A stretch of DNA of 64,000 bases. Origin: Syntrophales bacterium (GTDB lineage Bacteria > Desulfobacterota > Syntrophia > Syntrophales > UBA2210). The DNA lies in NCBI GenBank assembly GCA_963662405.2, contig CAXXKT010000001.1:2208001-2272000 (forward strand), in the 5' to 3' direction. Each line of letters starts with the position of its first letter. Positions within the stretch are counted from its first letter, which is position 1. Both the position numbers and the translations under genes were made by a program. This document shows positions 1 through 64,000 of this stretch, in pieces. The notes beneath the pieces were generated by a model. The model did no database searches and was not told the DNA's origin. It saw only the letters and a program-made list of their open reading frames with translations.

Positions 1-105
1 ACGATATCATTTCCGGTTCCGGTCGTTTGTGCTGTATAATTCACTATTGACAATCCGGGCCTCAGGAAGTAAAAGCACAGATCATGTGTTAGGAGAGAAT
101 TTCGG

Positions 106-834
<729 letters not shown>

Positions 835-899
835 CATTTGCCGGCTCCCCCCTCAGGGGGAGCGTTTTTTTAGTTTACTTTAACAAGGGAGGTTGTCCG

Positions 900-1745
900 A
901 TGCAAAAGAGAATATGGAGAGCGGTATTGGTGGTGGCTGTGGCCTTTTTGCTTGTGCCCTCGTTCTGCTTTGCGGGAGCTACGTATGACAAGGTTATGGA
1001 AACGGGTATCGTGAAGGCCGGCTTGATGTACAACAGTATCCCCGCGGCATATTTCAACGACAAAAATGAATGGGTTGGGTTTGACGTTGATATCGCGTCG
1101 GAGGTGATCAAGCGGATCGGCCAGTCCGTGGGGAAAGAACTCAAGATGGAGAAGATCAAGCTGAACAACAAGACGCGGATCTCCTTCCTGACCTCGGGGC
1201 GGATCGACATGAGTACCGCGAATATGACCCATAAGCGCGAACGGGACAAGACCATCGATTTTTCCATTACCTACTTCTTCGACGGGGAAAAGATCCTGGC
1301 GAAAAAGGGCAAGTTTAAGGGCCATCAGGACTTCGTGGGCAAGAAAATCGCCTCCATGCAGGGTACCACCAGCGAGAAGAACGCCATCAATCTTCTGAAA
1401 TCTCTGGGCGACACGGACCCGAAGGTTATCAGCTTCCAGGACGAGCCCTCTTGCTTCCTGGCCCTGCAGCAGGGCAAGGTTGCCGGCTGGGCGACCGACA
1501 GTACGATCCTGATCGGATACGCCGCCAAGGAACCGGGCAAGTATGAACTGGTCGGCGACTTCTTCAGCGACGAGCCGTACGGTATCGGACTCCCCGAGAA
1601 CGACAGCGACTGGCGTGACGCCGTCAACTTCGCGATCCAGGATATGTGGAAGGACGGGACCTATATGAAGATATACAACAAGTGGTATGGTGCCGATACC
1701 CCCTACTACTTCCCGATGACCGAGAAGATCGAGATGTGGCCCTAA
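900..1745 (+). CDS. Amino-acid ABC transporter substrate-binding protein (family 3)
   Basis: Signal peptide, GFDVDIA, TITYFFDG-like and EPYGIG motifs; operon context. Confidence 0.9.
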   Translation: MQKRIWRAVLVVAVAFLLVPSFCFAGATYDKVMETGIVKAGLMYNSIPAAYFNDKNEWVGFDVDIASEVIKRIGQSVGKELKMEKIKLNNKTRISFLTSGRIDMSTANMTHKRERDKTIDFSITYFFDGEKILAKKGKFKGHQDFVGKKIASMQGTTSEKNAINLLKSLGDTDPKVISFQDEPSCFLALQQGKVAGWATDSTILIGYAAKEPGKYELVGDFFSDEPYGIGLPENDSDWRDAVNFAIQDMWKDGTYMKIYNKWYGADTPYYFPMTEKIEMWP

Positions 1746-1767
1746 GGCATGATGATTTGAACAACAG

Positions 1768-1808
1768 GAACTGCGGCCCGGGTGAGATCAGCCCGGCCGC
1801 AGTTTTTG
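1768..1808 (+). terminator. Intrinsic terminator/stabilising hairpin after the SBP gene
   Basis: AACTGCGGCC...GGCCGCAGTT inverted repeat followed by a T tract. Confidence 0.6.
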
Positions 1809-1834
1809 TGCGATGACCCTGGTAGAAAGCGGAT

Positions 1835-3640
1835 ATGATAATGACTGAATCGTGGAAACGTCCGGCGCAGCAGTTTGGGGTGGTGGCCGGACTTGCCCTC
1901 GTCATATACCTCTTCTTTGCGCACGTCGACTTCGGGTACCAGTTCCACTGGGCCGTCCTCTGGGAACTCAACCCCACGTACGAGGAGGTCTTTGGTATCT
2001 GGCTGTTGCGTGGCCTCCTGCTGACGATAGAGATCACCCTGATCAGCACCGTTGTATCCCTTCTGCTGGGGACCTTTTTCGGGATTGCCCGTCTTTCTTC
2101 GTTTAAACCGCTTTACTGGTTTGCCACGGTCTACGTGGAATTTTTTCGCAACACGCCGCTCCTGGTGCAGCTCTTCTTCTGGTACTTCGCGTTTCCCCTG
2201 GGATTGCCGGACGCGTTCCGCGAATTCCTGTACGACCACAACTACGAGCTGATAGCCGCCACCGGTGGCCTCAGCATCTATACCGCCGCCTTCATCGCGG
2301 AGATCGTCCGGGCGGGGATTCAGGCCATCCCGAAGGGACACCTGGAGGCCGCCGCGGCGTCCGGTCTGAGCCGGATCCAGGCCCTGCGCTTTGTCATCCT
2401 CCCCCAGGCCTTCCGTATCATCATGCCCCCCCTGGGGAGTGAGCTCTTGAACAACATGAAGAACTCCTCGCTTGCCATGACTATCGGCGTGGCGGACCTC
2501 TGCTGGCAGGCGCAACAGATCGAGTCCTTCACCTTCCGGGGATTCGAGGCGACCACGGCGGCGACGGTGATCTACCTCTCGCTCTCACTCATCATCAGCA
2601 TGCTGATGAACAGCGTCAATCATCACCTGGAGATCGGAAAGAAAAAGGACCTGGGTCTCCTGGACCGCGTGCTGGGTGCCGCCGTACAGCCGTTCTTCCT
2701 GCTGGTGAGGCTGTCTGTCACCGGCCTGCAGGGGGCGTGGAAGATCCTGGCGCCGGAGAGGAAAAAGCCTCTGGAGGTTGAGGCCACCTATATGTCCACG
2801 GGGACCGCGTGGCTGGAGCGTCTGATACGTATTTTCTCTGTGACGGGCAAAGGCCTGTTCCTCCTGATCCTGCTGGGTATTCTCGTCGCGGTCGGGTACG
2901 GACTGTACGGTTTCAACTGGGACGTCATATTCGGTAACTTCCGCGCGCTTCTGATCTGGACCTTCCCCAACGGATTGGGGGGCGAGATATTCTACGGTCT
3001 TGGCGGTCTGAGCCTCAGCATCGTTCTGGCCTTCATCGGCCTGACGGCCAGTTTTGCCATCGGCCTCGCGGCAGGGTTGGGGCGCCTGAGCAAAAACTCC
3101 CTGATCAGTACCCCGAGCATCCTATACATCGAACTGATACGCGGAAACCCGCTCATCATGGTGATCTTCTGGGTCTATTTCTTCTCTCCCATTATCACCG
3201 GGATGCAGATGGATGTCTTCTGGAGCGCCACGATCGCCTTCACCATCTTCTCCGGTGCTTACCTGGCGGAGATCGTGCGGGCCGGTGTGAAGGCCATCCC
3301 GCCGGGACAGATGGAGGCGGCGATGGCCTCCGGCCTGAACTACTTCAAGGCGATGCGCTTCGTCATCCTCCCGCAGGCCCTCAAGATGATGATCCCCGCC
3401 ATCGTGGGGCAGTTCATCGCCCTCTTCAAGGACACCTCGCTGGCGTATATCATCGGGGTCTTCGAGCTGACCACCGTGGCCCAGACCGTCAACAACCGAC
3501 TCATGATCTATCCCTTCGAGATCTACACGGCGATTGCTGTTCTCTACTTCATCTGCTGTTACAGCATGAGCATGTTTGCCCGCAGTCTCGAACGCAAGTA
3601 TACCCCCGAGGCCCGCATCGAGATGCCGGCCATGGCGTAG
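1835..3640 (+). CDS. Amino-acid ABC permease, two HisM/HisQ-type domains fused
   Basis: Two copies of the (R)N/GTP/NPL and EIVRAG.QAIP.G..EAA.ASGL motifs in one 601-aa ORF. Confidence 0.9.
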   Translation: MIMTESWKRPAQQFGVVAGLALVIYLFFAHVDFGYQFHWAVLWELNPTYEEVFGIWLLRGLLLTIEITLISTVVSLLLGTFFGIARLSSFKPLYWFATVYVEFFRNTPLLVQLFFWYFAFPLGLPDAFREFLYDHNYELIAATGGLSIYTAAFIAEIVRAGIQAIPKGHLEAAAASGLSRIQALRFVILPQAFRIIMPPLGSELLNNMKNSSLAMTIGVADLCWQAQQIESFTFRGFEATTAATVIYLSLSLIISMLMNSVNHHLEIGKKKDLGLLDRVLGAAVQPFFLLVRLSVTGLQGAWKILAPERKKPLEVEATYMSTGTAWLERLIRIFSVTGKGLFLLILLGILVAVGYGLYGFNWDVIFGNFRALLIWTFPNGLGGEIFYGLGGLSLSIVLAFIGLTASFAIGLAAGLGRLSKNSLISTPSILYIELIRGNPLIMVIFWVYFFSPIITGMQMDVFWSATIAFTIFSGAYLAEIVRAGVKAIPPGQMEAAMASGLNYFKAMRFVILPQALKMMIPAIVGQFIALFKDTSLAYIIGVFELTTVAQTVNNRLMIYPFEIYTAIAVLYFICCYSMSMFARSLERKYTPEARIEMPAMA

Positions 3641-3684
3641 GAAGAGGGGGACTGCTTCCCCCCGTTCATTTTTCATGAAAAACC

Positions 3685-3712
3685 TTGACAAATTTTAAAA
3701 CATCTGTAGTAT
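3685..3712 (+). promoter_or_regulatory. Putative sigma70 promoter upstream of intI
   Basis: TTGACA-16 nt-TAGTAT. Confidence 0.5.
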
Positions 3713-3795
3713 CCGAGCGTTATATTCTTTCAAACATCATCCGTAACCGGGTTGTGCTTTTTACAGAAAAAAAGAGGGCCCCTATGAACTAACGC

Positions 3796-3832
3796 AAAAC
3801 CCCCGCTTCACCTACCGAGGCGGGGTTTTTTC
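3796..3832 (+). terminator. Intrinsic terminator upstream of intI
   Basis: AAAACCCCGCTTC...GAGGCGGGGTTTTTT. Confidence 0.7.
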
Positions 3833-3905
3833 GTTTAATCACTTCCGACGCACGGGATTACCTCCTTAATGTTTTTCCCGTGAATTGAAACGTAAGGAAG
3901 TGAAA

Positions 3906-4937
3906 ATGGGAACAACCATAAAACAAGGCACAGGTTTCAGGAATTTCAAATCCGGACGATTTGCTGGCGAATCCGGTACGCAGCCGAAACTACTCGATCG
4001 CCTGCGTCTTGCCATGCGCTCGCGGCATTACAGCAGACGAACGGAGCAGACTTACAGCTATTGGGTTAAGAAGTACATATATTTCCATAATGTGAGACAT
4101 CCCGATGAGATGGGGGAGAAAGAGATCAATGCGTTTCTGACCCACCTGGCGGTAGAGGAAAGGGTGAATGCTTCCACACAGAATCAGGCCCTGTGCGCGC
4201 TTCTGTTCCTTTATCGTCACGTTATTGGCCGCGAGATTGGCGATCTCGGTGATGTCATTCGGGCGAAAAAACCGGTTCGCCTGCCCGTTGTCATGACACG
4301 CGATGAAGTAAAAGCGGTGTTGGAAAACCTGACGGGAGACAAATGGTTGATAGTATGTCTCATGTACGGTGCGGGGCTGAGATTGATGGAATGTCTTCGT
4401 CTGAGGGTGCAGGATATTGATTTTCATTCAAACCAAATTACGGTCCGTGATGGCAAAGGAAATAAAGATCGTGTTACGATGTTTCCAGCTTCGGTGAAAA
4501 AGCCTCTTGCCGAACACCTGAACAACATTAAAACAGTTCATGATTCAGATATTGCCAATGGTTTTGGCCGAGTTGTGATGCCCGATGCCCTAGCCCGTAA
4601 ATACCCGAATGCGTCGAAAGAATGGCGTTGGCAGTGGCTATTCCCTCAAGGCAATTTATGGCACAACCAGCAAACCGGAGAACGAGGCCGACATCATATT
4701 CATGAATCTATTGTTCAAAAAACAGTAAAAGATGCCGTTACAAAAGCAGGGCTGGTGAAAAGGGCGACATGCCATACGTTCAGACACTCATTTGCTACGC
4801 ACCTGCTTGAAGACGGTTATGATATACGGACGGTTCAGGAACTTCTTGGACACAAGGATTTGAAAACAACGATGATCTATACCCATGTGCTCAATAAAGG
4901 GCTCGCAGCGGTCAGAAGCCCTGCCGACAACCTTTAG
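3906..4937 (+). CDS. intI: Integron integrase
   Basis: Tyrosine recombinase motifs ([23 protein letters not shown]...TMIYTH), N-terminal [14 protein letters not shown], and the IntI-specific insertion [24 protein letters not shown]; attC array downstream. Confidence 0.97.
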
Positions 4938-5037
4938 TATACCGGTTGGGATATTATATAGAGAGCTGGTCGGGCAAATTTGGACAGGTGCATAAGTGGG
5001 AAAGTTGCTCTATAGTGGACGTAAGGAGGAAAGAGAT

Positions 5038-5340
5038 ATGAGCAAGAGACCGCGGAGGAACCATGCACCGTCCTTCAAGGCGAAGGTGGCATTGGAGGCA
5101 CTGAAAGGGGACCAGACGATCGTTGAGCTTGCCGAGCGGTATCAGGTACACCCGAACCAGATCACCACATGGAAGAAGCAGTTGATGGATCACGCATCGG
5201 ACGTATTTGGCAAGGGTCATAAGGACAACCAGGGTCCGGATGTAAAAGAACTTCACGCCAAGATCGGACAGTTATCGATGGAGAATGATTTTTTATCACA
5301 TGCGCTCGGTCGCATCAACGGAACGAGCGCAAAGCGATGA
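5038..5340 (+). CDS. IS3 transposase OrfA (HTH)
   Basis: RRNHAPSFKAKVALEALKG...LHAKIGQLSMENDFL. Confidence 0.9.
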   Translation: MSKRPRRNHAPSFKAKVALEALKGDQTIVELAERYQVHPNQITTWKKQLMDHASDVFGKGHKDNQGPDVKELHAKIGQLSMENDFLSHALGRINGTSAKR

Positions 5341-6167
5341 TCAAGAGAGAAAAGAGTGTGCCCATAACCCGTCAATGCGAACTCTTGGAGCTGTCCCGAT
5401 CGAGTGTTTATTACTCTCCGGTTCCGGTCAGCGCGAAGGATCTGGAGCTGATGCGTCAGATTGATGAGATTCATCTTCAGTATCCCTTCTATGGGAGTCG
5501 GAAGATTCGCAATGAGCTGTGGCAGAGAGGGTATGATATCGGACGTGATAAGGTACGTCGGTTGATGCGTCGCATGGGGATCGAGGCGTTGTACATCAAG
5601 CCGAGATTATCGATAAAGCATCCCCAGCACCCGATATATCCGTATCTGTTACGGGGACTTGATATCATCCGTCCCAACCACGTATGGTCTGCCGATATCA
5701 CGTATATTCCCATGGAACGAGGGTTCTGTTATCTGGTAGCCGTTATGGACTGGGCGAGTCGGATGGTCCTCTCCTGGCGGTTGTCGAATACGTTGGACAG
5801 TGCGTTTTGTGTGGATGCGCTTGAAGAAGCACTCACCACGTATGGGCGCCCGGCTATCTTCAATACCGATCAGGGCAGTCAGTTTACCTCACAGGCATTC
5901 ATCGATGTCCTTCGCTCTCATGATATCTCTATCAGCATGGACGGTCAGGGGCGATGGATGGACAATGTCTTCATCGAACGGCTCTGGAAGAGCGTCAAGT
6001 ACGAAGATATCTATCTGAAGGCATACGGTTCAATGAAAGAGTTGAAGAAGGGGCTTACCGACTATTTTCAGTTCTACAACGAGAAACGGTGGCACAATAC
6101 TTTTGACAGAAAGACACCGGCTATGGTTTATTTTGAATCACTACCACAGGGACAGGCTGCGGCATGA
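5337..6167 (+). CDS. IS3 transposase OrfB (DDE)
   Basis: WSADITY, NTDQGSQFTS, DNVFIERLWKSVKYE; ATGA overlap with orfA. Confidence 0.93.
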   Translation: MIKREKSVPITRQCELLELSRSSVYYSPVPVSAKDLELMRQIDEIHLQYPFYGSRKIRNELWQRGYDIGRDKVRRLMRRMGIEALYIKPRLSIKHPQHPIYPYLLRGLDIIRPNHVWSADITYIPMERGFCYLVAVMDWASRMVLSWRLSNTLDSAFCVDALEEALTTYGRPAIFNTDQGSQFTSQAFIDVLRSHDISISMDGQGRWMDNVFIERLWKSVKYEDIYLKAYGSMKELKKGLTDYFQFYNEKRWHNTFDRKTPAMVYFESLPQGQAAA

Positions 6168-6366
6168 ACACAAACCCAGGGCAACTTCCCACTTATAAAT
6201 CCCTGTTACCTGTCCAAAGAAACCGGACCACCTCTTAGATCTGCATAACATCCCAACCGAGTGAAAGAAAAATGGGATGATAACGATTGAATGTTCAGTG
6301 ACTATGTCTAAAATGTAAGCTGTTTTCGAGGGGTGTTATGCCGCACTTTTTGCGGTGTTTGCGATA

Positions 6367-6397
6367 TTATACGAGATCCGTATAAACATTGTTCAGG
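6367..6397 (+). other. Probable attI site (crossover G|TT at 6391)
   Basis: TATAAAC-ATT-GTTCAGG precedes the first cassette; no attC stem upstream; palindrome TTATACGAGATCCGTATAA adjacent. Confidence 0.6.
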
Positions 6398-6530
6398 GGG
6401 CGCTCCACGATAAGACCGCTCCACACCCCCTGAACATGCGGCGGCTGCCCTGAGCTGGTTCGCTCGGCGCGCAGCGCCTCCCGAACCAGCGGATGGACTT
6501 GTCCCCTGCGGGGCAGGTCATCCGCCGCAT
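6391..6530 (+). repeat. 140-bp ORF-less mini-cassette, copy 1 (at attI)
   Basis: GTTCAGGGGG...CCCCCTGAAC-ATGCGGCGG...CCGCCGCAT|GTT; 1 nt different from copy 3. Confidence 0.95.
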
Positions 6531-6533
6531 GTT

Positions 6534-7562
6534 GTGTGCCATATTAATATTTTGGAGTTTACTGTGGGGCAATTAGAAAATTATTCAGATTTACAAGAAA
6601 AAAATAAGCAATTTTCTCGTAAACAGGAATTTTCAATCATTGATACTATAGAAGAATTTGATAAGTGGTATAAAACTCTTAAGGAGAGTTCTTCGAAAGT
6701 ATCTTCAAAATCAAAAATCTCATCGGTAAATACAAATAAAATGTACAGAGGGATGAGTGAGTCAAAATACAAATTACTTACTTCTTCTCAAAGATTTTGG
6801 ATTTTAAATGAACTGGAACAATGGTGGCGACCCAAAAGATATTTAGAATTTATAGAAACTTTCGTTGATAACGCACGGAAAAAGTTATTATTCAATAAAG
6901 TGTTCGAATACTACAAACTGAAGCCCAACCAAAGAGATTTCCCAATATTAAGTATACTTCAGCATTATGGTGCACCGACTCCACTAATGGATTGGAGTTA
7001 TAATGTAGATGTAGCTCTGTATTTTGCCACTGAAGGGGTAAAGCCTTCTTCATCCAAAGATATAGAACTTTATTTTTCGATTTACGAAATAGATAAAAAC
7101 AAACAAATTAAGAATGAATTTAACAACTTATTAAATTGGCATAAGGGCAGCTTTCCAAAAATAAGTTCATTTTTTGGTTGGGAAGATAATCAAAATTCAA
7201 TTTTTTATATATCAGATTTTGAGGACAAACCTGAAAATCCACGGAGCTTTGTTGATGAAAGACCTATAACGACCTTCTATAATCAGAATATTATACCTCA
7301 AGAAGGGCTTTTTATTTTCAACCCTTTTCCTAAGAAGCCTTTAGAGAATTGTTTTAATACTGATCATGACGCAGATGGAAATAACTTGGATTTAATACCT
7401 TTTAGTTGTTTTAATATTAATAAAGACTTATCTGAATATATAAGACGAAAAATTAAACTCAAAGGTATTGATAACGCATTTATTTATCCTGATTTGAGAG
7501 TTTATTGTAATGGATTGATCGAAGAATTTTTAGACCAAGCAGCCGAGGCACACAACAAATAA
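6534..7562 (+). CDS. FRG-domain protein (cassette; start may be the GTG at 6562)
   Basis: MYRG...LQHYGAPTPLMDWSYNVDVALYFA...QEGLF. Confidence 0.85.
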   Translation: MCHINILEFTVGQLENYSDLQEKNKQFSRKQEFSIIDTIEEFDKWYKTLKESSSKVSSKSKISSVNTNKMYRGMSESKYKLLTSSQRFWILNELEQWWRPKRYLEFIETFVDNARKKLLFNKVFEYYKLKPNQRDFPILSILQHYGAPTPLMDWSYNVDVALYFATEGVKPSSSKDIELYFSIYEIDKNKQIKNEFNNLLNWHKGSFPKISSFFGWEDNQNSIFYISDFEDKPENPRSFVDERPITTFYNQNIIPQEGLFIFNPFPKKPLENCFNTDHDADGNNLDLIPFSCFNINKDLSEYIRRKIKLKGIDNAFIYPDLRVYCNGLIEEFLDQAAEAHNK

Positions 7563-7631
7563 ATGCAGGGGACGCAAAAAGCCGCGCCCCTGATTTTAGC
7601 GTTCGATGTATGATGATTATGGGGGCTGATC

Positions 7632-8393
7632 ATGGGTTTTGACAAATCCGAAATAGCACAACTTCTTGCAGATTGTGGCCGAAGGTGTTGCATCTGCGGC
7701 AGATTGCACAAAGTCCAGGTTCATCACATTGTCCCGGGCGATGATGATATAAGCAATGGTATTCCTCTTTGCCCAAATTGTCATGATGAGGCCCACACTG
7801 AGTACTCTACAGGTAGAACAACTCGAACATATACGCATGAAGAATTGAAGCTTCATCGCAAGAGAACAATTGAACAAGTGAAGCGAGAAGCAAAGTGGAA
7901 ACCAGGTGGTGCTGATTGGCGCAAAGACAAAAAGTTGGTAGCGTTTTTCGCACAATGTTTAGATCGACCTGCTTTCCGTACATACTTCCATCAGGAACTT
8001 AGTTTTTCTGCGTTCGATCAAGCAATGGAAGACACTATTGTAGCCCTAAACACGGGATATTGGAAAATGAGGGATGGCACTTTGATTAAAAGAGCAGAAG
8101 GAAAAGCTTGTGTCGTCAATCCATTGTGGCGTGGAAAGCTTGAACAAATTACTAATCTCATCGAAGATGTTCGGCGAAAGTTTGCAGACCTATTTGGATT
8201 TAACGAAATGCTTTTCCATTTGCGTGGGCCACGCCATTTACACAATCAAGAGTTGGAAGCTTATATGGAAGGTTTTCGAGGAAATAGAGACCTTGGTCAA
8301 TGGATGGATAAGAAACGTCAGGAAGCAATTGACGTCATGAACTCGATTCTTGAAGAGGTAGGAATGCAACCTCTCCGAGGGCTTCGAGAGTAA
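7632..8393 (+). CDS. HNH endonuclease-domain protein (cassette)
   Basis: CCIC...VHHIVP...NGIPLCPNCHDEAH. Confidence 0.85.
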   Translation: MGFDKSEIAQLLADCGRRCCICGRLHKVQVHHIVPGDDDISNGIPLCPNCHDEAHTEYSTGRTTRTYTHEELKLHRKRTIEQVKREAKWKPGGADWRKDKKLVAFFAQCLDRPAFRTYFHQELSFSAFDQAMEDTIVALNTGYWKMRDGTLIKRAEGKACVVNPLWRGKLEQITNLIEDVRRKFADLFGFNEMLFHLRGPRHLHNQELEAYMEGFRGNRDLGQWMDKKRQEAIDVMNSILEEVGMQPLRGLRE

Positions 8394-8448
8394 AAAACAT
8401 CGAACAAATTAATCCAGCGGACGGCTTACAGCCGCCGCTGATCATTGC

Positions 8449-8588
8449 GTTCAGGGGGCGCTCCGCGATAAGACCGCTCCACACCCCCTGAACATGCGGC
8501 GGCTGCCCTGAGCTGGTTCGCTCGGCGCGCAGCGCCTCCCGAACCAGCGGATGGACTTGTCCCCTGCGGGGGAGGTCATCCGCCGCAT
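8449..8588 (+). repeat. 140-bp ORF-less mini-cassette, copy 2
   Basis: Near-identical to copies 1 and 3; begins at the GTT of the HNH cassette attC. Confidence 0.95.
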
Positions 8589-8632
8589 GTTCGGCTACAA
8601 AAAGGAGGAATGATAAAAAGTCTTCATGAGCT

Positions 8633-8790
8633 GTGAATTGGGATACACTGTTTGAAACTTTATAGTTTTGGGCAGCAAGGCTACTGTTCGACATGTTTAC
8701 TGGTCTTCGAGACCGCAAAGGAGAATGAAGAGCTGTAGCCGCAACATTCAATGATCTTCGAGATCGAATAGGAGATTGGGACCAATTCAC
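8633..8790 (+). ncRNA. Putative bridge/seek RNA of the IS110 element
   Basis: Closing stem GTGAATTGG/CCAATTCAC; two TTCGA-capped hairpins flanked by segments matching the target (AAAGGAG) and donor (CATTC, ATAGGAG). Confidence 0.7.
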
Positions 8791-8826
8791 CTGACAGGCG
8801 CTGTCCAAGATGTGAGGAGGCGTTCT

Positions 8827-9939
8827 ATGAAGATGAGTATCGGGGTTGACCTTCACAAGACGCAGTTTACCGTTTGTTGTTTGAGTGAAGATCGGAGTGT
8901 TCAGGAGTCGGGCATCTACCCGACGACTGATCGAGGTTACCGGGCATTTATCATGAAGGTGTCCAACTGGAATGAGGGCGGTTACGAGGTCACGGCAGCG
9001 GTGGAATCAACAGGGAACACCCGACACTTTCGCAACCGGTTTTTGAAGGCGGGGATTGAGGTCAAGATAGTGAACACCTTGAAATTCAAGGTTGTAAATG
9101 AGTCAGTAAAAAAGACTGACAAGCATGATTCCCGCACATTGGCTGAGTTTCTTGAGAAAGATATGCTTCCCGAGTCCATTCTTTGTTCGCAGGAAAGCGA
9201 GGACATTCGAAGGCTTCTCAAGTCACGTTCTGTTCTGGTGAAAGCTTTGGTATCCTTGAAAAACCAGATACACGGTTTATTGCTTGGATATGGGATAGAG
9301 AGTCGGCGGGGACAGCTGCAGAGCAAAAAAGAAAGGCAGCGAATCCTTGACGGTCTCGCGGACCATAGGAGTTACGGAAACGCTGCCCGAGCGGTAAAAC
9401 CGCTTCTTGGTACAATAGACCAAATTGCATCCGAGGTCAAAGGACTTGAGCGCGTATTATCTGATCTTGTTTCTGAAGACGAGGATGTTGCTCTGTTGCA
9501 AACGATTCCTGGCGTTGGAATAATAACAGCAGCGACGATTCGGGCTTATACCGATGACATCAACCGATATGAGAGCGCCAAGCAGTATGCTGCTCATGCC
9601 GGTTTGGTACCATGGGTTCAAAACTCCAACAAGACCATTCGCCATGGTCATATTACCAAGCGAGGCCCCGTGGAACTGAGGACGGCTTTTGTGCAAATGG
9701 TAATGGGGATGCTACGGCTTCGGAATAAAACCGATGGATATTGGCTTATGTACAAATACAAAGCCATGAAAGAGAACAAGGGAACCGGGAAGAGCGTAAT
9801 AGCGACGGCGCGAAAGATGAGCACTATTGTATATGCCATCTTGAAGAAGGGGGAGCCGTTTGATCCATCGAAAATGCTGCCAGACCCGAAATATGTAGAG
9901 ATGAGTAAGGTTGCGAGGTGTTATGCTTTGGCCGTTTAA
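8827..9939 (+). CDS. IS110-family DEDD recombinase/transposase
   Basis: IGVDLHK, VEST, KTDKHDS, TIPGVG, GLVP..QNS, GHITKRG. Confidence 0.95.
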   Translation: MKMSIGVDLHKTQFTVCCLSEDRSVQESGIYPTTDRGYRAFIMKVSNWNEGGYEVTAAVESTGNTRHFRNRFLKAGIEVKIVNTLKFKVVNESVKKTDKHDSRTLAEFLEKDMLPESILCSQESEDIRRLLKSRSVLVKALVSLKNQIHGLLLGYGIESRRGQLQSKKERQRILDGLADHRSYGNAARAVKPLLGTIDQIASEVKGLERVLSDLVSEDEDVALLQTIPGVGIITAATIRAYTDDINRYESAKQYAAHAGLVPWVQNSNKTIRHGHITKRGPVELRTAFVQMVMGMLRLRNKTDGYWLMYKYKAMKENKGTGKSVIATARKMSTIVYAILKKGEPFDPSKMLPDPKYVEMSKVARCYALAV

Positions 9940-10002
9940 ATTTTAACCATGGGCCTGTTTGACAGGCTCTCCATGAATTGACTTTTTATAGGAGTTAAAA
10001 AT

Positions 10003-10677
10003 ATGACAATAAGCGATGCACTAATGATAATAGCCGTTTTAGCTGCTCCTTTCCTAGCGGTTTTTGCACAAAGACAAATTGATTTATGGCGGGAACAAAG
10101 ACAAAGAAAATTATGGGTTTTTAAAACACTTATGGCCACACGTGGTCGAACTTTGTCTCCAGAGTATGTACAAGCTCTAAACATGATAGAACTTGAATTC
10201 CAAAAATCTTCTGAGAAACCTATCCGCGATGCATGGAAAGAGTACCATGATCATCTAAACTCTTATCCTCGTGAAGGTGAAAATCAGAAGGAGAGAGCTG
10301 CTGTGTGGGATGAAGCGTTGGCAAAACTGCTTGCTAATCTTCTTATTAAGATGAGTAAGGCTTTCTCATATGAGTTTGACGTAGTACAAATAAAGAAAGG
10401 GGCTTATTCACCTAAAGGTCATGCAACCACAGAAATCGAACTTCAGTTACTTAGGCGTTTTGCACTAGAATGGCTTGCTGGTGAAAGGAAGGTGTCTGTT
10501 TCAATAGTGCCTAAAGACGATGAGTCCGCTAAACAAGGTCAAGTATTTATGGCTGGTTTATCGGGCATTATCGAAGGCCAAAAACAAATAAAAGTTGAAT
10601 TGGTTTCTCAAATGGATGGTGATGACAAGCCGAACAATACTAATTCAGCCGACGCAAAAAGCCGCGCGGCTGATTAG
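10003..10677 (+). CDS. Hypothetical cassette protein with an N-terminal TM helix
   Basis: RBS AGGAG; hydrophobic N-terminus; FKTLMATR...VQALNMIELEF; stop lies inside attC. Confidence 0.8.
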   Translation: MTISDALMIIAVLAAPFLAVFAQRQIDLWREQRQRKLWVFKTLMATRGRTLSPEYVQALNMIELEFQKSSEKPIRDAWKEYHDHLNSYPREGENQKERAAVWDEALAKLLANLLIKMSKAFSYEFDVVQIKKGAYSPKGHATTEIELQLLRRFALEWLAGERKVSVSIVPKDDESAKQGQVFMAGLSGIIEGQKQIKVELVSQMDGDDKPNNTNSADAKSRAAD

Positions 10678-10681
10678 TGCC

Positions 10682-10821
10682 GTTCAGGGGGCGCTCCGCG
10701 ATAAGACCGCTCCACACCCCCTGAACATGCGGCGGCTGCCCTGAGCTGGTTCGCTCGGCGCGCAGCGCCTCCCGAACCAGCGGATGGACTTGTCCCCTGC
10801 GGGGCAGGTCATCCGCCGCAT
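10682..10821 (+). repeat. 140-bp ORF-less mini-cassette, copy 3
   Basis: Begins at an attC GTT and is followed by GTTATAGC. Confidence 0.95.
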
Positions 10822-10846
10822 GTTATAGCAATTTAATGATAAAAAT

Positions 10847-11998
10847 ATGGTAGATACGCAAAAATTAAATAGGTCATTAGATTTAATATTGAAAGATTTT
10901 ATTCCTGATGATGAAGCCAATCAACACTGGAGAGATCCGAATGCCGGTCACCTAGCAAATATCAAATTTGAAGATAAGCCTCCTCCGTATATTGTTTTTA
11001 TTATATTTGTATACTTAAAAAAGTACTCATTTGGAGGCCAATGGGAAAAAGTTAATTGGGAAATACCAATTAAGTATAAAAATGTACCCATGATGTTAGC
11101 ACATAAAAAATTTGGGTTCCAAATTCTAACATATTCTGGCGTACCTAAGGATAATCAAATAGCTATTGAAGCACTAAATAAAATAAAAAAAGCAATCCCA
11201 ATAGCAGAAAAACTAATTCAACCGACTATAAAAAGTCTCGTAGATTCTGGAAAAATCACTATTTCAAACGATTATTATCAGCTTCGATCACGCTATGAAT
11301 ATTTTAGAAATGAAGCCGAGTCTCATTTATTAAACAATGAAAAAGAAGACTTTGATTTCAGTTCCTTTCAAGACCACTTAACCGCACTTAATTCTTGGTT
11401 ACAGCAAAAAAATAAAGGCGCCAATTATGCTTTTGCCATGATTGATTCATACTTTAGTCTGCTTGAGCACGTATTAGTATTGATAAAACCTTTCATCACG
11501 ATTTCTGAAACTGAAACTGAATTATCAAAATTTGTAGGACAATACTGGGGTGATAAATATAAAAAACTCTTTGATATAACAAAGGGTGGTCTTCCAAAAG
11601 TTCATTATGATGCGCTTTACGAAGTAAAAGAACGTTATCGGAACATCGCATCACATGGTAATTTTGAAAAAGGTGGTGGTTCGTTTTTAGTCCATATGCC
11701 ACACATAGGTGCGATTCCAATGTCACTAACCCAAAATAAATCACATTTTACTTTTTCAACGCCAAATGAACTTGAATTTGCAGCAATATGTAGTGTTTTT
11801 GATAGTTTTGATAACTTTCTTGATAGTGCCAGTATGACAAAATATGGGATGTTGTATATTAAGAGTGGCAATCATGTCATATTTGATGATGATACAAAAA
11901 GCACCTATTTAAATGCGATGAAATCTGAAAAAGATTTCAATGAATTTATTGAGTATATGGAGCAGCAATTTAATGATGCTTTAAATATGGATTGGTAA
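10847..11998 (+). CDS. Hypothetical cassette protein with a HEPN-like RxxxxH motif
   Basis: 383-aa AT-rich ORF bounded by GTTATAGC/GCTATAAC; RNIASH in a helical context. Confidence 0.75.
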   Translation: MVDTQKLNRSLDLILKDFIPDDEANQHWRDPNAGHLANIKFEDKPPPYIVFIIFVYLKKYSFGGQWEKVNWEIPIKYKNVPMMLAHKKFGFQILTYSGVPKDNQIAIEALNKIKKAIPIAEKLIQPTIKSLVDSGKITISNDYYQLRSRYEYFRNEAESHLLNNEKEDFDFSSFQDHLTALNSWLQQKNKGANYAFAMIDSYFSLLEHVLVLIKPFITISETETELSKFVGQYWGDKYKKLFDITKGGLPKVHYDALYEVKERYRNIASHGNFEKGGGSFLVHMPHIGAIPMSLTQNKSHFTFSTPNELEFAAICSVFDSFDNFLDSASMTKYGMLYIKSGNHVIFDDDTKSTYLNAMKSEKDFNEFIEYMEQQFNDALNMDW

Positions 11999-12157
11999 AG
12001 CTATAACAAATAATTCAACTCGGAATGTCTAAAAGCGCTTTCGCGCTTCTAGACATCCGGTTAATTATGCTGTTAGCAATGAAAAAGCAGAGTATTTTGA
12101 GGTTGTTTTTGCATAATAATAGTTTAACAGATTAATTCCATTTTTTCGGAGAGTTAA

Positions 12158-12487
12158 ATGAAGTGGATACTTTTATCAATTGCTATATTGTCAGAACTTG
12201 GTGGTTCAACATGTATGAAGTTATCAAATGGATTCACCAATATTCCAGCTTCAATTATGACATTTGTCTTTTGGGCTATCTCATTTAGTATTTTCATATT
12301 TGCGCTTAAACACTTTGACTTAAGCTTTATTTATGCTCTTTGGGCCGGCGTTGGAATTTTATTGGTATCAGTAATTGGTATGACCTATTTCAAAGAACCA
12401 GTAAACGTAATGAAGGTTATTTCAATTCTTATCATTGTTGTAGGTGTTGTGATGCTCAACTTGAGCGAAATTTTAACAAATCAATAG
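12158..12487 (+). CDS. SMR-family small multidrug efflux protein (cassette)
   Basis: 109 aa, four TM segments, W..L.IAI.SE, KLSNGF, YALWAGVG. Confidence 0.92.
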   Translation: MKWILLSIAILSELGGSTCMKLSNGFTNIPASIMTFVFWAISFSIFIFALKHFDLSFIYALWAGVGILLVSVIGMTYFKEPVNVMKVISILIIVVGVVMLNLSEILTNQ

Positions 12488-12624
12488 ATTAAAAGATTGC
12501 TAACAAAGCCATTAAGGCGGACCGCAATCGCACTCGGTACGGGCAAGTACACCTTTCATGGCAAACAAGTTGTTAACTCAAAATAGGTGCAGCGGCTGCT
12601 TATGGCCAGAGTTAGCGATGAAAT

Positions 12625-13164
12625 ATGAAATATGTTAATTCAAAGATGGTTGATATTTCAGAAGTAGTAATTCGGGAGTTAAAAAATGAAGAATTTTGGA
12701 TTCTTGAAGAATTACTATATGAGGCGATCTTTCAACCTGATATTCCGAATCCAATTCCACGCGGTATAATTGATACCCCAGAAGTTAGAGTATATATTAA
12801 GGATTTTGGACAAAAAGAAGATGATTATTGTCTAGTAGCTGGTATAAATGAACAAATTTTGGGAGGTGTTTGGGTTCGAGTATTAGCTGGTGACATCAAA
12901 GGATTTGGTAACATAGATAGTGAAACTCCTGAATTCGCGATATCAGTTTTCAAAGAATTTCAAAATCAAGGAATTGGCAAGCTTCTCATGCGGGAGATGA
13001 TCTACTACTTGATTAATAAAAAATACAGTCAAGCGTCTCTGAGTGTTCAAAAAGAGAATTATGCGGTCAAGATGTACAAAGAGTTTGGATTTAAGATATT
13101 AACTGAAAAAGGTGAAGATTATTTAATGATACTGAAATTAGTAAACAATCCAAGGAATAAATAA
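12625..13164 (+). CDS. GNAT acetyltransferase (cassette)
   Basis: V.KEFQNQGIGK, N.AVKMYKEFGF. Confidence 0.9.
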   Translation: MKYVNSKMVDISEVVIRELKNEEFWILEELLYEAIFQPDIPNPIPRGIIDTPEVRVYIKDFGQKEDDYCLVAGINEQILGGVWVRVLAGDIKGFGNIDSETPEFAISVFKEFQNQGIGKLLMREMIYYLINKKYSQASLSVQKENYAVKMYKEFGFKILTEKGEDYLMILKLVNNPRNK

Positions 13165-13260
13165 GAATCCGCTAACAAAAGGCTGAAGTCCGACCATGCC
13201 CGCCAAAAAGCAGCGACCATGGCGGCTTAGCCACGTGTTGGGCTACAAAAAGGAAATAAT

Positions 13261-13977
13261 ATGAAAACCATTTTTTCAGCAATCGTGCTTGTCTTGCTTG
13301 TCTCTATACCAGCATTGGCAACTGATATTAAATTGCCACACATAGTTGTATATGGAACAGCAGTATTGGAAATCACCCCCGATGAAATGCTTTGGGCCCT
13401 TAATGTTACAAATAAGGCTTCTAACGTAGAAGAGGTGGCAGAGCAGCATTCTGAAATAGTACAATCTGTTATCATTTTTCTTGGCAAGGCCAATATTGAC
13501 ATTGATGATATTCAAACTTCCAGAATGCAGTTCGGTGAAAATTGGGGATACAAGAACAACTCAAGGGTAAGAGAAGGCTATTTTGCTTCTACCCAAATCT
13601 CTTTCAAGTTAACCGTCTTTGACAAATATAAAAGTCTTTGGTCAGGCTTAGCAAATATAAAAAATGTATCTATCCAAAATGTGGATTATGACCACTCCAA
13701 ACGAATTGAATTCCAAAATAAAACAAGGCTCAAAGCCTTATTAGCCGCGAAAGAAAAAGCAATCACGATGGCAAATACTTTGAACACTTCCATTGCAGAG
13801 CCATTGTTAATCGAAGAAGATTTATCATTCGATAAAAACCCTATGAACCAGAATATTCTAATGGTTAATAAAGCAAGTTCAAGGGCTGAACCGCAAAGTC
13901 TCGGAGGTTCATTTGCTCTTGGTAAAATACCAATTCGAGCAAGAGTTAAAGTTGCCTATCGGCTAATTAATCAATGA
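13261..13977 (+). CDS. SIMPL/DUF541-like periplasmic protein (cassette)
   Basis: Signal peptide; I.V.GTA...I.PD, DIQTS, ALLAAKEKA..MA. Confidence 0.8.
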   Translation: MKTIFSAIVLVLLVSIPALATDIKLPHIVVYGTAVLEITPDEMLWALNVTNKASNVEEVAEQHSEIVQSVIIFLGKANIDIDDIQTSRMQFGENWGYKNNSRVREGYFASTQISFKLTVFDKYKSLWSGLANIKNVSIQNVDYDHSKRIEFQNKTRLKALLAAKEKAITMANTLNTSIAEPLLIEEDLSFDKNPMNQNILMVNKASSRAEPQSLGGSFALGKIPIRARVKVAYRLINQ

Positions 13978-14054
13978 TAAAAGCCCAACAAAATTTTCAA
14001 CCCGCCTTTCCCCGCAGCTCGTTCCTCGCTCTGGGAAAAGCGGGTTAAACAGGC

Positions 14055-14194
14055 GTTCAGGGGACGCTCCGCGATGAGATCGCTCCACGCCCCCTGAACA
14101 TGCGGCGGCTGCCCTGAGCTGGTTCGCTCGGCGCACAGCGCCTCCCGAACCAGCGGATGGACTTGTCCCCTGCGGGGCAGGTCATCCGCCGCAT
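14055..14194 (+). repeat. 140-bp ORF-less mini-cassette, copy 4
   Basis: Five substitutions relative to copy 3. Confidence 0.95.
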
Positions 14195-14913
14195 GTTAGG
14201 GCTTAAGAAAAAATGTCACAATTATCCTACGCACGAATAATGCTGGAGCAAATGGGGATACCATTTGAGGATATTCCAACATCAGATGAAAAAATGAAAA
14301 AGGAGGCGGATTTTCTAGCAAGTTTTGGTGATTCCAGAGTGCTTATCGAAGAAAAACTAAAAGAGGACGATCTGAGCTATCTTTCAGTTAGAGGACAGGA
14401 ATTAGAGGCTGGAGGAATCCATGAGCATTCTGTTCCACTGACACGAGATGAGACTATTTCGGGCATAATAAGGCATGCTGCGAAACAACTCAAGTCCTCA
14501 TCAGACAAGCCACATGATTTTCGATTATTGTGGTTTACTGCAACCGGCGTAGCAGCCGAGGCCAAAAGTGAACAGTTCATGGCAACACTTTATGGCCGAA
14601 CAAATATCATAGAGCGCGGCGCTAATGGCTACAAAAGGTGTTACTATTTCCGATATAGTGACTTTTATCGACGTTCAGCAATAATAGATGGTGCAGTAGC
14701 TGCATTCGTGGAGGATGCTTCCATTACTTTGAAACTCTGCTTGAATTCTTTATCCCCGAGATATTTAAACTTAAAACACTCAAGTGTTGTTAAACCTTTC
14801 AGGACTGCTGTTGAAGATCCCTTGGAACTTGAAACCAGAGGGAGTGCTTTTATATTAGATAACGATATTGATCGAAAAGACGAACAGAAACTGCTTGAGT
14901 ATCTAAAAAATAA

Positions 14914-15649
14914 GGGTCTTGACTAGAACAGCACACGGAAATATGTTAAGAGTCTAGTCATGTCAATAAGTAACAAGTATGTAAAAAATTCCAAAATTTC
15001 AGAGGCAAAATTTAGAGAGATCGTGAAGTATTTTGCCTTCGATTTGGATGCTCAAACCATCGCTCTTTTAACAAAACTCAATAGAAATACGGTGAATCGA
15101 TATCTGTCTTTGATTCGTCAACGTATAGCTGATCTGTGCGAAGAAGAATCACCATTTCAGGGTGAAATCGAGGTTGACGAATCATATTTCGGTGCAAAAC
15201 GTATCAAAGGGAAACGAGGCCGTGGGGCCGGGAGAAAAACCCCTGTATTCGGTATCCTGCAACGAAAAGGCAGTGTCTATACCGAAATCGTTCCCGATTG
15301 CGCCAGGAAGACTCTCCAGGCCATTATCAGGGGCAAAGTTGAACCGAATAGTGTCATACATTCAGATAGTTGGAGAGGCTATGATGGTTTGGTTGACTTG
15401 GGATACAAAAAGCATTACCGTGTTCATCACGGAGCCAATGAATTTGCCAGGGGGAAAAGCCACATCAATGGCATTGAATCCTTCTGGTCATTCGCAAAAC
15501 GGAGGCTGATGAAGTTCCATGGTATTCCACAATCAACCTTTTACCTGCATCTCAAGGAATGTGAGTTCCGGTTCAACAACCGTAACACCGATATCTATAA
15601 ATTGTTGTTAAAGAACTTCAAAAATAAACCGCTGTTCTAGTCAAGACCC
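14914..15649 (+). mobile_element. IS1595-family element, copy 1 (736 bp)
   Basis: 19-bp perfect IRs GGGTCTTGACTAGAACAGC; 8-bp TSD AAAAATAA. Confidence 0.95.
14960..15640 (+). CDS. IS1595-family transposase
   Basis: EVDESYFG, HSDSWRGY, HINGIESFWS, HLKECEFRFN. Confidence 0.95.
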   Translation: MSISNKYVKNSKISEAKFREIVKYFAFDLDAQTIALLTKLNRNTVNRYLSLIRQRIADLCEEESPFQGEIEVDESYFGAKRIKGKRGRGAGRKTPVFGILQRKGSVYTEIVPDCARKTLQAIIRGKVEPNSVIHSDSWRGYDGLVDLGYKKHYRVHHGANEFARGKSHINGIESFWSFAKRRLMKFHGIPQSTFYLHLKECEFRFNNRNTDIYKLLLKNFKNKPLF

Positions 15650-15818
15650 AAAAATAAATATAAAACTGAGCCCTTAATGACAATTGACCTCGGCTACACG
15701 AGTGCTTCAATACTATTGCCGGAGGGTGAGCCCTAACCTTTTGCTTCACCGGATTCGGGCCAAAAAGCGGGCCTCTACGGTGAGCAATGCGTTATAACTA
15801 TGAGATGCGAGAAGTGAA

Positions 15819-16085
15819 CTACGATAGATTTCTGTAAATATCTTTTCGGTGGCCAATTTTGACGACCAAAATGACAAGGATATCATCTTGGATTTCATAA
15901 ACGATCCGATAATCTCCAACCCGAACTTTATGAAAAGGGTTGTTTCCCTTCATTTTTGTCGTTTCGGGGCTTGGAAGATTTTCTGCAAAGCTATCAATCT
16001 TCTCAACTATTCGCACTCTGTCAACTTTTGGAATCTTCTTAAGGGTTTTCGCAGCGGAATTCTTAATCTCAATTCGGTAGCTCAA
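15819..16085 (-). CDS. RelE/ParE-family toxin (inverted TA cassette)
   Basis: KVRVGDYRIVYEI.D..LVILVVKIGHRKDIY. Confidence 0.92.
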   Translation of the reverse strand: MSYRIEIKNSAAKTLKKIPKVDRVRIVEKIDSFAENLPSPETTKMKGNNPFHKVRVGDYRIVYEIQDDILVILVVKIGHRKDIYRNLS

Positions 16086-16333
16086 AGTTCAAGCTCCTTT
16101 TTAAACTCCTCCCAAGGTATTGGGTCGCCGGGTTCATTTTTGGCTTTCCAGGTATCTTCAATATCAATCTGTTCTTCTAACTCTTGTAACAATTTGAGTT
16201 CTTTTATTGATACTATTGCAGCTAATGGTTCGCCACGGCGTGTCAGAACAAATGATTCATTTCCAAAGGCTACTCGATTTAAAATATTAGAGAATTTTTT
16301 TCTGGCATCTGCGGTCGTTATTTTGTTAAGCAT
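16082..16333 (-). CDS. Phd/YefM-family antitoxin
   Basis: TADARKKFSNILNRV...VLTRRGEPLAAIVS; overlaps the toxin start. Confidence 0.9.
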   Translation of the reverse strand: MLNKITTADARKKFSNILNRVAFGNESFVLTRRGEPLAAIVSIKELKLLQELEEQIDIEDTWKAKNEPGDPIPWEEFKKELEL

Positions 16334-16552
16334 AACTTTGCTCCAATTGTTTGTTTTGTACACCAAGTACAGATGGTACCACATTCGATCGGTTTGTCAA
16401 CAAATTCTATTTAATATAATAATAATCGGTTATAACATCACCATTCACAAAGGACTCGCAGGGGCGGACCGCCTTAGTTTTAGCATATTTTAGTGTTGAA
16501 CTCTCATTTGCGAAGTCCGATAACCCTGCTCGCCTGTGATGGTGGGCGTTAA

Positions 16553-17011
16553 ATGGAAAAAATGATAGAATTTAACGAAATCTCTCCAGACTTGGTTCCT
16601 CAAAAACTGTTACTAGAAGCGGATCCATCAATTGAACGAGTAAATCAATATTTGGAAGGCTCATTATGTTATGCGGCTGTAATTCAGAAAGAAATAGTTG
16701 GAGTCTGTGTTTTAAATTCCATAGACAAAAACAGAATTGAGTTATTCAATATCGCTGTCTTACCGGAAAACCAGAAATCAGGTATTGGGTCACAATTACT
16801 CCAATTTGTTCTGGACAGTGTTAGAGAGAAAAATTTTGAATCAGTGGAATTAGGGACTGGTACGTTTGGTTATCAATTGACATTTTATCAACGTTTTGGA
16901 TTTCGAGCGGACTCAATACTCAAAGACCATTTCATCAACAATTATGATGAACCAATTTTTGAAAATGGTATCCAGCTTAAAGACATGTTACGACTTATTT
17001 TGAAGCTGTGA
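16553..17011 (+). CDS. GNAT acetyltransferase (cassette)
   Basis: LLLEADPS, NIAV...QKSGIG, FYQRFGF. Confidence 0.9.
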   Translation: MEKMIEFNEISPDLVPQKLLLEADPSIERVNQYLEGSLCYAAVIQKEIVGVCVLNSIDKNRIELFNIAVLPENQKSGIGSQLLQFVLDSVREKNFESVELGTGTFGYQLTFYQRFGFRADSILKDHFINNYDEPIFENGIQLKDMLRLILKL

Positions 17012-17072
17012 TAAGAACCATTTAACAAATGCGCTTTCAGCCGACGCAAAAACCTCGCGGCTGAAACGGGAC

Positions 17073-17211
17073 GTTCAGGGGACGCTCCGCGATAAGACCG
17101 TTCACGCCCCCTGAACATGCGGCGGCTGCCCTGAGCTGGTTCGGTTGGCGCGTAGCGCCTCCCGAACCAGCGGATTGACTTGTTCCTTTTGGGGTAGGTC
17201 ATCCGCCGCAT
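17073..17211 (+). repeat. ORF-less mini-cassette, copy 5 (139 bp)
   Basis: About a dozen changes relative to copy 3; outer arms intact. Confidence 0.93.
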
Positions 17212-17235
17212 GTTCAGGGTTACAAGGAGAGAATA

Positions 17236-17676
17236 ATGAAAATTTCAAGAGTTACAATACTAACGCTTGGCGTAGCCGATTTGGGTAAAGCGACAGAATT
17301 TTATGAGGCTGTACTTGGCATCCCTCCAAACAAATCTTTTGATGGAATCACTTTCATTGAGCTTCCAGGAACATGGATTGCTCTTTATCCTCTTGAAAAA
17401 CTTGCAGAAGATATTTCACCTGATGTTTCTGTTACTCGCAATGGGTTTAGTGGAGTTACGCTTGCCCACAACGCCGGAAGCAAGGAGGAGGTTTTAGAAA
17501 TTGTGCGGCGCGCGGAGTCAGCAGGTGCTAGGATTGTTAAGGAGCCTAAAGATACTGGATGGGGTGGTTTCAGTGGATACTTTGCCGACATTGATGGCTA
17601 TTACTGGGAGGTAGCTTGGGGACCAATGTTTGAGTTCACAGAAAATGGCGAAATGACATTTAAAAGAAAACCATAA
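17236..17676 (+). CDS. VOC/glyoxalase-family protein (cassette)
   Basis: LTLGVADL.KA.EFY, TLAHN, WGGFSGYFADIDGYYWEVAW. Confidence 0.92.
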   Translation: MKISRVTILTLGVADLGKATEFYEAVLGIPPNKSFDGITFIELPGTWIALYPLEKLAEDISPDVSVTRNGFSGVTLAHNAGSKEEVLEIVRRAESAGARIVKEPKDTGWGGFSGYFADIDGYYWEVAWGPMFEFTENGEMTFKRKP

Positions 17677-17771
17677 CAACTGGCTCAACAGCGGACTTGC
17701 CCAAAACGCTTGCGCGTTTTCAGCCAGCCGGTTAGGCGGAGCGTTGGGTCCAGAAGAAGAGGAATACAGAC

Positions 17772-18908
17772 ATGCGCACATTTCTCCAATCACTTGTCGT
17801 TGTTTTGCTGCTTTCAACATCCGCCTGTGCCATGGAGCCTGCCACACCGGAACTGGACAAGACGTTTGATGGCCAGTCCAGTGACCTTGAATCAACAGCT
17901 ATTGTGCCGACTCTCGATGCGGAGATTGCCGATGGACAGAATGCCGTGTGGTGTTCGTCATTCCTCACTGCATGGAAATCACTAGCCACAAACATTGTGA
18001 GAGCTGATATCTCCCTTGAAGGTTCGCCGCAGACAGCGGTCGCCCTAAACAATGCAGATGACCCGACACCTCACAATCCAGAAGGATCAACATATGTCGC
18101 GACCGGTTGGAACAACAAAGGCGTACTTGAGAAGATCCGAAAGGAACTCAAGGTTGCCTTCCCAGGCAAACCAGCTCCCACTTTCCCGGATATCATGCCT
18201 GACTCCTTCGTCGCATACTCATACCTTGAAGCGAACGTGAAGTTCGACCTTCCTTACTTCCAGAACCGCAAGCCTCTGGAGTTCACCGATTCGCAAGGAG
18301 AAAAGACGAAGCTCACATCGTTCGGCATCCGGCCGGAGGATGACTACGCTTACTATAAGCTTCGGAGTCAACCACGTATTCTGTTTCGCAAGGGTGGTCC
18401 AGGTGAAGAAGTTGAGTTGGAGTTCGCGATAGACCTTTGTGCCGCATCCTCGCCGAGCCAGGTAGTAGTTGCGCGGATCAAACGAGAACCCACCCTAGCC
18501 AAGGCGCTTGACCGAATTAGAAAGGAACTGAAGGGATTCGAGAAACTGAAACAGAAGAATCCAGACTATACGAAGTATCTGGAGAATATCGGGCCCAATG
18601 ATGTCCTCTTGGTTCCTGATCTCTTCTGGGAGATTTCCCATCATTTGTCCAACCTTGAAGGCAAGCAATTCCTGAACGATCCTCTGAAGGGACAGCGTCT
18701 CGATGTAGCTCAGCAAGACATCCTCTTCCGTCTGGATCGCAGTGGAGCAGAGCTGAAATCTGAATCGAAGATGTTCTGTGCCCCCATCCCTACATACTTC
18801 GTGCTCGATCGTCCTTTCCTAATCTACATGAAGAACCGGAATGCAGAAGAGCCGTACTTTACCATGTGGGTCGATAACGCAGAATTACTAACGCCATGGA
18901 CGAAGTGA
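17772..18908 (+). CDS. Secreted or lipoprotein hypothetical protein with a serpin-like C-terminus (cassette)
   Basis: Signal peptide ending TSAC; FRLDRSGAE...FVLDRPFLIYM. Confidence 0.65.
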   Translation: MRTFLQSLVVVLLLSTSACAMEPATPELDKTFDGQSSDLESTAIVPTLDAEIADGQNAVWCSSFLTAWKSLATNIVRADISLEGSPQTAVALNNADDPTPHNPEGSTYVATGWNNKGVLEKIRKELKVAFPGKPAPTFPDIMPDSFVAYSYLEANVKFDLPYFQNRKPLEFTDSQGEKTKLTSFGIRPEDDYAYYKLRSQPRILFRKGGPGEEVELEFAIDLCAASSPSQVVVARIKREPTLAKALDRIRKELKGFEKLKQKNPDYTKYLENIGPNDVLLVPDLFWEISHHLSNLEGKQFLNDPLKGQRLDVAQQDILFRLDRSGAELKSESKMFCAPIPTYFVLDRPFLIYMKNRNAEEPYFTMWVDNAELLTPWTK

Positions 18909-18995
18909 GAAGACAGGATCCAACCAGAAAATGCAGAGTATTGTCGCGTCGCCGCGCCAAACCCTGGTTTTGATCGTTCGATTTTCAGAGATACT

Positions 18996-19053
18996 TGTAC
19001 AACTTACTGTACAATTTACTGGACAAATCATTTTTTACTCTCTATACTTGTAC
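18996..19053 (+). promoter_or_regulatory. Likely YefM-type operator repeats
   Basis: TGTACA at 18996 and 19008, TGTAC at 19049; TGTACA is the known E. coli yefM operator core. Confidence 0.55.
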
Positions 19054-19082
19054 GGTAAACAGAACAACTGTGGAGGATAAAA

Positions 19083-19337
19083 ATGAGAGTCATAAATTTT
19101 AGTGAAGCAAGAAATAAACTGAAAGCAATATTAGATCAAGTTAACGATGATGCTGACTACACCGTAATTACGCGAAGAGACGCTGAAGACGCAGTAGTAA
19201 TGTCCTTGGATACTTTCAACAGTTATCTTGAAACATTTCATCTTTTAAAATCTCCTGCCAACGCTGAGCATCTTGCGAAATCTATCGCTCAATATAAAAA
19301 TGGTGAAGCAACTGAAAGAGAAATGATCAATGAATAA
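19083..19337 (+). CDS. yefM: YefM antitoxin
   Basis: FSEARNKLKAILDQV..D...ITRR...VVMSL...ETFHLLKSPANA.HL. Confidence 0.93.
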   Translation: MRVINFSEARNKLKAILDQVNDDADYTVITRRDAEDAVVMSLDTFNSYLETFHLLKSPANAEHLAKSIAQYKNGEATEREMINE

Positions 19338-19593
19338 AGGACTCGCGTGGACTGATGAAGCCTGGAAAGACTACATCTATTGGCAAACTCAAGACAAAAA
19401 AACATTCACGCGTATCAATAGGCTCCTTGATGACATTAAACGAAATAACCCATTTAAAGGTATCGGAAAACCGGAACCTCTAAAAGAAAACCTGAGCGGA
19501 TTGTGGTCCAGAAGGATTGATGATACAAATCGTTTAGTCTCTGCAGTCGATGAAGTATATATTACCGTTATTTCTTGTAGATATCATTATTAA
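19330..19593 (+). CDS. yoeB: YoeB/Txe toxin
   Basis: AWKDYIYWQTQDKK, GIGKPEPLK, WSRRI, C-terminal RYHY. Confidence 0.95.
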   Translation: MNKGLAWTDEAWKDYIYWQTQDKKTFTRINRLLDDIKRNNPFKGIGKPEPLKENLSGLWSRRIDDTNRLVSAVDEVYITVISCRYHY

Positions 19594-19668
19594 AATCGAA
19601 CAATTTGCTACAGGCGACAGCGTAAAAACCACGCTGCCTCTGAGCAACACGTTTGGCAGTAAGATTAT

Positions 19669-20214
19669 ATGAAGATAAGAAATGCATCCGATATTGATAA
19701 GCGAGATATCTCAAGATTGCATATTTTATCAATCAAGAGACTGTGTAGCAAACACTATACCCTTGAGCAGTTGAACGCCTGGACAAGTATTCTTACTCCT
19801 TCTGTTTATGATCAGGCACTCGAAGAAAAGATATTTTTAGTTGCCCATGATTCAAACCAGGATTTAATGGGCTTGGGCATTCTTGATATCCAAAATTCTG
19901 AAATCAGCGCAATCTATATCCACCCAGATGCTGCGGGAAATGGAATTGGGACAGAAATTCTTTGCAAACTTGAAGCAATAGCTCGAAATCATAATGCCGT
20001 TCAAATTACCGTTCATTCCACATTAAATGCAAAAGGCTTTTATCAGAGGCATGGCTATTTCGATCATGGTTTGACCTTTCACCGTTTGCCGAACGGATCA
20101 AAGCTTGAGTGTGTACGAATGTTTAAAGATTTACAAACGGATGTCGAACAACGGGAAAAAGCAGCCGCGCCTCATGCCTGGCGTTCTGCGGCGACGGACA
20201 AGTCGGAGGAATAA
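19669..20214 (+). CDS. GNAT acetyltransferase, reading through a damaged attC
   Basis: IYIHPDAAGNGIG, STLNAKGFYQRHGY. Confidence 0.85.
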   Translation: MKIRNASDIDKRDISRLHILSIKRLCSKHYTLEQLNAWTSILTPSVYDQALEEKIFLVAHDSNQDLMGLGILDIQNSEISAIYIHPDAAGNGIGTEILCKLEAIARNHNAVQITVHSTLNAKGFYQRHGYFDHGLTFHRLPNGSKLECVRMFKDLQTDVEQREKAAAPHAWRSAATDKSEE

Positions 20215-20220
20215 GCTCTT

Positions 20221-20811
20221 ATGGATGAATCAAATGCGTTGAAGATATATACAGACCGGCTTGAATTAGTGGCGGCGACCCTCGACCATGTTCGGGCCGA
20301 ACTGGAATCACCGGAAAGTCTGGCTGCCCAATTGAATGCTGACGTCGGACCCGACTGGCCGCCAGGTGAATACGATCGAGATGCTCAAGAGTTCTTCCGT
20401 GACTGTCTTCAAAAGGGTGGTTCAGCGGTTGTTGGGTGGTACTGCTGGTATGCAATTCGCAATGATGAGCATTCTGTGTTGATTGGATCGGGCGGGTATC
20501 TTGGTCTGCCGTGTGAGAATGGTGAAGTTGAGATAGGTTTTTCAATTGTAAAGAATTGGCAACGTGCTGGTTACGCAACCGAAATGGCCGGAGCCCTTGT
20601 CGCCAATGCACTCGCTGATTCCCGAGTTCAAAAGATCATTGCTCATTCAACACCCCGGAATTTGGCATCGTGCAAGGTGCTTGAAAAGGTCGGATTCAAA
20701 GTCGTTGGCACCGACGAGAAAACGGGGAATATTCGTTTTGAAATTCATCGAAATGGTCTGCCGCATAACAAAACTCATTCAGCCAACGCAAAAGACAGCA
20801 CGGCTGATTAG
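20221..20811 (+). CDS. RimJ/RimL-type GNAT acetyltransferase
   Basis: TDRLEL, EIGFSI...WQRAGYATE, N.AS.KVLEKVGF. Confidence 0.9.
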   Translation: MDESNALKIYTDRLELVAATLDHVRAELESPESLAAQLNADVGPDWPPGEYDRDAQEFFRDCLQKGGSAVVGWYCWYAIRNDEHSVLIGSGGYLGLPCENGEVEIGFSIVKNWQRAGYATEMAGALVANALADSRVQKIIAHSTPRNLASCKVLEKVGFKVVGTDEKTGNIRFEIHRNGLPHNKTHSANAKDSTAD

Positions 20812-20889
20812 CGTCGGTGGGTGTTCACGTCGGCGATAAAAATATGCCAAACAGGAATTTATTGAAAGAAACATCGAAGATGAAGTCAA

Positions 20890-21651
20890 ATGAATAATTG
20901 GTTTACAATAGATCAAATTGACAGAGACACTTTTATCATAAGCGAATATCGCCACTGGGAAGAAACACATTGTTATCTTTTAAATGGCTCTGAAAGCAGT
21001 TTGCTGATTGATACTGGGCTTGGAATCTGTAACATCTATGATGAGGTTATCAGGCTCACTGACAAGCCGGTCACTGCCGTAGCTACTCACATTCACTGGG
21101 ACCATATTGGCGGACATGGATTTTTCCCGGACTTTTACGCGCATGTGGCTGAACTGAACTGGCTTAACGGAGAATTTCCACTGACGATGGAGGAGATTAA
21201 AGGCATGGTCGTTGACCGTTGCGACTTGCCGGAAGGTTATGACGTAGGCAAATATGAGTTCTTTCAGGGTAATCCGACAAGAGTGCTGAAGGATGATGAT
21301 GTAATTGATATAGGGGACCGCCTTGTTCAGATAGTCCATACGCCCGGCCATTCGCCAGGACATATGTGTTTTTGGGAAAGGGAGCGCGGGTATCTTTTTA
21401 CCGGCGACTTGGTTTATAAACACACGCTGTTTGCCTTCTTTCCGTCCACTGACCCGGAGGCGTACCTCAATTCCTTGAAACGGGTATCGGCGTTACCGGT
21501 CAAGCATCTGTTTCCTGCACATCACACGCTGGATATTCAGCCTGAGATTCTGGGCAGAATGCGTGATGCCTTTTGGCAGTTGAAGGCTGAGGATAAATTG
21601 CACCATGGCACTGGCAGGTTTGACTATGGCGACTGGGCAGTATGGCTATAA
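20890..21651 (+). CDS. MBL-fold metallo-hydrolase (cassette)
   Basis: THIHWDHIGG, HTPGHSPGH, TGD, PAH. Confidence 0.92.
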   Translation: MNNWFTIDQIDRDTFIISEYRHWEETHCYLLNGSESSLLIDTGLGICNIYDEVIRLTDKPVTAVATHIHWDHIGGHGFFPDFYAHVAELNWLNGEFPLTMEEIKGMVVDRCDLPEGYDVGKYEFFQGNPTRVLKDDDVIDIGDRLVQIVHTPGHSPGHMCFWERERGYLFTGDLVYKHTLFAFFPSTDPEAYLNSLKRVSALPVKHLFPAHHTLDIQPEILGRMRDAFWQLKAEDKLHHGTGRFDYGDWAVWL

Positions 21652-21949
21652 AAGGAAAGACACCTACGCTAAGCCCGCCGCAAGCAGCGAGGAATGCGCT
21701 CGCTGTTCAATGCACAGCCGAAAGGAAGCATGTATGCGCCCCTATCGATAGAGGAACAATTCGGACCAGATCCGAGCACGGTAGAGCGCACTTCTAACCA
21801 ATCAATTCAGGTGACGGGAAGGGGCTGCGGGGCTCTAATGAGGGAAACACATTGATCCGCGCCTGATATCAGACGTTCGCTATAAAAACATTCTTTGACG
21901 CTGTGATGTTATAGTGCTATAGTCACACAACGTCAGGGGAGGTGATATT

Positions 21950-22183
21950 ATGGGAACAGCGGCAATGCGCGCAACAGTGTACTTAGATCCGGAATTGCAC
22001 AAAGCATTACGGTTGAAAGCGTTAGAAACCACGCAGTCAATCTCGAAACTTGTGAATGATGCCATTAAAAAATCCCTTGCCGAGGACGCTGAAGATATTG
22101 AGGCGTTTGAAGCAAGAGCAAAAGAGCCACTAATCAGCTATGAAGCTATGATCAAGAGGCTTAAAAAAGATGGGCGAATATAA
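21950..22183 (+). CDS. CopG/RHH-type antitoxin
   Basis: RATVYLDPELHKALRLKA...S.LVNDA; upstream of and overlapping a RelE. Confidence 0.8.
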   Translation: MGTAAMRATVYLDPELHKALRLKALETTQSISKLVNDAIKKSLAEDAEDIEAFEARAKEPLISYEAMIKRLKKDGRI

Positions 22184-22427
22184 AATCTTCTTTAAAAAAT
22201 CTGTTGAAAAAGACTTTCACTCCATCCCCAAAAAAGATTTAAAGAAGATTCTCTTACGTATTGAAACACTGGCGAAAGATCCGAGGCCACCGGGCCACGA
22301 GAAGCTATCCGCCCAAGAGAGATATCGTATTCGCCAAGGCACGTACAGAATTATATATTCCATTCAAGATCAAGAGCTTTTGGTATGGGTGGTTAAAGTT
22401 GGGCATCGCAAAGATGTTTATCGCTGA
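22170..22427 (+). CDS. RelE/ParE-family toxin
   Basis: YRIRQGTYRIIYSIQD..L.V.VVKVGHRKDVYR. Confidence 0.92.
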   Translation: MGEYKIFFKKSVEKDFHSIPKKDLKKILLRIETLAKDPRPPGHEKLSAQERYRIRQGTYRIIYSIQDQELLVWVVKVGHRKDVYR

Positions 22428-22466
22428 AGCGAACCTGTCACAAGGGCCGCTCCGGCTCAGCTCGTC

Positions 22467-22607
22467 GTTCAGCGGACGCTCCGCGATAAGACCGCTCCAC
22501 GCCCCCTGAACATGCGGCGGCTGTCCTGAGCTGGTTCTCTCGGCGCGCAGCGCCTCCCGAACCAGCGGATGGACGTGTTCCCTGCGGGGTAAGGTCATCC
22601 GCCGCAT
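22467..22607 (+). repeat. ORF-less mini-cassette, copy 6 (terminal GTT lost)
   Basis: About nine changes relative to copy 3; ends CCGCCGCATG|AAATCC. Confidence 0.93.
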
Positions 22608-22701
22608 GAAATCCTTCCAAGATAAAGAGGTTGAGAAAATATTCGGCAGGCAAATTTCAAAAAAGTTGCCGCAGGATATTCAGCGCAGGGCTCAAGGCTA
22701 A
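22606..22701 (+). pseudogene. HigB-type toxin N-terminal remnant
   Basis: Translates to MKSFQDKEVEKIFGRQISKKLPQDIQRRAQG*, typical of HigB/killer-protein N-termini. Confidence 0.7.
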
Positions 22702-22743
22702 TCGATAGAACGATGGTCTCGAAGGCCCAACGCTGAATACATT

Positions 22744-22803
22744 GTGCAGGGGGCGCTCCACGATAATCCTGCACCATTGCCCTGAACATGTAGCGGCTTT
22801 CCT
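22744..22803 (+). repeat. Decayed, truncated copy 7 of the mini-cassette
   Basis: GTGCAGGGGGCGCTCCACGATAA...CCCTGAACATGTAGCGGCT. Confidence 0.8.
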
Positions 22804-22810
22804 GCTCCGA

Positions 22811-23518
22811 TTATTCAGAGCCGAGTTGCCATTCGGCAATCTCCCGATAGAAGATGTCCAGGGTGTGTGCGGCACTTTCCCCATACAGAAAGCTTTTCGT
22901 GGTCCCGTAGGCGCGCCGGTCCAGTTTCAAGAGGTCTTGAGAAGCCTCCCGCGCCGCGTCGAGCACGTTTCCCCCGGCTTCAATGAGATCATCGACGATG
23001 CCCCGTTCGAAGGCTTCGCGCGGCGTATAGGCCCGGGAGTGGAGCAGGGCCTCTTTCCACCAGCGGGGAGGAATCGATGACCGGCAAATCAGGAGAATCC
23101 AGCTCGGGATAACCATCTTGTTGGCCACTTCGTTGATCTGGATCTTGTAAGGACCGTCGAGGATCATATATCGGTCACAGGCATACGAGAGGATCGCGCC
23201 ACCCGCAACGGCATGCCCTTCATAGGCAGCGACAGTCGGAATGGGAAACTGGAGGACCCGTAACATCGTTGTAGCGAAGGTCTTTTGAAATCTCACCACC
23301 TCCTCGAAAGACTGTGTGGGGAGGAGCTTCAGATCGAGGCCGGCCGAAAAAACACCGGGTCTGCAGGTAAAGATCAGGACACCGGCTTTGTCTGCCAGCG
23401 CACGATCGAGGGATTCGTTCAATTCACTGAAGAATTCCCAATTCATTGCATTCATCTTGCCGTCGTCGAGGGTGATTTGTGCGATTCCGTCTTCAACCGA
23501 GTAGTGCATCTTTTTCAT
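22811..23518 (-). CDS. Enoyl-CoA hydratase/isomerase (crotonase) family protein
   Basis: NAMN, FSAGLDL, GHAVAGG. Confidence 0.9.
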   Translation of the reverse strand: MKKMHYSVEDGIAQITLDDGKMNAMNWEFFSELNESLDRALADKAGVLIFTCRPGVFSAGLDLKLLPTQSFEEVVRFQKTFATTMLRVLQFPIPTVAAYEGHAVAGGAILSYACDRYMILDGPYKIQINEVANKMVIPSWILLICRSSIPPRWWKEALLHSRAYTPREAFERGIVDDLIEAGGNVLDAAREASQDLLKLDRRAYGTTKSFLYGESAAHTLDIFYREIAEWQLGSE

Positions 23519-23940
23519 GATCTCTCCTCATGCGTATAGAATTTATAGTTTTGTATCATCCACACTGCCTCAAGAAAGGTGCCATCGCGTGTTCGGTGCG
23601 GCTTCACCTGATCACTGCCGGGTCAGGGTAAAAACCTCAGTTTCGAAATAAACCATAATCGGGGTCCTTATGTCAAAGTTTTGGTGCTGTCGCTGTTTGT
23701 TAAGGGGGATGAGATATGATCAAGTCTGTTTATAGCTCCACCGCCGGATCATATCCCTTCTTCTCATGAAAATTATGTTTCGCGATTTAACCTACTGATA
23801 TTACGACTAATTTCTTAACATGCCCACACTGTTGGCTCTTTGTCAAGGATAATGATGAAATAACTGTTTATTTTTATGCATTATTTGCCCATTCGATGTA
23901 CTATCTCCTGCTCGGAAATTACTGACTTTGATCTGATCTC

Positions 23941-25626
23941 TCATTTTAATTGAATCAACCCTTTTTTAATCTTCCTGTATATTGTAGATGGGTTGATGTG
24001 AAGGAGTTCAGCGGTCTTTTCGATGTTACCCGATTCCTGATAAGCTCGTTTGATTAGGATTTCTTCGACTTTGTCCACAGCTTGCCTTAGGGGCATCATG
24101 GTGCTGATGCGAATACAATCTTCCTCTTCCGCAGATGATTTCAATCCCAGTTCATTGACCAGATCGTATTCCGGATCACCAACCTCTTCAGAGCCTGCGA
24201 CGACGAGCAATCTTTCGATGACATTTTTCAACTCCCGCACATTGCCGGGCCAGTCGTAATGATAGAGGCGGGGAATCAAGGAATTGGCAATCCTGACGTT
24301 CGTATCGTACTTCAGGTTAAGCGTTTTCAGAAAGAAGCGGATGAGGGGCAGAATATCATCGCGCCTTTCACGCAGGGGCGGAATATGGATCGGGATGACA
24401 CTTAAACGGTAGAAGAGGTCCCGTCTGAATCTCGTCTCATCGGTGAGCTTTTCACGGGAAAGATTGGTTGAGGCAATGATCCTGACATTGGCGGTTATGG
24501 TTTTATTAGAGCCCACCCGCATATATTCATTCTCTTGAATGACACGCAGGAGTTTACTCTGCATGGCAAGGGGGAGTTCGCTGATTTCATCCAGAAAGAG
24601 AGTTCCCCCTTCCGATTTATCAAACAGGCCTTTTCGCCCACCTTTTTTTGATCCCGTGAAAGCCCCCTCCTCGTAACCGAAAAATTCCGACTCCAGAAGT
24701 TCAGAAGGAATGGCCGAACAGTTGACACCGACAAAAGGCCCGGAACTGCGGTTTCCCGACTGGTGGATCGCCTTCGCGACCATCTCCTTCCCCACCCCCG
24801 ACTCTCCCCAGATGAAGGCTGGAGAATCGAATTTGCCTGCCTTGACGGCAATTTGTAGCACCTGCCCCATTTGCTTGCTGGAATAGATTATTCGGTCCCG
24901 CCCGAGCAGAACCTCCAGTGTGTTTAATTGTTTATAATACTGGTTCTTCAACGTCTCTGAACTTGTCAGATCGCTCTCAAGTTGAACCATCCGAGTCACA
25001 TCCCTTCCTGTGTTGATCACCTTCTGGATCTTCCCATGGAGATCGAAAAAGGGAATGCTCTGCCACTGGAGCGTCGTACCCGTATTATAGGTGACTTTCG
25101 TGTTCGTCGACGTTTTCGCCTTCAGGGCATTGAGGGAAGCCGAGTTCGTCAGAGCATGCTCATCAACAAGATCATGAATATTCCTGCCGACCCATTCTTT
25201 GATGTCGACGCCGATGAATTTGGAAAGGATTTTATTAAGCTGCTCCAATACGCCGTCCTGACCCGTAACGGCGATCCCGACATCGATGCAATCCAGAAAG
25301 TTCTCGAATTCCATAATTTTAAGAATATCAGCCGTATCGAACAGGTAGAGATGGCCGTTGTCTCTCTCGTCAAACCCAACGGGAAAGACCGTGATCCGGC
25401 GGGACACATTCCCGATCGGGATGCTTCGAGGTCCCCGAAAGGACTGTTCTGAATCCTGCTTCCCAAACAGAGGATCGATTTCGGAAACAGCACAAATAGA
25501 ATCAAAGCCCGCAAAGCGGAACATTGATGCCGCCACCTCGTTCATCATGAAAATGTGTCCCTGTTCGTCTGTGAGAAGCAACGGGTTGACCAGTCCTTTT
25601 AGAAAATCATTTTCTAGCGTGATCAT
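23941..25626 (-). CDS. Sigma-54-dependent activator (PAS-AAA+-HTH)
   Basis: GESGVGKE, ESEFFGYEEGAFTGS, LFLDEI, WPGNVREL, C-terminal HTH. Confidence 0.95.
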   Translation of the reverse strand: MITLENDFLKGLVNPLLLTDEQGHIFMMNEVAASMFRFAGFDSICAVSEIDPLFGKQDSEQSFRGPRSIPIGNVSRRITVFPVGFDERDNGHLYLFDTADILKIMEFENFLDCIDVGIAVTGQDGVLEQLNKILSKFIGVDIKEWVGRNIHDLVDEHALTNSASLNALKAKTSTNTKVTYNTGTTLQWQSIPFFDLHGKIQKVINTGRDVTRMVQLESDLTSSETLKNQYYKQLNTLEVLLGRDRIIYSSKQMGQVLQIAVKAGKFDSPAFIWGESGVGKEMVAKAIHQSGNRSSGPFVGVNCSAIPSELLESEFFGYEEGAFTGSKKGGRKGLFDKSEGGTLFLDEISELPLAMQSKLLRVIQENEYMRVGSNKTITANVRIIASTNLSREKLTDETRFRRDLFYRLSVIPIHIPPLRERRDDILPLIRFFLKTLNLKYDTNVRIANSLIPRLYHYDWPGNVRELKNVIERLLVVAGSEEVGDPEYDLVNELGLKSSAEEEDCIRISTMMPLRQAVDKVEEILIKRAYQESGNIEKTAELLHINPSTIYRKIKKGLIQLK

Positions 25627-25671
25627 GTACTCCCCTCCGGTTGGATATATAATCCTTCAAAATGTCTGTTT

Positions 25672-25785
25672 TTGCAATATGCAAGACATCCTTGCATATT
25701 GCAAGTGATTTATCGGTCCTTCAGCGCGGTGAGTTACATAAATACAATAGAATCAACATATTAAATAAATGGCATAGCAAATGCA
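25672..25785 (+). promoter_or_regulatory. Sigma-54 promoter with UAS pair and IHF site
   Basis: TTGCAATATGCAA (25672) and TTGCATATTGCAA (25692); IHF consensus AATCAACATATTA (25751); -24/-12 TGGCATAGCAAATGCA (25770). Confidence 0.8.
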
Positions 25786-25835
25786 AATGCAAATGCGAGA
25801 AACAAGATCAACTATATAATGCTAAGGAGAATAAA

Positions 25836-26732
25836 ATGACAATCCGTTTTGATCAACGCGTGGCAATTGTGACTGGCGCAGGAGCGGGACTGGGCAAGAC
25901 CTATGCCTTGGAACTTGCTTCCCGCGGAGCCAAGGTGGTGGTGAACGACCCCGGTCTTCTAACCGACGGGTCTTCGCGCGCGATGAAGGTGGCGGAAGAG
26001 ATCTGTCGACAGGGAGGTCATGCCGTTTCCAACTGCGACAGTGTGGCTGACCGTAAAGCCGCAGAAAAGATCGTCGCCGCAGCCATGGACAACTTCGGTC
26101 GCCTGGACATTCTCATTAACAATGCCGGAATTCTCAGGGACAAGAGTTTTGTTAAAATGCCTCTCGACGATTTCGAAGAAGTGTTGCAGGTCCATCTTCT
26201 CGGAACCGTCTATCTCACAAAAGCGGCTTTACCGTTCATGCAGAATGCAAATTATGGAAAAATCCTTCTCACCACTTCTACGGCCGGTCTTTACGGTAAT
26301 TTCGGGCAGACCAATTACGCCGCGGCAAAACTCGGCCTCGTCGGATTTATGAATGCCCTGAAACTCGAGTGCGCAAAATACAACATCACCGTAAACACCA
26401 TTGCCCCGATCGCCGCAACCGGTATGGCGGGCGGGACTTTCCCGGAGGAAATTTCCGAAAGAATCAAGCCCGAATGGGTTGCGGCCATGGCCCTCTATCT
26501 CGCAAGCGACCAATGTCAGGCCAACGGGAGAATCCTATCCGCCGGGGGAGGATATTATTCGTGCGTGCAAATGAACGAGGGCGGCGGCGTGCGTTTTAAC
26601 GCCGATGCACCCATTACAGCCGAGCAGATTGCCGAGCGGTTCCCCGAAATCATCGACATGGCGGATGCGCGTTATTATGAAAATGCAACTGAAAACGTCC
26701 TGAATATCCTGTCTTCACTGATTGAAAAATGA
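25836..26732 (+). CDS. SDR oxidoreductase (MFE-2-like 3-hydroxyacyl-CoA dehydrogenase)
   Basis: TGAGAGLG, NNAGILRDKSF, GNFGQTNYAAAK. Confidence 0.92.
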   Translation: MTIRFDQRVAIVTGAGAGLGKTYALELASRGAKVVVNDPGLLTDGSSRAMKVAEEICRQGGHAVSNCDSVADRKAAEKIVAAAMDNFGRLDILINNAGILRDKSFVKMPLDDFEEVLQVHLLGTVYLTKAALPFMQNANYGKILLTTSTAGLYGNFGQTNYAAAKLGLVGFMNALKLECAKYNITVNTIAPIAATGMAGGTFPEEISERIKPEWVAAMALYLASDQCQANGRILSAGGGYYSCVQMNEGGGVRFNADAPITAEQIAERFPEIIDMADARYYENATENVLNILSSLIEK

Positions 26733-26783
26733 CGGGACAGCAGGAGCAATTATCATCATCATAAAACAATATCAGGAGGATTT

Positions 26784-28079
26784 ATGAAAGATCGAGTCTA
26801 TATCATCGGCGCCGGCATGACCCCCATCGTTAAACAGGACGGCGGCTCCTTTGAAGACCTCTGCAACATCGCCATTTCCGAAGCCATGGAAGATGCCGGG
26901 TTGAATTATGAGGGCGACAAGGCCGCCATCGGCGGCATCTGGTATGGTAACTGTGCCCAGGGCATGATGACCGGCCAGCACTGTGTCCGCGGTCAGGTAA
27001 TTCTGCGGCGGCTCGGATTTGAATGCATACCCGTTGTCAACGTGGAGAACGCCTGCGCTACGGCCTCCACGGCCCTGAATCAGGCAATTCATTATGTAAT
27101 GACGGGAGCTACCGACCTGGCGCTGGCCCTCGGCATCGAAAAGACGCTTCCCGATCTTAACGCCTTGGATGACCTTCCGGAAATCGTGGCCGCTCTCCCT
27201 TACATGACGCTTTCCTCTTTCTGGATGGGCTCGGAGCAGGACAGGAAAAAACACTATATCGAAAAATGGCGACGGGAGAAATCGGAAGTGCTTGGCATTC
27301 CCTATGAGGAAACGGATGTCGGCAAAGGGCGCAGCCCCTTTATGGACTACTACGCCGTGAAGGCTATGAAGGTCATGAAAAAATATGGCTACACCCAGAA
27401 GCAACTGGCCAAAGTCTGCTCTAAAACCCACCATCACAGCACTATGAACCCCAAAGCCCAGTATCGGAAGGAGATCACCTGGGAAGCCGTCATGGGTGAC
27501 AAACCCATTACGTATCCCCTGACCCGTTCCATGTGTGCCCCCCCGGGAGAAGGGTGTGCCGCGGCCATCATCTGTTCCGAAAAATATCTCAAGGAACACA
27601 AAGGCATCAAGAATCCGATCCAGGTCATGGCTTCGGTCTTGGTCTCCGGCCGTGCAAGGGGGGACTACGATCAGGACATTTCAGGAAGAGGAGCGGAGAT
27701 TGCATTCCGTCTGGCTGGTCTTGAACGCAAAGATATTGACATTCTGGAATTGCATGATGCGACATCCTTCGGTGAAATCTTCCAGACGGCCCAGGCTGGT
27801 TTTTGCACAGCTGAAGCAGCCGGGGACTACTGTTCCTCCGGGGAGACGGCTTTAGGTGGACAGCTGCCGACAAATGTCAGCGGTGGTCTGATATCGAGAG
27901 GCCATCCTGTAGGTTGCACTGGTCTTGCTCAGGCTTACGAACTGGTGACCCAGTTGCGGGGACGCGCCGGTGAGCGGCAGGTAAAAGGAGCGAAGATCGG
28001 CATGCAGATCAATGGCGGTGGTGTGATCGGCGTCGAGGAGGCAGCTCTGGGAGTTCACATTTACCGCAGTGCGGAATGA
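26784..28079 (+). CDS. Thiolase, SCP2-like
   Basis: NVENACATA, ELHDA, SGGLISRGHPVGCTG. Confidence 0.92.
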   Translation: MKDRVYIIGAGMTPIVKQDGGSFEDLCNIAISEAMEDAGLNYEGDKAAIGGIWYGNCAQGMMTGQHCVRGQVILRRLGFECIPVVNVENACATASTALNQAIHYVMTGATDLALALGIEKTLPDLNALDDLPEIVAALPYMTLSSFWMGSEQDRKKHYIEKWRREKSEVLGIPYEETDVGKGRSPFMDYYAVKAMKVMKKYGYTQKQLAKVCSKTHHHSTMNPKAQYRKEITWEAVMGDKPITYPLTRSMCAPPGEGCAAAIICSEKYLKEHKGIKNPIQVMASVLVSGRARGDYDQDISGRGAEIAFRLAGLERKDIDILELHDATSFGEIFQTAQAGFCTAEAAGDYCSSGETALGGQLPTNVSGGLISRGHPVGCTGLAQAYELVTQLRGRAGERQVKGAKIGMQINGGGVIGVEEAALGVHIYRSAE

Positions 28080-28104
28080 AAATGAACCATAGAAGGAGAA
28101 AACC

Positions 28105-28176
28105 ATGGACATAAAAAATCACACGGCAATCGCTACCGAAGGCGCTTCCGGTCTGGGAGCGGTGGCGGTGAGATGA
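28105..28176 (+). pseudogene. SDR dehydrogenase N-terminal remnant
   Basis: RBS AAGGAG then MDIKNHTAIATEGASGLGAVAVR* (decayed TGGASGLG). Confidence 0.6.
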
Positions 28177-28495
28177 ATTATAAAAGACGGAGCGTTGCGC
28201 ATGGCGCCCCAATAATCTTCTGTTCCCGCTGGAAGTTTCCTGCCGCATGCGGGGGCTGCATATACCATTTTGCCGTTGCAAGATATTTCCCGGTCTCGAA
28301 AGCGATCTCATTGGTCGCTGACCGGTTAGGTTGCACCCGTCGGTGTGTGCCTTTGTGATGTCAAAGAAAAAAGTCCACGAAAACAAGGGAATATTCCGAT
28401 TGCGGCAAACAAAATAAAGGGAAAACCGGAAGAGTGCAGAATACTTCCATTGAACAAAACAAAATGAAACATCTTACATCAGAAGGAGGAAAATT

Positions 28496-29731
28496 ATGAC
28501 GAGTACATTACCATTACAGGGAGTCAGGGTTCTGGACTTCAGCACATATGCTGCCGCGCCGATCTGCTCCATGACACTGGCGGACTGGGGCGCAGATGTC
28601 GTCAAAATTGAATCGCTTGCGGGCGACATGTTTCGCTTTTTTGGTCTGATCATGATGTGTCCGGTTCAGGAGGACGACAACATTCAGTTTGAAATGGATA
28701 ATCGTAATAAACGGGGACTCTCCCTCAATCTGAAAAAGGATGAAGGAAAAGAAATTATCCAGAGGCTGCTTCAGACGGCGGATGTTATCGTCACGAATTA
28801 CCGCCCCAAGGCACTTCAGAGCCTTGGACTGGACTACGAAACGTTGTCCGGGAAGTATCCTCGCCTGATCTATGCTTATCTGAACGGATACGGGGATGAA
28901 GGACCCGACAAAGACAAACCTGGATTCGATTTATCCGCTTATTTCGCCCGGTCCGGCATTCTGATTGAGATGCCGGAGCCGGGTGATCCACCGCTGTCGG
29001 CTCTGGCGGGATTCGGGGACCACCCGACAGGCACCATCCTGGCCGGAGGCGTCAGCGCCGCCCTCCTGCAGAGAGAAAAAACCGGCAAAGGCTGTAAGGT
29101 GCAATCTTCACTCATCAATACCGCTCTGTGGAATCTGCAACTGAACATCGCCTCAGCCAACAACAACGCCCATCTTTCTGACGAGGAATACAACAAGAGT
29201 AAACCCTCACGGAAGAGACCCCGTTCGGCCCTGATGAATACCTATCAGGCAAAGGACGGCCGGTGGATCACGGTCATGGCCCTGGAACATGATCGCTACT
29301 GGAAGTCCTTTGCTGAAACGGTGCTGCTTCGCTCGGACTTGGTTGATGATCCTCGCTTTAATACCCAGGCGGCGGGATTTCAAAATGCCCAATTATTGGC
29401 GTCCATCATCGAAATCGAGTTCAGAAAATATACCGGGGATGAAATTCTACGGCGGTTGAATGCGGCGGACATCGCTCATGAAATCAATCTCCGCTGGAAA
29501 GAATTAAAAAATGACGCGCAGTGTCTGGAAAATGGTTTCATCATTGAACACCAAATGCCAAGCGGACGCACCGACTGGATCATGGGAAACCCCGTCAGGT
29601 TCAATGGCGAGAAGACATCAATCCGCCGGCAAGCGCCGCGCCTGGGCGAGCACAATGACGAGATCCTCACCGAGCTGGGTTACAGCTCCGAACAGATTAC
29701 AGCCTGGCGAGCCGGCATGATCGTCAAATAA
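28496..29731 (+). CDS. Family III (CaiB/BaiF) CoA transferase
   Basis: PLQGVRVLDF, LADWGADVVKIE, NRNKRGL, APRLGEHN. Confidence 0.95.
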   Translation: MTSTLPLQGVRVLDFSTYAAAPICSMTLADWGADVVKIESLAGDMFRFFGLIMMCPVQEDDNIQFEMDNRNKRGLSLNLKKDEGKEIIQRLLQTADVIVTNYRPKALQSLGLDYETLSGKYPRLIYAYLNGYGDEGPDKDKPGFDLSAYFARSGILIEMPEPGDPPLSALAGFGDHPTGTILAGGVSAALLQREKTGKGCKVQSSLINTALWNLQLNIASANNNAHLSDEEYNKSKPSRKRPRSALMNTYQAKDGRWITVMALEHDRYWKSFAETVLLRSDLVDDPRFNTQAAGFQNAQLLASIIEIEFRKYTGDEILRRLNAADIAHEINLRWKELKNDAQCLENGFIIEHQMPSGRTDWIMGNPVRFNGEKTSIRRQAPRLGEHNDEILTELGYSSEQITAWRAGMIVK

Positions 29732-29964
29732 ACTCTGAAACAAGATCGTACGTTCCACGGGAGCCCTGCATTACGTGAGGCCGGATGGAGCCCCCTGCCC
29801 TTAACAGAAAAGGGGGAATCGCTTGATGAACGCAGCCTCATTATTAGTTTCGCTAAAGTATATTCGGAACAGACAAAAGACATAGATGCATAATGATGAA
29901 AGAATAACACATGCAAACCGTCGGGGGGGTCCGGACCAACCAAACCAAATATTAAGGAGAGATT

Positions 29965-31239
29965 ATGATGAGAGACAACAAGCGATGGACGATTGTATCC
30001 TGGATATTCATTATCAACATGATTGCATACATGGATCGTATCAATCTGGCAGTGGCGGCGCCTGCGGTGATGACCGATTTGGGGATCACGCCATCCCAAA
30101 TGGGAGTTATCATGAGTGCCTTTCTTATCGGGTATGCGGTTTTGAACTTTCTCGGAGGCATTATCGCCGACCGTTTCTCTCCGGCGAAAATGCTGGCCAT
30201 TGTCACTATCTTCTGGTCTCTGATGACGTTTATGACTGGAATCGCCTGGTCTTTCTTCAGCTTTATGATCATCCGGATCATTTTCGGCATGTGTGAAGGG
30301 CCGCTGCCTACCGTCAATACAAAACTGGTCAATAACTGGGTCCTGCCCAATGAGAGGGGCACCGCGTCCAGCCTGTGGCTGGCGGCCATGATGCTGGGAA
30401 CATTTATCGGGGCTCCTTTAAGCAGTGTAATCATATCCAAGTGGGGCTGGCAGTATGTCTTTTACATTTTCTCGGCAGTGGGCCTGATCCTCGGTGTACT
30501 GGCCTTGCGGTTTGTAAAATCCAAGCCGGATGACCATAAGACTATCTCAGATACTGAGCGAAAATTGATTAATGATTCGATCAGCAAGCATCAGGAGAGC
30601 CAGTTGATGGCAAATATAAAACCACAGGGATTGGTTGCAGTATTACGGAACCCGTGGTCCTGGGTCCTGGCGATAGCCTATTCGGCAAGTGCGTTCCTGT
30701 TCTGGGCCAATTTGACTTGGCTTCCGACTTACTTTGTTGAAGCCAGAGGTACTTCTTTGCTCAAGGCCGGTATCTATTCCGGGTTACCCTATTTGCTGGG
30801 CATCTTAGGTCCCATGCTGTTCGGCTATCTTTCGGATAAGCTCAGCGGGGGGTGGCGCGCTCCTTGGAACATCGTAGGTCTGATCATCATCGTGCCGGCC
30901 ACCATTCTGGCGCTCAACGCACCAACCGTCGAGCTTTGCCTCTTGGGATTCTGCATTGCTATTTTTCTTCAGTGGGCCACCATTCCTCTGACGTTTGCCA
31001 TAATCATGGATCTCTTTCCCGCCAATGCCGTGGCTTCCGTAAGCGGTTTGATGGTTATGTGTTCTTCAGTGGCGGGCATCATTGCGCCCATCGTCGTGGG
31101 ATACATATACGAGGCGACGGGTTCTTTCAACATGCCCTATTATTATTTTTTAATCGGTATTGTTATCTCCCTCATCTTAACGATCGCCATGTTTTTCAAG
31201 GAAAGAAATGTGAGGAGAGCAAAAGTAATCGCCAATTAA
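29965..31239 (+). CDS. MFS transporter (anion:cation symporter-like)
   Basis: YMDRINLAVA, GGIIADRF, ERGTA; multiple TM segments. Confidence 0.93.
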   Translation: MMRDNKRWTIVSWIFIINMIAYMDRINLAVAAPAVMTDLGITPSQMGVIMSAFLIGYAVLNFLGGIIADRFSPAKMLAIVTIFWSLMTFMTGIAWSFFSFMIIRIIFGMCEGPLPTVNTKLVNNWVLPNERGTASSLWLAAMMLGTFIGAPLSSVIISKWGWQYVFYIFSAVGLILGVLALRFVKSKPDDHKTISDTERKLINDSISKHQESQLMANIKPQGLVAVLRNPWSWVLAIAYSASAFLFWANLTWLPTYFVEARGTSLLKAGIYSGLPYLLGILGPMLFGYLSDKLSGGWRAPWNIVGLIIIVPATILALNAPTVELCLLGFCIAIFLQWATIPLTFAIIMDLFPANAVASVSGLMVMCSSVAGIIAPIVVGYIYEATGSFNMPYYYFLIGIVISLILTIAMFFKERNVRRAKVIAN

Positions 31240-31424
31240 GAGAGTTGGTAACGTCGACAAATGATTAAAATTATCCGGAAACGATGGATTCAACATTCCT
31301 TTTTTTAAGACCGGTATAAACGGATGAGGAAGAGGATCGACCATAAATCTTGTTAAGACGGGTATGACCGTGGGACGATCACGTTCGCGGTCATGCTTTC
31401 AACAATAAGACAAGGAGAATGATC

Positions 31425-31556
31425 ATGGACAAAGAATCGGGTGTTTTAATTTCCGGTTGTTCATCGGGAATCGGCCTGGCGCTGGCTCGTGAGCTCGCTT
31501 CGCGAGGTTGCCGGGTATTGGCCACCGCTAAAAAAGATTTTTTCATGTGGTCGTAG
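31425..31556 (+). pseudogene. SDR N-terminal remnant
   Basis: RBS then MDKESGVLISGCSSGIGLALARELASRGCRVLATAKK...*. Confidence 0.7.
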
Positions 31557-31716
31557 ACAGAATGCCATGGATTTACTCGTAGATGAATGAGCCCGGCGGC
31601 GGTGCAATGCAAAGATGGTAAATCTCTACCCCCCCCATCAGTGTTTACCGTTTCTGCTGCTGTGGGAAGGCGATATCCACATGCCGCCGCCGGGTCCTGA
31701 ATCTTGGCATGTGTGG

Positions 31717-32055
31717 TTACCCGTAAGTTAATGCCTGGCTGTACCGCATCAGTTCCTCGATTCCGGCATGCCAGATGCCGCCATTGAAGGAGATTCCGAA
31801 GTTCCTGCAGGGACTTGGTCTCCGATCGTATATCGCACAGTGGACCGCCTGTCCGACTTCCCCTTCGAGGGCGATGCACTGGGAGTGGCTCCGGTTCGTC
31901 CTCTTCATACAGAGCCGCAGTTCCCTCAGGTGGTCCGTCAGTTCGGGGGGAACCACCCCGCCGCTCTCCTCGTCCCCCTCACGCCAGTAAAAAGAGCCCC
32001 TGAAGACGGCACAGCACGCCCCGAGGCCAGACCGGGATTGTCCGTGAAATCGTAT
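31717..32055 (-). pseudogene. Frameshifted YkgJ-type cysteine-cluster protein
   Basis: DNP.LA / GACCAVFR.SFYWREGD...VVPPELT...CIALEGEVG..V.CAIYDRRPSPCR split across frames. Confidence 0.65.
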
Positions 32056-32328
32056 CTTTGTACCGATGGGTGTGCTGGATCAATGATCGGCATCTGCATG
32101 TTCCTTTCATGCCTCTGTCAAAGGCGGCAGGGATTGTACGCCGAAAATAAAAGCTGTCAGGAGAGATCTTTCAGGATTTACCGCTTAGTATGGTGATCCT
32201 GCCTCCGACCTTCCTGTCGGAGGAGAGTCTCTTGACAGAGTTCTTTCTTTTTATCTATAGTGCGCCTGAGCGGATGCAGGAAGTGCCGGGGCATCGCCAT
32301 GAAACGAATTCGAAAGAGCGTGTGATTT

Positions 32329-32913
32329 ATGGAACCATTGATTTCGCGCATCGACCACGTGTCGATCGCCGTTCGTGACTATGAGAAGGCTGAACACTTC
32401 TTCCGCACCGTTTTGGGGGTGATACCGGGGGCGGTTGCCGAAGATCCCGTGATGAAGTATGTGTGGCAGATATTTTCCTTGGGTGACATGAGCCGGCTTG
32501 AGTTGATGCGGGCGACGGGGGAGGGGAGCTTCCTCGATAATTTCCTCGCGGAAAGGGGCGGGGGGGTCCACCACGTGACCCTGCAGACATCGGATATTGA
32601 AAGGGCGAGGGATGTCCTCGAGAAAAACGGTATCCCCTATTTCGGGTACAACGCATACGCGGATAGTTACTGGAAGGAACTGTTCATCCATCCCCGTGAT
32701 GCCTTCGGCGTCCTGATCCAGATCGCCGAGTTTCATGCCCCGGACTGGTTGAACGAAGAGGTCAACCTCCCCAGGGGAAAACGGTGGGAGATCGATACGA
32801 CGGATGAAGGAATCCGCCTCAATCTCGCCCACCCCGGCGGTGGCCGGATGCGACTGGAACTCACTCAGGACGAGGTCAAAAATCTGATTGCCGATCTTAA
32901 TAAGAATCTATAA
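32329..32913 (+). CDS. VOC-family protein, methylmalonyl-CoA epimerase-like
   Basis: IDHVSIAV, LELM, GGVHHV, FIHPRDAFGVLIQ. Confidence 0.85.
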   Translation: MEPLISRIDHVSIAVRDYEKAEHFFRTVLGVIPGAVAEDPVMKYVWQIFSLGDMSRLELMRATGEGSFLDNFLAERGGGVHHVTLQTSDIERARDVLEKNGIPYFGYNAYADSYWKELFIHPRDAFGVLIQIAEFHAPDWLNEEVNLPRGKRWEIDTTDEGIRLNLAHPGGGRMRLELTQDEVKNLIADLNKNL

Positions 32914-32987
32914 GGGGGAACAGGGCGTACTGATGAGGACCATATCCCGGGTGACAGAAATACACGACACCCGGTCTTCTTGATTCG

Positions 32988-33548
32988 CTATCCCAGGATT
33001 TTCGCTTCCTTTGCGACATCGCCAATGGCCCGGTGCAGATCGGCCAGGCTGCCGTCGTTCCCGATGGTGTACTGCGCCTGCCGCCCCGCCTCCGCGACGT
33101 GGAAGAGATCCTCTTCTTTCCGGTCCAGGGCGAGGAACTGTTCAAAGCTGTGGGGATCACGTTCCTCCCCCCGTGCGACCATTCGCTCGTATCGCTGCCT
33201 GGAGTCGGTCATGGCGACGTTGATCAGGATGAAATCGTCCGCGAAGAATTCTCTGAGAATCGTGACATCGGCCAGTGACCGGATCCCGCTGATCCCCACC
33301 GCCTGATCTTTTTCTTTCTTGATCCGTTCGGCCAGGAGCCTGACGAAGCACCCCTCGCCCCGCTCGCGGAACCAGCGCTCCGAGATGGCGCGGAGGTTGT
33401 CGCGCGTTGCCTCCACCCCCTCCTTCGCCGCGATATCCCGCACCATATCGCCCGTGGAGAAAAAGGGGACACCGTAGGTAGCCTTGAGGTACTTGAGGAC
33501 CTCGTCTTTCCCCGAGCCGTTCTGACCGACTGCACCGATAATCTTCAT
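32988..33548 (-). CDS. P-loop kinase, dephospho-CoA kinase-like
   Basis: GQNGSGKD, STGDMVR, GIRS, NDGSL. Confidence 0.75.
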   Translation of the reverse strand: MKIIGAVGQNGSGKDEVLKYLKATYGVPFFSTGDMVRDIAAKEGVEATRDNLRAISERWFRERGEGCFVRLLAERIKKEKDQAVGISGIRSLADVTILREFFADDFILINVAMTDSRQRYERMVARGEERDPHSFEQFLALDRKEEDLFHVAEAGRQAQYTIGNDGSLADLHRAIGDVAKEAKILG

Positions 33549-33641
33549 AATAGCTCCTCCTTGAGAGAGGTGAGGATTATAAAAGAAAATCCCCACCCGC
33601 TGATCGCGGGCAGGGATTCGTGTGCTCTTTGTTGTATGCGT

Positions 33642-36600
33642 TTACACTTCGGCGTCGCACCGCAGGCAGCGAGATGCCTCTTTGATGGCGATCTCGATGG
33701 CGTAGCCGAGTTCCACCTCGTCGAAGTTGGTCTTCCGCTGGGCGGCATCCAGCTCCGGCATGGCGGCCTGAGGCTGTTCCTCCGATTCTTCGTCGATCTC
33801 GAAGGGGATATCGATATCTTCGACCGGGGCCTCCCAGGGGAGTTCGCCGTTCTTGGCGCGGATCGCACTGTCGATATCCTCGGCGGCCTGATGTCCCGCC
33901 CCGATGGCGCCGACGACCGTCCATGGTCCGGTCACCGCGTCACCTCCGGCGTAAAACTTTTCGCTGGTGGTGCGGGACTTGCACCCCTCAGCGAGGTCGA
34001 AGCACTCCCACCGGTTGACCGTAACATCGCTCTCCTTCGGTACGAAGGAAAGATCAGGTGTCTGGCCGATGGCGGCGACGACGGCATCGACGCCGAGGGT
34101 GAACTCGGAACCTTCAACAACGACAGGCCGTCTCCGCCCGCTGTTGTCGAAGTCTCCCGCCTTCATCCGCTCGCAGGTGATGCCGGTTACCTTGTCCTTC
34201 TCCACGACGATCTTCTTGGGGGCCACGAAGTACTCGATCTTGATACCCTCATGCTCGGCGGCGATGATCTCTTCCTCGGCCGCGGGCATGTCCTCGCGCG
34301 TCCTCCGGTAAAGGATCGTGACGTCCGCCCCGAGGCGGAGCGCGCACCGGGCGGCGTCAATGGCGGAGTTGCCTCCACCGATCACCGCGACCCGGGAACC
34401 GAGGGTCTTCTCGCCCTTCAACCAGGCATCCTCGTTGAGATTGAAGTCTCTCAGGAATTCGACGCCGCCGAAGACACCGGCCGCGTCTTCTCCTTCGACC
34501 CTCATCCGCTGGCTCTTGTGCGCACCGGGGGCCATATAGATGTAGTCGTATTTCTTTTCCACGTCCTCGAAGGAAATGTCCTTGCCGACGCGGGTGTTGC
34601 ACTTGATCTCCACGCCCAGGGCTCGGATGTCGTCGATCTCTCCGGCGAGGATGTCACGGGGCAACCGGTATGAGGGGATCCCGTAGCGGGTCATCCCTCC
34701 CGGTTCGGGGAGCTCCTCGAAGACGGTCACGGCGTAGCCGCGCAGGGCCAGATCCTTAGCGGCGGTGAGACCCGCGGGTCCAGCGCCGACAACCGCGATT
34801 TTCTCCTTCCGGTCGACCGTGACGGGGTCGACCGCCGGACGGGTCGCGTTGTCGGTGATGAACCGTTTGATGAATTTGATGGCAAGCGATTCATCCAGGG
34901 TATTGCGTCGGCACTTGGATTGACACTGATGGTCACAGACCCTCCCGCAGATGGCGGGGAAGGGGTTCGTCTTCATCATGACCCGGTAGGCGTCGTCGAA
35001 TCTCTTGGCGCGAACCAGTGCCATGTACTGAGGAACATCCATGCCGATCGGACAGGCGTTCTGACAGGGCGACTTGAAGAGCGCCGAGCAGACACCGGCC
35101 GAGCAGTGCTTGTCTCTGATGTGGGCCTCGTATTCGGCCCTGAAATACCGGAGGGTGCTCAGGACGGGGTTGGGGGCCGTCTGACCGAGGCCGCAGAGGG
35201 CCGCGTTCTTGATTACGTCGGCCATCTCTTCGAGGAGTTCGATGTCTCCCTCCTGGCCTCTTCCCTCGCAGATGTTGGTGAGGATCTCCAGCATTCGTTT
35301 CGTCCCCTCGCGGCAGGGGGTGCACTTACCGCAGGATTCATCCTGGCAGAAGTCCATAAAGAACCGGGCCATATCGACGGGACACATGTCTTCGTTCATG
35401 ACGATCAGTCCGCCGGACCCCATGATGGCCCCCAGTTTTGCGACGTTCTCATAATCCACCGGGGCGTTGAGGTGCTGGACGGGGATCATCCCGCCGGAGG
35501 GACCGCCCAGCTGTGCGGCCTTGAACTTCTTTCCCTTCGGTATGCCGCCGCCGATATCGTACACGATGGTCCCGAGGGAGGTCCCCATGGGTACCTCGAC
35601 GAGGCCGACGTTGTTGACGTCACCCGTGAGGGCGAAGACCTTGGTCCCCTTACTGGTCTCGTTTCCGACGTTGGCGAACCAGGCGCTTCCCTTCGCGATC
35701 ACCTGACCGACGCTGGCCAGGGTCTCCACATTATTCAGTACGCTCGGTTTCTGCCAGAGGCCGGCGACGGCGGGGAAGGGGGGGCGGGGCCTTGGCATCC
35801 CGCGGTTTCCCTCGATCGATGTCATGAGCGCCGTCTCTTCGCCGCAGACAAAGGCGCCCGCGCCCTGGTAGACCTCGAGGTCGAAGTCAAACCCGGTGTC
35901 GAGGATATTCTCGCCGAGGAGGCCGTATTCCTTTGCTTGTCCTATGGCGATGTCCAGGCGGCGGAGGGCCAGGGGATATTCAGCACGGCAGTAGATGTAT
36001 CCCTTGTGAGCCCCGATCGCCTTCGCGGCGATGATCATCCCCTCGAGGACGGCGTGGGGGTCGGCCTCAAGGACGCTCCGGTCCATGAACGCCCCGGGAT
36101 CGCCCTCGTCGGCGTTGCACAGGACGTACTTGACGTCATTCTGCGACTGGGAGGCGAACTTCCACTTCAGGCCGGTCGGAAAGCCGGCGCCGCCGCGCCC
36201 GCGGAGGCCGGAGTCGAGGACCTCCTGGATGATCTCCTCCGACGTCATCTCGGTGAGGGCCTTGGCCATCCCGGCGTACCCGTCGCGCGCGATGTACTCG
36301 TCGATCACTTCCGGATCGATCAACCCCTTGTTCCTGAGCACCCGCAGTTCCTGGTGGGCGAAGAAGGGAATCTCGTTCATCTTGGGGATCGTCTCCTCCG
36401 TGGACGGCTCCTTGTACAGGAGGCGCTCCAGGGGTCTTCCCTTGAGGAGATGTTCTTCAACCAGTTCGGGAACATCCTCCGGCTGGACCATCATGTAGAT
36501 GATACCGTCCGGGTAGACGACCATGATGGGCCCCATGGCGCAGAAGCCGTTACAGCCCGTTTCAACCAGCTTTATTTCATCGGCGAGGCCCTGTTTGTCC

Positions 36601-36695
36601 AGCTCCACGGCGAGTGCCTGCTTGACTTTTGCGCTCCCCGTGGCGTGACATCCGGTACCCCCGCAGATCAGTATGTGAGACCGAAAAACTTTCAT
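33642..36695 (-). CDS. NuoF/HydB-type NADH-binding flavoprotein fused to a GltD-like FAD/NAD(P) domain
   Basis: SGLRGRGGAGFPTG, NADEGDPGAFMDR, GAGAFVCGEETAL, ESCGKCTPCREG; then CGRVC, VGAGPAG, GGGNSA, EASRCLRC. Confidence 0.93.
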   Translation of the reverse strand: MKVFRSHILICGGTGCHATGSAKVKQALAVELDKQGLADEIKLVETGCNGFCAMGPIMVVYPDGIIYMMVQPEDVPELVEEHLLKGRPLERLLYKEPSTEETIPKMNEIPFFAHQELRVLRNKGLIDPEVIDEYIARDGYAGMAKALTEMTSEEIIQEVLDSGLRGRGGAGFPTGLKWKFASQSQNDVKYVLCNADEGDPGAFMDRSVLEADPHAVLEGMIIAAKAIGAHKGYIYCRAEYPLALRRLDIAIGQAKEYGLLGENILDTGFDFDLEVYQGAGAFVCGEETALMTSIEGNRGMPRPRPPFPAVAGLWQKPSVLNNVETLASVGQVIAKGSAWFANVGNETSKGTKVFALTGDVNNVGLVEVPMGTSLGTIVYDIGGGIPKGKKFKAAQLGGPSGGMIPVQHLNAPVDYENVAKLGAIMGSGGLIVMNEDMCPVDMARFFMDFCQDESCGKCTPCREGTKRMLEILTNICEGRGQEGDIELLEEMADVIKNAALCGLGQTAPNPVLSTLRYFRAEYEAHIRDKHCSAGVCSALFKSPCQNACPIGMDVPQYMALVRAKRFDDAYRVMMKTNPFPAICGRVCDHQCQSKCRRNTLDESLAIKFIKRFITDNATRPAVDPVTVDRKEKIAVVGAGPAGLTAAKDLALRGYAVTVFEELPEPGGMTRYGIPSYRLPRDILAGEIDDIRALGVEIKCNTRVGKDISFEDVEKKYDYIYMAPGAHKSQRMRVEGEDAAGVFGGVEFLRDFNLNEDAWLKGEKTLGSRVAVIGGGNSAIDAARCALRLGADVTILYRRTREDMPAAEEEIIAAEHEGIKIEYFVAPKKIVVEKDKVTGITCERMKAGDFDNSGRRRPVVVEGSEFTLGVDAVVAAIGQTPDLSFVPKESDVTVNRWECFDLAEGCKSRTTSEKFYAGGDAVTGPWTVVGAIGAGHQAAEDIDSAIRAKNGELPWEAPVEDIDIPFEIDEESEEQPQAAMPELDAAQRKTNFDEVELGYAIEIAIKEASRCLRCDAEV

Positions 36696-36737
36696 CGGAT
36701 ATGTATCCTCCTTCAGTAGTAGTTGTGTCTCCTTGTC

Positions 36738-37112
36738 CTATTCCGTGACCTTGGCCAGGACAAAGGGGGTCTGTACCTCGCCCTCGAGGATGTGCCTCTT
36801 GAAGACCTGCCTCATCTTATTGGGGTTCATGAATTCATAGATGATGGGATCCTGTCCGAGTATCTCAACGGTTATCTCCGGCTCTCTGCTGCACAGGCCC
36901 ATGCATCCCGACGTGGTGACGACGACGTCGTTGACACCCGCCTCTTCAATCTCGCTCATCAGGGTATCCATCACCTCGCGCGCCCCGGCGGCTATTCCAC
37001 AGGTCCCCATGTGGACAGTGACCTTAGCCCGTCTTTCCCCCGCTCTCAGGGCGGTCTCACCCTGCACACGCTCCTTGATCTTCTTCAGATCTTCTATCTT
37101 TAGTTTTGCCAT
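36738..37112 (-). CDS. Thioredoxin-like [2Fe-2S] ferredoxin (HndB/HydD-like)
   Basis: VHMGTCGIAAGA, SGCMGLCSREP. Confidence 0.9.
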   Translation of the reverse strand: MAKLKIEDLKKIKERVQGETALRAGERRAKVTVHMGTCGIAAGAREVMDTLMSEIEEAGVNDVVVTTSGCMGLCSREPEITVEILGQDPIIYEFMNPNKMRQVFKRHILEGEVQTPFVLAKVTE

Positions 37113-37123
37113 GTCGTACCCCT

Positions 37124-37618
37124 CTAATTGTATTGCTGTAGGATGCCCTTCAGTTTGTCGGGCTTGACCCTCCCGTGGATGTCCTCATCAACGACAACGA
37201 CCGGCCCCAGGCCGCACGCCCCGAGGCACCGGACCGTTTCATAGGTGAACATGCGATCCGCCGTTGTCTCCCCCTCCTTGATACCGAAGAGTTTTTCCAT
37301 GTTTTCGGCGATCTTCTTGCCGCCTCTTACATAGCAGGCGGTACCCAGACAGACACGCACGGTGTGCTTCCCGCGCGGGTGCATGGTAAAGAAGGAATAA
37401 AAAGTGACAACGCCGTAGACGTGGCTGAAGGGTATGCCGAGCTCCCTGCCGATCCTTTTCTGCACGGGGACCGGAAGGAACCCCAGAAGCTCCTGGGCCC
37501 TTTCCAGCACCGGGATCAAACCCCCGGGCTGACCCTTGTGCCGCTCGATAATCCCGTCCAATTCCTTGATCTGTTCCGCGGTAAACTCTTTTACAAGCTC
37601 ATTGTACTCTGAATCCAT
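37124..37618 (-). CDS. NuoE/HydC-type [2Fe-2S] subunit
   Basis: GVVTFYSFF, VCLGTACYVRG, RCLGACGLGP. Confidence 0.93.
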   Translation of the reverse strand: MDSEYNELVKEFTAEQIKELDGIIERHKGQPGGLIPVLERAQELLGFLPVPVQKRIGRELGIPFSHVYGVVTFYSFFTMHPRGKHTVRVCLGTACYVRGGKKIAENMEKLFGIKEGETTADRMFTYETVRCLGACGLGPVVVVDEDIHGRVKPDKLKGILQQYN

Positions 37619-37659
37619 ATATTCCTCCTTGATGGAAAGTCAAAAGAGAGAGCGAGGTG

Positions 37660-38208
37660 CTATCTCCCGGCCCCGATCTCTTTCAGACTATCCTGTATGT
37701 TTTTCTTCAAAAATTGCAGAACCGTCGGATGGTTAATAGGAATGTCATCCAACTCTCTTTTCAGGTCCCGCGTATCCAATGTGTATGAATCATTGCCGTT
37801 TACGTGTGTATACACAAAATCAACCCCCGGATTACCGGTTATCAGCGTCGCCACGGTTGACGCCATGTCGCCCAAGGGCTGGCGATCGATGTGGCTGTAT
37901 CCAAAGTCCGCTGCCACCGTTGTCCCTTCACCTCGCTTCGATCTGATCGTACACCCTCCACCGGTGATCGTGGCGGCCTGGGAGAGCATGGGAAGGCCCA
38001 GTCCTACTCGGCGCACCGTTTTTGATGTGTAAAAGGGGCTCAGGGCCTTCTGAACGGCATTCCGGCCCATCCCCTCGCCGTTGTCGATGATCTCGATACG
38101 CAGGATATCGTGTTTCCGGTCCTCGGTGATGCCGATCCGTATGAGGTTTGCCCCCGCCCGCGTGGAGTTCTCGGCGATATCGAGAATATGCATGGCGAGT
38201 TCCTGCAC
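37660..38208 (-). CDS. HATPase (histidine-kinase-like ATP-binding) protein
   Basis: HILDIAENS, DNGEGM, PFYTSK..RRVGLGLP, HIDRQPLGD. Confidence 0.88.
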   Translation of the reverse strand: MQELAMHILDIAENSTRAGANLIRIGITEDRKHDILRIEIIDNGEGMGRNAVQKALSPFYTSKTVRRVGLGLPMLSQAATITGGGCTIRSKRGEGTTVAADFGYSHIDRQPLGDMASTVATLITGNPGVDFVYTHVNGNDSYTLDTRDLKRELDDIPINHPTVLQFLKKNIQDSLKEIGAGR

Positions 38209-38211
38209 GGG

Positions 38212-38964
38212 TCACTCCTCGATGAACCGTCCCTCACGCCCCGCGAAGGCCATCTTCAACTCGGGAAGTGAGGGTTCCTTCATAACGATCCGCGTGACCC
38301 CTGTTCCGATGTCTCGAATAAAGTGGGCGTCGGACGACTCGATGAAGGGATAGCTTCTCAGCTCAGGATATCGGTCACGCGCCATCTTCGCCCCCGTCCT
38401 GCGGGATATCTCAATGGCATCAAAGCGTATATCGGGGGGGATAAATCCCAGCTGCCCCATGACGCTGAAACTTTCCCGGTCAATATGCGCGGCGATCGCG
38501 ATCCCACCTGCGGCATGAACGACCTCAACGACCTCCTGGAGGGAGAGATCCGTGGCGCCTATGAGGAGCCGGTCGTTGAATCCCTCCACTTCGTCCGCCG
38601 CATTGACGATCGCCTGACAGCCGAATATCTCTTCCCGATTCGAACCGGAAAGAGCGGCATAGATCGTTCCCTGCACCCTCGACAGGTCAGCAACTGTTTC
38701 AAAGAGCGTAATGACGTGGGCCTCTTCTTTGGACGTGATTTCCATTCCGGGGAAGACGTGAAGGGGTTTCCCTCGGGCGGCTTCGATCACGTACGGGACA
38801 TTCTCGGAGGCGTTGTGATCGCATATGCCGATCACATCCAACCCTGCGGCGACCGATCTCGCGACAAGGGCTGAGGGATACATATCCAGATCCGCACAGG
38901 GGGAAAGACAGGTATGTATATGTAAATCACACCGGAACTCCTTGATCCCCGTTGCCATAGGCAC
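38212..38964 (-). CDS. PHP-domain protein
   Basis: DLHIHTCLSPC, DHN, AHIDR, SSDAH. Confidence 0.92.
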   Translation of the reverse strand: MPMATGIKEFRCDLHIHTCLSPCADLDMYPSALVARSVAAGLDVIGICDHNASENVPYVIEAARGKPLHVFPGMEITSKEEAHVITLFETVADLSRVQGTIYAALSGSNREEIFGCQAIVNAADEVEGFNDRLLIGATDLSLQEVVEVVHAAGGIAIAAHIDRESFSVMGQLGFIPPDIRFDAIEISRRTGAKMARDRYPELRSYPFIESSDAHFIRDIGTGVTRIVMKEPSLPELKMAFAGREGRFIEE

Positions 38965-39020
38965 GCATCCCGATCCTGAAAAGCCTCCTGCCGTCCGATA
39001 GTGTCCCTGTGCATCACCCG

Positions 39021-39356
39021 TCAGGGATGCATGAGGGTATATATCCGGCCGGCGATTTCAAATCCGGACAGTTCGGTCGACAGGATGGGGATTCCCTCCT
39101 GTGAGGCTCGTTGGATGGTGTCCTCGTCGGGGTGTCTCCCCTGAATGAGGATAATCCCCGCCTGTTCCTTCAGGACACTTACCGCCACGATATTCTGGTG
39201 CGTCTGACAGGTGATCCATACGTCGCCGCTCTTGCTCCCCGCCATAACGTTGCTGAGAAGATCGCCGACGTACCCGCCCGACACCTCTCTGTCCAGGTGG
39301 CCCTCGCCACATTGTACCGTGAGGCCTAATTGCTCAACCAGAAATGCCACATCCAT
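39021..39356 (-). CDS. DRTGG-domain protein
   Basis: GGYVGDLLSNVM, WITCQTHQNIVAV. Confidence 0.85.
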   Translation of the reverse strand: MDVAFLVEQLGLTVQCGEGHLDREVSGGYVGDLLSNVMAGSKSGDVWITCQTHQNIVAVSVLKEQAGIILIQGRHPDEDTIQRASQEGIPILSTELSGFEIAGRIYTLMHP

Positions 39357-39361
39357 TTATC

Positions 39362-39784
39362 TCACCTGTTGATCAGAATCCTGAGATGGGTCCCTTTCCC
39401 CTGTTCCGATGATATTTCGAAGGTGTCGGAGCAGTTCTTTATGTTGAAGAGGCCCATACCCGCGCCAAATCCCATCTCCCGAATCCGATCATTAGCTGTA
39501 GAATACCCCTGAACCATGGCCTGCTCAATATTGTCTATCCCCGGACCGATATCCTGTATGTCCAGTAATATGTAATCACATGTTACCCGGAGACCGACCG
39601 TTCCATGAACGGCATAGGAGATGATGTTAACCTCCGACTCATAGGTCGCAATCGCTACCCTCCGGAGTATGTCATCCGGTATCCCGATTTTCCTCAGAGT
39701 CTTTTTGACCTCGACGGAGACCTTTCCGGCTTCGTCGAATCGTTCCCCTTCAACAGGGAAAGAGTGTTCGTACTCCTGAGTCAT
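39362..39784 (-). CDS. Anti-sigma-like Ser/Thr kinase (HATPase)
   Basis: YESEVN, D.GPGI, GYSTA...REMGFGAGMGL.N. Confidence 0.88.
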   Translation of the reverse strand: MTQEYEHSFPVEGERFDEAGKVSVEVKKTLRKIGIPDDILRRVAIATYESEVNIISYAVHGTVGLRVTCDYILLDIQDIGPGIDNIEQAMVQGYSTANDRIREMGFGAGMGLFNIKNCSDTFEISSEQGKGTHLRILINR

Positions 39785-40161
39785 AACGGAACAACACTTT
39801 CAGGGCCTTCGATTTTTCTGATGCACCCGACTATCCCGTTTGCGTACAGTCTCCCCGATGTTTCGAAGAGGATATACCGTGTAGAGAGAACGGGAATATC
39901 CAGCTCTTCCGCCAGGCTCAACGTCTCTTCGGGGGGGATTTTCCCCCGGACCACCAAGATGGCCGAATTGTCCACGATACTTGCGATCCTGACGATCTGG
40001 GGATTGGTAAGGCCGGTGATCATGATGCTTCCGGGCTTCGCAAAGGCGAGGACATCGCTCATCAAATCGGCGCTGAAAGCGGTTTTCACCTCTTTGTTCA
40101 GATAATCCCCCCCTACTAAGATCTTGGCATCCAACAGATCAGCTATCTCACGAAGGGTCAT
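39781..40161 (-). CDS. DRTGG-domain protein
   Basis: ADLMSDVLAF, ITGLTNPQ, VRGK. Confidence 0.85.
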   Translation of the reverse strand: MTLREIADLLDAKILVGGDYLNKEVKTAFSADLMSDVLAFAKPGSIMITGLTNPQIVRIASIVDNSAILVVRGKIPPEETLSLAEELDIPVLSTRYILFETSGRLYANGIVGCIRKIEGPESVVPL

Positions 40162-40497
40162 TCCTTGCCTCCCTGGCTCTTCTGCTCCGTCTTTTCTCTC
40201 CTTGACTCTCTCAGAGATACAACACGCAAGCCGGAACAACATCGTGGAAGAAATTGCACTTTTCAGCTACAGAAATCGACTTCCCCTAGCACACGGATGA
40301 GATCATGTCAATGTTTTTGGGCTTCAGCACGTATACAATACCGATAAACCGGCGATAAACCCAAGCCACGGTTGAAAGGAGACGGATAGTGGAAAAATAG
40401 AGCGTACTTCCCTCTTGGATCCCCCCTCACATTTTTCGATTGACAGTCCGTACCTCCTTTGATATTTAGTGTACAAAATATATGGAGTGGAATACAC

Positions 40498-40911
40498 ATG
40501 CATTACTGCGATGATTGTATCCTCTTTCTTCTGTCAAAAGCCCATCAAAATGTCTACGGGAAATACAAAAAACGGCTCCAGGGATACGGTCTCACACCTG
40601 CCCAGCATCTAGTGGTCTTTGCCCTCTTCGAGGAAGAAGGGGTCTCGGCCGGTGAATTGGGAAAACAACTCACCCTCGATAACGCGACGCTTTCGGGGAT
40701 TCTGGATCGTCTTTCAGATGGTGGGTGGATTGTCAAGGAATCGTCTGAAGAGGATAAACGCTCATTGAAGCTGTATCTGACGCCCAAGGCGAAAGAGCAT
40801 ATACCTGTCCTGGAACGCGAGGCCAGTGAGGCAAACCAAGAGGCGCTCAGCCGGTTCGGGATCGAGGAGAAGCTGCTGTTTAAACGATTTCTGAAAGATA
40901 TGCAGTGCTGA
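40498..40911 (+). CDS. MarR-family regulator
   Basis: GLTPAQ, LDNATLSGILDRL, DKRSL.LYLT.K. Confidence 0.9.
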   Translation: MHYCDDCILFLLSKAHQNVYGKYKKRLQGYGLTPAQHLVVFALFEEEGVSAGELGKQLTLDNATLSGILDRLSDGGWIVKESSEEDKRSLKLYLTPKAKEHIPVLEREASEANQEALSRFGIEEKLLFKRFLKDMQC

Positions 40912-41101
40912 AGTTGCTTTGTACGCAAACTATATGGCGGGGACGCTGCTTTCCACCGGGGGCGGTACGGTATTGGTTTACCATTTGATTTACAATAGGA
41001 TGTGTCAACGGCTGGCGGAGGGTGGTCTTATCCCCCCTCCCGTCCGTGATCGCAATATTGCACAAAGATAAAACCGATTACCTGTTGAGGAGGAGGGAAT
41101 C

Positions 41102-43039
41102 ATGAAAGAGCTGAGGCATATTTTGTCTCCGATTACCGTGAAGGGTGTGGAGATCCCGAACCGCGTTGTGATGCCCCCCATGGGGACAAACCTGGGAAAT
41201 GCAGATGGGACGGTGAGTGAAGCAAATATCGCCTATCTGAGACGGCGTGCCCGGGGCGGTCCGGGCCTGATCATTACCGAGATCGTCGCCGCCCACCCCG
41301 ATGGGATATCGATTGACACACAGCTTGGGGCCTACGATGACCGCTTCATACCGGGTCTTACACAAGTGGTTTCTCTCGCACACGAGGCGGGGAGCCGGAT
41401 CTTCATGCAGATCCATCACGCGGGTCGCGAGAGTCTGCACATGCTGAGCAAGGGGAAGGCCATGGGTCCTTCGGCGATTCCCAGTCTCATCTATCGAATG
41501 CCGCCGCGGGAGATGACGATCGATGATATCAAAGAGACGATCGCCGCCTTCGGCTCGGCTGCTCGACGGGCTCGAGAGGCGGGGTTCGACGGTGTGGAAC
41601 TTCACTGTGCTCACGGATATCTCCTGACCCAGTTTCTTTCGACCCTCTCCAACCAGCGGACCGACGAATACGGTGGGGCCACGCTGAAAGAGCGATCCCG
41701 GTTCGTTGTTGAACTCATACAGACCGTCAGAAAGGACGTCGGGGATGATTTCCCCGTATCGATCAGGATCTCGACGGAGGAATTCATCAAGGGCGGGTAC
41801 ACGGCCGATGATATGCAGACGATTCTCCCCGATTTTGTCTCTGCGGGGATTGATATCATCCACGCCTCCTTCGGGACTCACGGGAGCCCCGGGGGGATCA
41901 CCAGCGCCCCCATCGAGTACGAGCCCGGCTTCAACGCCTGGCTTGCACGAAAGGTGAAGGATGTCGTTGATATTCCCGTTATCGCCGTGGGCCGTTTCAA
42001 CCATCCGGAACCGGCCGATGAGGTCATCAGGCGTGGTGATGCGGATATGGTTGCCTTCGGGAGGCAGTTCCTTGCCGATCCCGATTTCCTGATCAAAGCA
42101 AGGGAAGGCCGCGTTGAGGATATCAGGAAGTGCCTGGCCTGTAATCAGGGTTGTATCGAACGCCTGGTTCTTGGCGAGGGGAATATCCGGTGTGCCATCA
42201 ACCCCGAGACGGGGCAGGAGACGATCTATCCGGAAGGACCGGCGGCTCATCCGAAGAATGTGTGGATTGTCGGAGGGGGACCGGCCGGTCTGACGGCGGC
42301 CTCCGAGGCCGTTCGTCTGGGACATACCGTCACCCTCTTTGAGAAGGATGGTGATCTGGGCGGCCAGATTCGATTTGCCCGGATACCTCCCCACAAGGAG
42401 GCGTACGGCGAATGGATCGACTGGCTGATCGACCAGGTGAAAAAAGCAGGGGTGACGATCAGGACCGGAACGGAAGTGACGGAATCGATGGTGCACGAAG
42501 GAAAACCCGATGCGGTTATCCTCGCCGCGGGCGGGGAGAAGATAGTCCCCGAAATATCGGGACTCGACGCTCCTCATGTCTGTGATGCCTGGCAGGCCCT
42601 GAGCGGTTCCGTGAAACCGGGAGAAAACGTCCTGGTCATCGGCGGCGGGCTTATTGGGATGGAAACAGCGGATTTCCTGAGTGAGCAGGGGAGTAAGATC
42701 ACCCTGGTGGAGATGCTCAAGCACTCGCCCGTCCAGAAGATTACGTCACACGGGTACATGCTGCACCGACGGCTGCGCGACAAAGGGGCCCTCCTTCTCT
42801 TCAGCACGACGGTGAAGGCCGTCGGCGACGGGAGCGCGGTGATCGAGACGGCGGGAGAGGAGTCGACGATTACTCCCATCGATCAGGTGGTGGTTGCCGT
42901 GGGGCTGAAACCCGCGGACGGTCTCAAGGCGGTTCTCGAGAAGGAAGGAATTCCCTGCACGGTGGTCGGCGATGCTGCCGGAGCCCGGAGGATCATCGAG
43001 GCTACCGATGAGGGAGCACGAGCCGCCTGGGCTCTGTAG
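41102..43039 (+). CDS. NADH:flavin oxidoreductase (OYE / 2,4-dienoyl-CoA reductase-like)
   Basis: NRVVMPPM, AHGYLLTQF, RTDEYGG, CLACNQGC, VGGGPAG. Confidence 0.93.
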   Translation: MKELRHILSPITVKGVEIPNRVVMPPMGTNLGNADGTVSEANIAYLRRRARGGPGLIITEIVAAHPDGISIDTQLGAYDDRFIPGLTQVVSLAHEAGSRIFMQIHHAGRESLHMLSKGKAMGPSAIPSLIYRMPPREMTIDDIKETIAAFGSAARRAREAGFDGVELHCAHGYLLTQFLSTLSNQRTDEYGGATLKERSRFVVELIQTVRKDVGDDFPVSIRISTEEFIKGGYTADDMQTILPDFVSAGIDIIHASFGTHGSPGGITSAPIEYEPGFNAWLARKVKDVVDIPVIAVGRFNHPEPADEVIRRGDADMVAFGRQFLADPDFLIKAREGRVEDIRKCLACNQGCIERLVLGEGNIRCAINPETGQETIYPEGPAAHPKNVWIVGGGPAGLTAASEAVRLGHTVTLFEKDGDLGGQIRFARIPPHKEAYGEWIDWLIDQVKKAGVTIRTGTEVTESMVHEGKPDAVILAAGGEKIVPEISGLDAPHVCDAWQALSGSVKPGENVLVIGGGLIGMETADFLSEQGSKITLVEMLKHSPVQKITSHGYMLHRRLRDKGALLLFSTTVKAVGDGSAVIETAGEESTITPIDQVVVAVGLKPADGLKAVLEKEGIPCTVVGDAAGARRIIEATDEGARAAWAL

Positions 43040-43175
43040 ATGGCAGGATAGACAGGGAGAAGGAAGAGAGGGGGAAGGAACGCGCGTGGCGGTTGGCCAT
43101 CCTGCGGTGAATCGTGAGTGGGTAAACAGGGTCTTCGTCATGTTTCCTTGCCGGGTGCCTTTTCAGTGGTAGACG

Positions 43176-43218
43176 AAAAGAGGCCCCCTGGATCCAAGTC
43201 CAGGGGGCCTCTCGTGTT
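43176..43218. terminator. Hairpin between convergent genes
   Basis: AGAGGCCCCCTGGA...TCCAGGGGGCCTCT. Confidence 0.65.
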
Positions 43219-43243
43219 TCAGGACCCCGGGTCCATCATCCCA

Positions 43244-44443
43244 TTACACCTCTCGTGTCCAGAGAGATGCCATGGAGGGACCACTTCCGACGCACAGGGA
43301 TGCCCCGCCGGTCGTTTTGTTGATCCGTTCGAGTTCGTAGTAGAGTGACACGATGAGGCGAAGCCCGGTGCACCCGATGGGATGCCCCAGGGCGATTCCC
43401 GAGCCATTGGTATTGACGTTGTCGAGACTGAGCTTTATGCCCATGTCTTCCTCCAACTTTCTCCCGACACCAAGAAATTGGGCGGCGAAGGCCTCGTTGA
43501 TCTCCCAGTAATCGATATCTTCGAACTGCATTCCTGCTTGCTTGAGGCACTTGGGAATGGTGACCGCCGGCCCCAGGCCCATGACAAAGGGATCGACCCC
43601 CGCACTGCAGATGTTGATCAGTTTCAGGAGAGGCGTGACACCGAGTGCCTCGGCCTTGGTCTTGGACATGATCACCGCGGCCGCGGCGGCATCGTTGACC
43701 CCTGAAGCATTGGCGGCGGTCACGACGCCCCCTTCCTTGAAGGCGGGACGCAGCTTCCCCATGGCCTCAAGATTGGCATCCGGAATCATATGTTCATCGG
43801 TATCGAATATCGTCACGCCCTTCTTCGTCTTGATCTCTACCGGGACGATTTCGCGTTTGAATCGGCCTTCCCGGACGGCCCGTGTCGCCCGTTGGTGACT
43901 GATCAGGGCGAGCTGATCGCACTCCTCTCGGGTGATGCCGTACCGCTCGGCAACATTCTCAGCGGTCATGCCCATATGACCGGGGACGAGTTCATCGACA
44001 AGGGCGTCACGGATCATATGATCCTCCAGTGTGCCCGGTCCCATCCGGTATCCGCTGCGCCCTTTAGGGATCAGGTAGGGCGCTCCTGTCATGCTCTCGA
44101 CCCCGACCACGAGGCCGATCTCGGTTTTCCCGAGCATGATGTTGTGACAGGCGATCTCCATCGCTCTCATGCCCGAGGCGCAGTTCTGATTGACGGATAC
44201 GGCCGAACTCTCGTGGGACAGGCCGATTCTCATGCTCACCTGCCTCGCGGGGAGAGACCCCTGCATTGCGGGGAGGCATTGTCCCATGACGATCTCATCA
44301 ATCGTATCGGCGGAGATACCCGCCCTCTTTACTGCTTCCTTTCCGGCCGTGACGGCAAGATCCCGGGCCGGTACGTCCTTCAGACTCCCCAGAAATCTGC
44401 CGATGGCAGTTCGACATGCGGATACAATGACAACTTCTTCCAT
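43244..44443 (-). CDS. Acetyl-CoA C-acyltransferase (thiolase)
   Basis: NQNCASG, NEAFAA, GHPIGCTG, SLCVGSG. Confidence 0.95.
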   Translation of the reverse strand: MEEVVIVSACRTAIGRFLGSLKDVPARDLAVTAGKEAVKRAGISADTIDEIVMGQCLPAMQGSLPARQVSMRIGLSHESSAVSVNQNCASGMRAMEIACHNIMLGKTEIGLVVGVESMTGAPYLIPKGRSGYRMGPGTLEDHMIRDALVDELVPGHMGMTAENVAERYGITREECDQLALISHQRATRAVREGRFKREIVPVEIKTKKGVTIFDTDEHMIPDANLEAMGKLRPAFKEGGVVTAANASGVNDAAAAAVIMSKTKAEALGVTPLLKLINICSAGVDPFVMGLGPAVTIPKCLKQAGMQFEDIDYWEINEAFAAQFLGVGRKLEEDMGIKLSLDNVNTNGSGIALGHPIGCTGLRLIVSLYYELERINKTTGGASLCVGSGPSMASLWTREV

Positions 44444-44698
44444 TACTACACCTATCCTCCTTTTCCTATATGCCGTAGAGTGTCCCCATCGCCCATGAGT
44501 CGGGCGCCTGATGGCTTCTCAAGATAGCGGTTGATGTTATGATCCTCCGCCACCGTATGACGGAGGGTTTGATTGATCGCGGGCAGGACAGAGGCCCTGC
44601 CCGCGAATCGGCGCCCCGTGCATCATCCGGTTCGGGTTACTCACCGTCACCGTTGGTGTGGTTTATCCCAGACGTGTCAAGCGTGAGGGAGCCTTTGT

Positions 44699-45475
44699 TT
44701 ACTTATTCTTCTTTGCTCGTGCCGCCGCAAGTTTCTCTTGCAGGGCATCAATTCGCTGATGATTGTCCTCAGACCCGATAAAGGTTCTGAAGAGCCATTC
44801 TTCCACTCTCATTGCGCTGTCGAGGTCCTGACCCAGAACGTGGTTGGAAAGCTGCTTGGTCTCTTTCAGACACATCCTGTCGTAGGTTGCCATCTCTTTG
44901 GCAATGGCCATAACGGACTCGATCAATTTTCCTTCCGGGAACACCTGGGATACATACCCCATCTTTTCCGCTTCATAGGCATCGTAGATGCGACCGGTGA
45001 GAGCGACTTCCTTGGCACGCCCCAGGCCGATGATTCGCCACAGGGGATCCATGATCGGTGTCAGTGAGAGAACGATCTCGCGCTGTCCGAACTTGGCCCG
45101 TTCCGACGCATAACGGATATCACACATAAGGGTCAGATCGAATCCCCCGGCAATAGCAGCCCCGCCGACCGCGCAGATAACGGGCTGATCGCAGTACAGG
45201 ATCGCTCGGTATGCCCGGTGGAAGAGGGCGGTGTAATCTTCGTTGGATACCTTTTCCAGCTTGCGGATAATGGTCAGATCGAATCCGGCTGAAAAGTATT
45301 TTTCACCTCCCGTCAGGACGACCACATTGACATCCTGGCGTTTGCTGATTTCGGTAAAGAGTGTCTCGATTTCCTCAAGGACCTCGGGAGCCAGTGAATT
45401 TCCCTTATCCGGACGGTGAATAGTCACCGTCGCCACCTTGTCTTCAACCGAGAGCAACAAGTATTTCAATTCCAT
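44699..45475 (-). CDS. Enoyl-CoA hydratase/isomerase family protein
   Basis: FSAGFDL, AIAGGFDL..MCDIR. Confidence 0.92.
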   Translation of the reverse strand: MELKYLLLSVEDKVATVTIHRPDKGNSLAPEVLEEIETLFTEISKRQDVNVVVLTGGEKYFSAGFDLTIIRKLEKVSNEDYTALFHRAYRAILYCDQPVICAVGGAAIAGGFDLTLMCDIRYASERAKFGQREIVLSLTPIMDPLWRIIGLGRAKEVALTGRIYDAYEAEKMGYVSQVFPEGKLIESVMAIAKEMATYDRMCLKETKQLSNHVLGQDLDSAMRVEEWLFRTFIGSEDNHQRIDALQEKLAAARAKKNK

Positions 45476-45505
45476 AACGCCTCCTTATCCCGTTTCTTTG
45501 TTTTT

Positions 45506-46645
45506 TTAGCGCAAAAATTCCGCTGCTGACATTACCCTCTGGATCTCATTTACACCCTCGTAGATCTCCGTGAGCTTCATATCACGGAACATCCTTTCAA
45601 TGGGGAACTCTTTCGAGTAAGAAAAAGCGCCCATGATCTGCATGGCGTTGCTGACTACGCGATGACATGCCTGGGAGACGAACAGACGCGTCCGGGCCGA
45701 TTGAAAGAGGATATCTTCTCCCTGCGATTTCTTGAATGCCGTTGCATAGGTGGAATAGCGCATCGCCTCTATATCAGACGCCATCTCACCGAGCAACCAT
45801 TGAATCGTCTGAAATTTGGTAATCGGTTTCCCTCGCTGAACCCGTTCCTTGGCATACTGGAGGGCCGTATCAAAAGCACCCTGGGCCAGCCCGGTAGCTT
45901 CTGCGGAAATCCCCAGTTTTCCGACGGCAATCTCCGTCGTCAGGGTCTTGAAGGCCTTTCCCCGGAACGCCTCGCCACCGAGCGTGTTTTCATACGGAAC
46001 ACGGACATCCTGCAACACGACGTCGGCGACTTCCATGCCGTTCATCCCCATCTTCTCCACCAATTTGGGGGTGGCGTATCCTTTCGTGTCTTTGGGAACG
46101 ATGATTGCGGTGATCTTACCGTCCAACTCCACATCCTTGCAGAAAAGGATGATATAACCGGGGATCGAAGAGTTCGTAATGAAGATCTTTTCTCCATTGA
46201 TGACCCACTCGTCTCCTTCACGGACGCAGGTTGTCTTGACCGCTCCCGGGTCGGAACCTGTCGATGGTTCCGTGAAAGCGAAGCTGCCGACGGCATCACC
46301 CTGGAGCACGTCGGGGAGGTATTTCTTCTTCTGTTCCTCTGTTCCGAATTCTTCGAGTGAACCGGCACAGAGGCAGTTGACCGAGATGTGACCACCGATC
46401 GAGCAGTAGACGCGTGATAACTCTTCAAGGACTATCACATACTCGAGATATGTGCTTCCCACGCCGCCGTATTCGGTGGGATATTGGATGCCGTAAAAGC
46501 TCAGATCGCGCATCTTCTTGATCAGATCACGCGGGGTCCGCTTTGTCTCTTCCATCATATCGATGAGAGGCGCAATCTCCATTTCCGCAAATTTCCTCGC
46601 CGTCTCCCGAAACATCGCTTGTTCTTCCGTCAGATAGAAATCCAT
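45506..46645 (-). CDS. Acyl-CoA dehydrogenase
   Basis: FTEPSTGSD, NGEKIFITN, EIYEGVNEIQR. Confidence 0.95.
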   Translation of the reverse strand: MDFYLTEEQAMFRETARKFAEMEIAPLIDMMEETKRTPRDLIKKMRDLSFYGIQYPTEYGGVGSTYLEYVIVLEELSRVYCSIGGHISVNCLCAGSLEEFGTEEQKKKYLPDVLQGDAVGSFAFTEPSTGSDPGAVKTTCVREGDEWVINGEKIFITNSSIPGYIILFCKDVELDGKITAIIVPKDTKGYATPKLVEKMGMNGMEVADVVLQDVRVPYENTLGGEAFRGKAFKTLTTEIAVGKLGISAEATGLAQGAFDTALQYAKERVQRGKPITKFQTIQWLLGEMASDIEAMRYSTYATAFKKSQGEDILFQSARTRLFVSQACHRVVSNAMQIMGAFSYSKEFPIERMFRDMKLTEIYEGVNEIQRVMSAAEFLR

Positions 46646-46837
46646 ATGTTCCTCCTAAGTTTCATTTTTCTTATGTCGTGCCGCTTACCGAGGTTACCGG
46701 CCTTCTCGTTGATCTCTCGCCCGAGAGCATTGCCGTTATCGATCTGAAAAAGACCATGAGCGACCCCGCCGCTCACAGCGGGGTTGCTCATGGAAAGCAT
46801 CATTGTCTGATTGACTCAGGATATTATCCTCAACAGA

Positions 46838-48313
46838 TTAATACCATGAGCGTTTTTCCCTGAAGATCCCTTTCGTCGATTCCTCGACCGGGATGCCCGC
46901 AAGCTTCTTCGCGAGGTTTTTCGAATGCTCCATGTTGTGATCACGATAGATAGCCACCTTTTCAATAATCGGCGAACCGCCTCCATGAAGCGCATCGACC
47001 AGTTTGTGACCACCCCAGGTAGAGACCATCATGTCCTGAAACAGGCGAAATGCGCGGTGCTGCTCTTCGGCAGATACATCAGGGTTGCGCATGATATATT
47101 TGTCAAGAAACGGTCCGATTTTCTCATCGGCGAAATCAGCCTCGCTGGGGAGGGTACAGGCCAGACCACCGGCAATGGCCGCAAGGTTCTCGTACTCCCG
47201 ATATATCGATTCGCCGGCCAGCATCCGCCCGGCGTTGACATAGTTCGTATCCGGTACGTATGTCCCGGAATCGGCTCGCGTGGCATTGATCGCCGCCGCA
47301 ATACCCGCGGCGTATATCAGGTCGACGACCTGGACCATGTTCGCGAGCGTATGCCGCACGTGTCCCGCCTTCTCGATGCCGTTGTACTCCGCGGCCAGGG
47401 CCGTACACCCTGTTACCACCTCTGAAAGGGCCGCCTTGCATCCCGTGTAGCTGTGGCGGTGGAACAGGGCAAAATAAAGCGCAAGCTTACCCGCCTGCTC
47501 CGTTTCACCACAAAGAAAGACGCGATCCCATGGAATGAATGCATTATCGAAGATCGTTACAGAGTGGGAGAACCCGATATTGGCATGCGGGGCACTCAAT
47601 TTGTCGCGCTTCGGCGGATAGAAGGGGGCGTTCACCAGGGTTACGCCTTCCCAGTCAGCGGGAATGGAGAACGCAACCGCCCAGTCCGTCTCGTCGGGCA
47701 TCATATTCCGTGTCGGGATAACGACGATTTCGTCGACATAGGCCGAGGCCGAGTTGTGGGCCTTGGCACCGCTCACTATGATCCCGTCCTCGCGTTTCTC
47801 AACGACACGTACGTAGAGATCGGGATCTTTCTGCTGTCCCGGCCGCCAGATCCGGTTGCCCTTGGCATCCGTCTGGGCACAAACGAGGGACAGATCTTCA
47901 GCCTGTACCTTTTTCAAAAACTCGATAAAAGATTTATTATAGCTTGTTCCGTGTTTCTGATCGGCGTCATAGGTGGCGATCGAAAGGGCATTCAGACCAT
48001 CGATTCCCATGCATCGCTGGATACATCCGCCCACCTCCTGGGCATAAAGCCTGGTCATCTTCTGCTTGTTCAATAGATCTTCGATGCTCTGGTGAATATG
48101 GCAGAAACGGTTGATCTTTTCTCCCGTGAGATGTGAGATGGCCGTGCCTATACCCTCGTATGCCGGGTCAAAGGCGAAATCATAAGTTGATGCCATGACA
48201 TTGATCCCACCCATGATCTTCGGGTTGAATCGATCCACATATTTGCCGTCCTGAAATACATTGGGTTTTAATTTGGCTATCCTCTCTTTGTACTGCTCAC
48301 CGGTAATCATCAT
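46838..48313 (-). CDS. 4-hydroxybutyryl-CoA dehydratase / HpaB-family protein
   Basis: CIQRCMG.D, QTDAKGNR, HRHSYTGCK, HGGGSP. Confidence 0.88.
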   Translation of the reverse strand: MMITGEQYKERIAKLKPNVFQDGKYVDRFNPKIMGGINVMASTYDFAFDPAYEGIGTAISHLTGEKINRFCHIHQSIEDLLNKQKMTRLYAQEVGGCIQRCMGIDGLNALSIATYDADQKHGTSYNKSFIEFLKKVQAEDLSLVCAQTDAKGNRIWRPGQQKDPDLYVRVVEKREDGIIVSGAKAHNSASAYVDEIVVIPTRNMMPDETDWAVAFSIPADWEGVTLVNAPFYPPKRDKLSAPHANIGFSHSVTIFDNAFIPWDRVFLCGETEQAGKLALYFALFHRHSYTGCKAALSEVVTGCTALAAEYNGIEKAGHVRHTLANMVQVVDLIYAAGIAAAINATRADSGTYVPDTNYVNAGRMLAGESIYREYENLAAIAGGLACTLPSEADFADEKIGPFLDKYIMRNPDVSAEEQHRAFRLFQDMMVSTWGGHKLVDALHGGGSPIIEKVAIYRDHNMEHSKNLAKKLAGIPVEESTKGIFREKRSWY

Positions 48314-48857
48314 CTCTTAAAATCCTCCAATTCGTTCATTTTTTCTCATAGGCGATTGATCGATTTGATTGGCATCACTGTCACCCCATAAGGGCCAACA
48401 TATCTCACAACATTGTCTACAATATTGTATGTACATACTTGAATTTGTAATGTCAAGCCTTTTTTTGTGGTTTTGCGAACGATGTTTGGAGATGGTAAAA
48501 GGCGCGTTTCAACAATACAATACCATGACTGTTCGCCCCCTTATCCCGCATTGGAACGAGCGCATGAGAGACGTCCAGCAGGAGAGGCAGGATAATGCCG
48601 GTTGGCGGATGGAGTGGATCGTTACGGATTACTTTTTTAGAAATACGGGGAGTGCCGTGAGCATTGTGCCACGATCTCTGCCCTGAATCGAATTTGCAAT
48701 AACATAGATGGCGAAAGCGGGGGATGTCTGAAAAACAGCTCAAGTGGAAGCGAACAGATTAGAGCGATGCCATACGGGTTATAACTAGTCGGTAACTATT
48801 CTAAAGATTAATGCTTGACAATTCGTGGAAAGTGGGGTAGCACGCCCATCATTGGTT

Positions 48858-48881
48858 GATTGTATGCAATCTTGGAGACAA
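48858..48881. promoter_or_regulatory. Putative GntR operator
   Basis: GATTGTATGCAATC followed by TTGGAGACAA, downstream of a TTGACA -35. Confidence 0.55.
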
Positions 48882-48953
48882 GAAATCCGGCACGATTGTA
48901 GCCAAGCCAGTTTGAACGAAAAAACAAAACCGTAACCCGAGGAGGAGAAAGAT

Positions 48954-49718
48954 ATGATTCTAGAGAAGTTCAAACTTACGGGGAGTGTTGCTCTTGCGAC
49001 TGGTGCCAGTCGAGGGTTGGGCCAAGGGATGGCCATTGCGTTGGCAGAGGCGGGTGCGGATGTGGTGCTGGTTGCCCGGACGGAATCCGCTTTGGAAAAA
49101 ACGGCCGCAATTATCAGGGAAGTCGGGTCTCAGGCGCTGGTCGTGCAGGCGGACCTGGCAAAGGACGGCGAAGCTGATCGAGTCGTGCGAAATACCGTGG
49201 ACCACTTCGGTCGGATTGACATTCTTCTGAATGCCGCCGGAACACAGGTCCGAAAGCCCATACCGGAAATCACGGAACAGGACTTCGATTACGTCATGGA
49301 TGTCAACCTTAAGGCCCTTTACTTCATAAGCCAGTCGGCCGCACGGGAGATGACCAAGAGAAACAAAGGGAAAATTATCAATATCGCCTCGCTTTCCAGC
49401 TTTATCGGTTTGAATAACATCAGTATATACGCGGCCAGCAAGGGTGGTGTCGCTTCGCTTACGCATCAGTTTGCCGTTGAATTAGCCAAGAGTAATATAC
49501 AGGTTAATGGCATCGCACCTGGGTATTTTATCACGGAATTGACGAAAGCGCTGTTCCAGGATCCGGAGAGGGCCAAATGGGTTTTGGGGAAGATTCCTCT
49601 CGGGAGGACCGGAGACCCGGATGACTTGAAAGGTGCCGTTGTCTTCCTTGCGTCGTCGGCTTCGGATTATATCACCGGCCACATTCTTAATGTCGATGGT
49701 GGATGGTTGTCCGCTTGA
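48954..49718 (+). CDS. SDR oxidoreductase (KduD/gluconate 5-dehydrogenase-like)
   Basis: TGASRGLG, YAASKGG, NGIAPGY, NVDGGWL. Confidence 0.9.
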   Translation: MILEKFKLTGSVALATGASRGLGQGMAIALAEAGADVVLVARTESALEKTAAIIREVGSQALVVQADLAKDGEADRVVRNTVDHFGRIDILLNAAGTQVRKPIPEITEQDFDYVMDVNLKALYFISQSAAREMTKRNKGKIINIASLSSFIGLNNISIYAASKGGVASLTHQFAVELAKSNIQVNGIAPGYFITELTKALFQDPERAKWVLGKIPLGRTGDPDDLKGAVVFLASSASDYITGHILNVDGGWLSA

Positions 49719-49837
49719 TGACAAGTATGAAAGGGGGGATGTGCCCCCCTTTTTTCGTTCGAGACCTGGCTGCAGGTCGAGATGACAATATGTCATGTTT
49801 CGATAAACATGAAAATTCATATGAGAGGAAATCTATA

Positions 49838-51064
49838 ATGCAAGAATTTACGACACCGAAAGCACTTGCGGGGCTCCGCGTCCTCGACTTGACGCGTGTC
49901 TATGCCGGGCCCTACTGCTCGACATTGCTCGGGGATATGGGCGCGGAAATTATCAAGATCGAGCCTCCCGGTGGTGAGGTGATGCGCGATAATCCCCCGC
50001 AGGTCGAAAATGGGAAGGGAGGACCGCATACGGCAAGCCGGAGCGGATATTTCTTGGGATTGAACCGGAACAAGTATGGGATTACACTGAATCTGAAACA
50101 CCCGGGGGCATTGCAGGTATTCAAGGACCTGGTCAAGATTTCGGATGTTGTCCTCGAAAATTATCGGCCCGGGGTGATGAAACGTTTGGGGATCGACTAT
50201 CCCGTCCTGAAGGAGATTAATCCGCGCATTGTTCTGGGCAGCATCAGTGGTTTTGGACAGGATGGACCGTATGCAGACCGAATGGGTTTTGATACGATCG
50301 CCCAGGCCATGAGCGGTTTCATTTCACTGACCGGCCACCCGGGTGGCCCTCTGACGAAGGCCGGCACCTCTTTGGCCGATGCCAACGCCGGTGTCCATGC
50401 TGCTTTCGGGGTTATGTGTGCTTTATGGTATCGGGAGCAAACGGGGATCGGACAGCATGTGGATGTCTCCATGCAGGAAGCCATGGTTTCGATCCTGGAG
50501 AATGCGATTGTGAAATGGACCATCGGCGGAGTGATTCAAACCCCTATCGGTACCATGAATCCCAACGATGCCCCCTGGGGGGCGTATAAGTGCAAGGATG
50601 GCTATATCATGATCTGTACCCTGGGCAACGAACACTGGCTTCGTTTTTGTGATGCCCTGAAAAAACCTGAGTGGGCTGAAGACCCCGAGTATGCGACAAA
50701 GGAACAGCGCTGGGAAAAGAAATACGCTCTTCTCGAACAGATAGAGGATATCACGACGCAATATACCGTTGAAGAAGTCGGGAAGATGCTGGACGATAAC
50801 CGGATAGCCAACTCCCGCATCCTCAATATCAAAGAGGTCGTCGAAGACCCGCATCTGAATGCACGTGGGTATTTCGTAGAAGTAGAGCATCCTGTCATAG
50901 GGAAAGCCACGATCCCCGGGATGCCGTTCAAGATGTCCGAAACCCCCGGAACGGTGGATCGTCCGTCCCCGCTCGTTGGTGAGCATGACCAGTTGATACT
51001 GGGGAAATACCTGAATCTCACCGCAGAGGATATAGAAAAGCTGCACGAGGAGGGCGCGATGTGA
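49838..51064 (+). CDS. Family III CoA transferase
   Basis: LAGLRVLDLT, LNRNK, ENYRPG, GFDTIAQAMSG. Confidence 0.95.
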   Translation: MQEFTTPKALAGLRVLDLTRVYAGPYCSTLLGDMGAEIIKIEPPGGEVMRDNPPQVENGKGGPHTASRSGYFLGLNRNKYGITLNLKHPGALQVFKDLVKISDVVLENYRPGVMKRLGIDYPVLKEINPRIVLGSISGFGQDGPYADRMGFDTIAQAMSGFISLTGHPGGPLTKAGTSLADANAGVHAAFGVMCALWYREQTGIGQHVDVSMQEAMVSILENAIVKWTIGGVIQTPIGTMNPNDAPWGAYKCKDGYIMICTLGNEHWLRFCDALKKPEWAEDPEYATKEQRWEKKYALLEQIEDITTQYTVEEVGKMLDDNRIANSRILNIKEVVEDPHLNARGYFVEVEHPVIGKATIPGMPFKMSETPGTVDRPSPLVGEHDQLILGKYLNLTAEDIEKLHEEGAM

Positions 51065-51350
51065 CAGGCGCGTCCCATGGAGAATGCATCGAGTGGGGGC
51101 AATACAGATCCACCACCCAGAGATGCTTGACCTGATACGGGACGGATGCCGGTGGTTGTGGAGACCGTCATTTTCCCGGCAGCGCAGATGTGGTGTTTCC
51201 ACGACCTCTCCCATGGGTTGAAGAAGGGAATTGATGCAGAGGAAAGGCATTCGTATCGCGGAGGATGGCGGTTCGGATTTTGATAAGAGAGACGGTGGAC
51301 TGATTGTGAAATAAAGCTTGACAAAAAACAGTGTTCAGAGTAGGCCATTC

Positions 51351-51376
51351 CTCGTAGATTGTATGCAATCTACGAG
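51351..51376. promoter_or_regulatory. Palindromic operator, putative GntR site
   Basis: CTCGTAGATTG-TATG-CAATCTACGAG (perfect 11-bp arms), same core as the site at 48858. Confidence 0.6.
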
Positions 51377-51529
51377 ACAACATATTAAACATTGTTGTAT
51401 AATACTTTTGGCGGTTGCTGTTGGACAGACGGAGCGGGACAAGATCGTGAAGGTCTTATAAACTGTTTTGGCAAAAGTAACCATGCGTTTTTTTAGCAAT
51501 ACAAGATATCAATAAAGAAAGGAGCTGTT

Positions 51530-52786
51530 ATGAAAAAGAGATACTTGGTACTGGTTGGTATGTTGGCGTTTTGTTTTGTGATAGGAGGCATGATCACAGC
51601 GGGAACCGTGAGTGCTGCAAAGACCGTTAAGCTCGGGGCCATTTACCCCTTTACGGGGCCTATGGCGCTGCTCGGTGAGGAGAGTTATCGAGGAGCCGAG
51701 TTGGCAACCATGCTGGTCAATCAGAAAGGTGGGTTGTGGGGAAAGCAGATAGAGTTTGTCAAAGGCGATGCGCCGAATGCCAATGCAGGGCAGGCCGAGG
51801 CGGAGAGACTCATCAACAGGGAAAATATCCAAATCATATTCGGATCATATTCCAGCTCAATATCGTATGCCGCATCGGAAGTTGCTAATCGGAACCAGGT
51901 GACATACTTCGAGTTGGGTGGTATTTCCGATCCCATCACGGAGCGCGGTTTTAAGTATCTTTTCCGCACGTGTCCCACGGCATCCATGTTCGCGTATGGC
52001 CAGGTTAAGTTTATTGCGGAATATGCCGCTGAGAAACTTGGCAAGGCTCCGAAGGATATGAAGGTTGCCATCGTCCATGAGGATTCGCTGTATGGTACTA
52101 CCGTGGCGAAGTACAATGAAGAGGCCCTCAAGAAGTATGGTGTAACCCAGGTTATGGCCGCACCTTACAATGCAAAGGCAGTGGACCTTTCAAGTACGAT
52201 CCTGAAATTAAAAAAATATAATGCCGATGCGTTGTGCGCCACCTCGTACATAACCGACGCGATTCTTTTCTGGCGTCAGGCGAAAGAACTGGGCTACAGC
52301 CCGAAGGTATTGGTCGGTTCCGGTGGCGGTCATACCATGAAGGATTTTCAAGATGCATTGGGTAGTGACGTGGAAGGTGTTGCCAATGTGGACTTTACAC
52401 AGTTCGAGGTCAATAAGGCGTTCGCTCCCGGACTTGACGAATTTATCGAACTTTACAAGAAGACTTACAACATGCCGCCGAGGTCCGGTCACTCTCTGAC
52501 CAACTTTACCGGTGCACTGATCATGTATGCCGTGCTTGAGAAAGCCGGTTCTTTTGATCCCGAAGCGGTGAGGAAGGCGGCGTTGGCATACAAACAGGAT
52601 CCCGGGACAACGCCTTCGGGATGGGGTGCCGATTTTGATCCCAAGACGGGTCAGAACCTGGCCTGTGAAGTGCTGACGATGCAGTGGACGAAGGAAAAAC
52701 TCGTAACGGTATGGCCTGAAAATGCGGCGGTACAGTCTCCGATCGTACCGATGCCCACGTGGGAAGAGAGAGCTGCGGGCAAATAA
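51530..52786 (+). CDS. Branched-chain-type ABC substrate-binding protein
   Basis: Signal peptide, KLGAIYPFTG, GSYSS, YLFRT. Confidence 0.9.
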   Translation: MKKRYLVLVGMLAFCFVIGGMITAGTVSAAKTVKLGAIYPFTGPMALLGEESYRGAELATMLVNQKGGLWGKQIEFVKGDAPNANAGQAEAERLINRENIQIIFGSYSSSISYAASEVANRNQVTYFELGGISDPITERGFKYLFRTCPTASMFAYGQVKFIAEYAAEKLGKAPKDMKVAIVHEDSLYGTTVAKYNEEALKKYGVTQVMAAPYNAKAVDLSSTILKLKKYNADALCATSYITDAILFWRQAKELGYSPKVLVGSGGGHTMKDFQDALGSDVEGVANVDFTQFEVNKAFAPGLDEFIELYKKTYNMPPRSGHSLTNFTGALIMYAVLEKAGSFDPEAVRKAALAYKQDPGTTPSGWGADFDPKTGQNLACEVLTMQWTKEKLVTVWPENAAVQSPIVPMPTWEERAAGK

Positions 52787-53041
52787 TTCGCTGTTCGTTA
52801 TCCAAGGCGGATATCGTTTTTGAAAAAGGGAAAGAAAGGGGGTGTGGTTTCCCCCCCCTTCTTCTCCCCTCCATGCTCATTGAAAAATAATTCAGTGGTG
52901 TCGCTCGATAACATGGTTGTCTGACAGGTGCGGGCGATTCTGAAGTGAAATCGTTTATGTTCCAAATAAGGTGTGAGTAGTTGAAACAAAAATGCTGGTA
53001 AGAACCGTACAGCTTGAAATCACAAGGTGAGGAGGAAGAGT

Positions 53042-53932
53042 ATGATAGCGGACCTCATGCAAATCCTAGTGGTGGGATTGATGCTGGGGGGAATATATGC
53101 ATTGGTGAGTATCGGTTTGACAATGATCTTTGGTGTCATCAGGATTGTCAATTTCGCCCACGGTGAATTCTTGATGATGGCTATGTATATAACGTTCGGG
53201 TTAAATATCATGCTTCACATAGACCCTTATGTTGCTATCATAGTGGTGGCACCGTTGCTCTTTATAACCGGAATGTTGATCCAGAAGTTTTTTATTCAGC
53301 CAATTCTTAATTCTCCATCGAATGTTCAGATCTTCGTGACGCTGGGGCTTTCCATTGTCCTGCAGAACCTGGCCCTGATGTTGTTTAAGGCGGACTACCG
53401 AACAATCAAGACCGCCTATCAGACCGCAGTAGTCCATGTGGGGCCGTTGCTGATAAGTTGCTCTCGTTTGATAGCTTTTCTCGTTGCCGTAGCGATTACG
53501 CTCCTGCTGTTCGCTTTCTTGAAGTGGACGTATAAAGGGAAAGCAATACGGGCGGTTGCGCTGAATCGTAGTGCGGCTGCCTTGATGGGGATTAACGTTC
53601 ATCACATATACACCTTGGCGTTCGGTATCGGTGCGGCCTTGGTGGGTGTGGCCGGTGCGATGTTGATGCCTATCTATTACGTTTTTCCAACCGTTGGAGG
53701 TCTCTTCACACTCACCGCTTTTGTGGTGGTTGTCCTGGGAGGCTTAGGGAGTATCGGAGGCGCATTTTTGGGTGGCTTAATTATCGGGGTAGTTGAGGCG
53801 CTTGCCGGGGCCTTTATTGATCCAGGGCTCAAAGAGGCTGTATATTTTGCGATCTTTATCCTTATCCTTGTTTTCAGACCGGCCGGGTTGTTTGGTATGG
53901 GTAGAGGTTCCGAGGAGGTTGGATCAAAATGA
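53042..53932 (+). CDS. LivH-type ABC permease
   Basis: YALVSIGLTMIFGV...NFAHGE. Confidence 0.93.
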   Translation: MIADLMQILVVGLMLGGIYALVSIGLTMIFGVIRIVNFAHGEFLMMAMYITFGLNIMLHIDPYVAIIVVAPLLFITGMLIQKFFIQPILNSPSNVQIFVTLGLSIVLQNLALMLFKADYRTIKTAYQTAVVHVGPLLISCSRLIAFLVAVAITLLLFAFLKWTYKGKAIRAVALNRSAAALMGINVHHIYTLAFGIGAALVGVAGAMLMPIYYVFPTVGGLFTLTAFVVVVLGGLGSIGGAFLGGLIIGVVEALAGAFIDPGLKEAVYFAIFILILVFRPAGLFGMGRGSEEVGSK

Positions 53933-54933
53933 TATCAAATTTAATAGCGAAAAAAGAATACGATAAGTTGATTTTGGGGCTTGTGGGCATCGTTGTTCTC
54001 ACGCTCCCGTTGGTATTAGTAAACAAATTTTATCTCCATATCCTGATTACGGTGTTTCTGTTTGCCGCGGTCAGTAGTGCATGGAATATCATCTGTGGAT
54101 ACGCCGGTCAGCTCTCCCTTGGGCATGCGGCCTTCTTCGGGATCGGTGCGTATACGTCAACGCTTCTCTATGTGCGGCTAGGCGTGTGTCCGTGGGTCGG
54201 TATGCTTGTGGCCGGTATCTTGGCGATGATCGTCGCCCTGGGGATCAGCTATCCCTGCTTCCGGCTTCGAGGACCATTCTTTACATTGGCGACCCTTGCC
54301 TTTGGTGAGGTGGTAAGGCTGGTCACCGTTTTCTGGCGCCCCCTTACCGAGGGGTCCGTCGGAATCCTTATCCCCTTCAAACCGTCATTCGGTAATATGA
54401 TATTTTCAGGCAAGGTTCCATACTACTATTTGACACTCATTCTACTCGGCGTAGTGCTTCTGGTCTCATACTGGGTCAAGAATTCCAAACTCGGTTATTA
54501 TCTGGAGGCACTCAAGGAAGATGCGGATGCAGCGGAGGCATTGGGGGTTCCCACAACGCGCTGCAAGCTTATTGCAATGGGTCTCAGCGCCTTTTTCACC
54601 GGAATTGCAGGTGTCGTGATGGCGCAGTACCTCTTGTTTGTTGAGCCGGATGGCGTGATGGAGATGAACCTCTCGATCAATTTTGCCATGATTGCCGTGG
54701 TGGGAGGAATGGCGACGGTTATTGGCCCCGTGCTCGGTGCCTTCATAATGGTACCCCTGAATGAGCTTTTGCGCGGGTGGCTCGGCGGCGACTTTGTCGG
54801 GCTCAATATGGTGATTTTCGGAGCTCTGCTGATCACGGTTGTCATGTTGCTGCCGAACGGTATTCTCCCCTGGGTGCAGGGTAAGTTGAACAGGCGTGCA
54901 CTCGCTCAAGAAACTGTTACGGAAAAGGTGTAA
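53929..54933 (+). CDS. LivM-type ABC permease
   Basis: GYAGQLSLGHAAFFGIGAY, FTLATLAFGE. Confidence 0.93.
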   Translation: MISNLIAKKEYDKLILGLVGIVVLTLPLVLVNKFYLHILITVFLFAAVSSAWNIICGYAGQLSLGHAAFFGIGAYTSTLLYVRLGVCPWVGMLVAGILAMIVALGISYPCFRLRGPFFTLATLAFGEVVRLVTVFWRPLTEGSVGILIPFKPSFGNMIFSGKVPYYYLTLILLGVVLLVSYWVKNSKLGYYLEALKEDADAAEALGVPTTRCKLIAMGLSAFFTGIAGVVMAQYLLFVEPDGVMEMNLSINFAMIAVVGGMATVIGPVLGAFIMVPLNELLRGWLGGDFVGLNMVIFGALLITVVMLLPNGILPWVQGKLNRRALAQETVTEKV

Positions 54934-54956
54934 AATAGCTGACGGAGACGAGAAAA

Positions 54957-55691
54957 ATGAGTCAAACAATATTGCAAGCAGAAAATTTGACGAAACGGTT
55001 CGGAGGACTGGCCGCCGTCGATAACCTGAGTTTCAGCATCACTCAGGGAGAAATACTCGGATTGATTGGCCCGAACGGGGCGGGGAAAACCACCGTGTTT
55101 AATCTCATTACAGCGGTATTCCCCAAAACGAACGGCAAGATAATCTTTGATGGAGAGGATATTACCGATATCGGTCTGCCGCATCAGGCGTGTGCGAAAG
55201 GGATTGGGCGGACGTTTCAGGTGGTGAAGCCCTTTGGTGATATGACCGTACTCGAGAATATCATGGTCGGTGCCTTTAATCGGACGAAAAGCGTTGTTGA
55301 GGCGCGTGACCGATCCCGGGAAGCAGCCCAGTTTGTCGGCCTGGAACGGTCGGAAAGCGCGCTGGCGAGGAGCCTCACCATATCCGATAGAAAGAGATTG
55401 GAGGTTGCCCGAGCGCTTGCCACACAACCGAAATTGCTCCTCCTCGATGAGGTGATGGCGGGTCTGAACCCAACAGAGGTAGAGGAAACCCTTCCCTTGA
55501 TCGCGAAGATTCAGGAAAAGGGTATTACCATATTTATTATCGAACATATTATGCAGGTGATCATGAAGGTTTCACATCGCATCATTGTGATGGATTACGG
55601 ACGTGAACTTGCTGTGGGTCTCCCGGCGGATATCGCCAGAAATGAAAAAGTCATAGAAGCTTATTTAGGGGAGGAAACTTCCAATGCTTAG
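54957..55691 (+). CDS. LivG-type ABC ATPase
   Basis: FGGLAAV, GPNGAGKTT, LLDEVMAGL. Confidence 0.94.
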   Translation: MSQTILQAENLTKRFGGLAAVDNLSFSITQGEILGLIGPNGAGKTTVFNLITAVFPKTNGKIIFDGEDITDIGLPHQACAKGIGRTFQVVKPFGDMTVLENIMVGAFNRTKSVVEARDRSREAAQFVGLERSESALARSLTISDRKRLEVARALATQPKLLLLDEVMAGLNPTEVEETLPLIAKIQEKGITIFIIEHIMQVIMKVSHRIIVMDYGRELAVGLPADIARNEKVIEAYLGEETSNA

Positions 55692-56388
55692 TTTAGAAAA
55701 TGTCAATGTTGCCTATGGTGATGTGCAGGTCTTATGGGATATTTCCATGAGTATTGGCCAGGGCGATCTTGTTGCTCTGGTCGGTGCCAACGCATCGGGG
55801 AAAAGCACAACCATCAACACCCTCTCGGGACTGGTTAAGCCCCTTTCCGGGACGATTCTGTTTGACGGTCAACCGATACACGACATGGATCCTCATAAGG
55901 TTGTCGAGTTAGGGGTTGTGCAGGTTCCGGAAGGAAGGCAGCTCTTCTCGCATATGTCGGTGATGGAGAATCTGGAACTGGGAGCCTTCACTCGCGAGGC
56001 GCGAAAGTCCAAGAAGAAGAATATCGATATGATATTTGATATTCTGCCGGATCTCAAGGCGAAGGCGAAGACCTTTGCCGTGGAACTCAGCGGTGGTCAG
56101 CAGCAGATGTGCGCCATAGCGCGGGGATTGATGGCGGAACCGAAACTCTTGATGATCGATGAGCTTTCCCTCGGGTTGTCGCCTCTCCTGGCGCAACAGA
56201 TGTTTGATCTGGTGAAAAGGATCCATGAGCAGGGGATAACCATCCTTCTGGTGGAACAGAATGTCCGCCAATCACTTCATATCGCAGACGACGCATTTGT
56301 TCTTGAAAACGGATGTGTCGCGATGTGTGGTAAGGCCTGTGATCTGTTGGAGGACGAAGGGTTGAAGCGGGCGTATCTCGGGATGTAG
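55684..56388 (+). CDS. LivF-type ABC ATPase
   Basis: GANASGKST, VPEGR, LSGGQQQM. Confidence 0.94.
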   Translation: MLSLENVNVAYGDVQVLWDISMSIGQGDLVALVGANASGKSTTINTLSGLVKPLSGTILFDGQPIHDMDPHKVVELGVVQVPEGRQLFSHMSVMENLELGAFTREARKSKKKNIDMIFDILPDLKAKAKTFAVELSGGQQQMCAIARGLMAEPKLLMIDELSLGLSPLLAQQMFDLVKRIHEQGITILLVEQNVRQSLHIADDAFVLENGCVAMCGKACDLLEDEGLKRAYLGM

Positions 56389-56658
56389 GGATCGCCATGC
56401 GCTCCTGTGATCAATTATGGAGTTCTTGAAAAATAACAGGTATCATGTAGTTATGATTTTCTATGCGTGGTTCGGGAACGTCGCGTAGTCGGCCCTATGC
56501 CCCCGGGTTTCAGAGCTGAGGGCATTCATTCGGTTGTGAGGGATTGGCGCACGGATGTGGTATGCCGGGGGCAGTGTACGACGCGGGTGGAGAGTCAGCA
56601 TACGGGATGTTCCGCAGAAGGAATGTCGCATTATACGCTGGGTGATGGAGTGGGAAAG

Positions 56659-57690
56659 ATGCGTGCAGTGGTAAAGACGGAAAGAAAAAGAGGCGCGGTG
56701 GAGGTCCTCGATGTCCCCTCTCCGGAGGTTTCGGAGAGAGACGTCCTGATCAGGACAGAGGCCTGTGGTATTTGTGGGAGTGATCTCCATGCTTATCAAT
56801 ACGATCCGGGATACGAGTTCATACAAATACCGGTCATATTCGGCCATGAATATTGCGGGACGGTTGTCGACACCGGCTCAGCAGTTGAAAACTTTAAACC
56901 GGGAGACCGGGTCGTCGTCGAATCAGGAAGCTATTGCGGAGTGTGCCGCCACTGCCGGGAAGGAAATTCTAATCTCTGTGAGCATTACCAGGTATTTGGC
57001 TTGGCCCGAGACGGTGGCATGGCACAGTTTTCATCCGTTGGTGAACGGTTCATTCACCGTTTGGATAGCAGGGTCGACGCTCCCAGTGGCGCCCTCGTTG
57101 AACCGGCCACCGTCGCCATCCATGCTGTCGCCGACAAGTGCACCGTCGGGTTGGGCTCTCGCGTCGTGGTGACGGGATTGGGTGTCATCGGTTTGCTGGT
57201 GGCCCAAGTGGCGAGACTGAAGGGAGCAAGCAGGGTCATCATGGTGGGCACTGCGGACGATGAGGAGATCCGTTTGCCCCTGGCGAGAACTCTGGGCTTT
57301 GAAACGATATCTCTTGCGCACCAAACGCTCGCTCAAGGGGTCGCGTCACTGACCGGTGAGTCTGAAGTTGATCTGGCCATTGAATGCTCGGGAAATGGCA
57401 AGGCGATTGAAGATTCCGTATCGCTTTTACGGAAGGGCGGTACGCTTCTTGTCGTCGGTTTGTATCCAAAGCCGGTCGAACTATTCCTGACGCCCCTTGT
57501 GCGAAGAGAAATTTCTCTCGTCACCAGTTATTGCTCACGATGGATCAACTATGAGCAAGCTATTGAACTTTTTGCAACAGGAAAGCTTGATCCGAGTCCT
57601 TTGATCTCCACCTACGATCTCAAAGATGCACCTGAGGCATTTGAGGACTCACTGCGGAAAAGAGTCGTTAAGGCGGTGCTGATACCGTAG
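56659..57690 (+). CDS. Zinc-dependent (threonine/sorbitol-type) dehydrogenase
   Basis: GICGSDLH, GHE, C..C..C...C, GLGVIG. Confidence 0.92.
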   Translation: MRAVVKTERKRGAVEVLDVPSPEVSERDVLIRTEACGICGSDLHAYQYDPGYEFIQIPVIFGHEYCGTVVDTGSAVENFKPGDRVVVESGSYCGVCRHCREGNSNLCEHYQVFGLARDGGMAQFSSVGERFIHRLDSRVDAPSGALVEPATVAIHAVADKCTVGLGSRVVVTGLGVIGLLVAQVARLKGASRVIMVGTADDEEIRLPLARTLGFETISLAHQTLAQGVASLTGESEVDLAIECSGNGKAIEDSVSLLRKGGTLLVVGLYPKPVELFLTPLVRREISLVTSYCSRWINYEQAIELFATGKLDPSPLISTYDLKDAPEAFEDSLRKRVVKAVLIP

Positions 57691-57922
57691 CTCTATAAGC
57701 GCGGGCATGATCCTTCCCGATGTGAAGAGAGGGTGGCACTGCCCATTTCGTGGTACGGGAGACGGGTCGCGGCGTTACCGACCTGGAACCATGGATTGCT
57801 CCGATTATGCGTTCTCGAGTTCTCGCATGCAGGAGACGGAGGATATGCCGGCACCATGACGGATACATCCGGGGCGCATGCTTGTTTTCGAGGGGATCAC
57901 GGGAAAAGGAGAGCACCGGAAC

Positions 57923-58237
57923 ATGATACGCCGAGATGATTATCGTAAAAGGTTCGCAGGGCTGGAGCCGAACCTGTACAGGGGCGGCAAGACCATCGAC
58001 CGGTTTGACCCAAAAAAGGTGGGTGGCATGAGCGTTATGGCTGCAACCTGCGACACCGCCTTCGGTCCCGCGTATGAGGATCCGGGGACCGCCACCGTGC
58101 ATATCACCGGAGAAAAGATCAATCGTTCTTGCCATATCTCCCTGAGAGTGGAGAACCTCCGCAACAAGCAGAATATGAGCTGTCTTTCCAGTCAGGAGGT
58201 GGCCGGGTGCACCCGGTGCTGTATGGGGATCGATGCC
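57923..58237 (+). pseudogene. Decayed N-terminal fragment paralogous to 46838-48313
   Basis: DRFDPK.VGG.SVMA.T.D.AF.PAYE..GTA..HITGEKINR.CHI...NKQ.M...QEV.GC..CMGID aligns with the intact gene, then homology stops. Confidence 0.85.
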
Positions 58238-58513
58238 CGGTACGGGGGTGGTTCTCCCGACGGCAAGATCCCCCATCGCCCACAGGGTGTCGAACCTGAT
58301 GATATTTGCCTGGGGATAAGAGGCAAATGCCGAAGAATACGGATCCGGTACCCCCTTTTGTGCTGGAAGGGGGTACGAGATTCTGTTATACAGGGAAAGG
58401 CTGAAACCTCCCATGCCCTGATCAGTTTGGAAAAAGCACGATGACTTGCCGCAGGATGTCGTGAATTGGCAAGGTGCTTTGTTGAATCTGCAATTGAAAC
58501 GATATAAGGAGGA

Positions 58514-59212
58514 ATGATGGCTAAAGAATCGACTGGGAAATCATTACGGCAGATCATTTATGAAAAAATACGAGATGACATCACCTACAGGCGTCTCGTG
58601 CCGGGTGAACGTCTGACGGAGATGGAATTATCCGAGCGGTACAGCGCAAGCCGCAGCCCCATTCGTGAGGCTCTGAGACAGCTCGAGAGCGAAGGGCTGC
58701 TCTCTTTTCAAAGGAATAAAGGAATTACCGTCCGTAAGCTCACCAAGAAACAACTGGGAGAACTATATGAATCGATGGCTGTCCTTGAAGGGTATGTAGC
58801 CGGTCTCGCCGTGAAAAAAATGGATGAAAAGGCCATCGAGACCCTCTCCACTCTTCATAAAGAGTTGATCAGGGCCGCCCGGGAGAGGGATTTGCCGTTG
58901 TGGTTTCACAACAATACCCGTTTCCACCGAATCTTCAGAGATACGGCGGAAAATGAGACGCTCAACGATCTCATCGATATGATTCAAAGAAGGGTCCATC
59001 TGTATCAGCATAGGTCTGTCGATTATCATCGAGCGTTCGACCTGTATATCGAACACCACCAAGAGATCATTACTCTCTGCAAACAAAAAGATTCCGCGGG
59101 CACCGAGCGGGTTATGAGGATCCATGTACAGACGGCGTACCGGTATATCATGGAATCATTATTGATGGATGAAGGCTTATTGGTACAAAGAGCTGCTTCC
59201 CTGGTCTCATAG
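58514..59212 (+). CDS. GntR-family (FCD) regulator
   Basis: PGERL.E.EL......SRSPIREALRQLESEGL, NTRFH, EH..I. Confidence 0.93.
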   Translation: MMAKESTGKSLRQIIYEKIRDDITYRRLVPGERLTEMELSERYSASRSPIREALRQLESEGLLSFQRNKGITVRKLTKKQLGELYESMAVLEGYVAGLAVKKMDEKAIETLSTLHKELIRAARERDLPLWFHNNTRFHRIFRDTAENETLNDLIDMIQRRVHLYQHRSVDYHRAFDLYIEHHQEIITLCKQKDSAGTERVMRIHVQTAYRYIMESLLMDEGLLVQRAASLVS

Positions 59213-59683
59213 GGCGCACGGCGGGTACCTTCCTGTAGAGAGTATATACAAAGATTCATTGGGGTGTCATTCCGACATTCAACCATTGGATCGGTCATGT
59301 GTCAATGCCGTTATCTCATAAACGGCTACCCTCCATATCACACCAATTTTCATTACGCTTGTCACAAAACACCGTGTGGTGGAATCCCCGGGAGACGCTC
59401 AACACCTCCGCAATCAAGAACGGAATATAAGATATCGTGCCGAGTCCTATGGTCTCTCCCGCACCCTGCGGCGCTTTTTCGCATGATATATGCGGTTGCT
59501 CCGCCTCATGCTGTCTGTCTTGAAAGAATATTTTTCATGCAACGAAAAATGTGTTATAGGCCCCGAGTGTAAAATCTCCGGGTGCTTGTTGATTTCCCTT
59601 GAGCGCGCTGTAAGTGAATAGTGTTCCTGATTTTTCCTGTGTCTATATGTGCCTGAATCTATTGATATAAAAGGAGGAAATAC

Positions 59684-60733
59684 ATGTTCAAGACGAGAAT
59701 GACGGAGATGTTCGGAATACAGCACCCGATCATGCTGGCAGGGATGAACTGGATTACAGAGCCGAATTTAATATCGGCGGTCTGCAACGCCGGTGGGCTG
59801 GGTATCCTGGCCACCGCGCGGTGTACTCCACAAGAGACCCGGGAGAACATCAGGCAGATCAAGGATATGACGGACAAACCCTTTGGGATTAATCAGATCC
59901 TCATTGGCCCCGGTGCCAAAGAGAATATTGAAATCGCCATTGAAGAGAGAATTCCTTTCATCAACTATTCCTTGGGAAAACCATGGTTTGTCGATGACGT
60001 CCATGCGTACGGTGGTAAGGTTATCGGGACGATTGCCGTCGCCAAGCACGCGGCCCGCGCGGTAAAACTGGGATGTGATGCCCTGGTCGTCACGGGGCAC
60101 GAGGCGGCGGCTCACGGCGATGCCGCAACATCTTTGGTCCTGATTCCCTTGGTGGCAAGCATGGTGGACATCCCTCTGATCGCTGCGGGGGGCTTTTACA
60201 ACGGACAGGGCCTGGCAGCGGCGCTTGCGTTGGGGGCCGACGGGATATCGATGGGGAGCCGATTCATGGTTGTTGAAGAAAGCATGGTACATGACAACTT
60301 CAAGCGGCTCTGTATAGAGGCCACGGAACAGGATACGCTCTACGACAATGTCTTTGACGGGATGGATGGCCGTGTCCTGAAGACAAAGGAAGCCGAGGCG
60401 ATGATGAGGCGGGGTTTCCCGATTGTCGAAGCGATCAAGGGTGCCCTTTTGGCGAAGAAGATTTTCAAGATGTCCTTTGCAAAATTCTTGGGCGCGGCCG
60501 TCGAGATGGTGCGCGCAGAAGAAGGGCACCCCCTCCTGGTTCTCGCCCGGCAGGCCGTCGCAAATATGAAACATATGAAGGCACTCAACGAGGGCGATGT
60601 TGAAGGCGGGATCCTCTTCGCCGGTCAGTGCTGCGGAGGAATTACCGATATCCCCACGACAAAGGAGGCAATCGATCGGATTATCGCGGAAGCCGAAGAG
60701 ACGCTGCAGAAGGTGAATGCCCTGAAGGTATAA
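59684..60733 (+). CDS. Nitronate monooxygenase / FabK-family flavoprotein
   Basis: AVCNAGGLG, TDKPFGIN, GHEAAAH, IAAGGF, ALGADG..MGSRF. Confidence 0.9.
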   Translation: MFKTRMTEMFGIQHPIMLAGMNWITEPNLISAVCNAGGLGILATARCTPQETRENIRQIKDMTDKPFGINQILIGPGAKENIEIAIEERIPFINYSLGKPWFVDDVHAYGGKVIGTIAVAKHAARAVKLGCDALVVTGHEAAAHGDAATSLVLIPLVASMVDIPLIAAGGFYNGQGLAAALALGADGISMGSRFMVVEESMVHDNFKRLCIEATEQDTLYDNVFDGMDGRVLKTKEAEAMMRRGFPIVEAIKGALLAKKIFKMSFAKFLGAAVEMVRAEEGHPLLVLARQAVANMKHMKALNEGDVEGGILFAGQCCGGITDIPTTKEAIDRIIAEAEETLQKVNALKV

Positions 60734-60910
60734 AAGCGTCGACGGCTCATTTCTCCGGGGCCATTCATGGTCCCGGGCGCCCCACTTTTTATTCCATACC
60801 GGGGGGACGGATTGTTTCCCCCGCCCCCCGGTTCCTTATTCCCTTCGCTCGCTCATGGATACCCGGTGGCGGGGAAGCCCCACTCTATTGATCCAGCGTG
60901 AAGGCGTATC

Positions 60911-61516
60911 CTATCCAAAGAGGTCTTCTCTCGCAGCCAGCAGGCGGTGCAGAGCTGTCATGTTGGTCAGGACGGCTAAGAGGCACACTGCCGCAACGAT
61001 CGGAATATCGGCATCATCAACAGAGTACCATGAAACCGGCACGGTCAGGATGGATCCTGTGACGAGCAGCAGGACCCGTTCCGGACGTTGCATGAACCCG
61101 ACAACGCGTATGGTACCAAGCGACTCGGCGCGGGCCTTTACGTAGCTCACCGTGAAGGAACCAAGTAAGGCCAGGATTATAGCAAAAAACATCCAGTGAT
61201 AGCGATAGTATATCAAGAGACCGGCGAAAACGATGAAGTCGGCATAGCGATCGAAGGTGGAATCAAGGAGCGCCCCAAAGAGAGTCGATTGGCCTTTCAG
61301 GCGGGCCATTGTTCCGTCGAGGGTGTCGAGAAACCCGGACAAAAGCAGGGTCATGCCGCCTGTGAAGAAGAGACCACCGGCATACATGATCCCCGCGACC
61401 AGCGATACGATGAGGGAAACGAACGATATCACGTTCGGCGAGACCGATGATCGTACCAGCGGCCTGAGCAGTCGTTCGATCAGACCATAGTATGTCCTCA
61501 GAAGCCTTTCTCGCAT
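60911..61516 (-). CDS. CDP-alcohol phosphatidyltransferase
   Basis: DTLDGTMARLKGQSTLFGALLDSTFDRYAD, SYVKARAE. Confidence 0.93.
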   Translation of the reverse strand: MRERLLRTYYGLIERLLRPLVRSSVSPNVISFVSLIVSLVAGIMYAGGLFFTGGMTLLLSGFLDTLDGTMARLKGQSTLFGALLDSTFDRYADFIVFAGLLIYYRYHWMFFAIILALLGSFTVSYVKARAESLGTIRVVGFMQRPERVLLLVTGSILTVPVSWYSVDDADIPIVAAVCLLAVLTNMTALHRLLAAREDLFG

Positions 61517-61647
61517 TTTTCCCTGTCTTTCCCCCCTGACTCCCGTTGCGTCGCGGGTTGCTCCTGCCGGTATGGCATACCGTGAAACAATACGAGAAAT
61601 CAATAAGTCAACCCGATACCTGCTTCAGATAACGGGAAATAATATTA

Positions 61648-62383
61648 GGGTCTTGACTAGAACAGCACACGGAAATATGTTAAGAGTCTAGTCATGTCAA
61701 TAAGTAACAAGTATGTAAAAAATTCCAAAATTTCAGAGGCAAAATTTAGAGAGATCGTGAAGTATTTTGCCTTCGATTTGGATGCTCAAACCATCGCTCT
61801 TTTAACAAAACTCAATAGAAATACGGTGAATCGATATCTGTCTTTGATTCGTCAACGTATAGCTGATCTGTGCGAAGAAGAATCACCATTTCAGGGTGAA
61901 ATCGAGGTTGACGAATCATATTTCGGTGCAAAACGTATCAAAGGGAAACGAGGCCGTGGGGCCGGGAGAAAAACCCCTGTATTCGGTATCCTGCAACGAA
62001 AAGGCAGTGTCTATACCGAAATCGTTCCCGATTGCGCCAGGAAGACTCTCCAGGCCATTATCAGGGGCAAAGTTGAACCGAATAGTGTCATACATTCAGA
62101 TAGTTGGAGAGGCTATGATGGTTTGGTTGACTTGGGATACAAAAAGCATTACCGTGTTCATCACGGAGCCAATGAATTTGCCAGGGGGAAAAGCCACATC
62201 AATGGCATTGAATCCTTCTGGTCATTCGCAAAACGGAGGCTGATGAAGTTCCATGGTATTCCACAATCAACCTTTTACCTGCATCTCAAGGAATGTGAGT
62301 TCCGGTTCAACAACCGTAACACCGATATCTATAAATTGTTGTTAAAGAACTTCAAAAATAAACCGCTGTTCTAGTCAAGACCC
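61648..62383 (+). mobile_element. IS1595-family element, copy 2 (736 bp)
   Basis: Same IRs as copy 1; 8-bp TSD TAATATTA. Confidence 0.95.
61694..62374 (+). CDS. IS1595-family transposase
   Basis: Protein identical to 14960-15640. Confidence 0.95.
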   Translation: MSISNKYVKNSKISEAKFREIVKYFAFDLDAQTIALLTKLNRNTVNRYLSLIRQRIADLCEEESPFQGEIEVDESYFGAKRIKGKRGRGAGRKTPVFGILQRKGSVYTEIVPDCARKTLQAIIRGKVEPNSVIHSDSWRGYDGLVDLGYKKHYRVHHGANEFARGKSHINGIESFWSFAKRRLMKFHGIPQSTFYLHLKECEFRFNNRNTDIYKLLLKNFKNKPLF

Positions 62384-62511
62384 TAATATTATTGATCGCA
62401 GGATGTCCACGGAATTTTTGATTTTCATTATTGATCTCTTATTGTATCATACAATGATTCATGGTTCTGTATCGAATATTCGCATGTGGCTTTCTTCAGG
62501 AGGTGATTGTT

Positions 62512-63603
62512 GTGGGTAAAATCAAAGTAGCGTTGGCGGGGGTTGGTAATTGCGCCAGTTCACTGATTCAGGGCATTCATTACTATAGAGAGAAAGAAGC
62601 CGAGGATGTGATAGGCCTCATGCACGGGGATATCGGGGGATATCGGCCCGGAGACATCGAGGTGGTCGCGGCGTTTGATATTGACACGCGCAAGGTCGGT
62701 AAAGACCTCCACGAGGCCATATTCGCCCCGCCGAACTGCACGACGATCTTTTATCCCGATCTTTCAGTGTCAGGGGTGACGGTTCAGATGGGGAAGATCC
62801 TGGACGGTGTTTCCGATCATATGAAAGAATATGACGAACAATATATCTTTTCCCCCGCCGGGCTTCCTGAACCGGAGAGGGAAGCGGTCGTGTCGGTCCT
62901 GAAGGAAAGTGGCGCCCAGATCCTCCTGAACTACCTGCCGGTCGGCTCTGAGGAGGCGACTCGATTTTATGCGGAGTGTGCACTGGAAGCGGGCGTTGCC
63001 CTTATCAACAACATACCTGTCTTTATCGCCAGCGATCCGCTCTGGGCCGGGCGCTTCGAGGCGAAGGGTCTTCCCCTCGTCGGCGATGATATCAAGTCAC
63101 AGCTCGGCGCGACCATTACACACCGCGTCCTTACCGATCTCTTCAGGAAAAGGGGCGTCAAGCTGGATCATACCTATCAGATCAACACCGGCGGTAATAC
63201 AGATTTTCTGAATATGCTGAATCGCCACCGCCTGAAGTCGAAGAGAACATCAAAGACCGAAGCGATTCAGTCGGTTATGGAGAACCGTCTGGCCGATGAA
63301 GATATCCATATCGGGCCGAGTGATTATGTGCCGTGGCAGAAGGATAATAAGGTCTGCTTCCTTCGGATGGAAGGGAGGATATTCGGTGATGTCCCGATGG
63401 ATATAGAGCTTCGCCTCTCGGTTGAGGATTCGCCGAATTCAGGGGGCGTCGCGATAGATGCCATCCGCTGTGTCAAACTTGCTCTCGACCGCGGAGAGGG
63501 GGGAGTCCTTGAAGGGCCGTCTGCCTATTTCTGCAAGCATCCGCCGCGCCAGTATGCCGATGATGAGGCATATCGGAAGACGGAGGAATTCGTAAAGAGG
63601 TGA
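62512..63603 (+). CDS. myo-Inositol-1-phosphate synthase
   Basis: GVGNCASSL.QG, YLPVGS, GDDIKSQLGAT, GGNTDFLNM, DSPNSGG. Confidence 0.95.
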   Translation: MGKIKVALAGVGNCASSLIQGIHYYREKEAEDVIGLMHGDIGGYRPGDIEVVAAFDIDTRKVGKDLHEAIFAPPNCTTIFYPDLSVSGVTVQMGKILDGVSDHMKEYDEQYIFSPAGLPEPEREAVVSVLKESGAQILLNYLPVGSEEATRFYAECALEAGVALINNIPVFIASDPLWAGRFEAKGLPLVGDDIKSQLGATITHRVLTDLFRKRGVKLDHTYQINTGGNTDFLNMLNRHRLKSKRTSKTEAIQSVMENRLADEDIHIGPSDYVPWQKDNKVCFLRMEGRIFGDVPMDIELRLSVEDSPNSGGVAIDAIRCVKLALDRGEGGVLEGPSAYFCKHPPRQYADDEAYRKTEEFVKR

Positions 63604-64000
63604 AGGACGACTCTGCTCATCGCAACCCGCTCCTCTGAAACAGACAGGGAGAACGATGGCAACAGAGGGGGGACCGCTCTTCCTGCCCCATATCCTCACT
63701 TGCTTGTGGCGTTTGAACCGGGGGGTACCTGACGGAGAGATCTCTATTCATACCAAAAACAACAGGTAACCCACGACAGTCAACGGTGAGCCGTGAGTCC
63801 TATTCTTTTATCGATTGCTCTGCGGCGCTGACCCATCACTCTCTGGAAGTGAGATCCCGATTGAGGCGCTGGGTCGGGTGTGCCTCCGCTCAATAACGAC
63901 ATATTACAGCCATAACGATATATCGTTATGGCTGTATGGGCACGCCTTTCTTCGTTCAGCCACAAGGTGTTGTATATGCATCCGAATAGATCGTCTTCGT

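What the first reader, a model, noticed from the sequence alone, without database searches (positions are those of the whole stretch)
6391..22803. A 140-bp gene-less mini-cassette repeatedly punctuates the integron array
Seen: the same non-coding unit occurs at 6391, 8449, 10682, 14055, 17073 and 22467, with a decayed copy at 22744. Every full copy starts exactly at a GTT crossover, copies 1-5 end exactly before the GTT of the next cassette, and there is no target duplication. Gene cassettes keep their own, different attC sites, so this unit is an extra cassette and not the array's standard attC. Its cargo is only 45 bp, itself a hairpin (GTTCAGGGGG/CCCCCTGAAC). It divides the array into blocks of 1-7 gene cassettes. 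Known: ORF-less cassettes exist in integrons, but I do not recognise this family or such repeated use. Inference: either a selfish minimal parasite of IntI (an integron analogue of a MITE), or a functional spacer such as a structured RNA, processing/termination signal or block-excision handle.
Basis: partly seen in the sequence, partly recalled or inferred. Interest (0 to 1): 0.9.

Follow-up and report, generated by a model that had tools for sequence, protein, structure and literature searches.

The report
Gene-less attC-only integron mini-cassette family
The repeated 140-base unit is a tiny mobile integron cassette that carries no gene and consists only of its own recombination site closed by a short cap; it has been inserted again and again into this bacterium's gene-capture array and turns up in the same form in sediment metagenomes.

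Summary
There are six full copies (91-100% identical) and one decayed copy in a genuine integron array: intI at 3885-4937, attI ending at 6391, array running to about 22800.

Each copy starts at a G|TT crossover. Copies 1-5 end at the next one. There is no target duplication.

The true cargo is 15-31 nt. Folded as an excised single-stranded circle, the element is predicted to form one fully paired rod, that is, a capped attC.

A 124-nt form and the 140-nt form occur in 18 distinct metagenome or MAG contexts. Each starts and ends at a GTT, mostly directly after another cassette's attC hairpin. In three intI-linked arrays the element follows attI in the first slot.

Resident copies decay with distance from attI, and truncated relics exist. 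No Rfam family, promoter or terminator matches the unit.

Best reading (0.6): a non-autonomous, selfish mini-cassette moved by IntI. A regulatory role is not excluded.

Paralogous non-coding cassettes, with the same selfish-or-functional question, were described in Vibrio in 2006. This scan has also noted similar attC-only cassettes on other DNA. I therefore rate it a new variant of a known kind.

The parts
3885..4937 (+). [quoted passage not shown]
   Evidence: TIGR02249 integron integrase 471 bits against a cut-off of 265, covering profile 1-315/315; Pfam Phage_integrase plus SAM_4
4962..6235 (+). IS3-family insertion sequence lying between intI and attI
   Evidence: rve/HTH_21 transposase. 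Both ends are repeated at more than 10 other genome sites. The homologous locus L026 is contiguous without it
6236..6393 (+). attI region; crossover at G6391|T6392
   Evidence: Homologous to the region between the intI stop and the first cassette in L026 (76% over 162 nt; alignment)
6391..6533 (+). Mini-cassette copy 1, first slot (cassette proper 6392-6531, 140 nt). Cap hairpin with R'/R'' pairing 6391-6435, R'' box CCTGAAC 6429-6435, attC body 6436-6530
8449..8591 (+). Mini-cassette copy 2
10682..10824 (+). Mini-cassette copy 3
14055..14197 (+). Mini-cassette copy 4 (5-6 differences from copies 1-3)
17073..17214 (+). Mini-cassette copy 5 (13-14 differences from copies 1-3)
22467..22609 (+). 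Mini-cassette copy 6 (11-12 differences from copies 1-3; terminal GTT lost, so it can no longer recombine at its right end)
22744..22805 (+). Decayed, truncated mini-cassette at the distal end of the array, abutting the 3' end of the minus-strand enoyl-CoA hydratase gene (22811-23518)
   Evidence: 62 nt at 77%, E 5e-6; alignment; Pfam
6532..8449 (+). Two gene cassettes (FRG-domain, HNH), each with its own 53-54-nt attC
8590..10682 (+). DUF6680 gene cassette with its own 56-nt attC, interrupted at its ribosome-binding site by an IS110-family element (8601-9994)

Best explanation
The unit is a non-autonomous, gene-less integron cassette that consists only of a recombination site.

Anatomy. It has an attC of about 105 nt: R'' box CCTGAAC, a fully paired stem, and a branched tip. 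Its beginning (TTCAGGG...) and the sequence before R'' pair with each other and are closed by a short loop.

Proposed mechanism. IntI, supplied in trans by the integron, cuts at G|TT on both sides. The released single-stranded circle (124 or 140 nt) folds into one continuous rod. That rod is a ready-made folded attC, which IntI can re-insert at attI. Excision after replication leaves a copy in one daughter chromosome, so re-insertion multiplies the element. Repeated rounds, alternating with the capture of gene cassettes at attI, give the punctuated array.

Shown here: cassette anatomy, exact boundaries, presence in many unrelated arrays, first-slot occupancy, and age-graded decay.

Inferred, not shown: IntI dependence, the circle intermediate, replicative gain, and the absence of benefit to the host.
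For: 1. Cassette anatomy. The boundaries are G|TT. The circular R' (GTTCAGG) is the exact complement of R'', and the complementarity extends to 10-13 bp.

2. Neighbours are intact cassettes. For 4 of the 5 window copies that end in GTT, and for 4 of 18 external contexts, the next cassette's first 8-mer has its exact complement downstream. Many external contigs end too early to test. Chance expectation is about 0.05 per 3 kb.

3. Mobility as a unit. There are 26 external matches in 25 loci, giving 18 distinct flanking contexts: 15 of the 124-nt form and 3 of the 140-nt form. All start and end at GTT.

4. Upstream context. A stable hairpin ends within 12 nt of the unit's first GTT in 16 of 26 contexts, against 118 of 622 control GTT sites. 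Six of the 26 follow attI-like sequence instead, by my reading of the flanks.

5. First-slot occupancy. The unit sits directly after attI in all three arrays where an intact co-oriented intI is in view: the window, L026 (IntI 80% identical) and L020 (75%). It also follows an orphan attI at C2:287957.

6. Decay with distance from attI. Copies 1-3 differ from each other at 1-2 positions. Copy 4 differs from them at 5-6, copies 5 and 6 at 11-14, and the last copy is 77% identical over 62 nt and truncated.

7. Relics. Two copies have lost R'' (C1:881638, C2:55084; a deletion between GCTGC repeats). One has lost the attC body (C1:27364).

8. Folding. The circular bottom strand folds into two abutting stems with no unpaired base between them. 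The bottom strand is more stable than the top in 23 of 25 members, by a mean of 2.8 kcal/mol.

9. The same attC body ends ORF-bearing cassettes in L042, L028 and L030.

10. Feasibility. Synthetic cassettes with only 60 bp between attCs excised at the highest rates in Loot et al. 2017 (PMC5371416, passages).

11. Not coding. The two forms differ by 16 nt, and 1-2-nt indels occur among copies.
Against: No recombination event was observed. The public runs were available only as contigs, which break inside the repeats, so no circle junction or empty site could be seen.

The attC is atypical. The region between the R and L boxes is fully paired, and the predicted fold has two 1x1 mismatches instead of single bulged bases. 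Its competence for IntI is therefore assumed, not shown.

In the array, R'' is predicted to pair with the cassette's own start. This could hinder the canonical attC fold needed for excision.

First-slot occupancy and conservation of the stems would also be expected of a selected regulatory element.

The external set was found with an exact 21-mer from the unit, so its apparent conservation is inflated.

Copies 1-3 could be kept alike by gene conversion rather than recent insertion.
Confidence: 0.6

Rival explanations
1. A selected regulatory spacer. As RNA or DNA structure, the mini-cassette would modulate expression of neighbouring cassettes. It could act as an insulator or polarity element because it is an untranslated stable hairpin, as an mRNA 3'-end protector, or as a promoter cassette. 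It would be kept in the first slot for that reason.
For: The unit is strongly structured: z -4.1 on the top strand and -5.1 on the bottom strand against shuffles. Two base pairs next to the R box covary.

It occupies the first slot in 3 of 3 arrays with an intact intI in view.

Gene-less cassettes in Vibrio and Treponema have proven promoter activity (Blanco et al. 2024, PMC11014356, abstract and passages; review PMC8876359, passages).
Against: None of the 53 sigma-70-like sites and none of the 11 terminator-like sites lies inside any of the six units. One minus-strand site overlaps the first 5 nt of copy 1.

There is no Rfam match.

The Vibrio promoter cassettes are 491-666 bp with 335-515 bp of non-attC DNA. 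This unit has 15-31 nt.

Distal copies accumulate substitutions in stems and lose their ends, and truncated relics persist. This argues against selection on resident copies.

The structure is equally required for attC function.
Confidence: 0.22
2. Passive debris. Each copy would be the independently decayed remnant of a gene cassette that carried this attC type and lost its gene by deletion. Alternatively, the copies would have spread within the array by homologous recombination or unequal crossing-over rather than by IntI.
For: The same attC body occurs on ORF-bearing cassettes. Deletions between short repeats do occur in this family. Three upstream attCs are alike, so some matches extend beyond the unit.
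Against: Independent deletions would not give the same cap (GGACGC-TGC-GCGTCC) and identical boundaries in 15 distinct external contexts, nor the same 31-nt cap in 8 own copies and 3 external ones.

The flanking cassettes are unrelated at every copy, which unequal crossing-over does not produce.
Confidence: 0.08
3. A non-integron mobile element, such as a MITE or a satellite of another transposase (for example the adjacent IS110-family element), that targets attC sites.
For: Copy 2 lies 10 nt upstream of an IS110-family element. IS families that target attC are known (recalled, not checked here).
Against: The IS110-family element has 9 copies, and all 9 are inserted in Shine-Dalgarno-like AGGAG sequences a few bases before start codons. 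None lies in the unit or in an attC.

The unit has no target duplication and no transposon-like ends. Its ends are the integron crossover.
Confidence: 0.03

Closest known systems
Paralogous non-coding cassettes of Vibrio chromosomal integrons (Boucher et al. 2006, PMC1382264; passages read)
   Same: Both are ORF-less cassettes with a normal attC. Both are repeated within one array (6 to 45 copies in Vibrio), closely conserved between related hosts and absent elsewhere. The same two explanations (selfish or integron-regulating) were proposed for them.
   Different: The host lineage and attC type differ (sediment Thermodesulfobacteriota-type MAG, intI co-oriented with the array). This unit has essentially no DNA besides the attC (15-31 nt), and the whole excised circle is predicted to be one hairpin rod. 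I could not see the sizes of the Vibrio families in the passages read.
Gene-less 'promoter cassettes' (Blanco et al. 2024, PMC11014356, abstract and passages; Treponema ORF-less cassettes, cited in review PMC8876359)
   Same: Gene-less cassettes scattered through arrays. Some sit in the first slot, including in integrons whose integrase lies on the cassette strand.
   Different: Those are 491-666 bp with 335-515 bp outside the attC and have measured promoters. This unit is 124-140 nt with no promoter-like match.
Canonical attC sites (for example VCR and attCaadA7; features partly recalled)
   Same: R''/R' boxes with AAC/GTT, an imperfect palindrome of about 105 nt, a branched variable tip, a more stable bottom strand, and a position at the 3' end of cassettes.
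   Different: No unpaired central spacer and no clear single-base bulges in the predicted fold. R'' also has a perfect local partner at the cassette's own start.
MITEs and REP elements
   Same: Short, structured, non-coding, multi-copy, and dependent on an enzyme encoded elsewhere.
   Different: No target duplication and no genome-wide intergenic spread. All own-genome copies lie at attC or attI junctions.

Membership tests
Integron cassette | Bounded on both sides by the G|TT crossover of R' boxes within an array next to intI/attI | tested here: met
   Five of 6 window copies meet it on both sides; copy 6 has lost the right GTT. IntI by TIGR02249.
Integron cassette | The start of the cassette (TTNNNN) is complementary to its own R'' box, so that the excised circle regenerates R' | tested here: met
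   GTTCAGG/CCTGAAC, extended to 10 bp here and 13 bp in the 124-nt form.
Integron cassette | The same unit is found between different neighbours in different arrays (mobility) | tested here: met
   8 own full copies plus 18 distinct external contexts.
Integron cassette | Excision and insertion catalysed by IntI | not testable with these tools
   Only contigs of public runs were available; they show no joints that can be trusted.
attC site | R''(..AAC) and R'(GTT..) boxes with paired L boxes; length about 55-140 nt | tested here: met
   105 nt; a continuous stem AACATGCGGCGG/CCGCCGCATGTT; 2 covarying pairs. The length range is recalled.
attC site | Unpaired central spacer and extrahelical bases that mark the bottom strand | tested here: inconclusive
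   The predicted fold has no unpaired spacer and has two 1x1 mismatches (A/G on the bottom strand, C/T on the top). The bottom strand is more stable in 23 of 25 members. The features themselves are recalled from the literature.
Promoter cassette | Carries a promoter that drives neighbouring cassettes | tested here: inconclusive
   No sigma-70-like match inside any unit. This is a consensus scan only, and no RNA data were available.
MITE | Terminal inverted repeats of a parent transposon and a target-site duplication | tested here: not met
   No duplication at any copy. The adjacent IS110-family element is unrelated.
REP/BIME-type repeats | Dispersed in intergenic regions genome-wide | tested here: not met
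   The covariance model finds 10 clear hits in the 3.8-Mb genome, all at attC or attI junctions.
Any Rfam RNA family | Match to a curated covariance model | tested here: not met
   0 matches at E up to 1 in window 3500-23500, both strands.

The most novel reading that the evidence does not exclude
attC-only mini-cassettes may be portable recombination sites that seed new gene cassettes.

IntI can insert cassettes at non-att genomic sites; I saw this claim only in the abstract listing of bioRxiv 10.1101/2022.09.11.507474. Two such insertions flanking any gene would make that gene excisable together with one attC, much as two insertion sequences make a composite transposon. This would address the long-open question of where cassettes get their attC sites. 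It would also explain why this attC body is shared by cassettes with unrelated ORFs.

Nothing here shows it. All own-genome copies sit at att junctions, and every upstream neighbour examined has its own attC or is an attI.
Probability: 0.06. Interest if true: 0.85.

Novelty: new variant of a known kind. Interest (0 to 1): 0.5.

Why it matters
Integron arrays are usually read as stores of adaptive genes. Here about a quarter of the slots in one array are held by an element that is nothing but a recombination site. The same element heads three arrays that have an intact integrase next to them.

If it is a parasite of IntI, it is about the smallest conceivable one. It would give a clean substrate for measuring what an attC alone needs in order to move. 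Its graded decay would also give a built-in clock for the order of cassette capture.

If it is selected, it points to structure-based control of cassette expression that needs no promoter.

This scan has noted similar attC-only cassettes in unrelated genomes. Together they suggest a recurrent class that my searches of the literature did not find described as such.

Tried and rejected
- Rfam, 3500-23500, both strands, E up to 1: nothing.
- BLAST of the unit in 60 relatives (7 of the same genus, 29 others of the same family, 24 of the same order): 0 hits.
- Covariance model R1 in 150 genomes of the class: only G132 (62 bits; a related mini-cassette with the same cap but another R box) and G003 (three identical 182-nt analogous elements, 38 bits).
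- Exact 21-mer in 185,579 species genomes: 3 loci, one of them (L014) only a 23-nt chance match.
- Viral contigs (two patterns) and plasmids: 0.
- Sequencing runs: no RNA holder listed. The four runs laid were contigs only, and the contigs stop inside the units (at 6504, 8478, 10796, 17114 and 22522). They neither bridge a unit nor show circle or empty-site joints. The joints listed had short sides (20-59 nt) at attC look-alikes and were not used.
- My first crude attC-pattern finder missed many sites and gave false hits. I replaced it with the chain-following test and a fold-based control test.
- Wobble-type counts in the alignment gave no strand bias that could separate a DNA role from an RNA role (read).
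- A link to the neighbouring IS110-family element was rejected.
- First-slot enrichment within the own genome alone is not significant: 2 of 8 full copies. Of the 6 attI-like sites I examined, 2 are followed by the unit.
- An association of the unit with the short CAGCSGACGC-type attC upstream (3 of 5 window copies) was noted but is too weak to use.
Full report
**Observation**

The window holds a real integron. The ORF at 3885-4937 (+) matches the integron-integrase model TIGR02249 at 471 bits (cut-off 265) over the whole profile. [quoted passage not shown]

A multi-copy IS3-family element (about 4962-6235) sits between intI and attI. The homologous metagenome locus L026 is contiguous without it.

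From G6391 onward there is an array of co-oriented, mostly small genes: FRG, HNH, DUF6680, SMR, several GNATs, SIMPL, glyoxalase, Phd-YoeB, an MBL-fold protein and RHH-ParE. Each is followed by an attC-like hairpin ending in GTT. The array ends at about 22800, against a minus-strand enoyl-CoA hydratase gene.

The repeat finder gives one family of six 144-nt copies at 6390, 8448, 10681, 14054, 17071 and 22466. BLAST gives 91-100% identity, plus a 62-nt, 77% relic at 22744.

**Cassette status**

Every copy begins at GTTCAG immediately after the previous cassette's attC. Copy 1 begins immediately after attI. Copies 1-5 end CATG|TT.

I followed the array from attI by one rule: a cassette's first 7-mer must reappear as its exact reverse complement, followed by a hairpin and a GTT. 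This walks through the first 8 cassettes without a miss. It gives the unit as a 140-nt cassette with a 105-nt attC.

For 4 of the 5 copies that end in GTT, the next cassette's first 8 bases have their exact complement at that cassette's own attC, 1018-2039 nt downstream. There is no target duplication.

The pairing extends to 10 bp.

The rest of the unit is a stem (ATGCGGCGG/CCGCCGCAT) that continues directly from the R box and carries two smaller hairpins. Folded as a circle, the bottom strand gives two abutting stems with no unpaired base between them. This is a single rod with the R box in its middle. The element is therefore an attC closed by a cap, and nothing else.

**Distribution in the own genome**

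The genome has 3 contigs and 3.8 Mb. The unit or its model finds 10 clear places:
- The six window copies.
- A full copy at C1:20650(-). It follows an attC-like hairpin in a second array that starts at a frameshifted intI (C1:30608-31649; 66-82% identity in two frames).
- A full copy at C2:287815(-), directly after a copy of that second integron's attI.
- Two 96-nt relics (C1:881638, C2:55084). Each follows an attC, and each has lost R'' through a deletion between two GCTGC repeats.

A further relic at C1:27364 keeps only the cap of the shorter form. It follows a cassette 100% identical to the one upstream of the C2:55084 relic.

No copy lies away from an att junction.

**Distribution elsewhere**

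- 0 of 60 relatives have the unit by BLAST.
- An exact 21-mer from the unit finds 2 real loci among 185,579 species genomes: a Thermodesulfobacteriota MAG and a MAG labelled as an archaeon. It also finds one 23-nt chance match.
- The same 21-mer finds 28 metagenome contigs. Of these, 23 hold a mini-cassette and 5 hold only the attC body.
- Three of those five (L042, L028, L030) have an ORF of 129-279 aa ending 56-205 nt upstream, so the attC body is also an ordinary attC of ORF-bearing cassettes.
- After removing 8 duplicates, the 26 external mini-cassette matches fall in 18 distinct flanking contexts.
- Fifteen of the 18 carry a shorter form: 124 nt between crossovers, with the cap GTTCAGGGGACGC-TGC-GCGTCCCCTGAAC, a 13-bp stem and a 3-nt loop.
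- Three of the 18 carry the window's form, which is the short form with 16 extra bases in the cap.
- All 18 start and end at GTT.
- A stable hairpin ends within 12 nt of the first GTT in 16 of all 26 contexts (8 own plus 18 external), against 118 of 622 control GTT sites. By my reading of the flanks, six of the 26 follow attI-like sequence.

The external set was fished with an exact 21-mer, so its sequence conservation is inflated.

A covariance model run on 150 genomes of the class found two further things:
- G132 has a related mini-cassette with the same cap core but a different R box.
- G003, a congener, has three identical copies of a different 182-nt element with the same two-hairpin plan, each after a different attC.

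Viral contigs and plasmids gave nothing.

**Position and age**

An intact IntI homolog on the same strand is in view in L026 (80% identity) and L020 (75%). In both, as in the window, the mini-cassette is the first cassette after attI.

Within the window, copies 1-3 differ from each other at 1-2 positions. Copy 4 differs from them at 5-6 positions, and copies 5 and 6 at 11-14. Copy 6 has lost its GTT, and the last copy is a 77% stub.

Under the standard model, new cassettes enter at attI (recalled knowledge). On that model this is the pattern of repeated insertion over time, with no maintenance of resident copies. Gene conversion among the proximal copies is an alternative for the near-identity of copies 1-3.

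**Function**

- No Rfam family matches.
- No sigma-70-like promoter or intrinsic terminator lies inside a unit.
- The unit cannot code, given the 16-nt and 1-2-nt indels among copies.
- The bottom strand, which recalled knowledge says is the strand integrons recombine, folds more stably than the top in 23 of 25 members.
- Two base pairs next to the R box covary: AT/AT, AG/CT, GTG/CAC.
- These features fit an attC that must fold. They do not exclude a role as RNA.
- No expression data could be had.
- The public runs were contigs that break inside the repeats. They confirm the unique cassette sequences but not the order across the repeats.
- Each copy has its own flanks, and the distal ones have their own substitutions, so a collapse or duplication artefact is unlikely.

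**Mechanism proposed**

IntI cuts at G|TT on both sides. The freed strand closes into a 124/140-nt circle that is already a folded attC and is re-inserted at attI. Because excision follows replication (recalled model), one daughter keeps the copy, so the element multiplies.

Loot et al. 2017 found that synthetic cassettes with only 60 bp between attCs excise at the highest rates when the bottom strands are on the lagging-strand template (PMC5371416, passages). Extreme shortness may therefore be an advantage.

Points against this mechanism:
- The attC lacks the unpaired spacer and the bulged bases of textbook sites.
- In the array, R'' prefers to pair with the cassette's own start, which could hinder excision.

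**Comparison with what is known**

- ORF-less cassettes are known (review PMC8876359).
- Boucher et al. 2006 described paralogous non-coding cassette families in Vibrio arrays, with up to 45 copies and conservation between species. They posed the same selfish-or-functional alternative (PMC1382264).
- Blanco et al. 2024 showed promoters in Vibrio gene-less cassettes of 491-666 bp (PMC11014356).
- Five full-text searches found no description of a cassette made only of an attC.
- Earlier notes of this scan report similar attC-only cassettes in other genomes. Those notes are unchecked leads.

**Verdict**

The feature is real. It is a new, extreme variant of a known kind.

Noticed in passing
window 8601-9994: An IS110-family element (NF033542, 229 bits) is present in 9 copies in the genome. 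All 9 are inserted inside a Shine-Dalgarno-like AGGAG a few bases before a start codon. The element carries GGAG-like ends that would rebuild a ribosome-binding site.
   Followed up: partly
own genome C1:236364-236425, C1:1120395-1120458, C1:1947651-1947688, C2:287957-288119: Orphan copies of the attI regions lie without an adjacent intI. The one at C1:236423 is followed by at least two cassettes by the chain rule.
   Followed up: partly
own genome C1:30608-31649 (minus strand): A second integron integrase gene, split over two frames (66% and 82% identity to the window's IntI), has its own attI type and an array running down to about C1:20650.
   Followed up: partly
L044, L045, L046 (genome G003, same genus): A different 182-nt gene-less two-hairpin element occurs in three identical copies, each after a different attC. 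Its R box reads GATAAGC/GCTTATC (GAT/ATC instead of GTT/AAC), while its right end is a normal GTT.
   Followed up: partly
window 17212-17227: The cassette after copy 5 (glyoxalase) begins TTCAGGG like a mini-cassette. Its own R'' (ACCATAAC) would instead predict GTTATGG, and a GTTA follows 7 nt later. This may be a 7-nt remnant of another mini-cassette. Unexplained.
   Followed up: no
window 22609-22743: Between copy 6 and the terminal relic lies a fragment that reads like the N-terminal part of a HigB/RelE-type toxin gene (by eye, not tested). The 30 nt before the relic weakly resemble attI, so the array may end in a decayed attI plus mini-cassette.
   Followed up: partly
window 14907-15206 and 61641-61940: A 300-nt repeat (99% identical) belongs to an IS1595-family element. 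One copy lies inside the cassette between mini-cassette copies 4 and 5.
   Followed up: no
window 10633-10684: The short attC of the DUF6680 cassette (CAGCCGACGCAAAAAGCCGCGCGGCTGA type) attracts contigs with many different continuations in runs X1 and X3. Depth is about 173 against 6-40 for most neighbouring bins, so this attC type is very common in that community.
   Followed up: no
own genome C1:21530-21650 and C1:23328-23448: A 121-nt repeat (98% identical) in the second array consists of an AT-rich stretch plus an attC. It may be another paralogous short cassette tail.
   Followed up: no

Follow-up and report, generated by a model that had tools for sequence, protein, structure and literature searches.

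A gene-less integron cassette whose cargo appears to be a mirror of its own attC site

Introduction

What does a 140-bp repeat that holds no gene do in an integron, and which of its two incompatible folds matters? The question is raised by the window, a stretch of 64,000 nucleotides from a Syntrophales bacterium, in which an initial annotation singled out a repeat able to fold either as an attC-like site (fold A) or as a branched structure that hides this site (fold B), and took it to be a DNA or RNA conformational switch or a fusion of two nested empty cassettes. On balance, we favor a head-to-head pair of minimal empty cassettes that would be moved by the integrase IntI, with fold A as the active site and a mirror arm matched to it by repair in the hairpin.

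The array and its recurrent unit

The integrase gene heads the array and has the orientation of the cassettes; an IS3-type element, an attI-like site and cassettes up to ~22.6 kb follow. The features are, on the plus strand:

3885-4937: integron integrase IntI, with Pfam phage integrase domains and a TIGR02249 match above cut-off (E 1.7e-141)
6379-6393: putative attI-like site, placed by its position 5′ of the first cassette and by a near-identical flank before other first-position copies
6392-6531: copy 1 of the 140-bp gene-less cassette (TT...G); the R′ of the next cassette matches its own R″ at 7548-7556
8450-8589: copy 2, after attC 8403-8451
10683-10822: copy 3, after attC 10633-10684
14056-14195: copy 4, after attC 13987-14057
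17074-17212: copy 5, 90% identical
22468-22608: copy 6, 93% identical, its right end without the TT of the next R′
22744-22804: decayed head and start of a mirror arm, at the array end

The unit is 140 bp long (139 in copy 5, 141 in copy 6) and makes up 6 of ~24 units in the array by manual count; the whole genome holds 8 full copies and 2 short variants, as well as head or decayed remnants. Every copy begins at a G^TT, which belongs either to attI or to the attC before it (for copy 1, in first array position, to the attI-like site), and 5 of the 6 also end at G^TT. Behind copies 1-4, the first bases of the following cassette match that cassette's own R″, and left and right neighbors differ between copies, as expected of a unit that moves independently. 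All copies viewed share a single orientation, with no inverted insertion among them, and no target duplication was seen at any junction viewed. The R′ of the element matches its inner R″ at 6 of 7 positions (with a G.T on the bottom strand) and its long R″ at 7 of 7. By its borders, the element is to all appearances an integron cassette that moves as one unit between G^TT crossovers.

Could the unit instead be a MITE- or REP-like repeat, moved by one of the transposases in the array (IS110, IS3, IS1595) and targeting att sites by chance? It is multi-copy, palindromic and non-coding, and transposases lie nearby, but every junction falls exactly at G^TT without duplication, the combination of a transposase family's terminal inverted repeats with a target duplication was not found, and the internal attC hallmarks are conserved. 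A copy from a sister family (locus L225, the second copy of family 4, described below) sits inside a glycosyltransferase-like ORF, again exactly at G^TT and without duplication, a clean insertion like those that IntI is reported to make at secondary GWT sites (bioRxiv 10.1101/2022.09.11.507474). We regard a transposase-driven origin as highly improbable.

The transposases of the IS110 and IS1595 families (8776-9939 and 14960-15640) each lie within a cassette, and the IS1595 element has more copies at window position 61641 and at other genome sites. Cassette cargo includes a small multidrug resistance family gene and two toxin-antitoxin pairs (12158-12487, 15819-16384, 19083-19593). Between 3885 and 6167, an IS3-type element separates intI from attI.

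Anatomy of the element

How is so small a cassette built? Its layout is a hairpin H, a mirror attC that is inverted and centrally deleted, a hairpin H′ that is a paralogue of H, and an attC (fold A):

6391-6435, plus strand: head hairpin H, in which the cassette R′ end pairs with the long R″ (AAC at 6433)
6433-6462, plus strand: mirror arm, which forms the outer helix and the P2 helix of fold B
6458-6486, plus strand: hairpin H′, paralogue of H, which hides the inner R″
6480-6537, minus strand: 58-bp attC (fold A), with the bottom strand as the presumed recombinogenic strand

The left side of fold A consists of R″ (6480-6486), a 5-nt spacer (6487-6491) and L″ (6492-6499), with bulges at 6495 and 6502; to the right lie the loop (6507-6509), L′ (6516-6522), an 8-nt spacer (6523-6530) and R′ (6531-6537). 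In fold B, an outer helix pairs 6433-6444 perfectly with 6522-6533 over 12 bp, and an inner pairing of 9 bp (6454-6462 with 6482-6490) covers the inner AAC; a perfect 12-bp inverted repeat was reached in none of 200 shuffles of the unit. This geometry agrees throughout with the initial annotation, which had given the coordinates of both folds, the 58-bp site with its 5-nt and 8-nt spacers, the bulged G at 6495 (+9), the 12-bp and 9-bp pairings, the use of AAC 6433 by the head hairpin and the two CGCTCC motifs of the head loop; the second bulge, at 6502 (+16), is absent from it. In competing for AAC 6433, the head hairpin shows ordinary R′/R″ complementarity, in a cassette whose ends are only ~40 nt apart.

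In a global alignment, 6433-6462 is the reverse complement of 6482-6533 minus the complements of L′ and of L″ and the loop, that is, with two internal deletions; the mirror arm shows two-sided changes at 6436/6530 and 6437/6529. H is 44-45 nt long here vs 29 nt in most homologues, and the short-head H and an inverted H′ are alike at 21 of 29 positions. H resembles H′ in all five families: composition-matched random hairpins scored as well as the H/H′ pair in 25, 2, 0, 21 and 55 of 2000 cases for families 1-5, the element described here being family 1; the scores lack family specificity in families 1 and 5, where the cross score ties, and this was counted against our reading. The best reading of the sequence is that the unit represents a tandem of two minimal empty cassettes, each made of a hairpin and an attC, the first attC body having been inverted and crippled; the fusion of empty cassettes proposed earlier is kept in this reading, as tandem and inverted instead of nested.

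No conserved ORF was found in the 140-bp unit. A coding role was considered for a 45-codon reverse-strand ORF that spans it and was rejected: short-head homologues shift the frame, and several lack its ATG. A group II intron remnant was likewise set aside, no resemblance being seen. A consensus scan found no promoter or terminator inside the unit, except for a minus-strand promoter-like site that spans the attI junction. Neither an excision-circle junction nor an empty-site joint was found in the contigs of 4 runs, one of them without data.

Homologues and the case for fold A

None of 60 close relatives has a homologue, and a phylum sample of 400 yielded 1 full match and 2 short weak ones. A genome-wide pattern returned 41 matches, 38 by chance and 3 real, two of the real ones titled Desulfobacteraceae and Thermodesulfobacteriota; in metagenomes, a second pattern that left the middle of the element free returned 23 matches, all of them real homologues. 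Plasmids gave only 2 short chance matches and phages none, and viral contigs gave 0 matches in one search and 1 chance match in another. The headed homologues among the genome and metagenome matches begin at G^TT, and 6 of 24 headed copies are the first cassette behind attI or an attI-like flank; three of these follow a full intI directly. Three headless family 1 bodies (L062, L063, L075) are fused to a common upstream block of ~110 nt, which contains promoter-like AT-rich sequence, in three different contexts.

The homologues were aligned as 29 distinct rows after removal of 7 duplicates. In this alignment, the bulges at 6495 (+9) and 6502 (+16) vary freely, with 3 and 4 alleles and a minor frequency of 0.48 each, whereas the six L-box positions that flank the first bulge, which the metagenome search pattern left unconstrained, have a minor frequency of ≤0.03. 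Extrahelical bases of attC sites are reported on the R″-L″ arm, the first at +9 and the second 6-8 nt further on (PMC2727003), and the bulges of fold A are placed as in the neighboring attC at 7554. Free bulges between conserved flanking pairs make fold A look like a working site, in support of the attC assignment of the initial annotation. Of the 29 rows, 28 retain the inner AAC and 18 its P2 partner G6458, which is changed in 11, and the loop of fold A reads GNA on the bottom strand. One homologue (L058) has lost the inner AAC, which counts against this reading, and another (L054) has lost the long AAC. No two-sided change was found in this alignment for fold A of family 1, a fold whose right arm is partly fixed by the search pattern.

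The right spacer is the awkward part of fold A: at 8 nt (9 in some homologues), it lies outside the attC norm of 5-6 nt. At 163 integron loci, a GTT occurs 5 or 6 nt past the stem in 38 and 83 cases, and 7 or 8 nt past it in 13 and 8 cases, vs 3 and 2 in shuffles; 3 of the 8 cases with an 8-nt spacer are convincing by eye. The long spacer is not disqualifying, because spacers of 7-8 nt occur in ordinary cassettes nearby in the phylum. Two short variants (L009 and L010) are weak proof that fold A moves alone, because slippage deletions recur: three copies of family 5 (L233, L234, L235) were shortened by slippage at the head/attC-loop repeat and retain no attC at all.

Predicted masking by fold B

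If fold A is the site, can it form? Folding figures here are model energies, in which the DNA multiloop terms are uncertain; with DNA parameters and both R and L boxes paired, fold A has a predicted probability of 1.5e-8 on the bottom strand in context. Alone it reaches 0.06, with the P2 arm 2.6e-5 and with the outer arm 3e-11 to 6e-8 on the same strand, and in the circle it falls to ~1e-12, an energy gap of ~18 kcal/mol. The range across 26 loci is 7e-13 to 2e-3, and nine ordinary attC sites of the array, folded with short flanks, reach 0.007-0.58. Fold B is the predicted ground state, and the relation between the folds is predicted to be masking and not a balanced switch. The folds are mutually exclusive and fold B hides fold A, as first proposed, but a fold A probability of 1e-8 speaks against a switch poised between two states. 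The three-way junction described for fold B, with its L helix closed, is common under RNA parameters alone (0.39-0.72); under DNA parameters it is rare (1e-4 to 4e-3).

The lowest folding class reported for Vibrio attC sites is 1e-5 to 1e-7 (PMC5371416); the equilibrium probability of fold A (1e-8 or lower) is below it, yet the unit is abundant, and this counts against fold A as the site. Could fold B then be the substrate itself, a long atypical attC (6429-6537) with AAC 6433 as R″, a fully paired stem and the L helix as an optional side branch? Its long R box forms readily (0.49 for copy 1, 0.99 in the circle), and the variable right spacer of fold A would no longer matter. Such a site has no extrahelical base and no unpaired spacer, only a 12-bp perfect stem and then symmetric mismatches; a bulge-free stem whose spacer is paired is reported to lower VCR integration 8.5e4-fold (PMC2727003), whereas deletion of the bulges alone has little effect for some attC sites (PMC5027507). 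Against a fold B substrate, the conserved L″/L′ with two free bulges and the conserved inner R″ would go unexplained, a symmetric stem should also insert inverted, of which there is no case among the copies viewed, and L054 does without the long AAC. We consider it improbable that fold B is the substrate; the crossover bases of the sister families, on which this alternative also draws, are taken up next.

Sister families

Four further sequence families share the layout, which makes five in all, with unit sizes of 124-183 bp. A family 2 copy (L070) stands directly after an attI-like site, and the family has matches in 6 of 401 genomes; family 3 has matches in 20 of 401 genomes and none in plasmids, and a first-position copy of it (L061) lies directly 3′ of intI with a near-identical attI-like flank. 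Families 4 (L131) and 5 (L209) come from an architecture scan of 140 integrase loci (1.94 Mb), which gave 27 raw matches vs 13 and 9 in shuffles, of which 2 were kept by eye; one family 3 copy, ending at A^TT, escaped the scan. A single genome carries 6 long copies of family 5. Right spacers measure 8-9, 7-8, 5-6, 7 and 10 nt in families 1-5, and this spread of 6-10 nt across families was counted against fold A. Families 2 and 4 include G^AT cores, which fits the reported tolerance of the second crossover base to change (PMC2811028). In each of the 9 family 2 copies, 5-6 of the 7 positions of the inner R″ agree with the cassette R′, and AAC/ATC switches with GTT/GAT. Monomers, consisting of one hairpin and one attC, occur at L205, L250, L266 and L267 and may have preceded the dimer or arisen from it by deletion; in family 3, complete dimers outnumber monomers by 19 to 3. 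A decayed family 3 half-element lies in the window's own genome (C3:329997-330066).

Family 3 is the most informative. Its 19 complete copies were aligned at 83% identity; the parser, which relied on an inner AAC, could not resolve 4 of 14 extra regions, and all 14 covering loci had this AAC. The L stem of fold A shows 3 two-sided pairs in 15 cells (0 of 500 shuffles), and fold B shows 9 two-sided pairs in 36 cells and is 99% paired; these cells are sequences and not events, and few lineages carry most of the changes. Every change in the right arm is mirrored on both partners. Family 1 has 3 two-sided pairs in fold B (10 cells, some from headless or gap-dependent rows), so that covariation of both folds, the test among homologues proposed in the initial annotation, is seen in the analogous family 3 and for fold B alone in family 1. 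The inner R″ of family 3 is invariant, whereas the 5′ core of H′ has degenerated or been deleted, which favors fold A.

The crossover base points the other way. In family 3, it follows the long R″ and not the inner one (16 AAT/ATT, 2 AAC/GTT and 1 AAC/ATT among 19), which counts against fold A; the crossover base covaries with the long R″ in both families 2 and 3, in favor of a fold B substrate. Yet 10 of 17 A^TT elements of family 3 have G at the left junction, although A^TT circles that pair through fold B would face, at G^TT targets, the reported first-base penalty of 1e3-1e4 (PMC2811028). A G to the left of A^TT elements would seem better tolerated by fold A, which keeps G opposite, than by fold B. 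In the other 7 of the 17 copies, all with the long R″ AAT, an A replaces this G and perfects H; it could reflect repair or insertion at A^TT targets.

Mispairs also bear on whether the unit works as RNA. A structured RNA, or an element of translational control for the downstream cassette, would account for the strong RNA fold and the first-position copies, and attC hairpins are reported to affect downstream translation (PMC8876359). However, the non-Watson-Crick pairs of family 3 are mostly A.C on the top strand, which is G.T on the bottom strand, so they fit the bottom DNA strand (the wobble bias of family 1 is mixed); Rfam gave 0 matches at E up to 1 in a scan of window positions 3000-26000, the unit holds no promoter or terminator consensus beyond the site across the attI junction, and the reverse-strand ORF breaks frame in short-head homologues. 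The CGCTCC motif, once suggested to be anti-Shine-Dalgarno-like, is missing from 14 of 24 headed copies. The RNA role put forward at the outset finds little room here, and we give it a very small chance.

Origin, upkeep and mechanism

How would a pair of empty cassettes with such a site recombine? The substrate of IntI would be the bottom strand in the form of fold A; by pairing with both attC arms, the mirror arm would make fold B the resting, masked state, and recombination would need a fold A that is transient or trapped by the integrase. Two circumstances could help: when the bottom strand is exposed, the 58 nt of fold A would come first, and as long as the DNA is double-stranded the mirror arm could remain bound to the strand opposite it. 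The single-stranded circle is predicted to form a rod with a hairpin at either end (75-82% of it paired in families 2-5); upon excision, this would yield a base-paired dumbbell.

The mirror arm may be a relic of inversion. Recombination of the top strand is reported to invert a cassette (PMC5027507), and an alternative route would be template switching between the inverted ends of attC itself. Complementarity would then be kept mainly by template switching or by mismatch repair in the hairpin, with the element behaving as a selfish passenger of the integron. Template switching is said to homogenize the arms of inverted repeats and to flip their loops without selection, and flipped H′ loops are present at L016 (a family 1 homologue) and L248. 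Inverted repeats also stay matched through template switching, so the matching does not by itself speak for or against an adaptive value of masking.

The same anatomy and an active fold A would be expected if the mirror arm were under selection as a device that sets the timing of recombination, through damped excision, protection of the circle or nucleation of a cruciform beside attC on the leading-strand template. By GC skew, the bottom strand of the array is the leading-strand template, as is reported to be usual for chromosomal integrons (bioRxiv 10.1101/2023.08.31.555669); there folding depends on extrusion, and for this reason cruciform behavior matters. Selected control gains from the pairing in family 3, which mirrors every change in fold A, from the two-sided changes in family 1, from a layout common to five families and from the excess of family 3 dimers over monomers although slippage between H and H′ can delete the arm. 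It loses from the gap of 18 kcal/mol in the circle, which leaves no predicted balance of two states, and from the homogenizing and flipping that template switching accomplishes without selection, such flips being present here. Fold B probably forms in vivo, and an adaptive switch is possible; selected control of this kind strikes us as unlikely. Equally doubtful is a bolder extension of the pair of empty cassettes, in which these would be selfish dumbbell mini-elements whose mirror arm is re-templated in each cycle and gates or boosts recombination, their structure recording the fold-back copying behind the acquisition of attC by cassettes.

Relation to known elements

Gene-less cassettes of Vibrio, Treponema and Xanthomonas resemble the element in that they lack an ORF, have their own attC and often reach many paralogous copies per array; selfish or regulatory roles have been proposed for them (PMC1382264, PMC8876359). 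Those tested in Vibrionaceae differ: they measure 491-666 bp, of which 335-515 bp is cargo, and they often carry promoters (bioRxiv 10.1101/2023.11.21.568050), whereas the elements described here measure 124-183 bp and their whole cargo is a mirror of their own attC and two hairpins. A competing fold that hides a binding box and lowers recombination is reported for low-pfold VCRs and for the straight vs kinked attC aadA7 (PMC5371416, PMC6393395); there the competing fold arises within attC, whereas here its source is an antisense arm that lies apart, upstream of the site, and covaries with it. Insertion at GWT, as in SALIN and attG, has its likeness in L225, with the difference that the inserted unit is gene-less and that the event was seen once, in a sister family. 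Hairpin-capped products are reportedly abortive for fork template switching. The predicted circle is akin to hairpin-capped dumbbell DNA, which for IntI is described as an abortive product of second-strand exchange (PMC3458562); the form proposed here, read from sequence, differs in persisting as a mobile cassette. In the integron literature covered, we found no description of a cassette that carries its own attC in antisense as cargo, though examples annotated in surveys of arrays may have been overlooked. These sources do describe multi-copy cassettes without genes, and attC sites with competing folds; the self-complementary architecture is apparently undescribed in them.

If our reading is right, integrons host minimal selfish elements of their own, which account for roughly one unit in four here and can also land inside genes. 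They would serve as test cases for the masking that an attC tolerates and for kinetic vs equilibrium folding of recombination sites. They possibly inform the birth of cassettes; fold-back copying, if true, would be a handle on cassette genesis. Software for finding attC sites that expects 5-6-nt spacers and a gene would miss or miscount them.

Other features of the array

The minus-strand site at the attI junction (6366-6395) is sigma-70-like, with 10 of 12 consensus positions, and is directed away from the array; the opening bases of the element supply the rest of its -35 hexamer, and, on this sequence match, insertion in first position may create an outward promoter antisense to IS3 and intI. 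The unit behind copy 5 begins like an element head (17212-17225) and mismatches the R″ of the glyoxalase cassette (17672-17680), possibly the trace of a lost tandem copy. Between 22606 and 22804, the end of copy 6, without TT, is followed by a short toxin-like ORF fragment, which by eye we take to be HigB-like, and then by the decayed element head. A second, split intI lies elsewhere in the genome (C1:30608-31649), and its own array carries one full element and one truncated head.

Follow-up and report, generated by a model that had tools for sequence, protein, structure and literature searches.

The insertion sequence at 8608-9994 of the window (the whole 64,000-nucleotide stretch of Syntrophales DNA analysed here) is very probably an active, RNA-guided member of the IS110 family, whose upstream end encodes a two-loop bridge (seek) RNA. 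It is 1387 bp long and lies between the Shine-Dalgarno (SD) sequence AAAGGAG and the ATG at 10003. Targeting of the SD by this RNA is well supported, because the 3' strand of the predicted target loop follows the left flank of the element and because natural reprogramming is seen in relatives. The element and its surroundings contain the following features:

8448 to 8591, plus strand: attC-like repeat, 144 nt, which closes the preceding cassette; the insertion sequence is outside the repeat
8601 to 8607, plus strand: left target AAAGGAG, the original SD of the host gene, a 7/7 match to the 3' strand of the RNA target loop
8606-8607: left copy of the presumed AG core, the last two bases of the left target
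8608 to 9994, plus strand: insertion sequence, 1387 bp when the right AG core is included (8606-9992 by the IS1111 convention)
8613 to 8622, plus strand: left subterminal inverted repeat ATAAAAAGTC, 10 nt, 100% complementary to 9980-9989
8614-8619: -10-like TAAAAA inside the left subterminal repeat, preceded by TG at 8611-8612
8827 to 9939, plus strand: gene for the DEDD transposase/recombinase (370 aa plus stop), preceded by an SD of its own, GAGGAG, at 8814-8819
9978 to 9994, plus strand: right end TTGACTTTTTATAGGAG, a motif almost invariant in relatives
9978-9983: -35-like TTGACT within the right end
9980-9989: right subterminal repeat within the right end
9988-9994: ATAGGAG within the right end, the new SD for the downstream gene
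9995 to 10677, plus strand: right target and cassette gene (DUF6680, 224 aa), with the 8-nt spacer TTAAAAAT before its ATG

The left junction reads AAAAGGAG/GAATGA at 8607/8608 and the right junction TTTTTATAGGAG/TTAAAAATATG at 9994/9995. The bases common to both are AGGAG only, a sequence present in target and donor alike, so that the window copy by itself does not place the crossover within those 5 nt; the 2-nt core is likely the conserved AG (CT on the opposite strand). There is no target duplication beyond the shared core, and there are no inverted repeats at the very tips of the element. Joined as a circle, the ends are predicted to give TTGACT, a 17-nt spacer and TGnTAAAAA, a promoter-like geometry computed from the sequence. 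The coordinates given in a first-pass annotation for stems, loops, junctions and the ATG all hold on re-check, and AGGAG is, as it had proposed, regenerated at the right end within ATAGGAG. The contigs of three DNA-type runs break at 8600-8603 and at 9994/9995, with no joints there, and read depth in these runs is about six-fold higher inside the element. In the surrounding DNA, six copies of the attC-like repeat are found 2-5 kb apart (at 6390, 8448, 10681, 14054, 17071 and 22466), and a tyrosine recombinase with Phage_integrase and Phage_int_SAM_4 domains is encoded at 3885-4937.

The genome carries nine copies, eight at 100% and one at 99.93% identity over the exact 1387 bp; a search of it for solo ends, tandem copies and junction-like sequences gave none beyond these nine. 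The left flank is (A/T)AAGGAG in 9/9, and the orientation relative to the SD is identical in all. Seven of the nine lie 5-8 nt upstream of the start codon of an ORF of at least 71 aa that runs in the transposase direction, and the remaining two are without a credible gene behind them. By comparison, 215 (24%) of the 910 unoccupied AAAGGAG sites precede an ATG with an ORF of at least 60 codons (7/9 versus 24%, binomial p 9e-4). Purifying selection against intragenic insertions could contribute to SD-ATG enrichment. The right flanks of the nine copies are not conserved. An uninterrupted GAGGAG or AAGGAG is found 7 nt before the ATG of flgB-like orthologues in three genomes of the same genus; in the Syntrophales genome, the insertion sequence occupies the corresponding position.

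The transposase matches the Pfam domains DEDD_Tnp_IS110 (PF01548, E 8e-19) and Transposase_20 (PF02371, E 3e-20) as well as NCBIfam NF033542 (228.9 bits, cut-off 140), and its C-terminal domain matches the structures of IS621 and ISCro4 (E 1e-18). Residues D8, E60, D98 and D101 are invariant in 12/12 relatives. The opposite strand of the element contains only short ORFs, of up to 114 aa.

The non-coding 5' end, as judged from covariation among relatives, folds into a two-loop bridge RNA with these parts:

8633 to 8641, plus strand: 5' strand of a long-range stem, which pairs with 8782-8790 and encloses the RNA
8648 to 8675, plus strand: 5' stem-loop, 67% paired, with double changes in 9/12 pairs
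8679 to 8740, plus strand: target-binding loop, outer stem 8679-8689 with 8730-8740
8692-8701, plus strand: 5' guide strand of the target loop, CATGTTTACT, whose cognate match to the right flank gives a weak signal
8716-8723, plus strand: 3' guide strand of the target loop, (C)AAAGGAG (AAAGGAG is 8717-8723), which covaries with the left flank
8745 to 8774, plus strand: donor-binding loop (helix 5, 95% paired), with the hairpin GATCTTCGAGATC at 8753-8765
8745-8749, plus strand: 5' strand of the donor loop, CATTC, the complement of GAATG, the first 5 nt of the element
8768-8774, plus strand: 3' strand of the donor loop, ATAGGAG, equal to the last 7 nt of the element

Together the helices comprise 41 pairs, of which 23 are changed on both sides; 85.1% of cells are paired, versus 26-48% when one partner is slid. 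The long-range stem (helix 1) accounts for 9 of these pairs, 6 of them changed on both sides, with 88.5% of cells paired. In the target loop, GGCTAC (8679-8684) pairs with GTAGCC (8735-8740), and within this stem ATGTTTACT (8693-8701) is followed by the hairpin GGTCTTCGAGACC (8702-8714). The 3' arm of the 5' stem-loop (8666-8675) can alternatively pair with 8801-8810, a helix that is 76.4% paired versus 33-56% when slid. An Rfam search of 8300-10300 at a permissive threshold returned two chance-level matches only and assigned no family. AATGA (8724-8728), which resembles the left end minus one G, was considered as a handshake guide and rejected; it is unchanged where the left end of a relative reads GCACGA or GCATGA, and is therefore a conserved linker rather than a guide.

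Relatives were compared at 146 loci from genomes and metagenomes. The genome-contig set comprises 77 loci; the metagenome set, which was fetched after the hypothesis had been formed, comprises 80 loci, 78 of them with the RNA region and 69 parsed. (Hosts of the lineage are labelled Desulfobacterota, Spirochaetota, Lentisphaerota, Bacteroidota and others.) At all insertions counted, transposase and downstream ORF run in the same direction. In the genome set, a start codon with an open frame lies 3-10 nt past 55/66 right junctions; the start-codon test is failed by 11/66 junctions in this set and by 10/39 in the metagenome set, some of the failures being contig ends. The earlier proposal that the insertion sites are SD-ATG regions is thus borne out both by the genomic copies and by the relatives, the target rule applying in the 9 copies and in about 140 related insertions. 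In the Spirochaetia genome, many left flanks resemble the right end of the element (TTTTTATAGGAG). These were considered as element remnants and rejected; identity anchored at the right extends over 14 nt at most, and the flanks combine a hairpin with a T-run.

The first-pass annotation had also suggested that guides and targets should vary together, and they do so in both independent sets. In the genome set, the 3' target strand agrees with the left flank at positions -7 to -6 in 85/102 cells, versus 48.4 when guides are permuted among the 25 families; in the metagenome set, it does so in 470/532 cells over all families (371.6 permuted) and in 89/136 cells at positions -8 to -6 of the SD-type families (64.0 permuted). 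None of 10000 permutations reached the observed value in any of the three comparisons, counts that overstate significance, since the elements and their hosts are related and not independent. The metagenome set also contains 19 guide families with non-SD guides (CACGGAG, CGCAAAG, CGCAGAG and GGGGAG), and their flanks follow the guides in 136/150 cells versus 110.3 permuted (0/10000). By this comparison of sequences, a sub-clade that carries a non-SD guide and sits at matching non-SD repeats is a case of natural reprogramming. The donor-loop strands follow the element ends in the same way: over 16 distinct guide/end pairs, 69/80 cells are complementary versus 56.6 permuted (0/10000). Three of the four guide strands thus covary with their DNA; the signal of the fourth, the 5' target strand, is weaker.

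This fourth strand would pair with the spacer and start codon. CAT occurs in it in 64/66 SD-type guide pairs and in 0/20 non-SD pairs, and right flanks match it at about 42-50%, versus 32-40% in controls. When the 5' strand of the metagenome set is compared with R1-R6 in the non-SD register, 98/234 cells agree versus 75.4 permuted (2/10000), in a register that has an uncertainty of 1 nt, varies by that amount among non-SD insertions and was derived partly from loci also used in testing. Anchored at the ATG, the genome set gives 117/235 versus 90.1 permuted (2/5000; within-guide shuffles, 0/5000), and within-guide shuffles that keep composition reached the score observed for both sets in 1/5000. 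In the metagenome set, the ATG-anchored result was not reproduced (63/173 versus 55.7, 448/5000 permutations; within-guide shuffles, 1385/5000). Core-anchored tests of the 5' strand in the genome set are marginal (188-318/5000), and the register of the first-pass annotation, at 318/5000, is not significant; the 6/9 match that it had noted between this segment and the right flank is correct and weak. Within the Syntrophales genome, occupied sites match the 5' strand at 2.57/5 versus 1.5/5 for unoccupied SD sites (p 0.008). The modal SD-ATG spacing is 6 nt, found in 41/77 insertions; the same spacing is found in 188/1165 AGGAG-ATG contexts of the Syntrophales genome, the only genome used for this background. 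This modal spacing and the non-SD relatives point to AGGAG-N6-ATG as the preferred target rather than the N5 form. The ideal target first put forward, SD-spacer-ATG, consequently stands in its SD half, while its start-codon half is less secure and takes N6 in place of N5. Taken together, these comparisons argue that the start codon is probably read by the RNA.

A narrower account is that the RNA reads the SD half-site only (7-9 nt, core included), that the 5' strand is idle and that the gene association is secondary, the link with start codons and ORFs reflecting where AAGGAG occurs and the loss of harmful intragenic insertions. It would accommodate the unconserved right flanks, the two genomic copies that do not precede a gene and the failed replication of the ATG-anchored test; moreover, one-arm 'half-match' recombination has been published, and in a cell-free system IS621 recombines with a match on one arm alone. 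We nevertheless consider this account rather unlikely. It does not predict the distribution of CAT between SD-type and retargeted pairs, the complementarity of the same positions to the right flank in the retargeted pairs, the concentration of spacings at 6 nt, the better 5'-strand match of occupied than of free SD sites, or the result of the core-anchored test in the independent set. In addition, with an identity of 99.9-100% among the copies, selection has had little time to purge tolerated intragenic insertions.

It is very improbable that the recombinase protein itself recognises AGGAG or translation-initiation regions, the AGGAG words of the RNA being a decoy or a regulatory ribosome-binding site (RBS). 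AGGAGA-N-TG does occur in both loops, and because AGGAG is invariant in most relatives, covariation within the SD-type elements is visible only at -6 to -8. Recognition by protein is nonetheless hard to reconcile with 3' strands reading CACGGAG, CGCAAAG, CGCAGAG, GGGGAG or TTGAGAG at equally changed flanks, with changes that include positions inside GGAG, with guide positions that flank a hairpin within a stem, an arrangement shared with the solved IS621 RNA, and with donor-loop strands that track changes in the element ends. Least credible of all is that the likeness of loop and flank is a by-product of A/T-rich RBS-like words, chance or an alignment artefact: short guides, low complexity in the 5' strand and in the spacers, and guide columns taken from alignments anchored on the window element count in its favour, yet composition-keeping shuffles (0/5000 for the genome set, 1/5000 for both sets), the slid-partner helix controls and replication on loci fetched after the hypothesis all speak against it.

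The preferred reading, a bridge RNA that directs the element to the SD, suggests the following mechanism. By analogy with IS621, ISEc11 and ISEc21, the RNA would be made from the promoter formed at the circle junction and would bind the recombinase, with recombination at the core. The donor loop would hold the ends as joined in the excised circle (...TATAGG-AG-GAATG...), and the DEDD recombinase would exchange strands at the common AG/CT core; exchange at this core would land the element directly after AGGAG and in the same direction as the gene. The right end would then provide an ATAGGAG spaced from the start codon as the original SD had been, and the regenerated SD would presumably keep the host gene translated.

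A guide RNA that spells the Shine-Dalgarno sequence would offer a sequence-level explanation for a long-standing observation, the landing of some IS110-family elements between RBS and start codon, and a guide to a motif found before hundreds of genes, combined with an end that restores this motif, would be a distinct mobile-element strategy. The lineage also provides a large natural series of guides and targets, with clear natural retargeting, from which to gauge the extent of each arm required by a bridge recombinase. Such insertions are relevant to annotation, since they part genes from their promoters in operons and integron cassettes.

RBS targeting in the family is not new, having a precedent in IS900 of Mycobacterium avium subsp. 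paratuberculosis. The published IS900 motif (PMC8141618), CATGNNNNNNTCTCCTT (CATGN6TCTCCTT), is the reverse complement of AAGGAGA-N6-CATG, and the title of Doran et al. is also cited for this likeness. Both elements target a translation initiation region, and the AAGGAG(A)-N6-(C)ATG spacing of IS900 is the modal spacing found here. The IS900 motif is given in the orientation of the element itself, so that the IS900 transposase gene is antisense to the targeted gene, and the hed ORF on its other strand is said to use host signals; in the window element, by contrast, transposase and gene share one direction and a fresh AGGAG comes from the right end. In the literature listings and passages covered, no RNA-guide account of IS900 targeting was found, nor any account of SD/RBS targeting by bridge or seek RNAs. 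In the available supplements of PMC11208160, AAGGAG, CTCCTT and TAGGAG led to IS621-type loop sets, with no SD-type target among the matches listed. What is new is a widespread lineage whose insertions share the direction of the gene, the renewal of AGGAG by the right end, and an upstream RNA together with subterminal repeats and guide order of the IS1111 type.

The loop architecture and CT core of IS621 have been published, as has the guide order of seekRNAs of the IS1111 and IS110 types. Like IS621 and ISEc21, the window element has a DEDD recombinase with the same two Pfam domains, an RNA upstream of it (the left end is 219 nt, 8608-8826, and the right end 55 nt, 9940-9994), two internal loops that each run stem, guide, hairpin, guide, a CT core (AG on the gene strand here) in target and donor, and -35 and -10 boxes divided between the right and left ends. 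It differs from them in its reversed guide order: the guide that repeats the left flank follows the hairpin and the one complementary to the right flank precedes it, so that the gene cargo is inverted relative to the crossover site. Its long specificity arm is the 3' strand. Its 10-bp subterminal repeats also set it apart from the IS110 group, which has none or 2-3 bp. The IS110 identity first assigned to it thus stands at the level of the ISfinder family only; its ends and guide order are those of the IS1111 group.

Under the IS1111 rule, perfect or near-perfect subterminal repeats, usually of 11-13 bp, are extended by 7 nt on the left and 3 nt on the right. Here the repeat is perfect and, with the core counted on the left, the extensions are AGGAATG (8606-8612) and AGG (9990-9992), although the repeat, at 10 bp, is one short of the usual range. 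The guides also follow the order of ISEc11 and IS4321/IS5075, with the top-strand complement 5' and the bottom-strand complement 3'. In an IS4321 copy that was checked, the repeats measure 12 bp (823-834 and 2128-2139), and the downstream non-coding region contains 9 nt complementary to the right flank; an IS4321-family protein is 27% identical to the window transposase over 289 aa, with the C-terminal 80 aa unaligned. In contrast to this group, the RNA of the window element is upstream of the transposase, with only 55 nt downstream (ISMtsp17 is a published IS1111-group exception with an upstream non-coding region), and the target is an SD-ATG region rather than attC, Tn21 ends or similar sites. 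It is conceivable, and we put it forward tentatively, that these features define a third architecture of RNA-guided DEDD elements, with ends and polarity of the IS1111 type, an upstream RNA, a two-part target and SD replacement by the right end. In such an architecture one arm of the target loop would read a strict SD and the other the spacer plus ATG, with about 1 nt of slack, and insertions would stay translationally silent because the right end replaces the displaced SD. The element could then live before genes and inside operons in varied host phyla, and the same scaffold would have been naturally re-aimed at REP-like CACGGAG/CGCAGAG repeats. The mixture of IS110 and IS1111 features bears on the relation between the two groups.

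The insertion sequence in the window separates an AAAGGAG SD from the ATG at 10003. Host sequence reads ...CTACAAAAAGGAG on its left and TTAAAAATATG on its right, where that ATG starts a 224-aa DUF6680 gene.

Features of the element and its surroundings in the window
8608-9994: insertion sequence, 1387 bp
8827-9939: transposase gene of the element, 370 aa, with Pfam DEDD_Tnp_IS110 and Transposase_20
3885-4937, cassettes' strand: tyrosine recombinase with Phage_integrase and SAM_4 domains

The positions assigned to the element, its junctions and its loops in the first-pass annotation were all borne out on re-reading the sequence. The 370-aa protein is also matched by NCBIfam NF033542 ('IS110 family RNA-guided transposase'), with a C-terminal domain similar enough to match the solved structures of the IS621 and ISCro4 recombinases. 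The surroundings are integron-like, with a 144-nt repeat present six times at a spacing of 2-5 kb; the element begins 16 nt past one of these repeats (8448-8591), in the leader of a cassette gene and outside the repeat itself. The array (6390-22609) has its six GC-rich repeats between AT-richer cassette genes (FRG domain, HNH, DUF6680 and others), and an IS3-type rve ORF at 5337-6167 lies between it and the tyrosine recombinase. Together, recombinase and array look like a candidate chromosomal integron.

The source genome (three contigs, 3.80 Mb) holds nine copies of the element, eight identical and one with a single mismatch. A bridge RNA aimed at an SD-spacer-ATG had been proposed, and the insertion sites agree with such a target: (A/T)AAGGAG lies immediately left of all nine copies, with right flanks that vary, and in seven an ATG or TTG is found 5-8 nt past GGAG at the head of a 71-239-aa ORF that runs the same way as the transposase. 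The other two have no credible gene behind them. Because 215 (24%) of the 910 unoccupied AAAGGAG sites in this genome precede an ATG and at least 60 codons, seven of nine is unlikely for a random pick among AAAGGAG heptamers (p = 9e-4). One copy stands in front of a flgB-like gene, whose orthologues in three congeneric genomes have an uninterrupted GAGGAG or AAGGAG 7 nt upstream of the ATG; these leaders serve as an empty-site analogue. A search of the source genome for solo ends and tandem junctions found none. Insertion sites include an operon interior (the flgB-like case) as well as an integron cassette. As had been claimed, the right end regenerates AGGAG: this end, ...TATAGGAG, is nearly invariant among relatives and sets AGGAG at the same distance from the ATG as the displaced SD.

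In the fold of the element's left end, 8633-8641 pairs with 8782-8790 in a long-range stem around a 5' stem-loop, a target loop (between GGCTAC and GTAGCC) with guides for the insertion site, and a donor loop with guides for the element's own ends. Each of the two guide loops contains a small GNTCT-TCG-AGANC hairpin flanked by two single strands, the same stem, guide, hairpin, guide layout as published for the solved IS621 RNA. Aligning 25 distinct relatives shows pairing in 85.1% of cells over the 41 proposed pairs, compared with 26-48% for slid partners; 23 of the pairs have changes on both sides.

A further helix joins the 3' arm of the 5' stem-loop (8666-8675) to 8801-8810, just upstream of the transposase SD. 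Across the same relatives 76.4% of its cells are paired (33-56% when slid), better than the 67% of the 5' stem-loop, and 7 of its 10 pairs have double-sided changes. Because it crosses the long-range stem, this helix forms either a pseudoknot or part of an alternative conformer, and it might switch the transcript between guide-RNA and mRNA roles. A 22-nt inverted repeat, 82% complementary, between 8701-8722 (target-loop hairpin and guide) and 9344-9365 (in the transposase gene) may be due to chance.

A scan of genome contigs yielded 77 related loci, in records labelled Desulfobacterales, Spirochaetia, Treponema, Leptospira, Lentisphaeria, Dysgonamonadaceae, Dehalococcoidales, Clostridia and others; for the covariation test a degenerate copy (L077) was left out and L041 was merged into L035. 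In this genome set, 85 of the 102 cells compared at -7..-6 of the left flank agree with the 3' target strand, the guide segment after the hairpin, versus 48.4 permuted (25 families; 0/10000), although such permutation counts overstate significance because related elements are treated as independent. The direction agrees in a metagenome set fetched once the hypothesis stood (80 loci, 78 with the RNA region and 69 with a complete left end), with 470 of 532 cells matching versus 371.6 (0/10000) and, for SD-type families only at -8..-6, 89 of 136 versus 64.0 (0/10000). Recognition of AGGAG by protein alone is excluded by natural retargeting: 19 guide families carry non-SD guides (CACGGAG, CGCAAAG, CGCAGAG, GGGGAG and others), and their flanks carry the same words (136/150 versus 110.3 permuted; 0/10000). 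The donor loop behaves likewise, its 5' strand tracking the variants GAATG, GCATG, GCACG, GTACG, GAGTG and GAACG of the element's first five bases (69/80 versus 56.6; 0/10000) and its 3' strand equalling the right end. SD targeting by the element's guide RNA is well supported; the element is real and multi-copy, and very probably active and RNA-guided.

One sub-clade from metagenome contigs (L111, L118, L121, L128, L135-L138, L149, L151, L154, L158 and L160-L164) targets short repeated words (CACGGAG, CACAGAG, GCGCAGAG, GCGCAAAG) that occur in tandem and in nearby inverted copies, REP-type-like; in L121 a second element copy begins 8 nt past the first. Two other loci, L012 and L078, have the right junction ATAGGGG rather than ATAGGAG. 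The target-loop strand of L078 likewise has GGGG and the left junction of L012 still has GGAG. These ends may have been left by a mismatch in the core that was resolved in one direction or the other.

The 5' target strand, which faces the right flank, had been said to read the spacer and ATG. CAT opens this strand in 64 of the 66 SD-type guide pairs but in none of the 20 non-SD ones. In non-SD elements the equivalent positions complement the right flank, and the register read from them, which shifts by 1 nt between non-SD insertions and was picked after some of these had been viewed, sets CAT opposite an ATG 6 nt past AGGAG. Of 77 SD-type insertions, 41 have that spacing and another 26 have 5 or 7 nt, against a 6-nt background of 188 of the 1165 AGGAG-ATG contexts in the source genome. 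In this register the variable positions match the right-flank positions R1-R6 in 98 of 234 cells versus 75.4 permuted (2/10000), with about twenty variants of the match test run. Anchored on the ATG, the genome set scores 117/235 versus 90.1 (2/5000), a score reached by 0/5000 composition-preserving within-guide shuffles; this was not replicated in the metagenome set (448/5000 permutations; 1385/5000 within-guide shuffles), and core-anchored tests of the genome set were marginal. Within the source genome the strand matches occupied sites at 2.57/5 versus 1.5/5 for free SD sites (p = 0.008). The CAT, the complementarity in non-SD elements, the 6-nt spacing, the R1-R6 match, the ATG-anchored score of the genome set and the occupied sites favor the claim; the unreplicated test, the marginal core-anchored ones, the shifting register and its late choice, the number of variants run, and a match at only about half of positions (6/9 in the window copy), weigh against it. 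We judge it somewhat more likely than not that the 5' strand reads the start codon. According to a preprint, cell-free IS621 recombination needs no more than the core and a one-arm match, which makes it plausible that a strict SD arm is combined with a loose second one.

Fifteen insertions on one Spirochaetia chromosome (L013-L028) have exactly 6 nt from AGGAG to ATG in 12 cases. Several lie behind a common 40-45-nt sequence comprising a hairpin (e.g. CCCGCATCCATGCGGG), a T-run and the SD, a repeated leader or terminator-like element before unrelated genes.

The ends carry a perfect 10-bp subterminal inverted repeat (8613-8622/9980-9989). With the AG core assigned to the left end, the terminal extensions measure 7 and 3 nt, in line with the rule that one paper gives for the IS1111 family. 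The guide order, with the top-strand-complementary segment 5' of the bottom-strand-complementary one, is also that reported for IS1111-type seekRNAs and the opposite of ISEc21 and IS621. An IS4321 copy served as control for this polarity reading; it has 12-bp repeats and a downstream non-coding region holding a 9-nt complement of its right flank. In contrast, the upstream RNA and long left end are IS110-group traits, and the paper with the extension rule mentions ISMtsp17, which is related to IS1111 but has its non-coding region upstream. The transposase has 27% pairwise similarity over 289 aa to one IS4321-family transposase. In the predicted circle junction, with one core copy, TTGACT lies 17 nt from TGATAAAAA, and this junction would form a promoter split between the element ends, as published for the IS110 family. 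Immediately preceding the conserved right end GGTTGACTTTTTATAGGAG is a short hairpin (GCCTGT...ACAGGC, 9950-9968), present in most relatives with differing sequence; it could be a transposase-gene terminator or a recognition feature.

Bridge and seek RNAs are established. A full-text literature search, covering article texts and some journal supplements, found no guide-RNA explanation of RBS targeting and no description of this lineage. The lineage matters chiefly as a natural series of guides and targets, for an end that restores the SD, and for its mixture of IS110 and IS1111 architecture. Translation initiation regions were already known as targets of IS900, as the title of a 1997 paper states, and the IS900 motif CATGNNNNNNTCTCCTT, given in PMC8141618, is the reverse complement of AAGGAGA-N6-CATG; both elements target nearly the same word on the CAT...CTCCTT strand. 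The IS900 transposase is antisense to the targeted gene, whereas the present lineage is co-directional with it and restores its SD.
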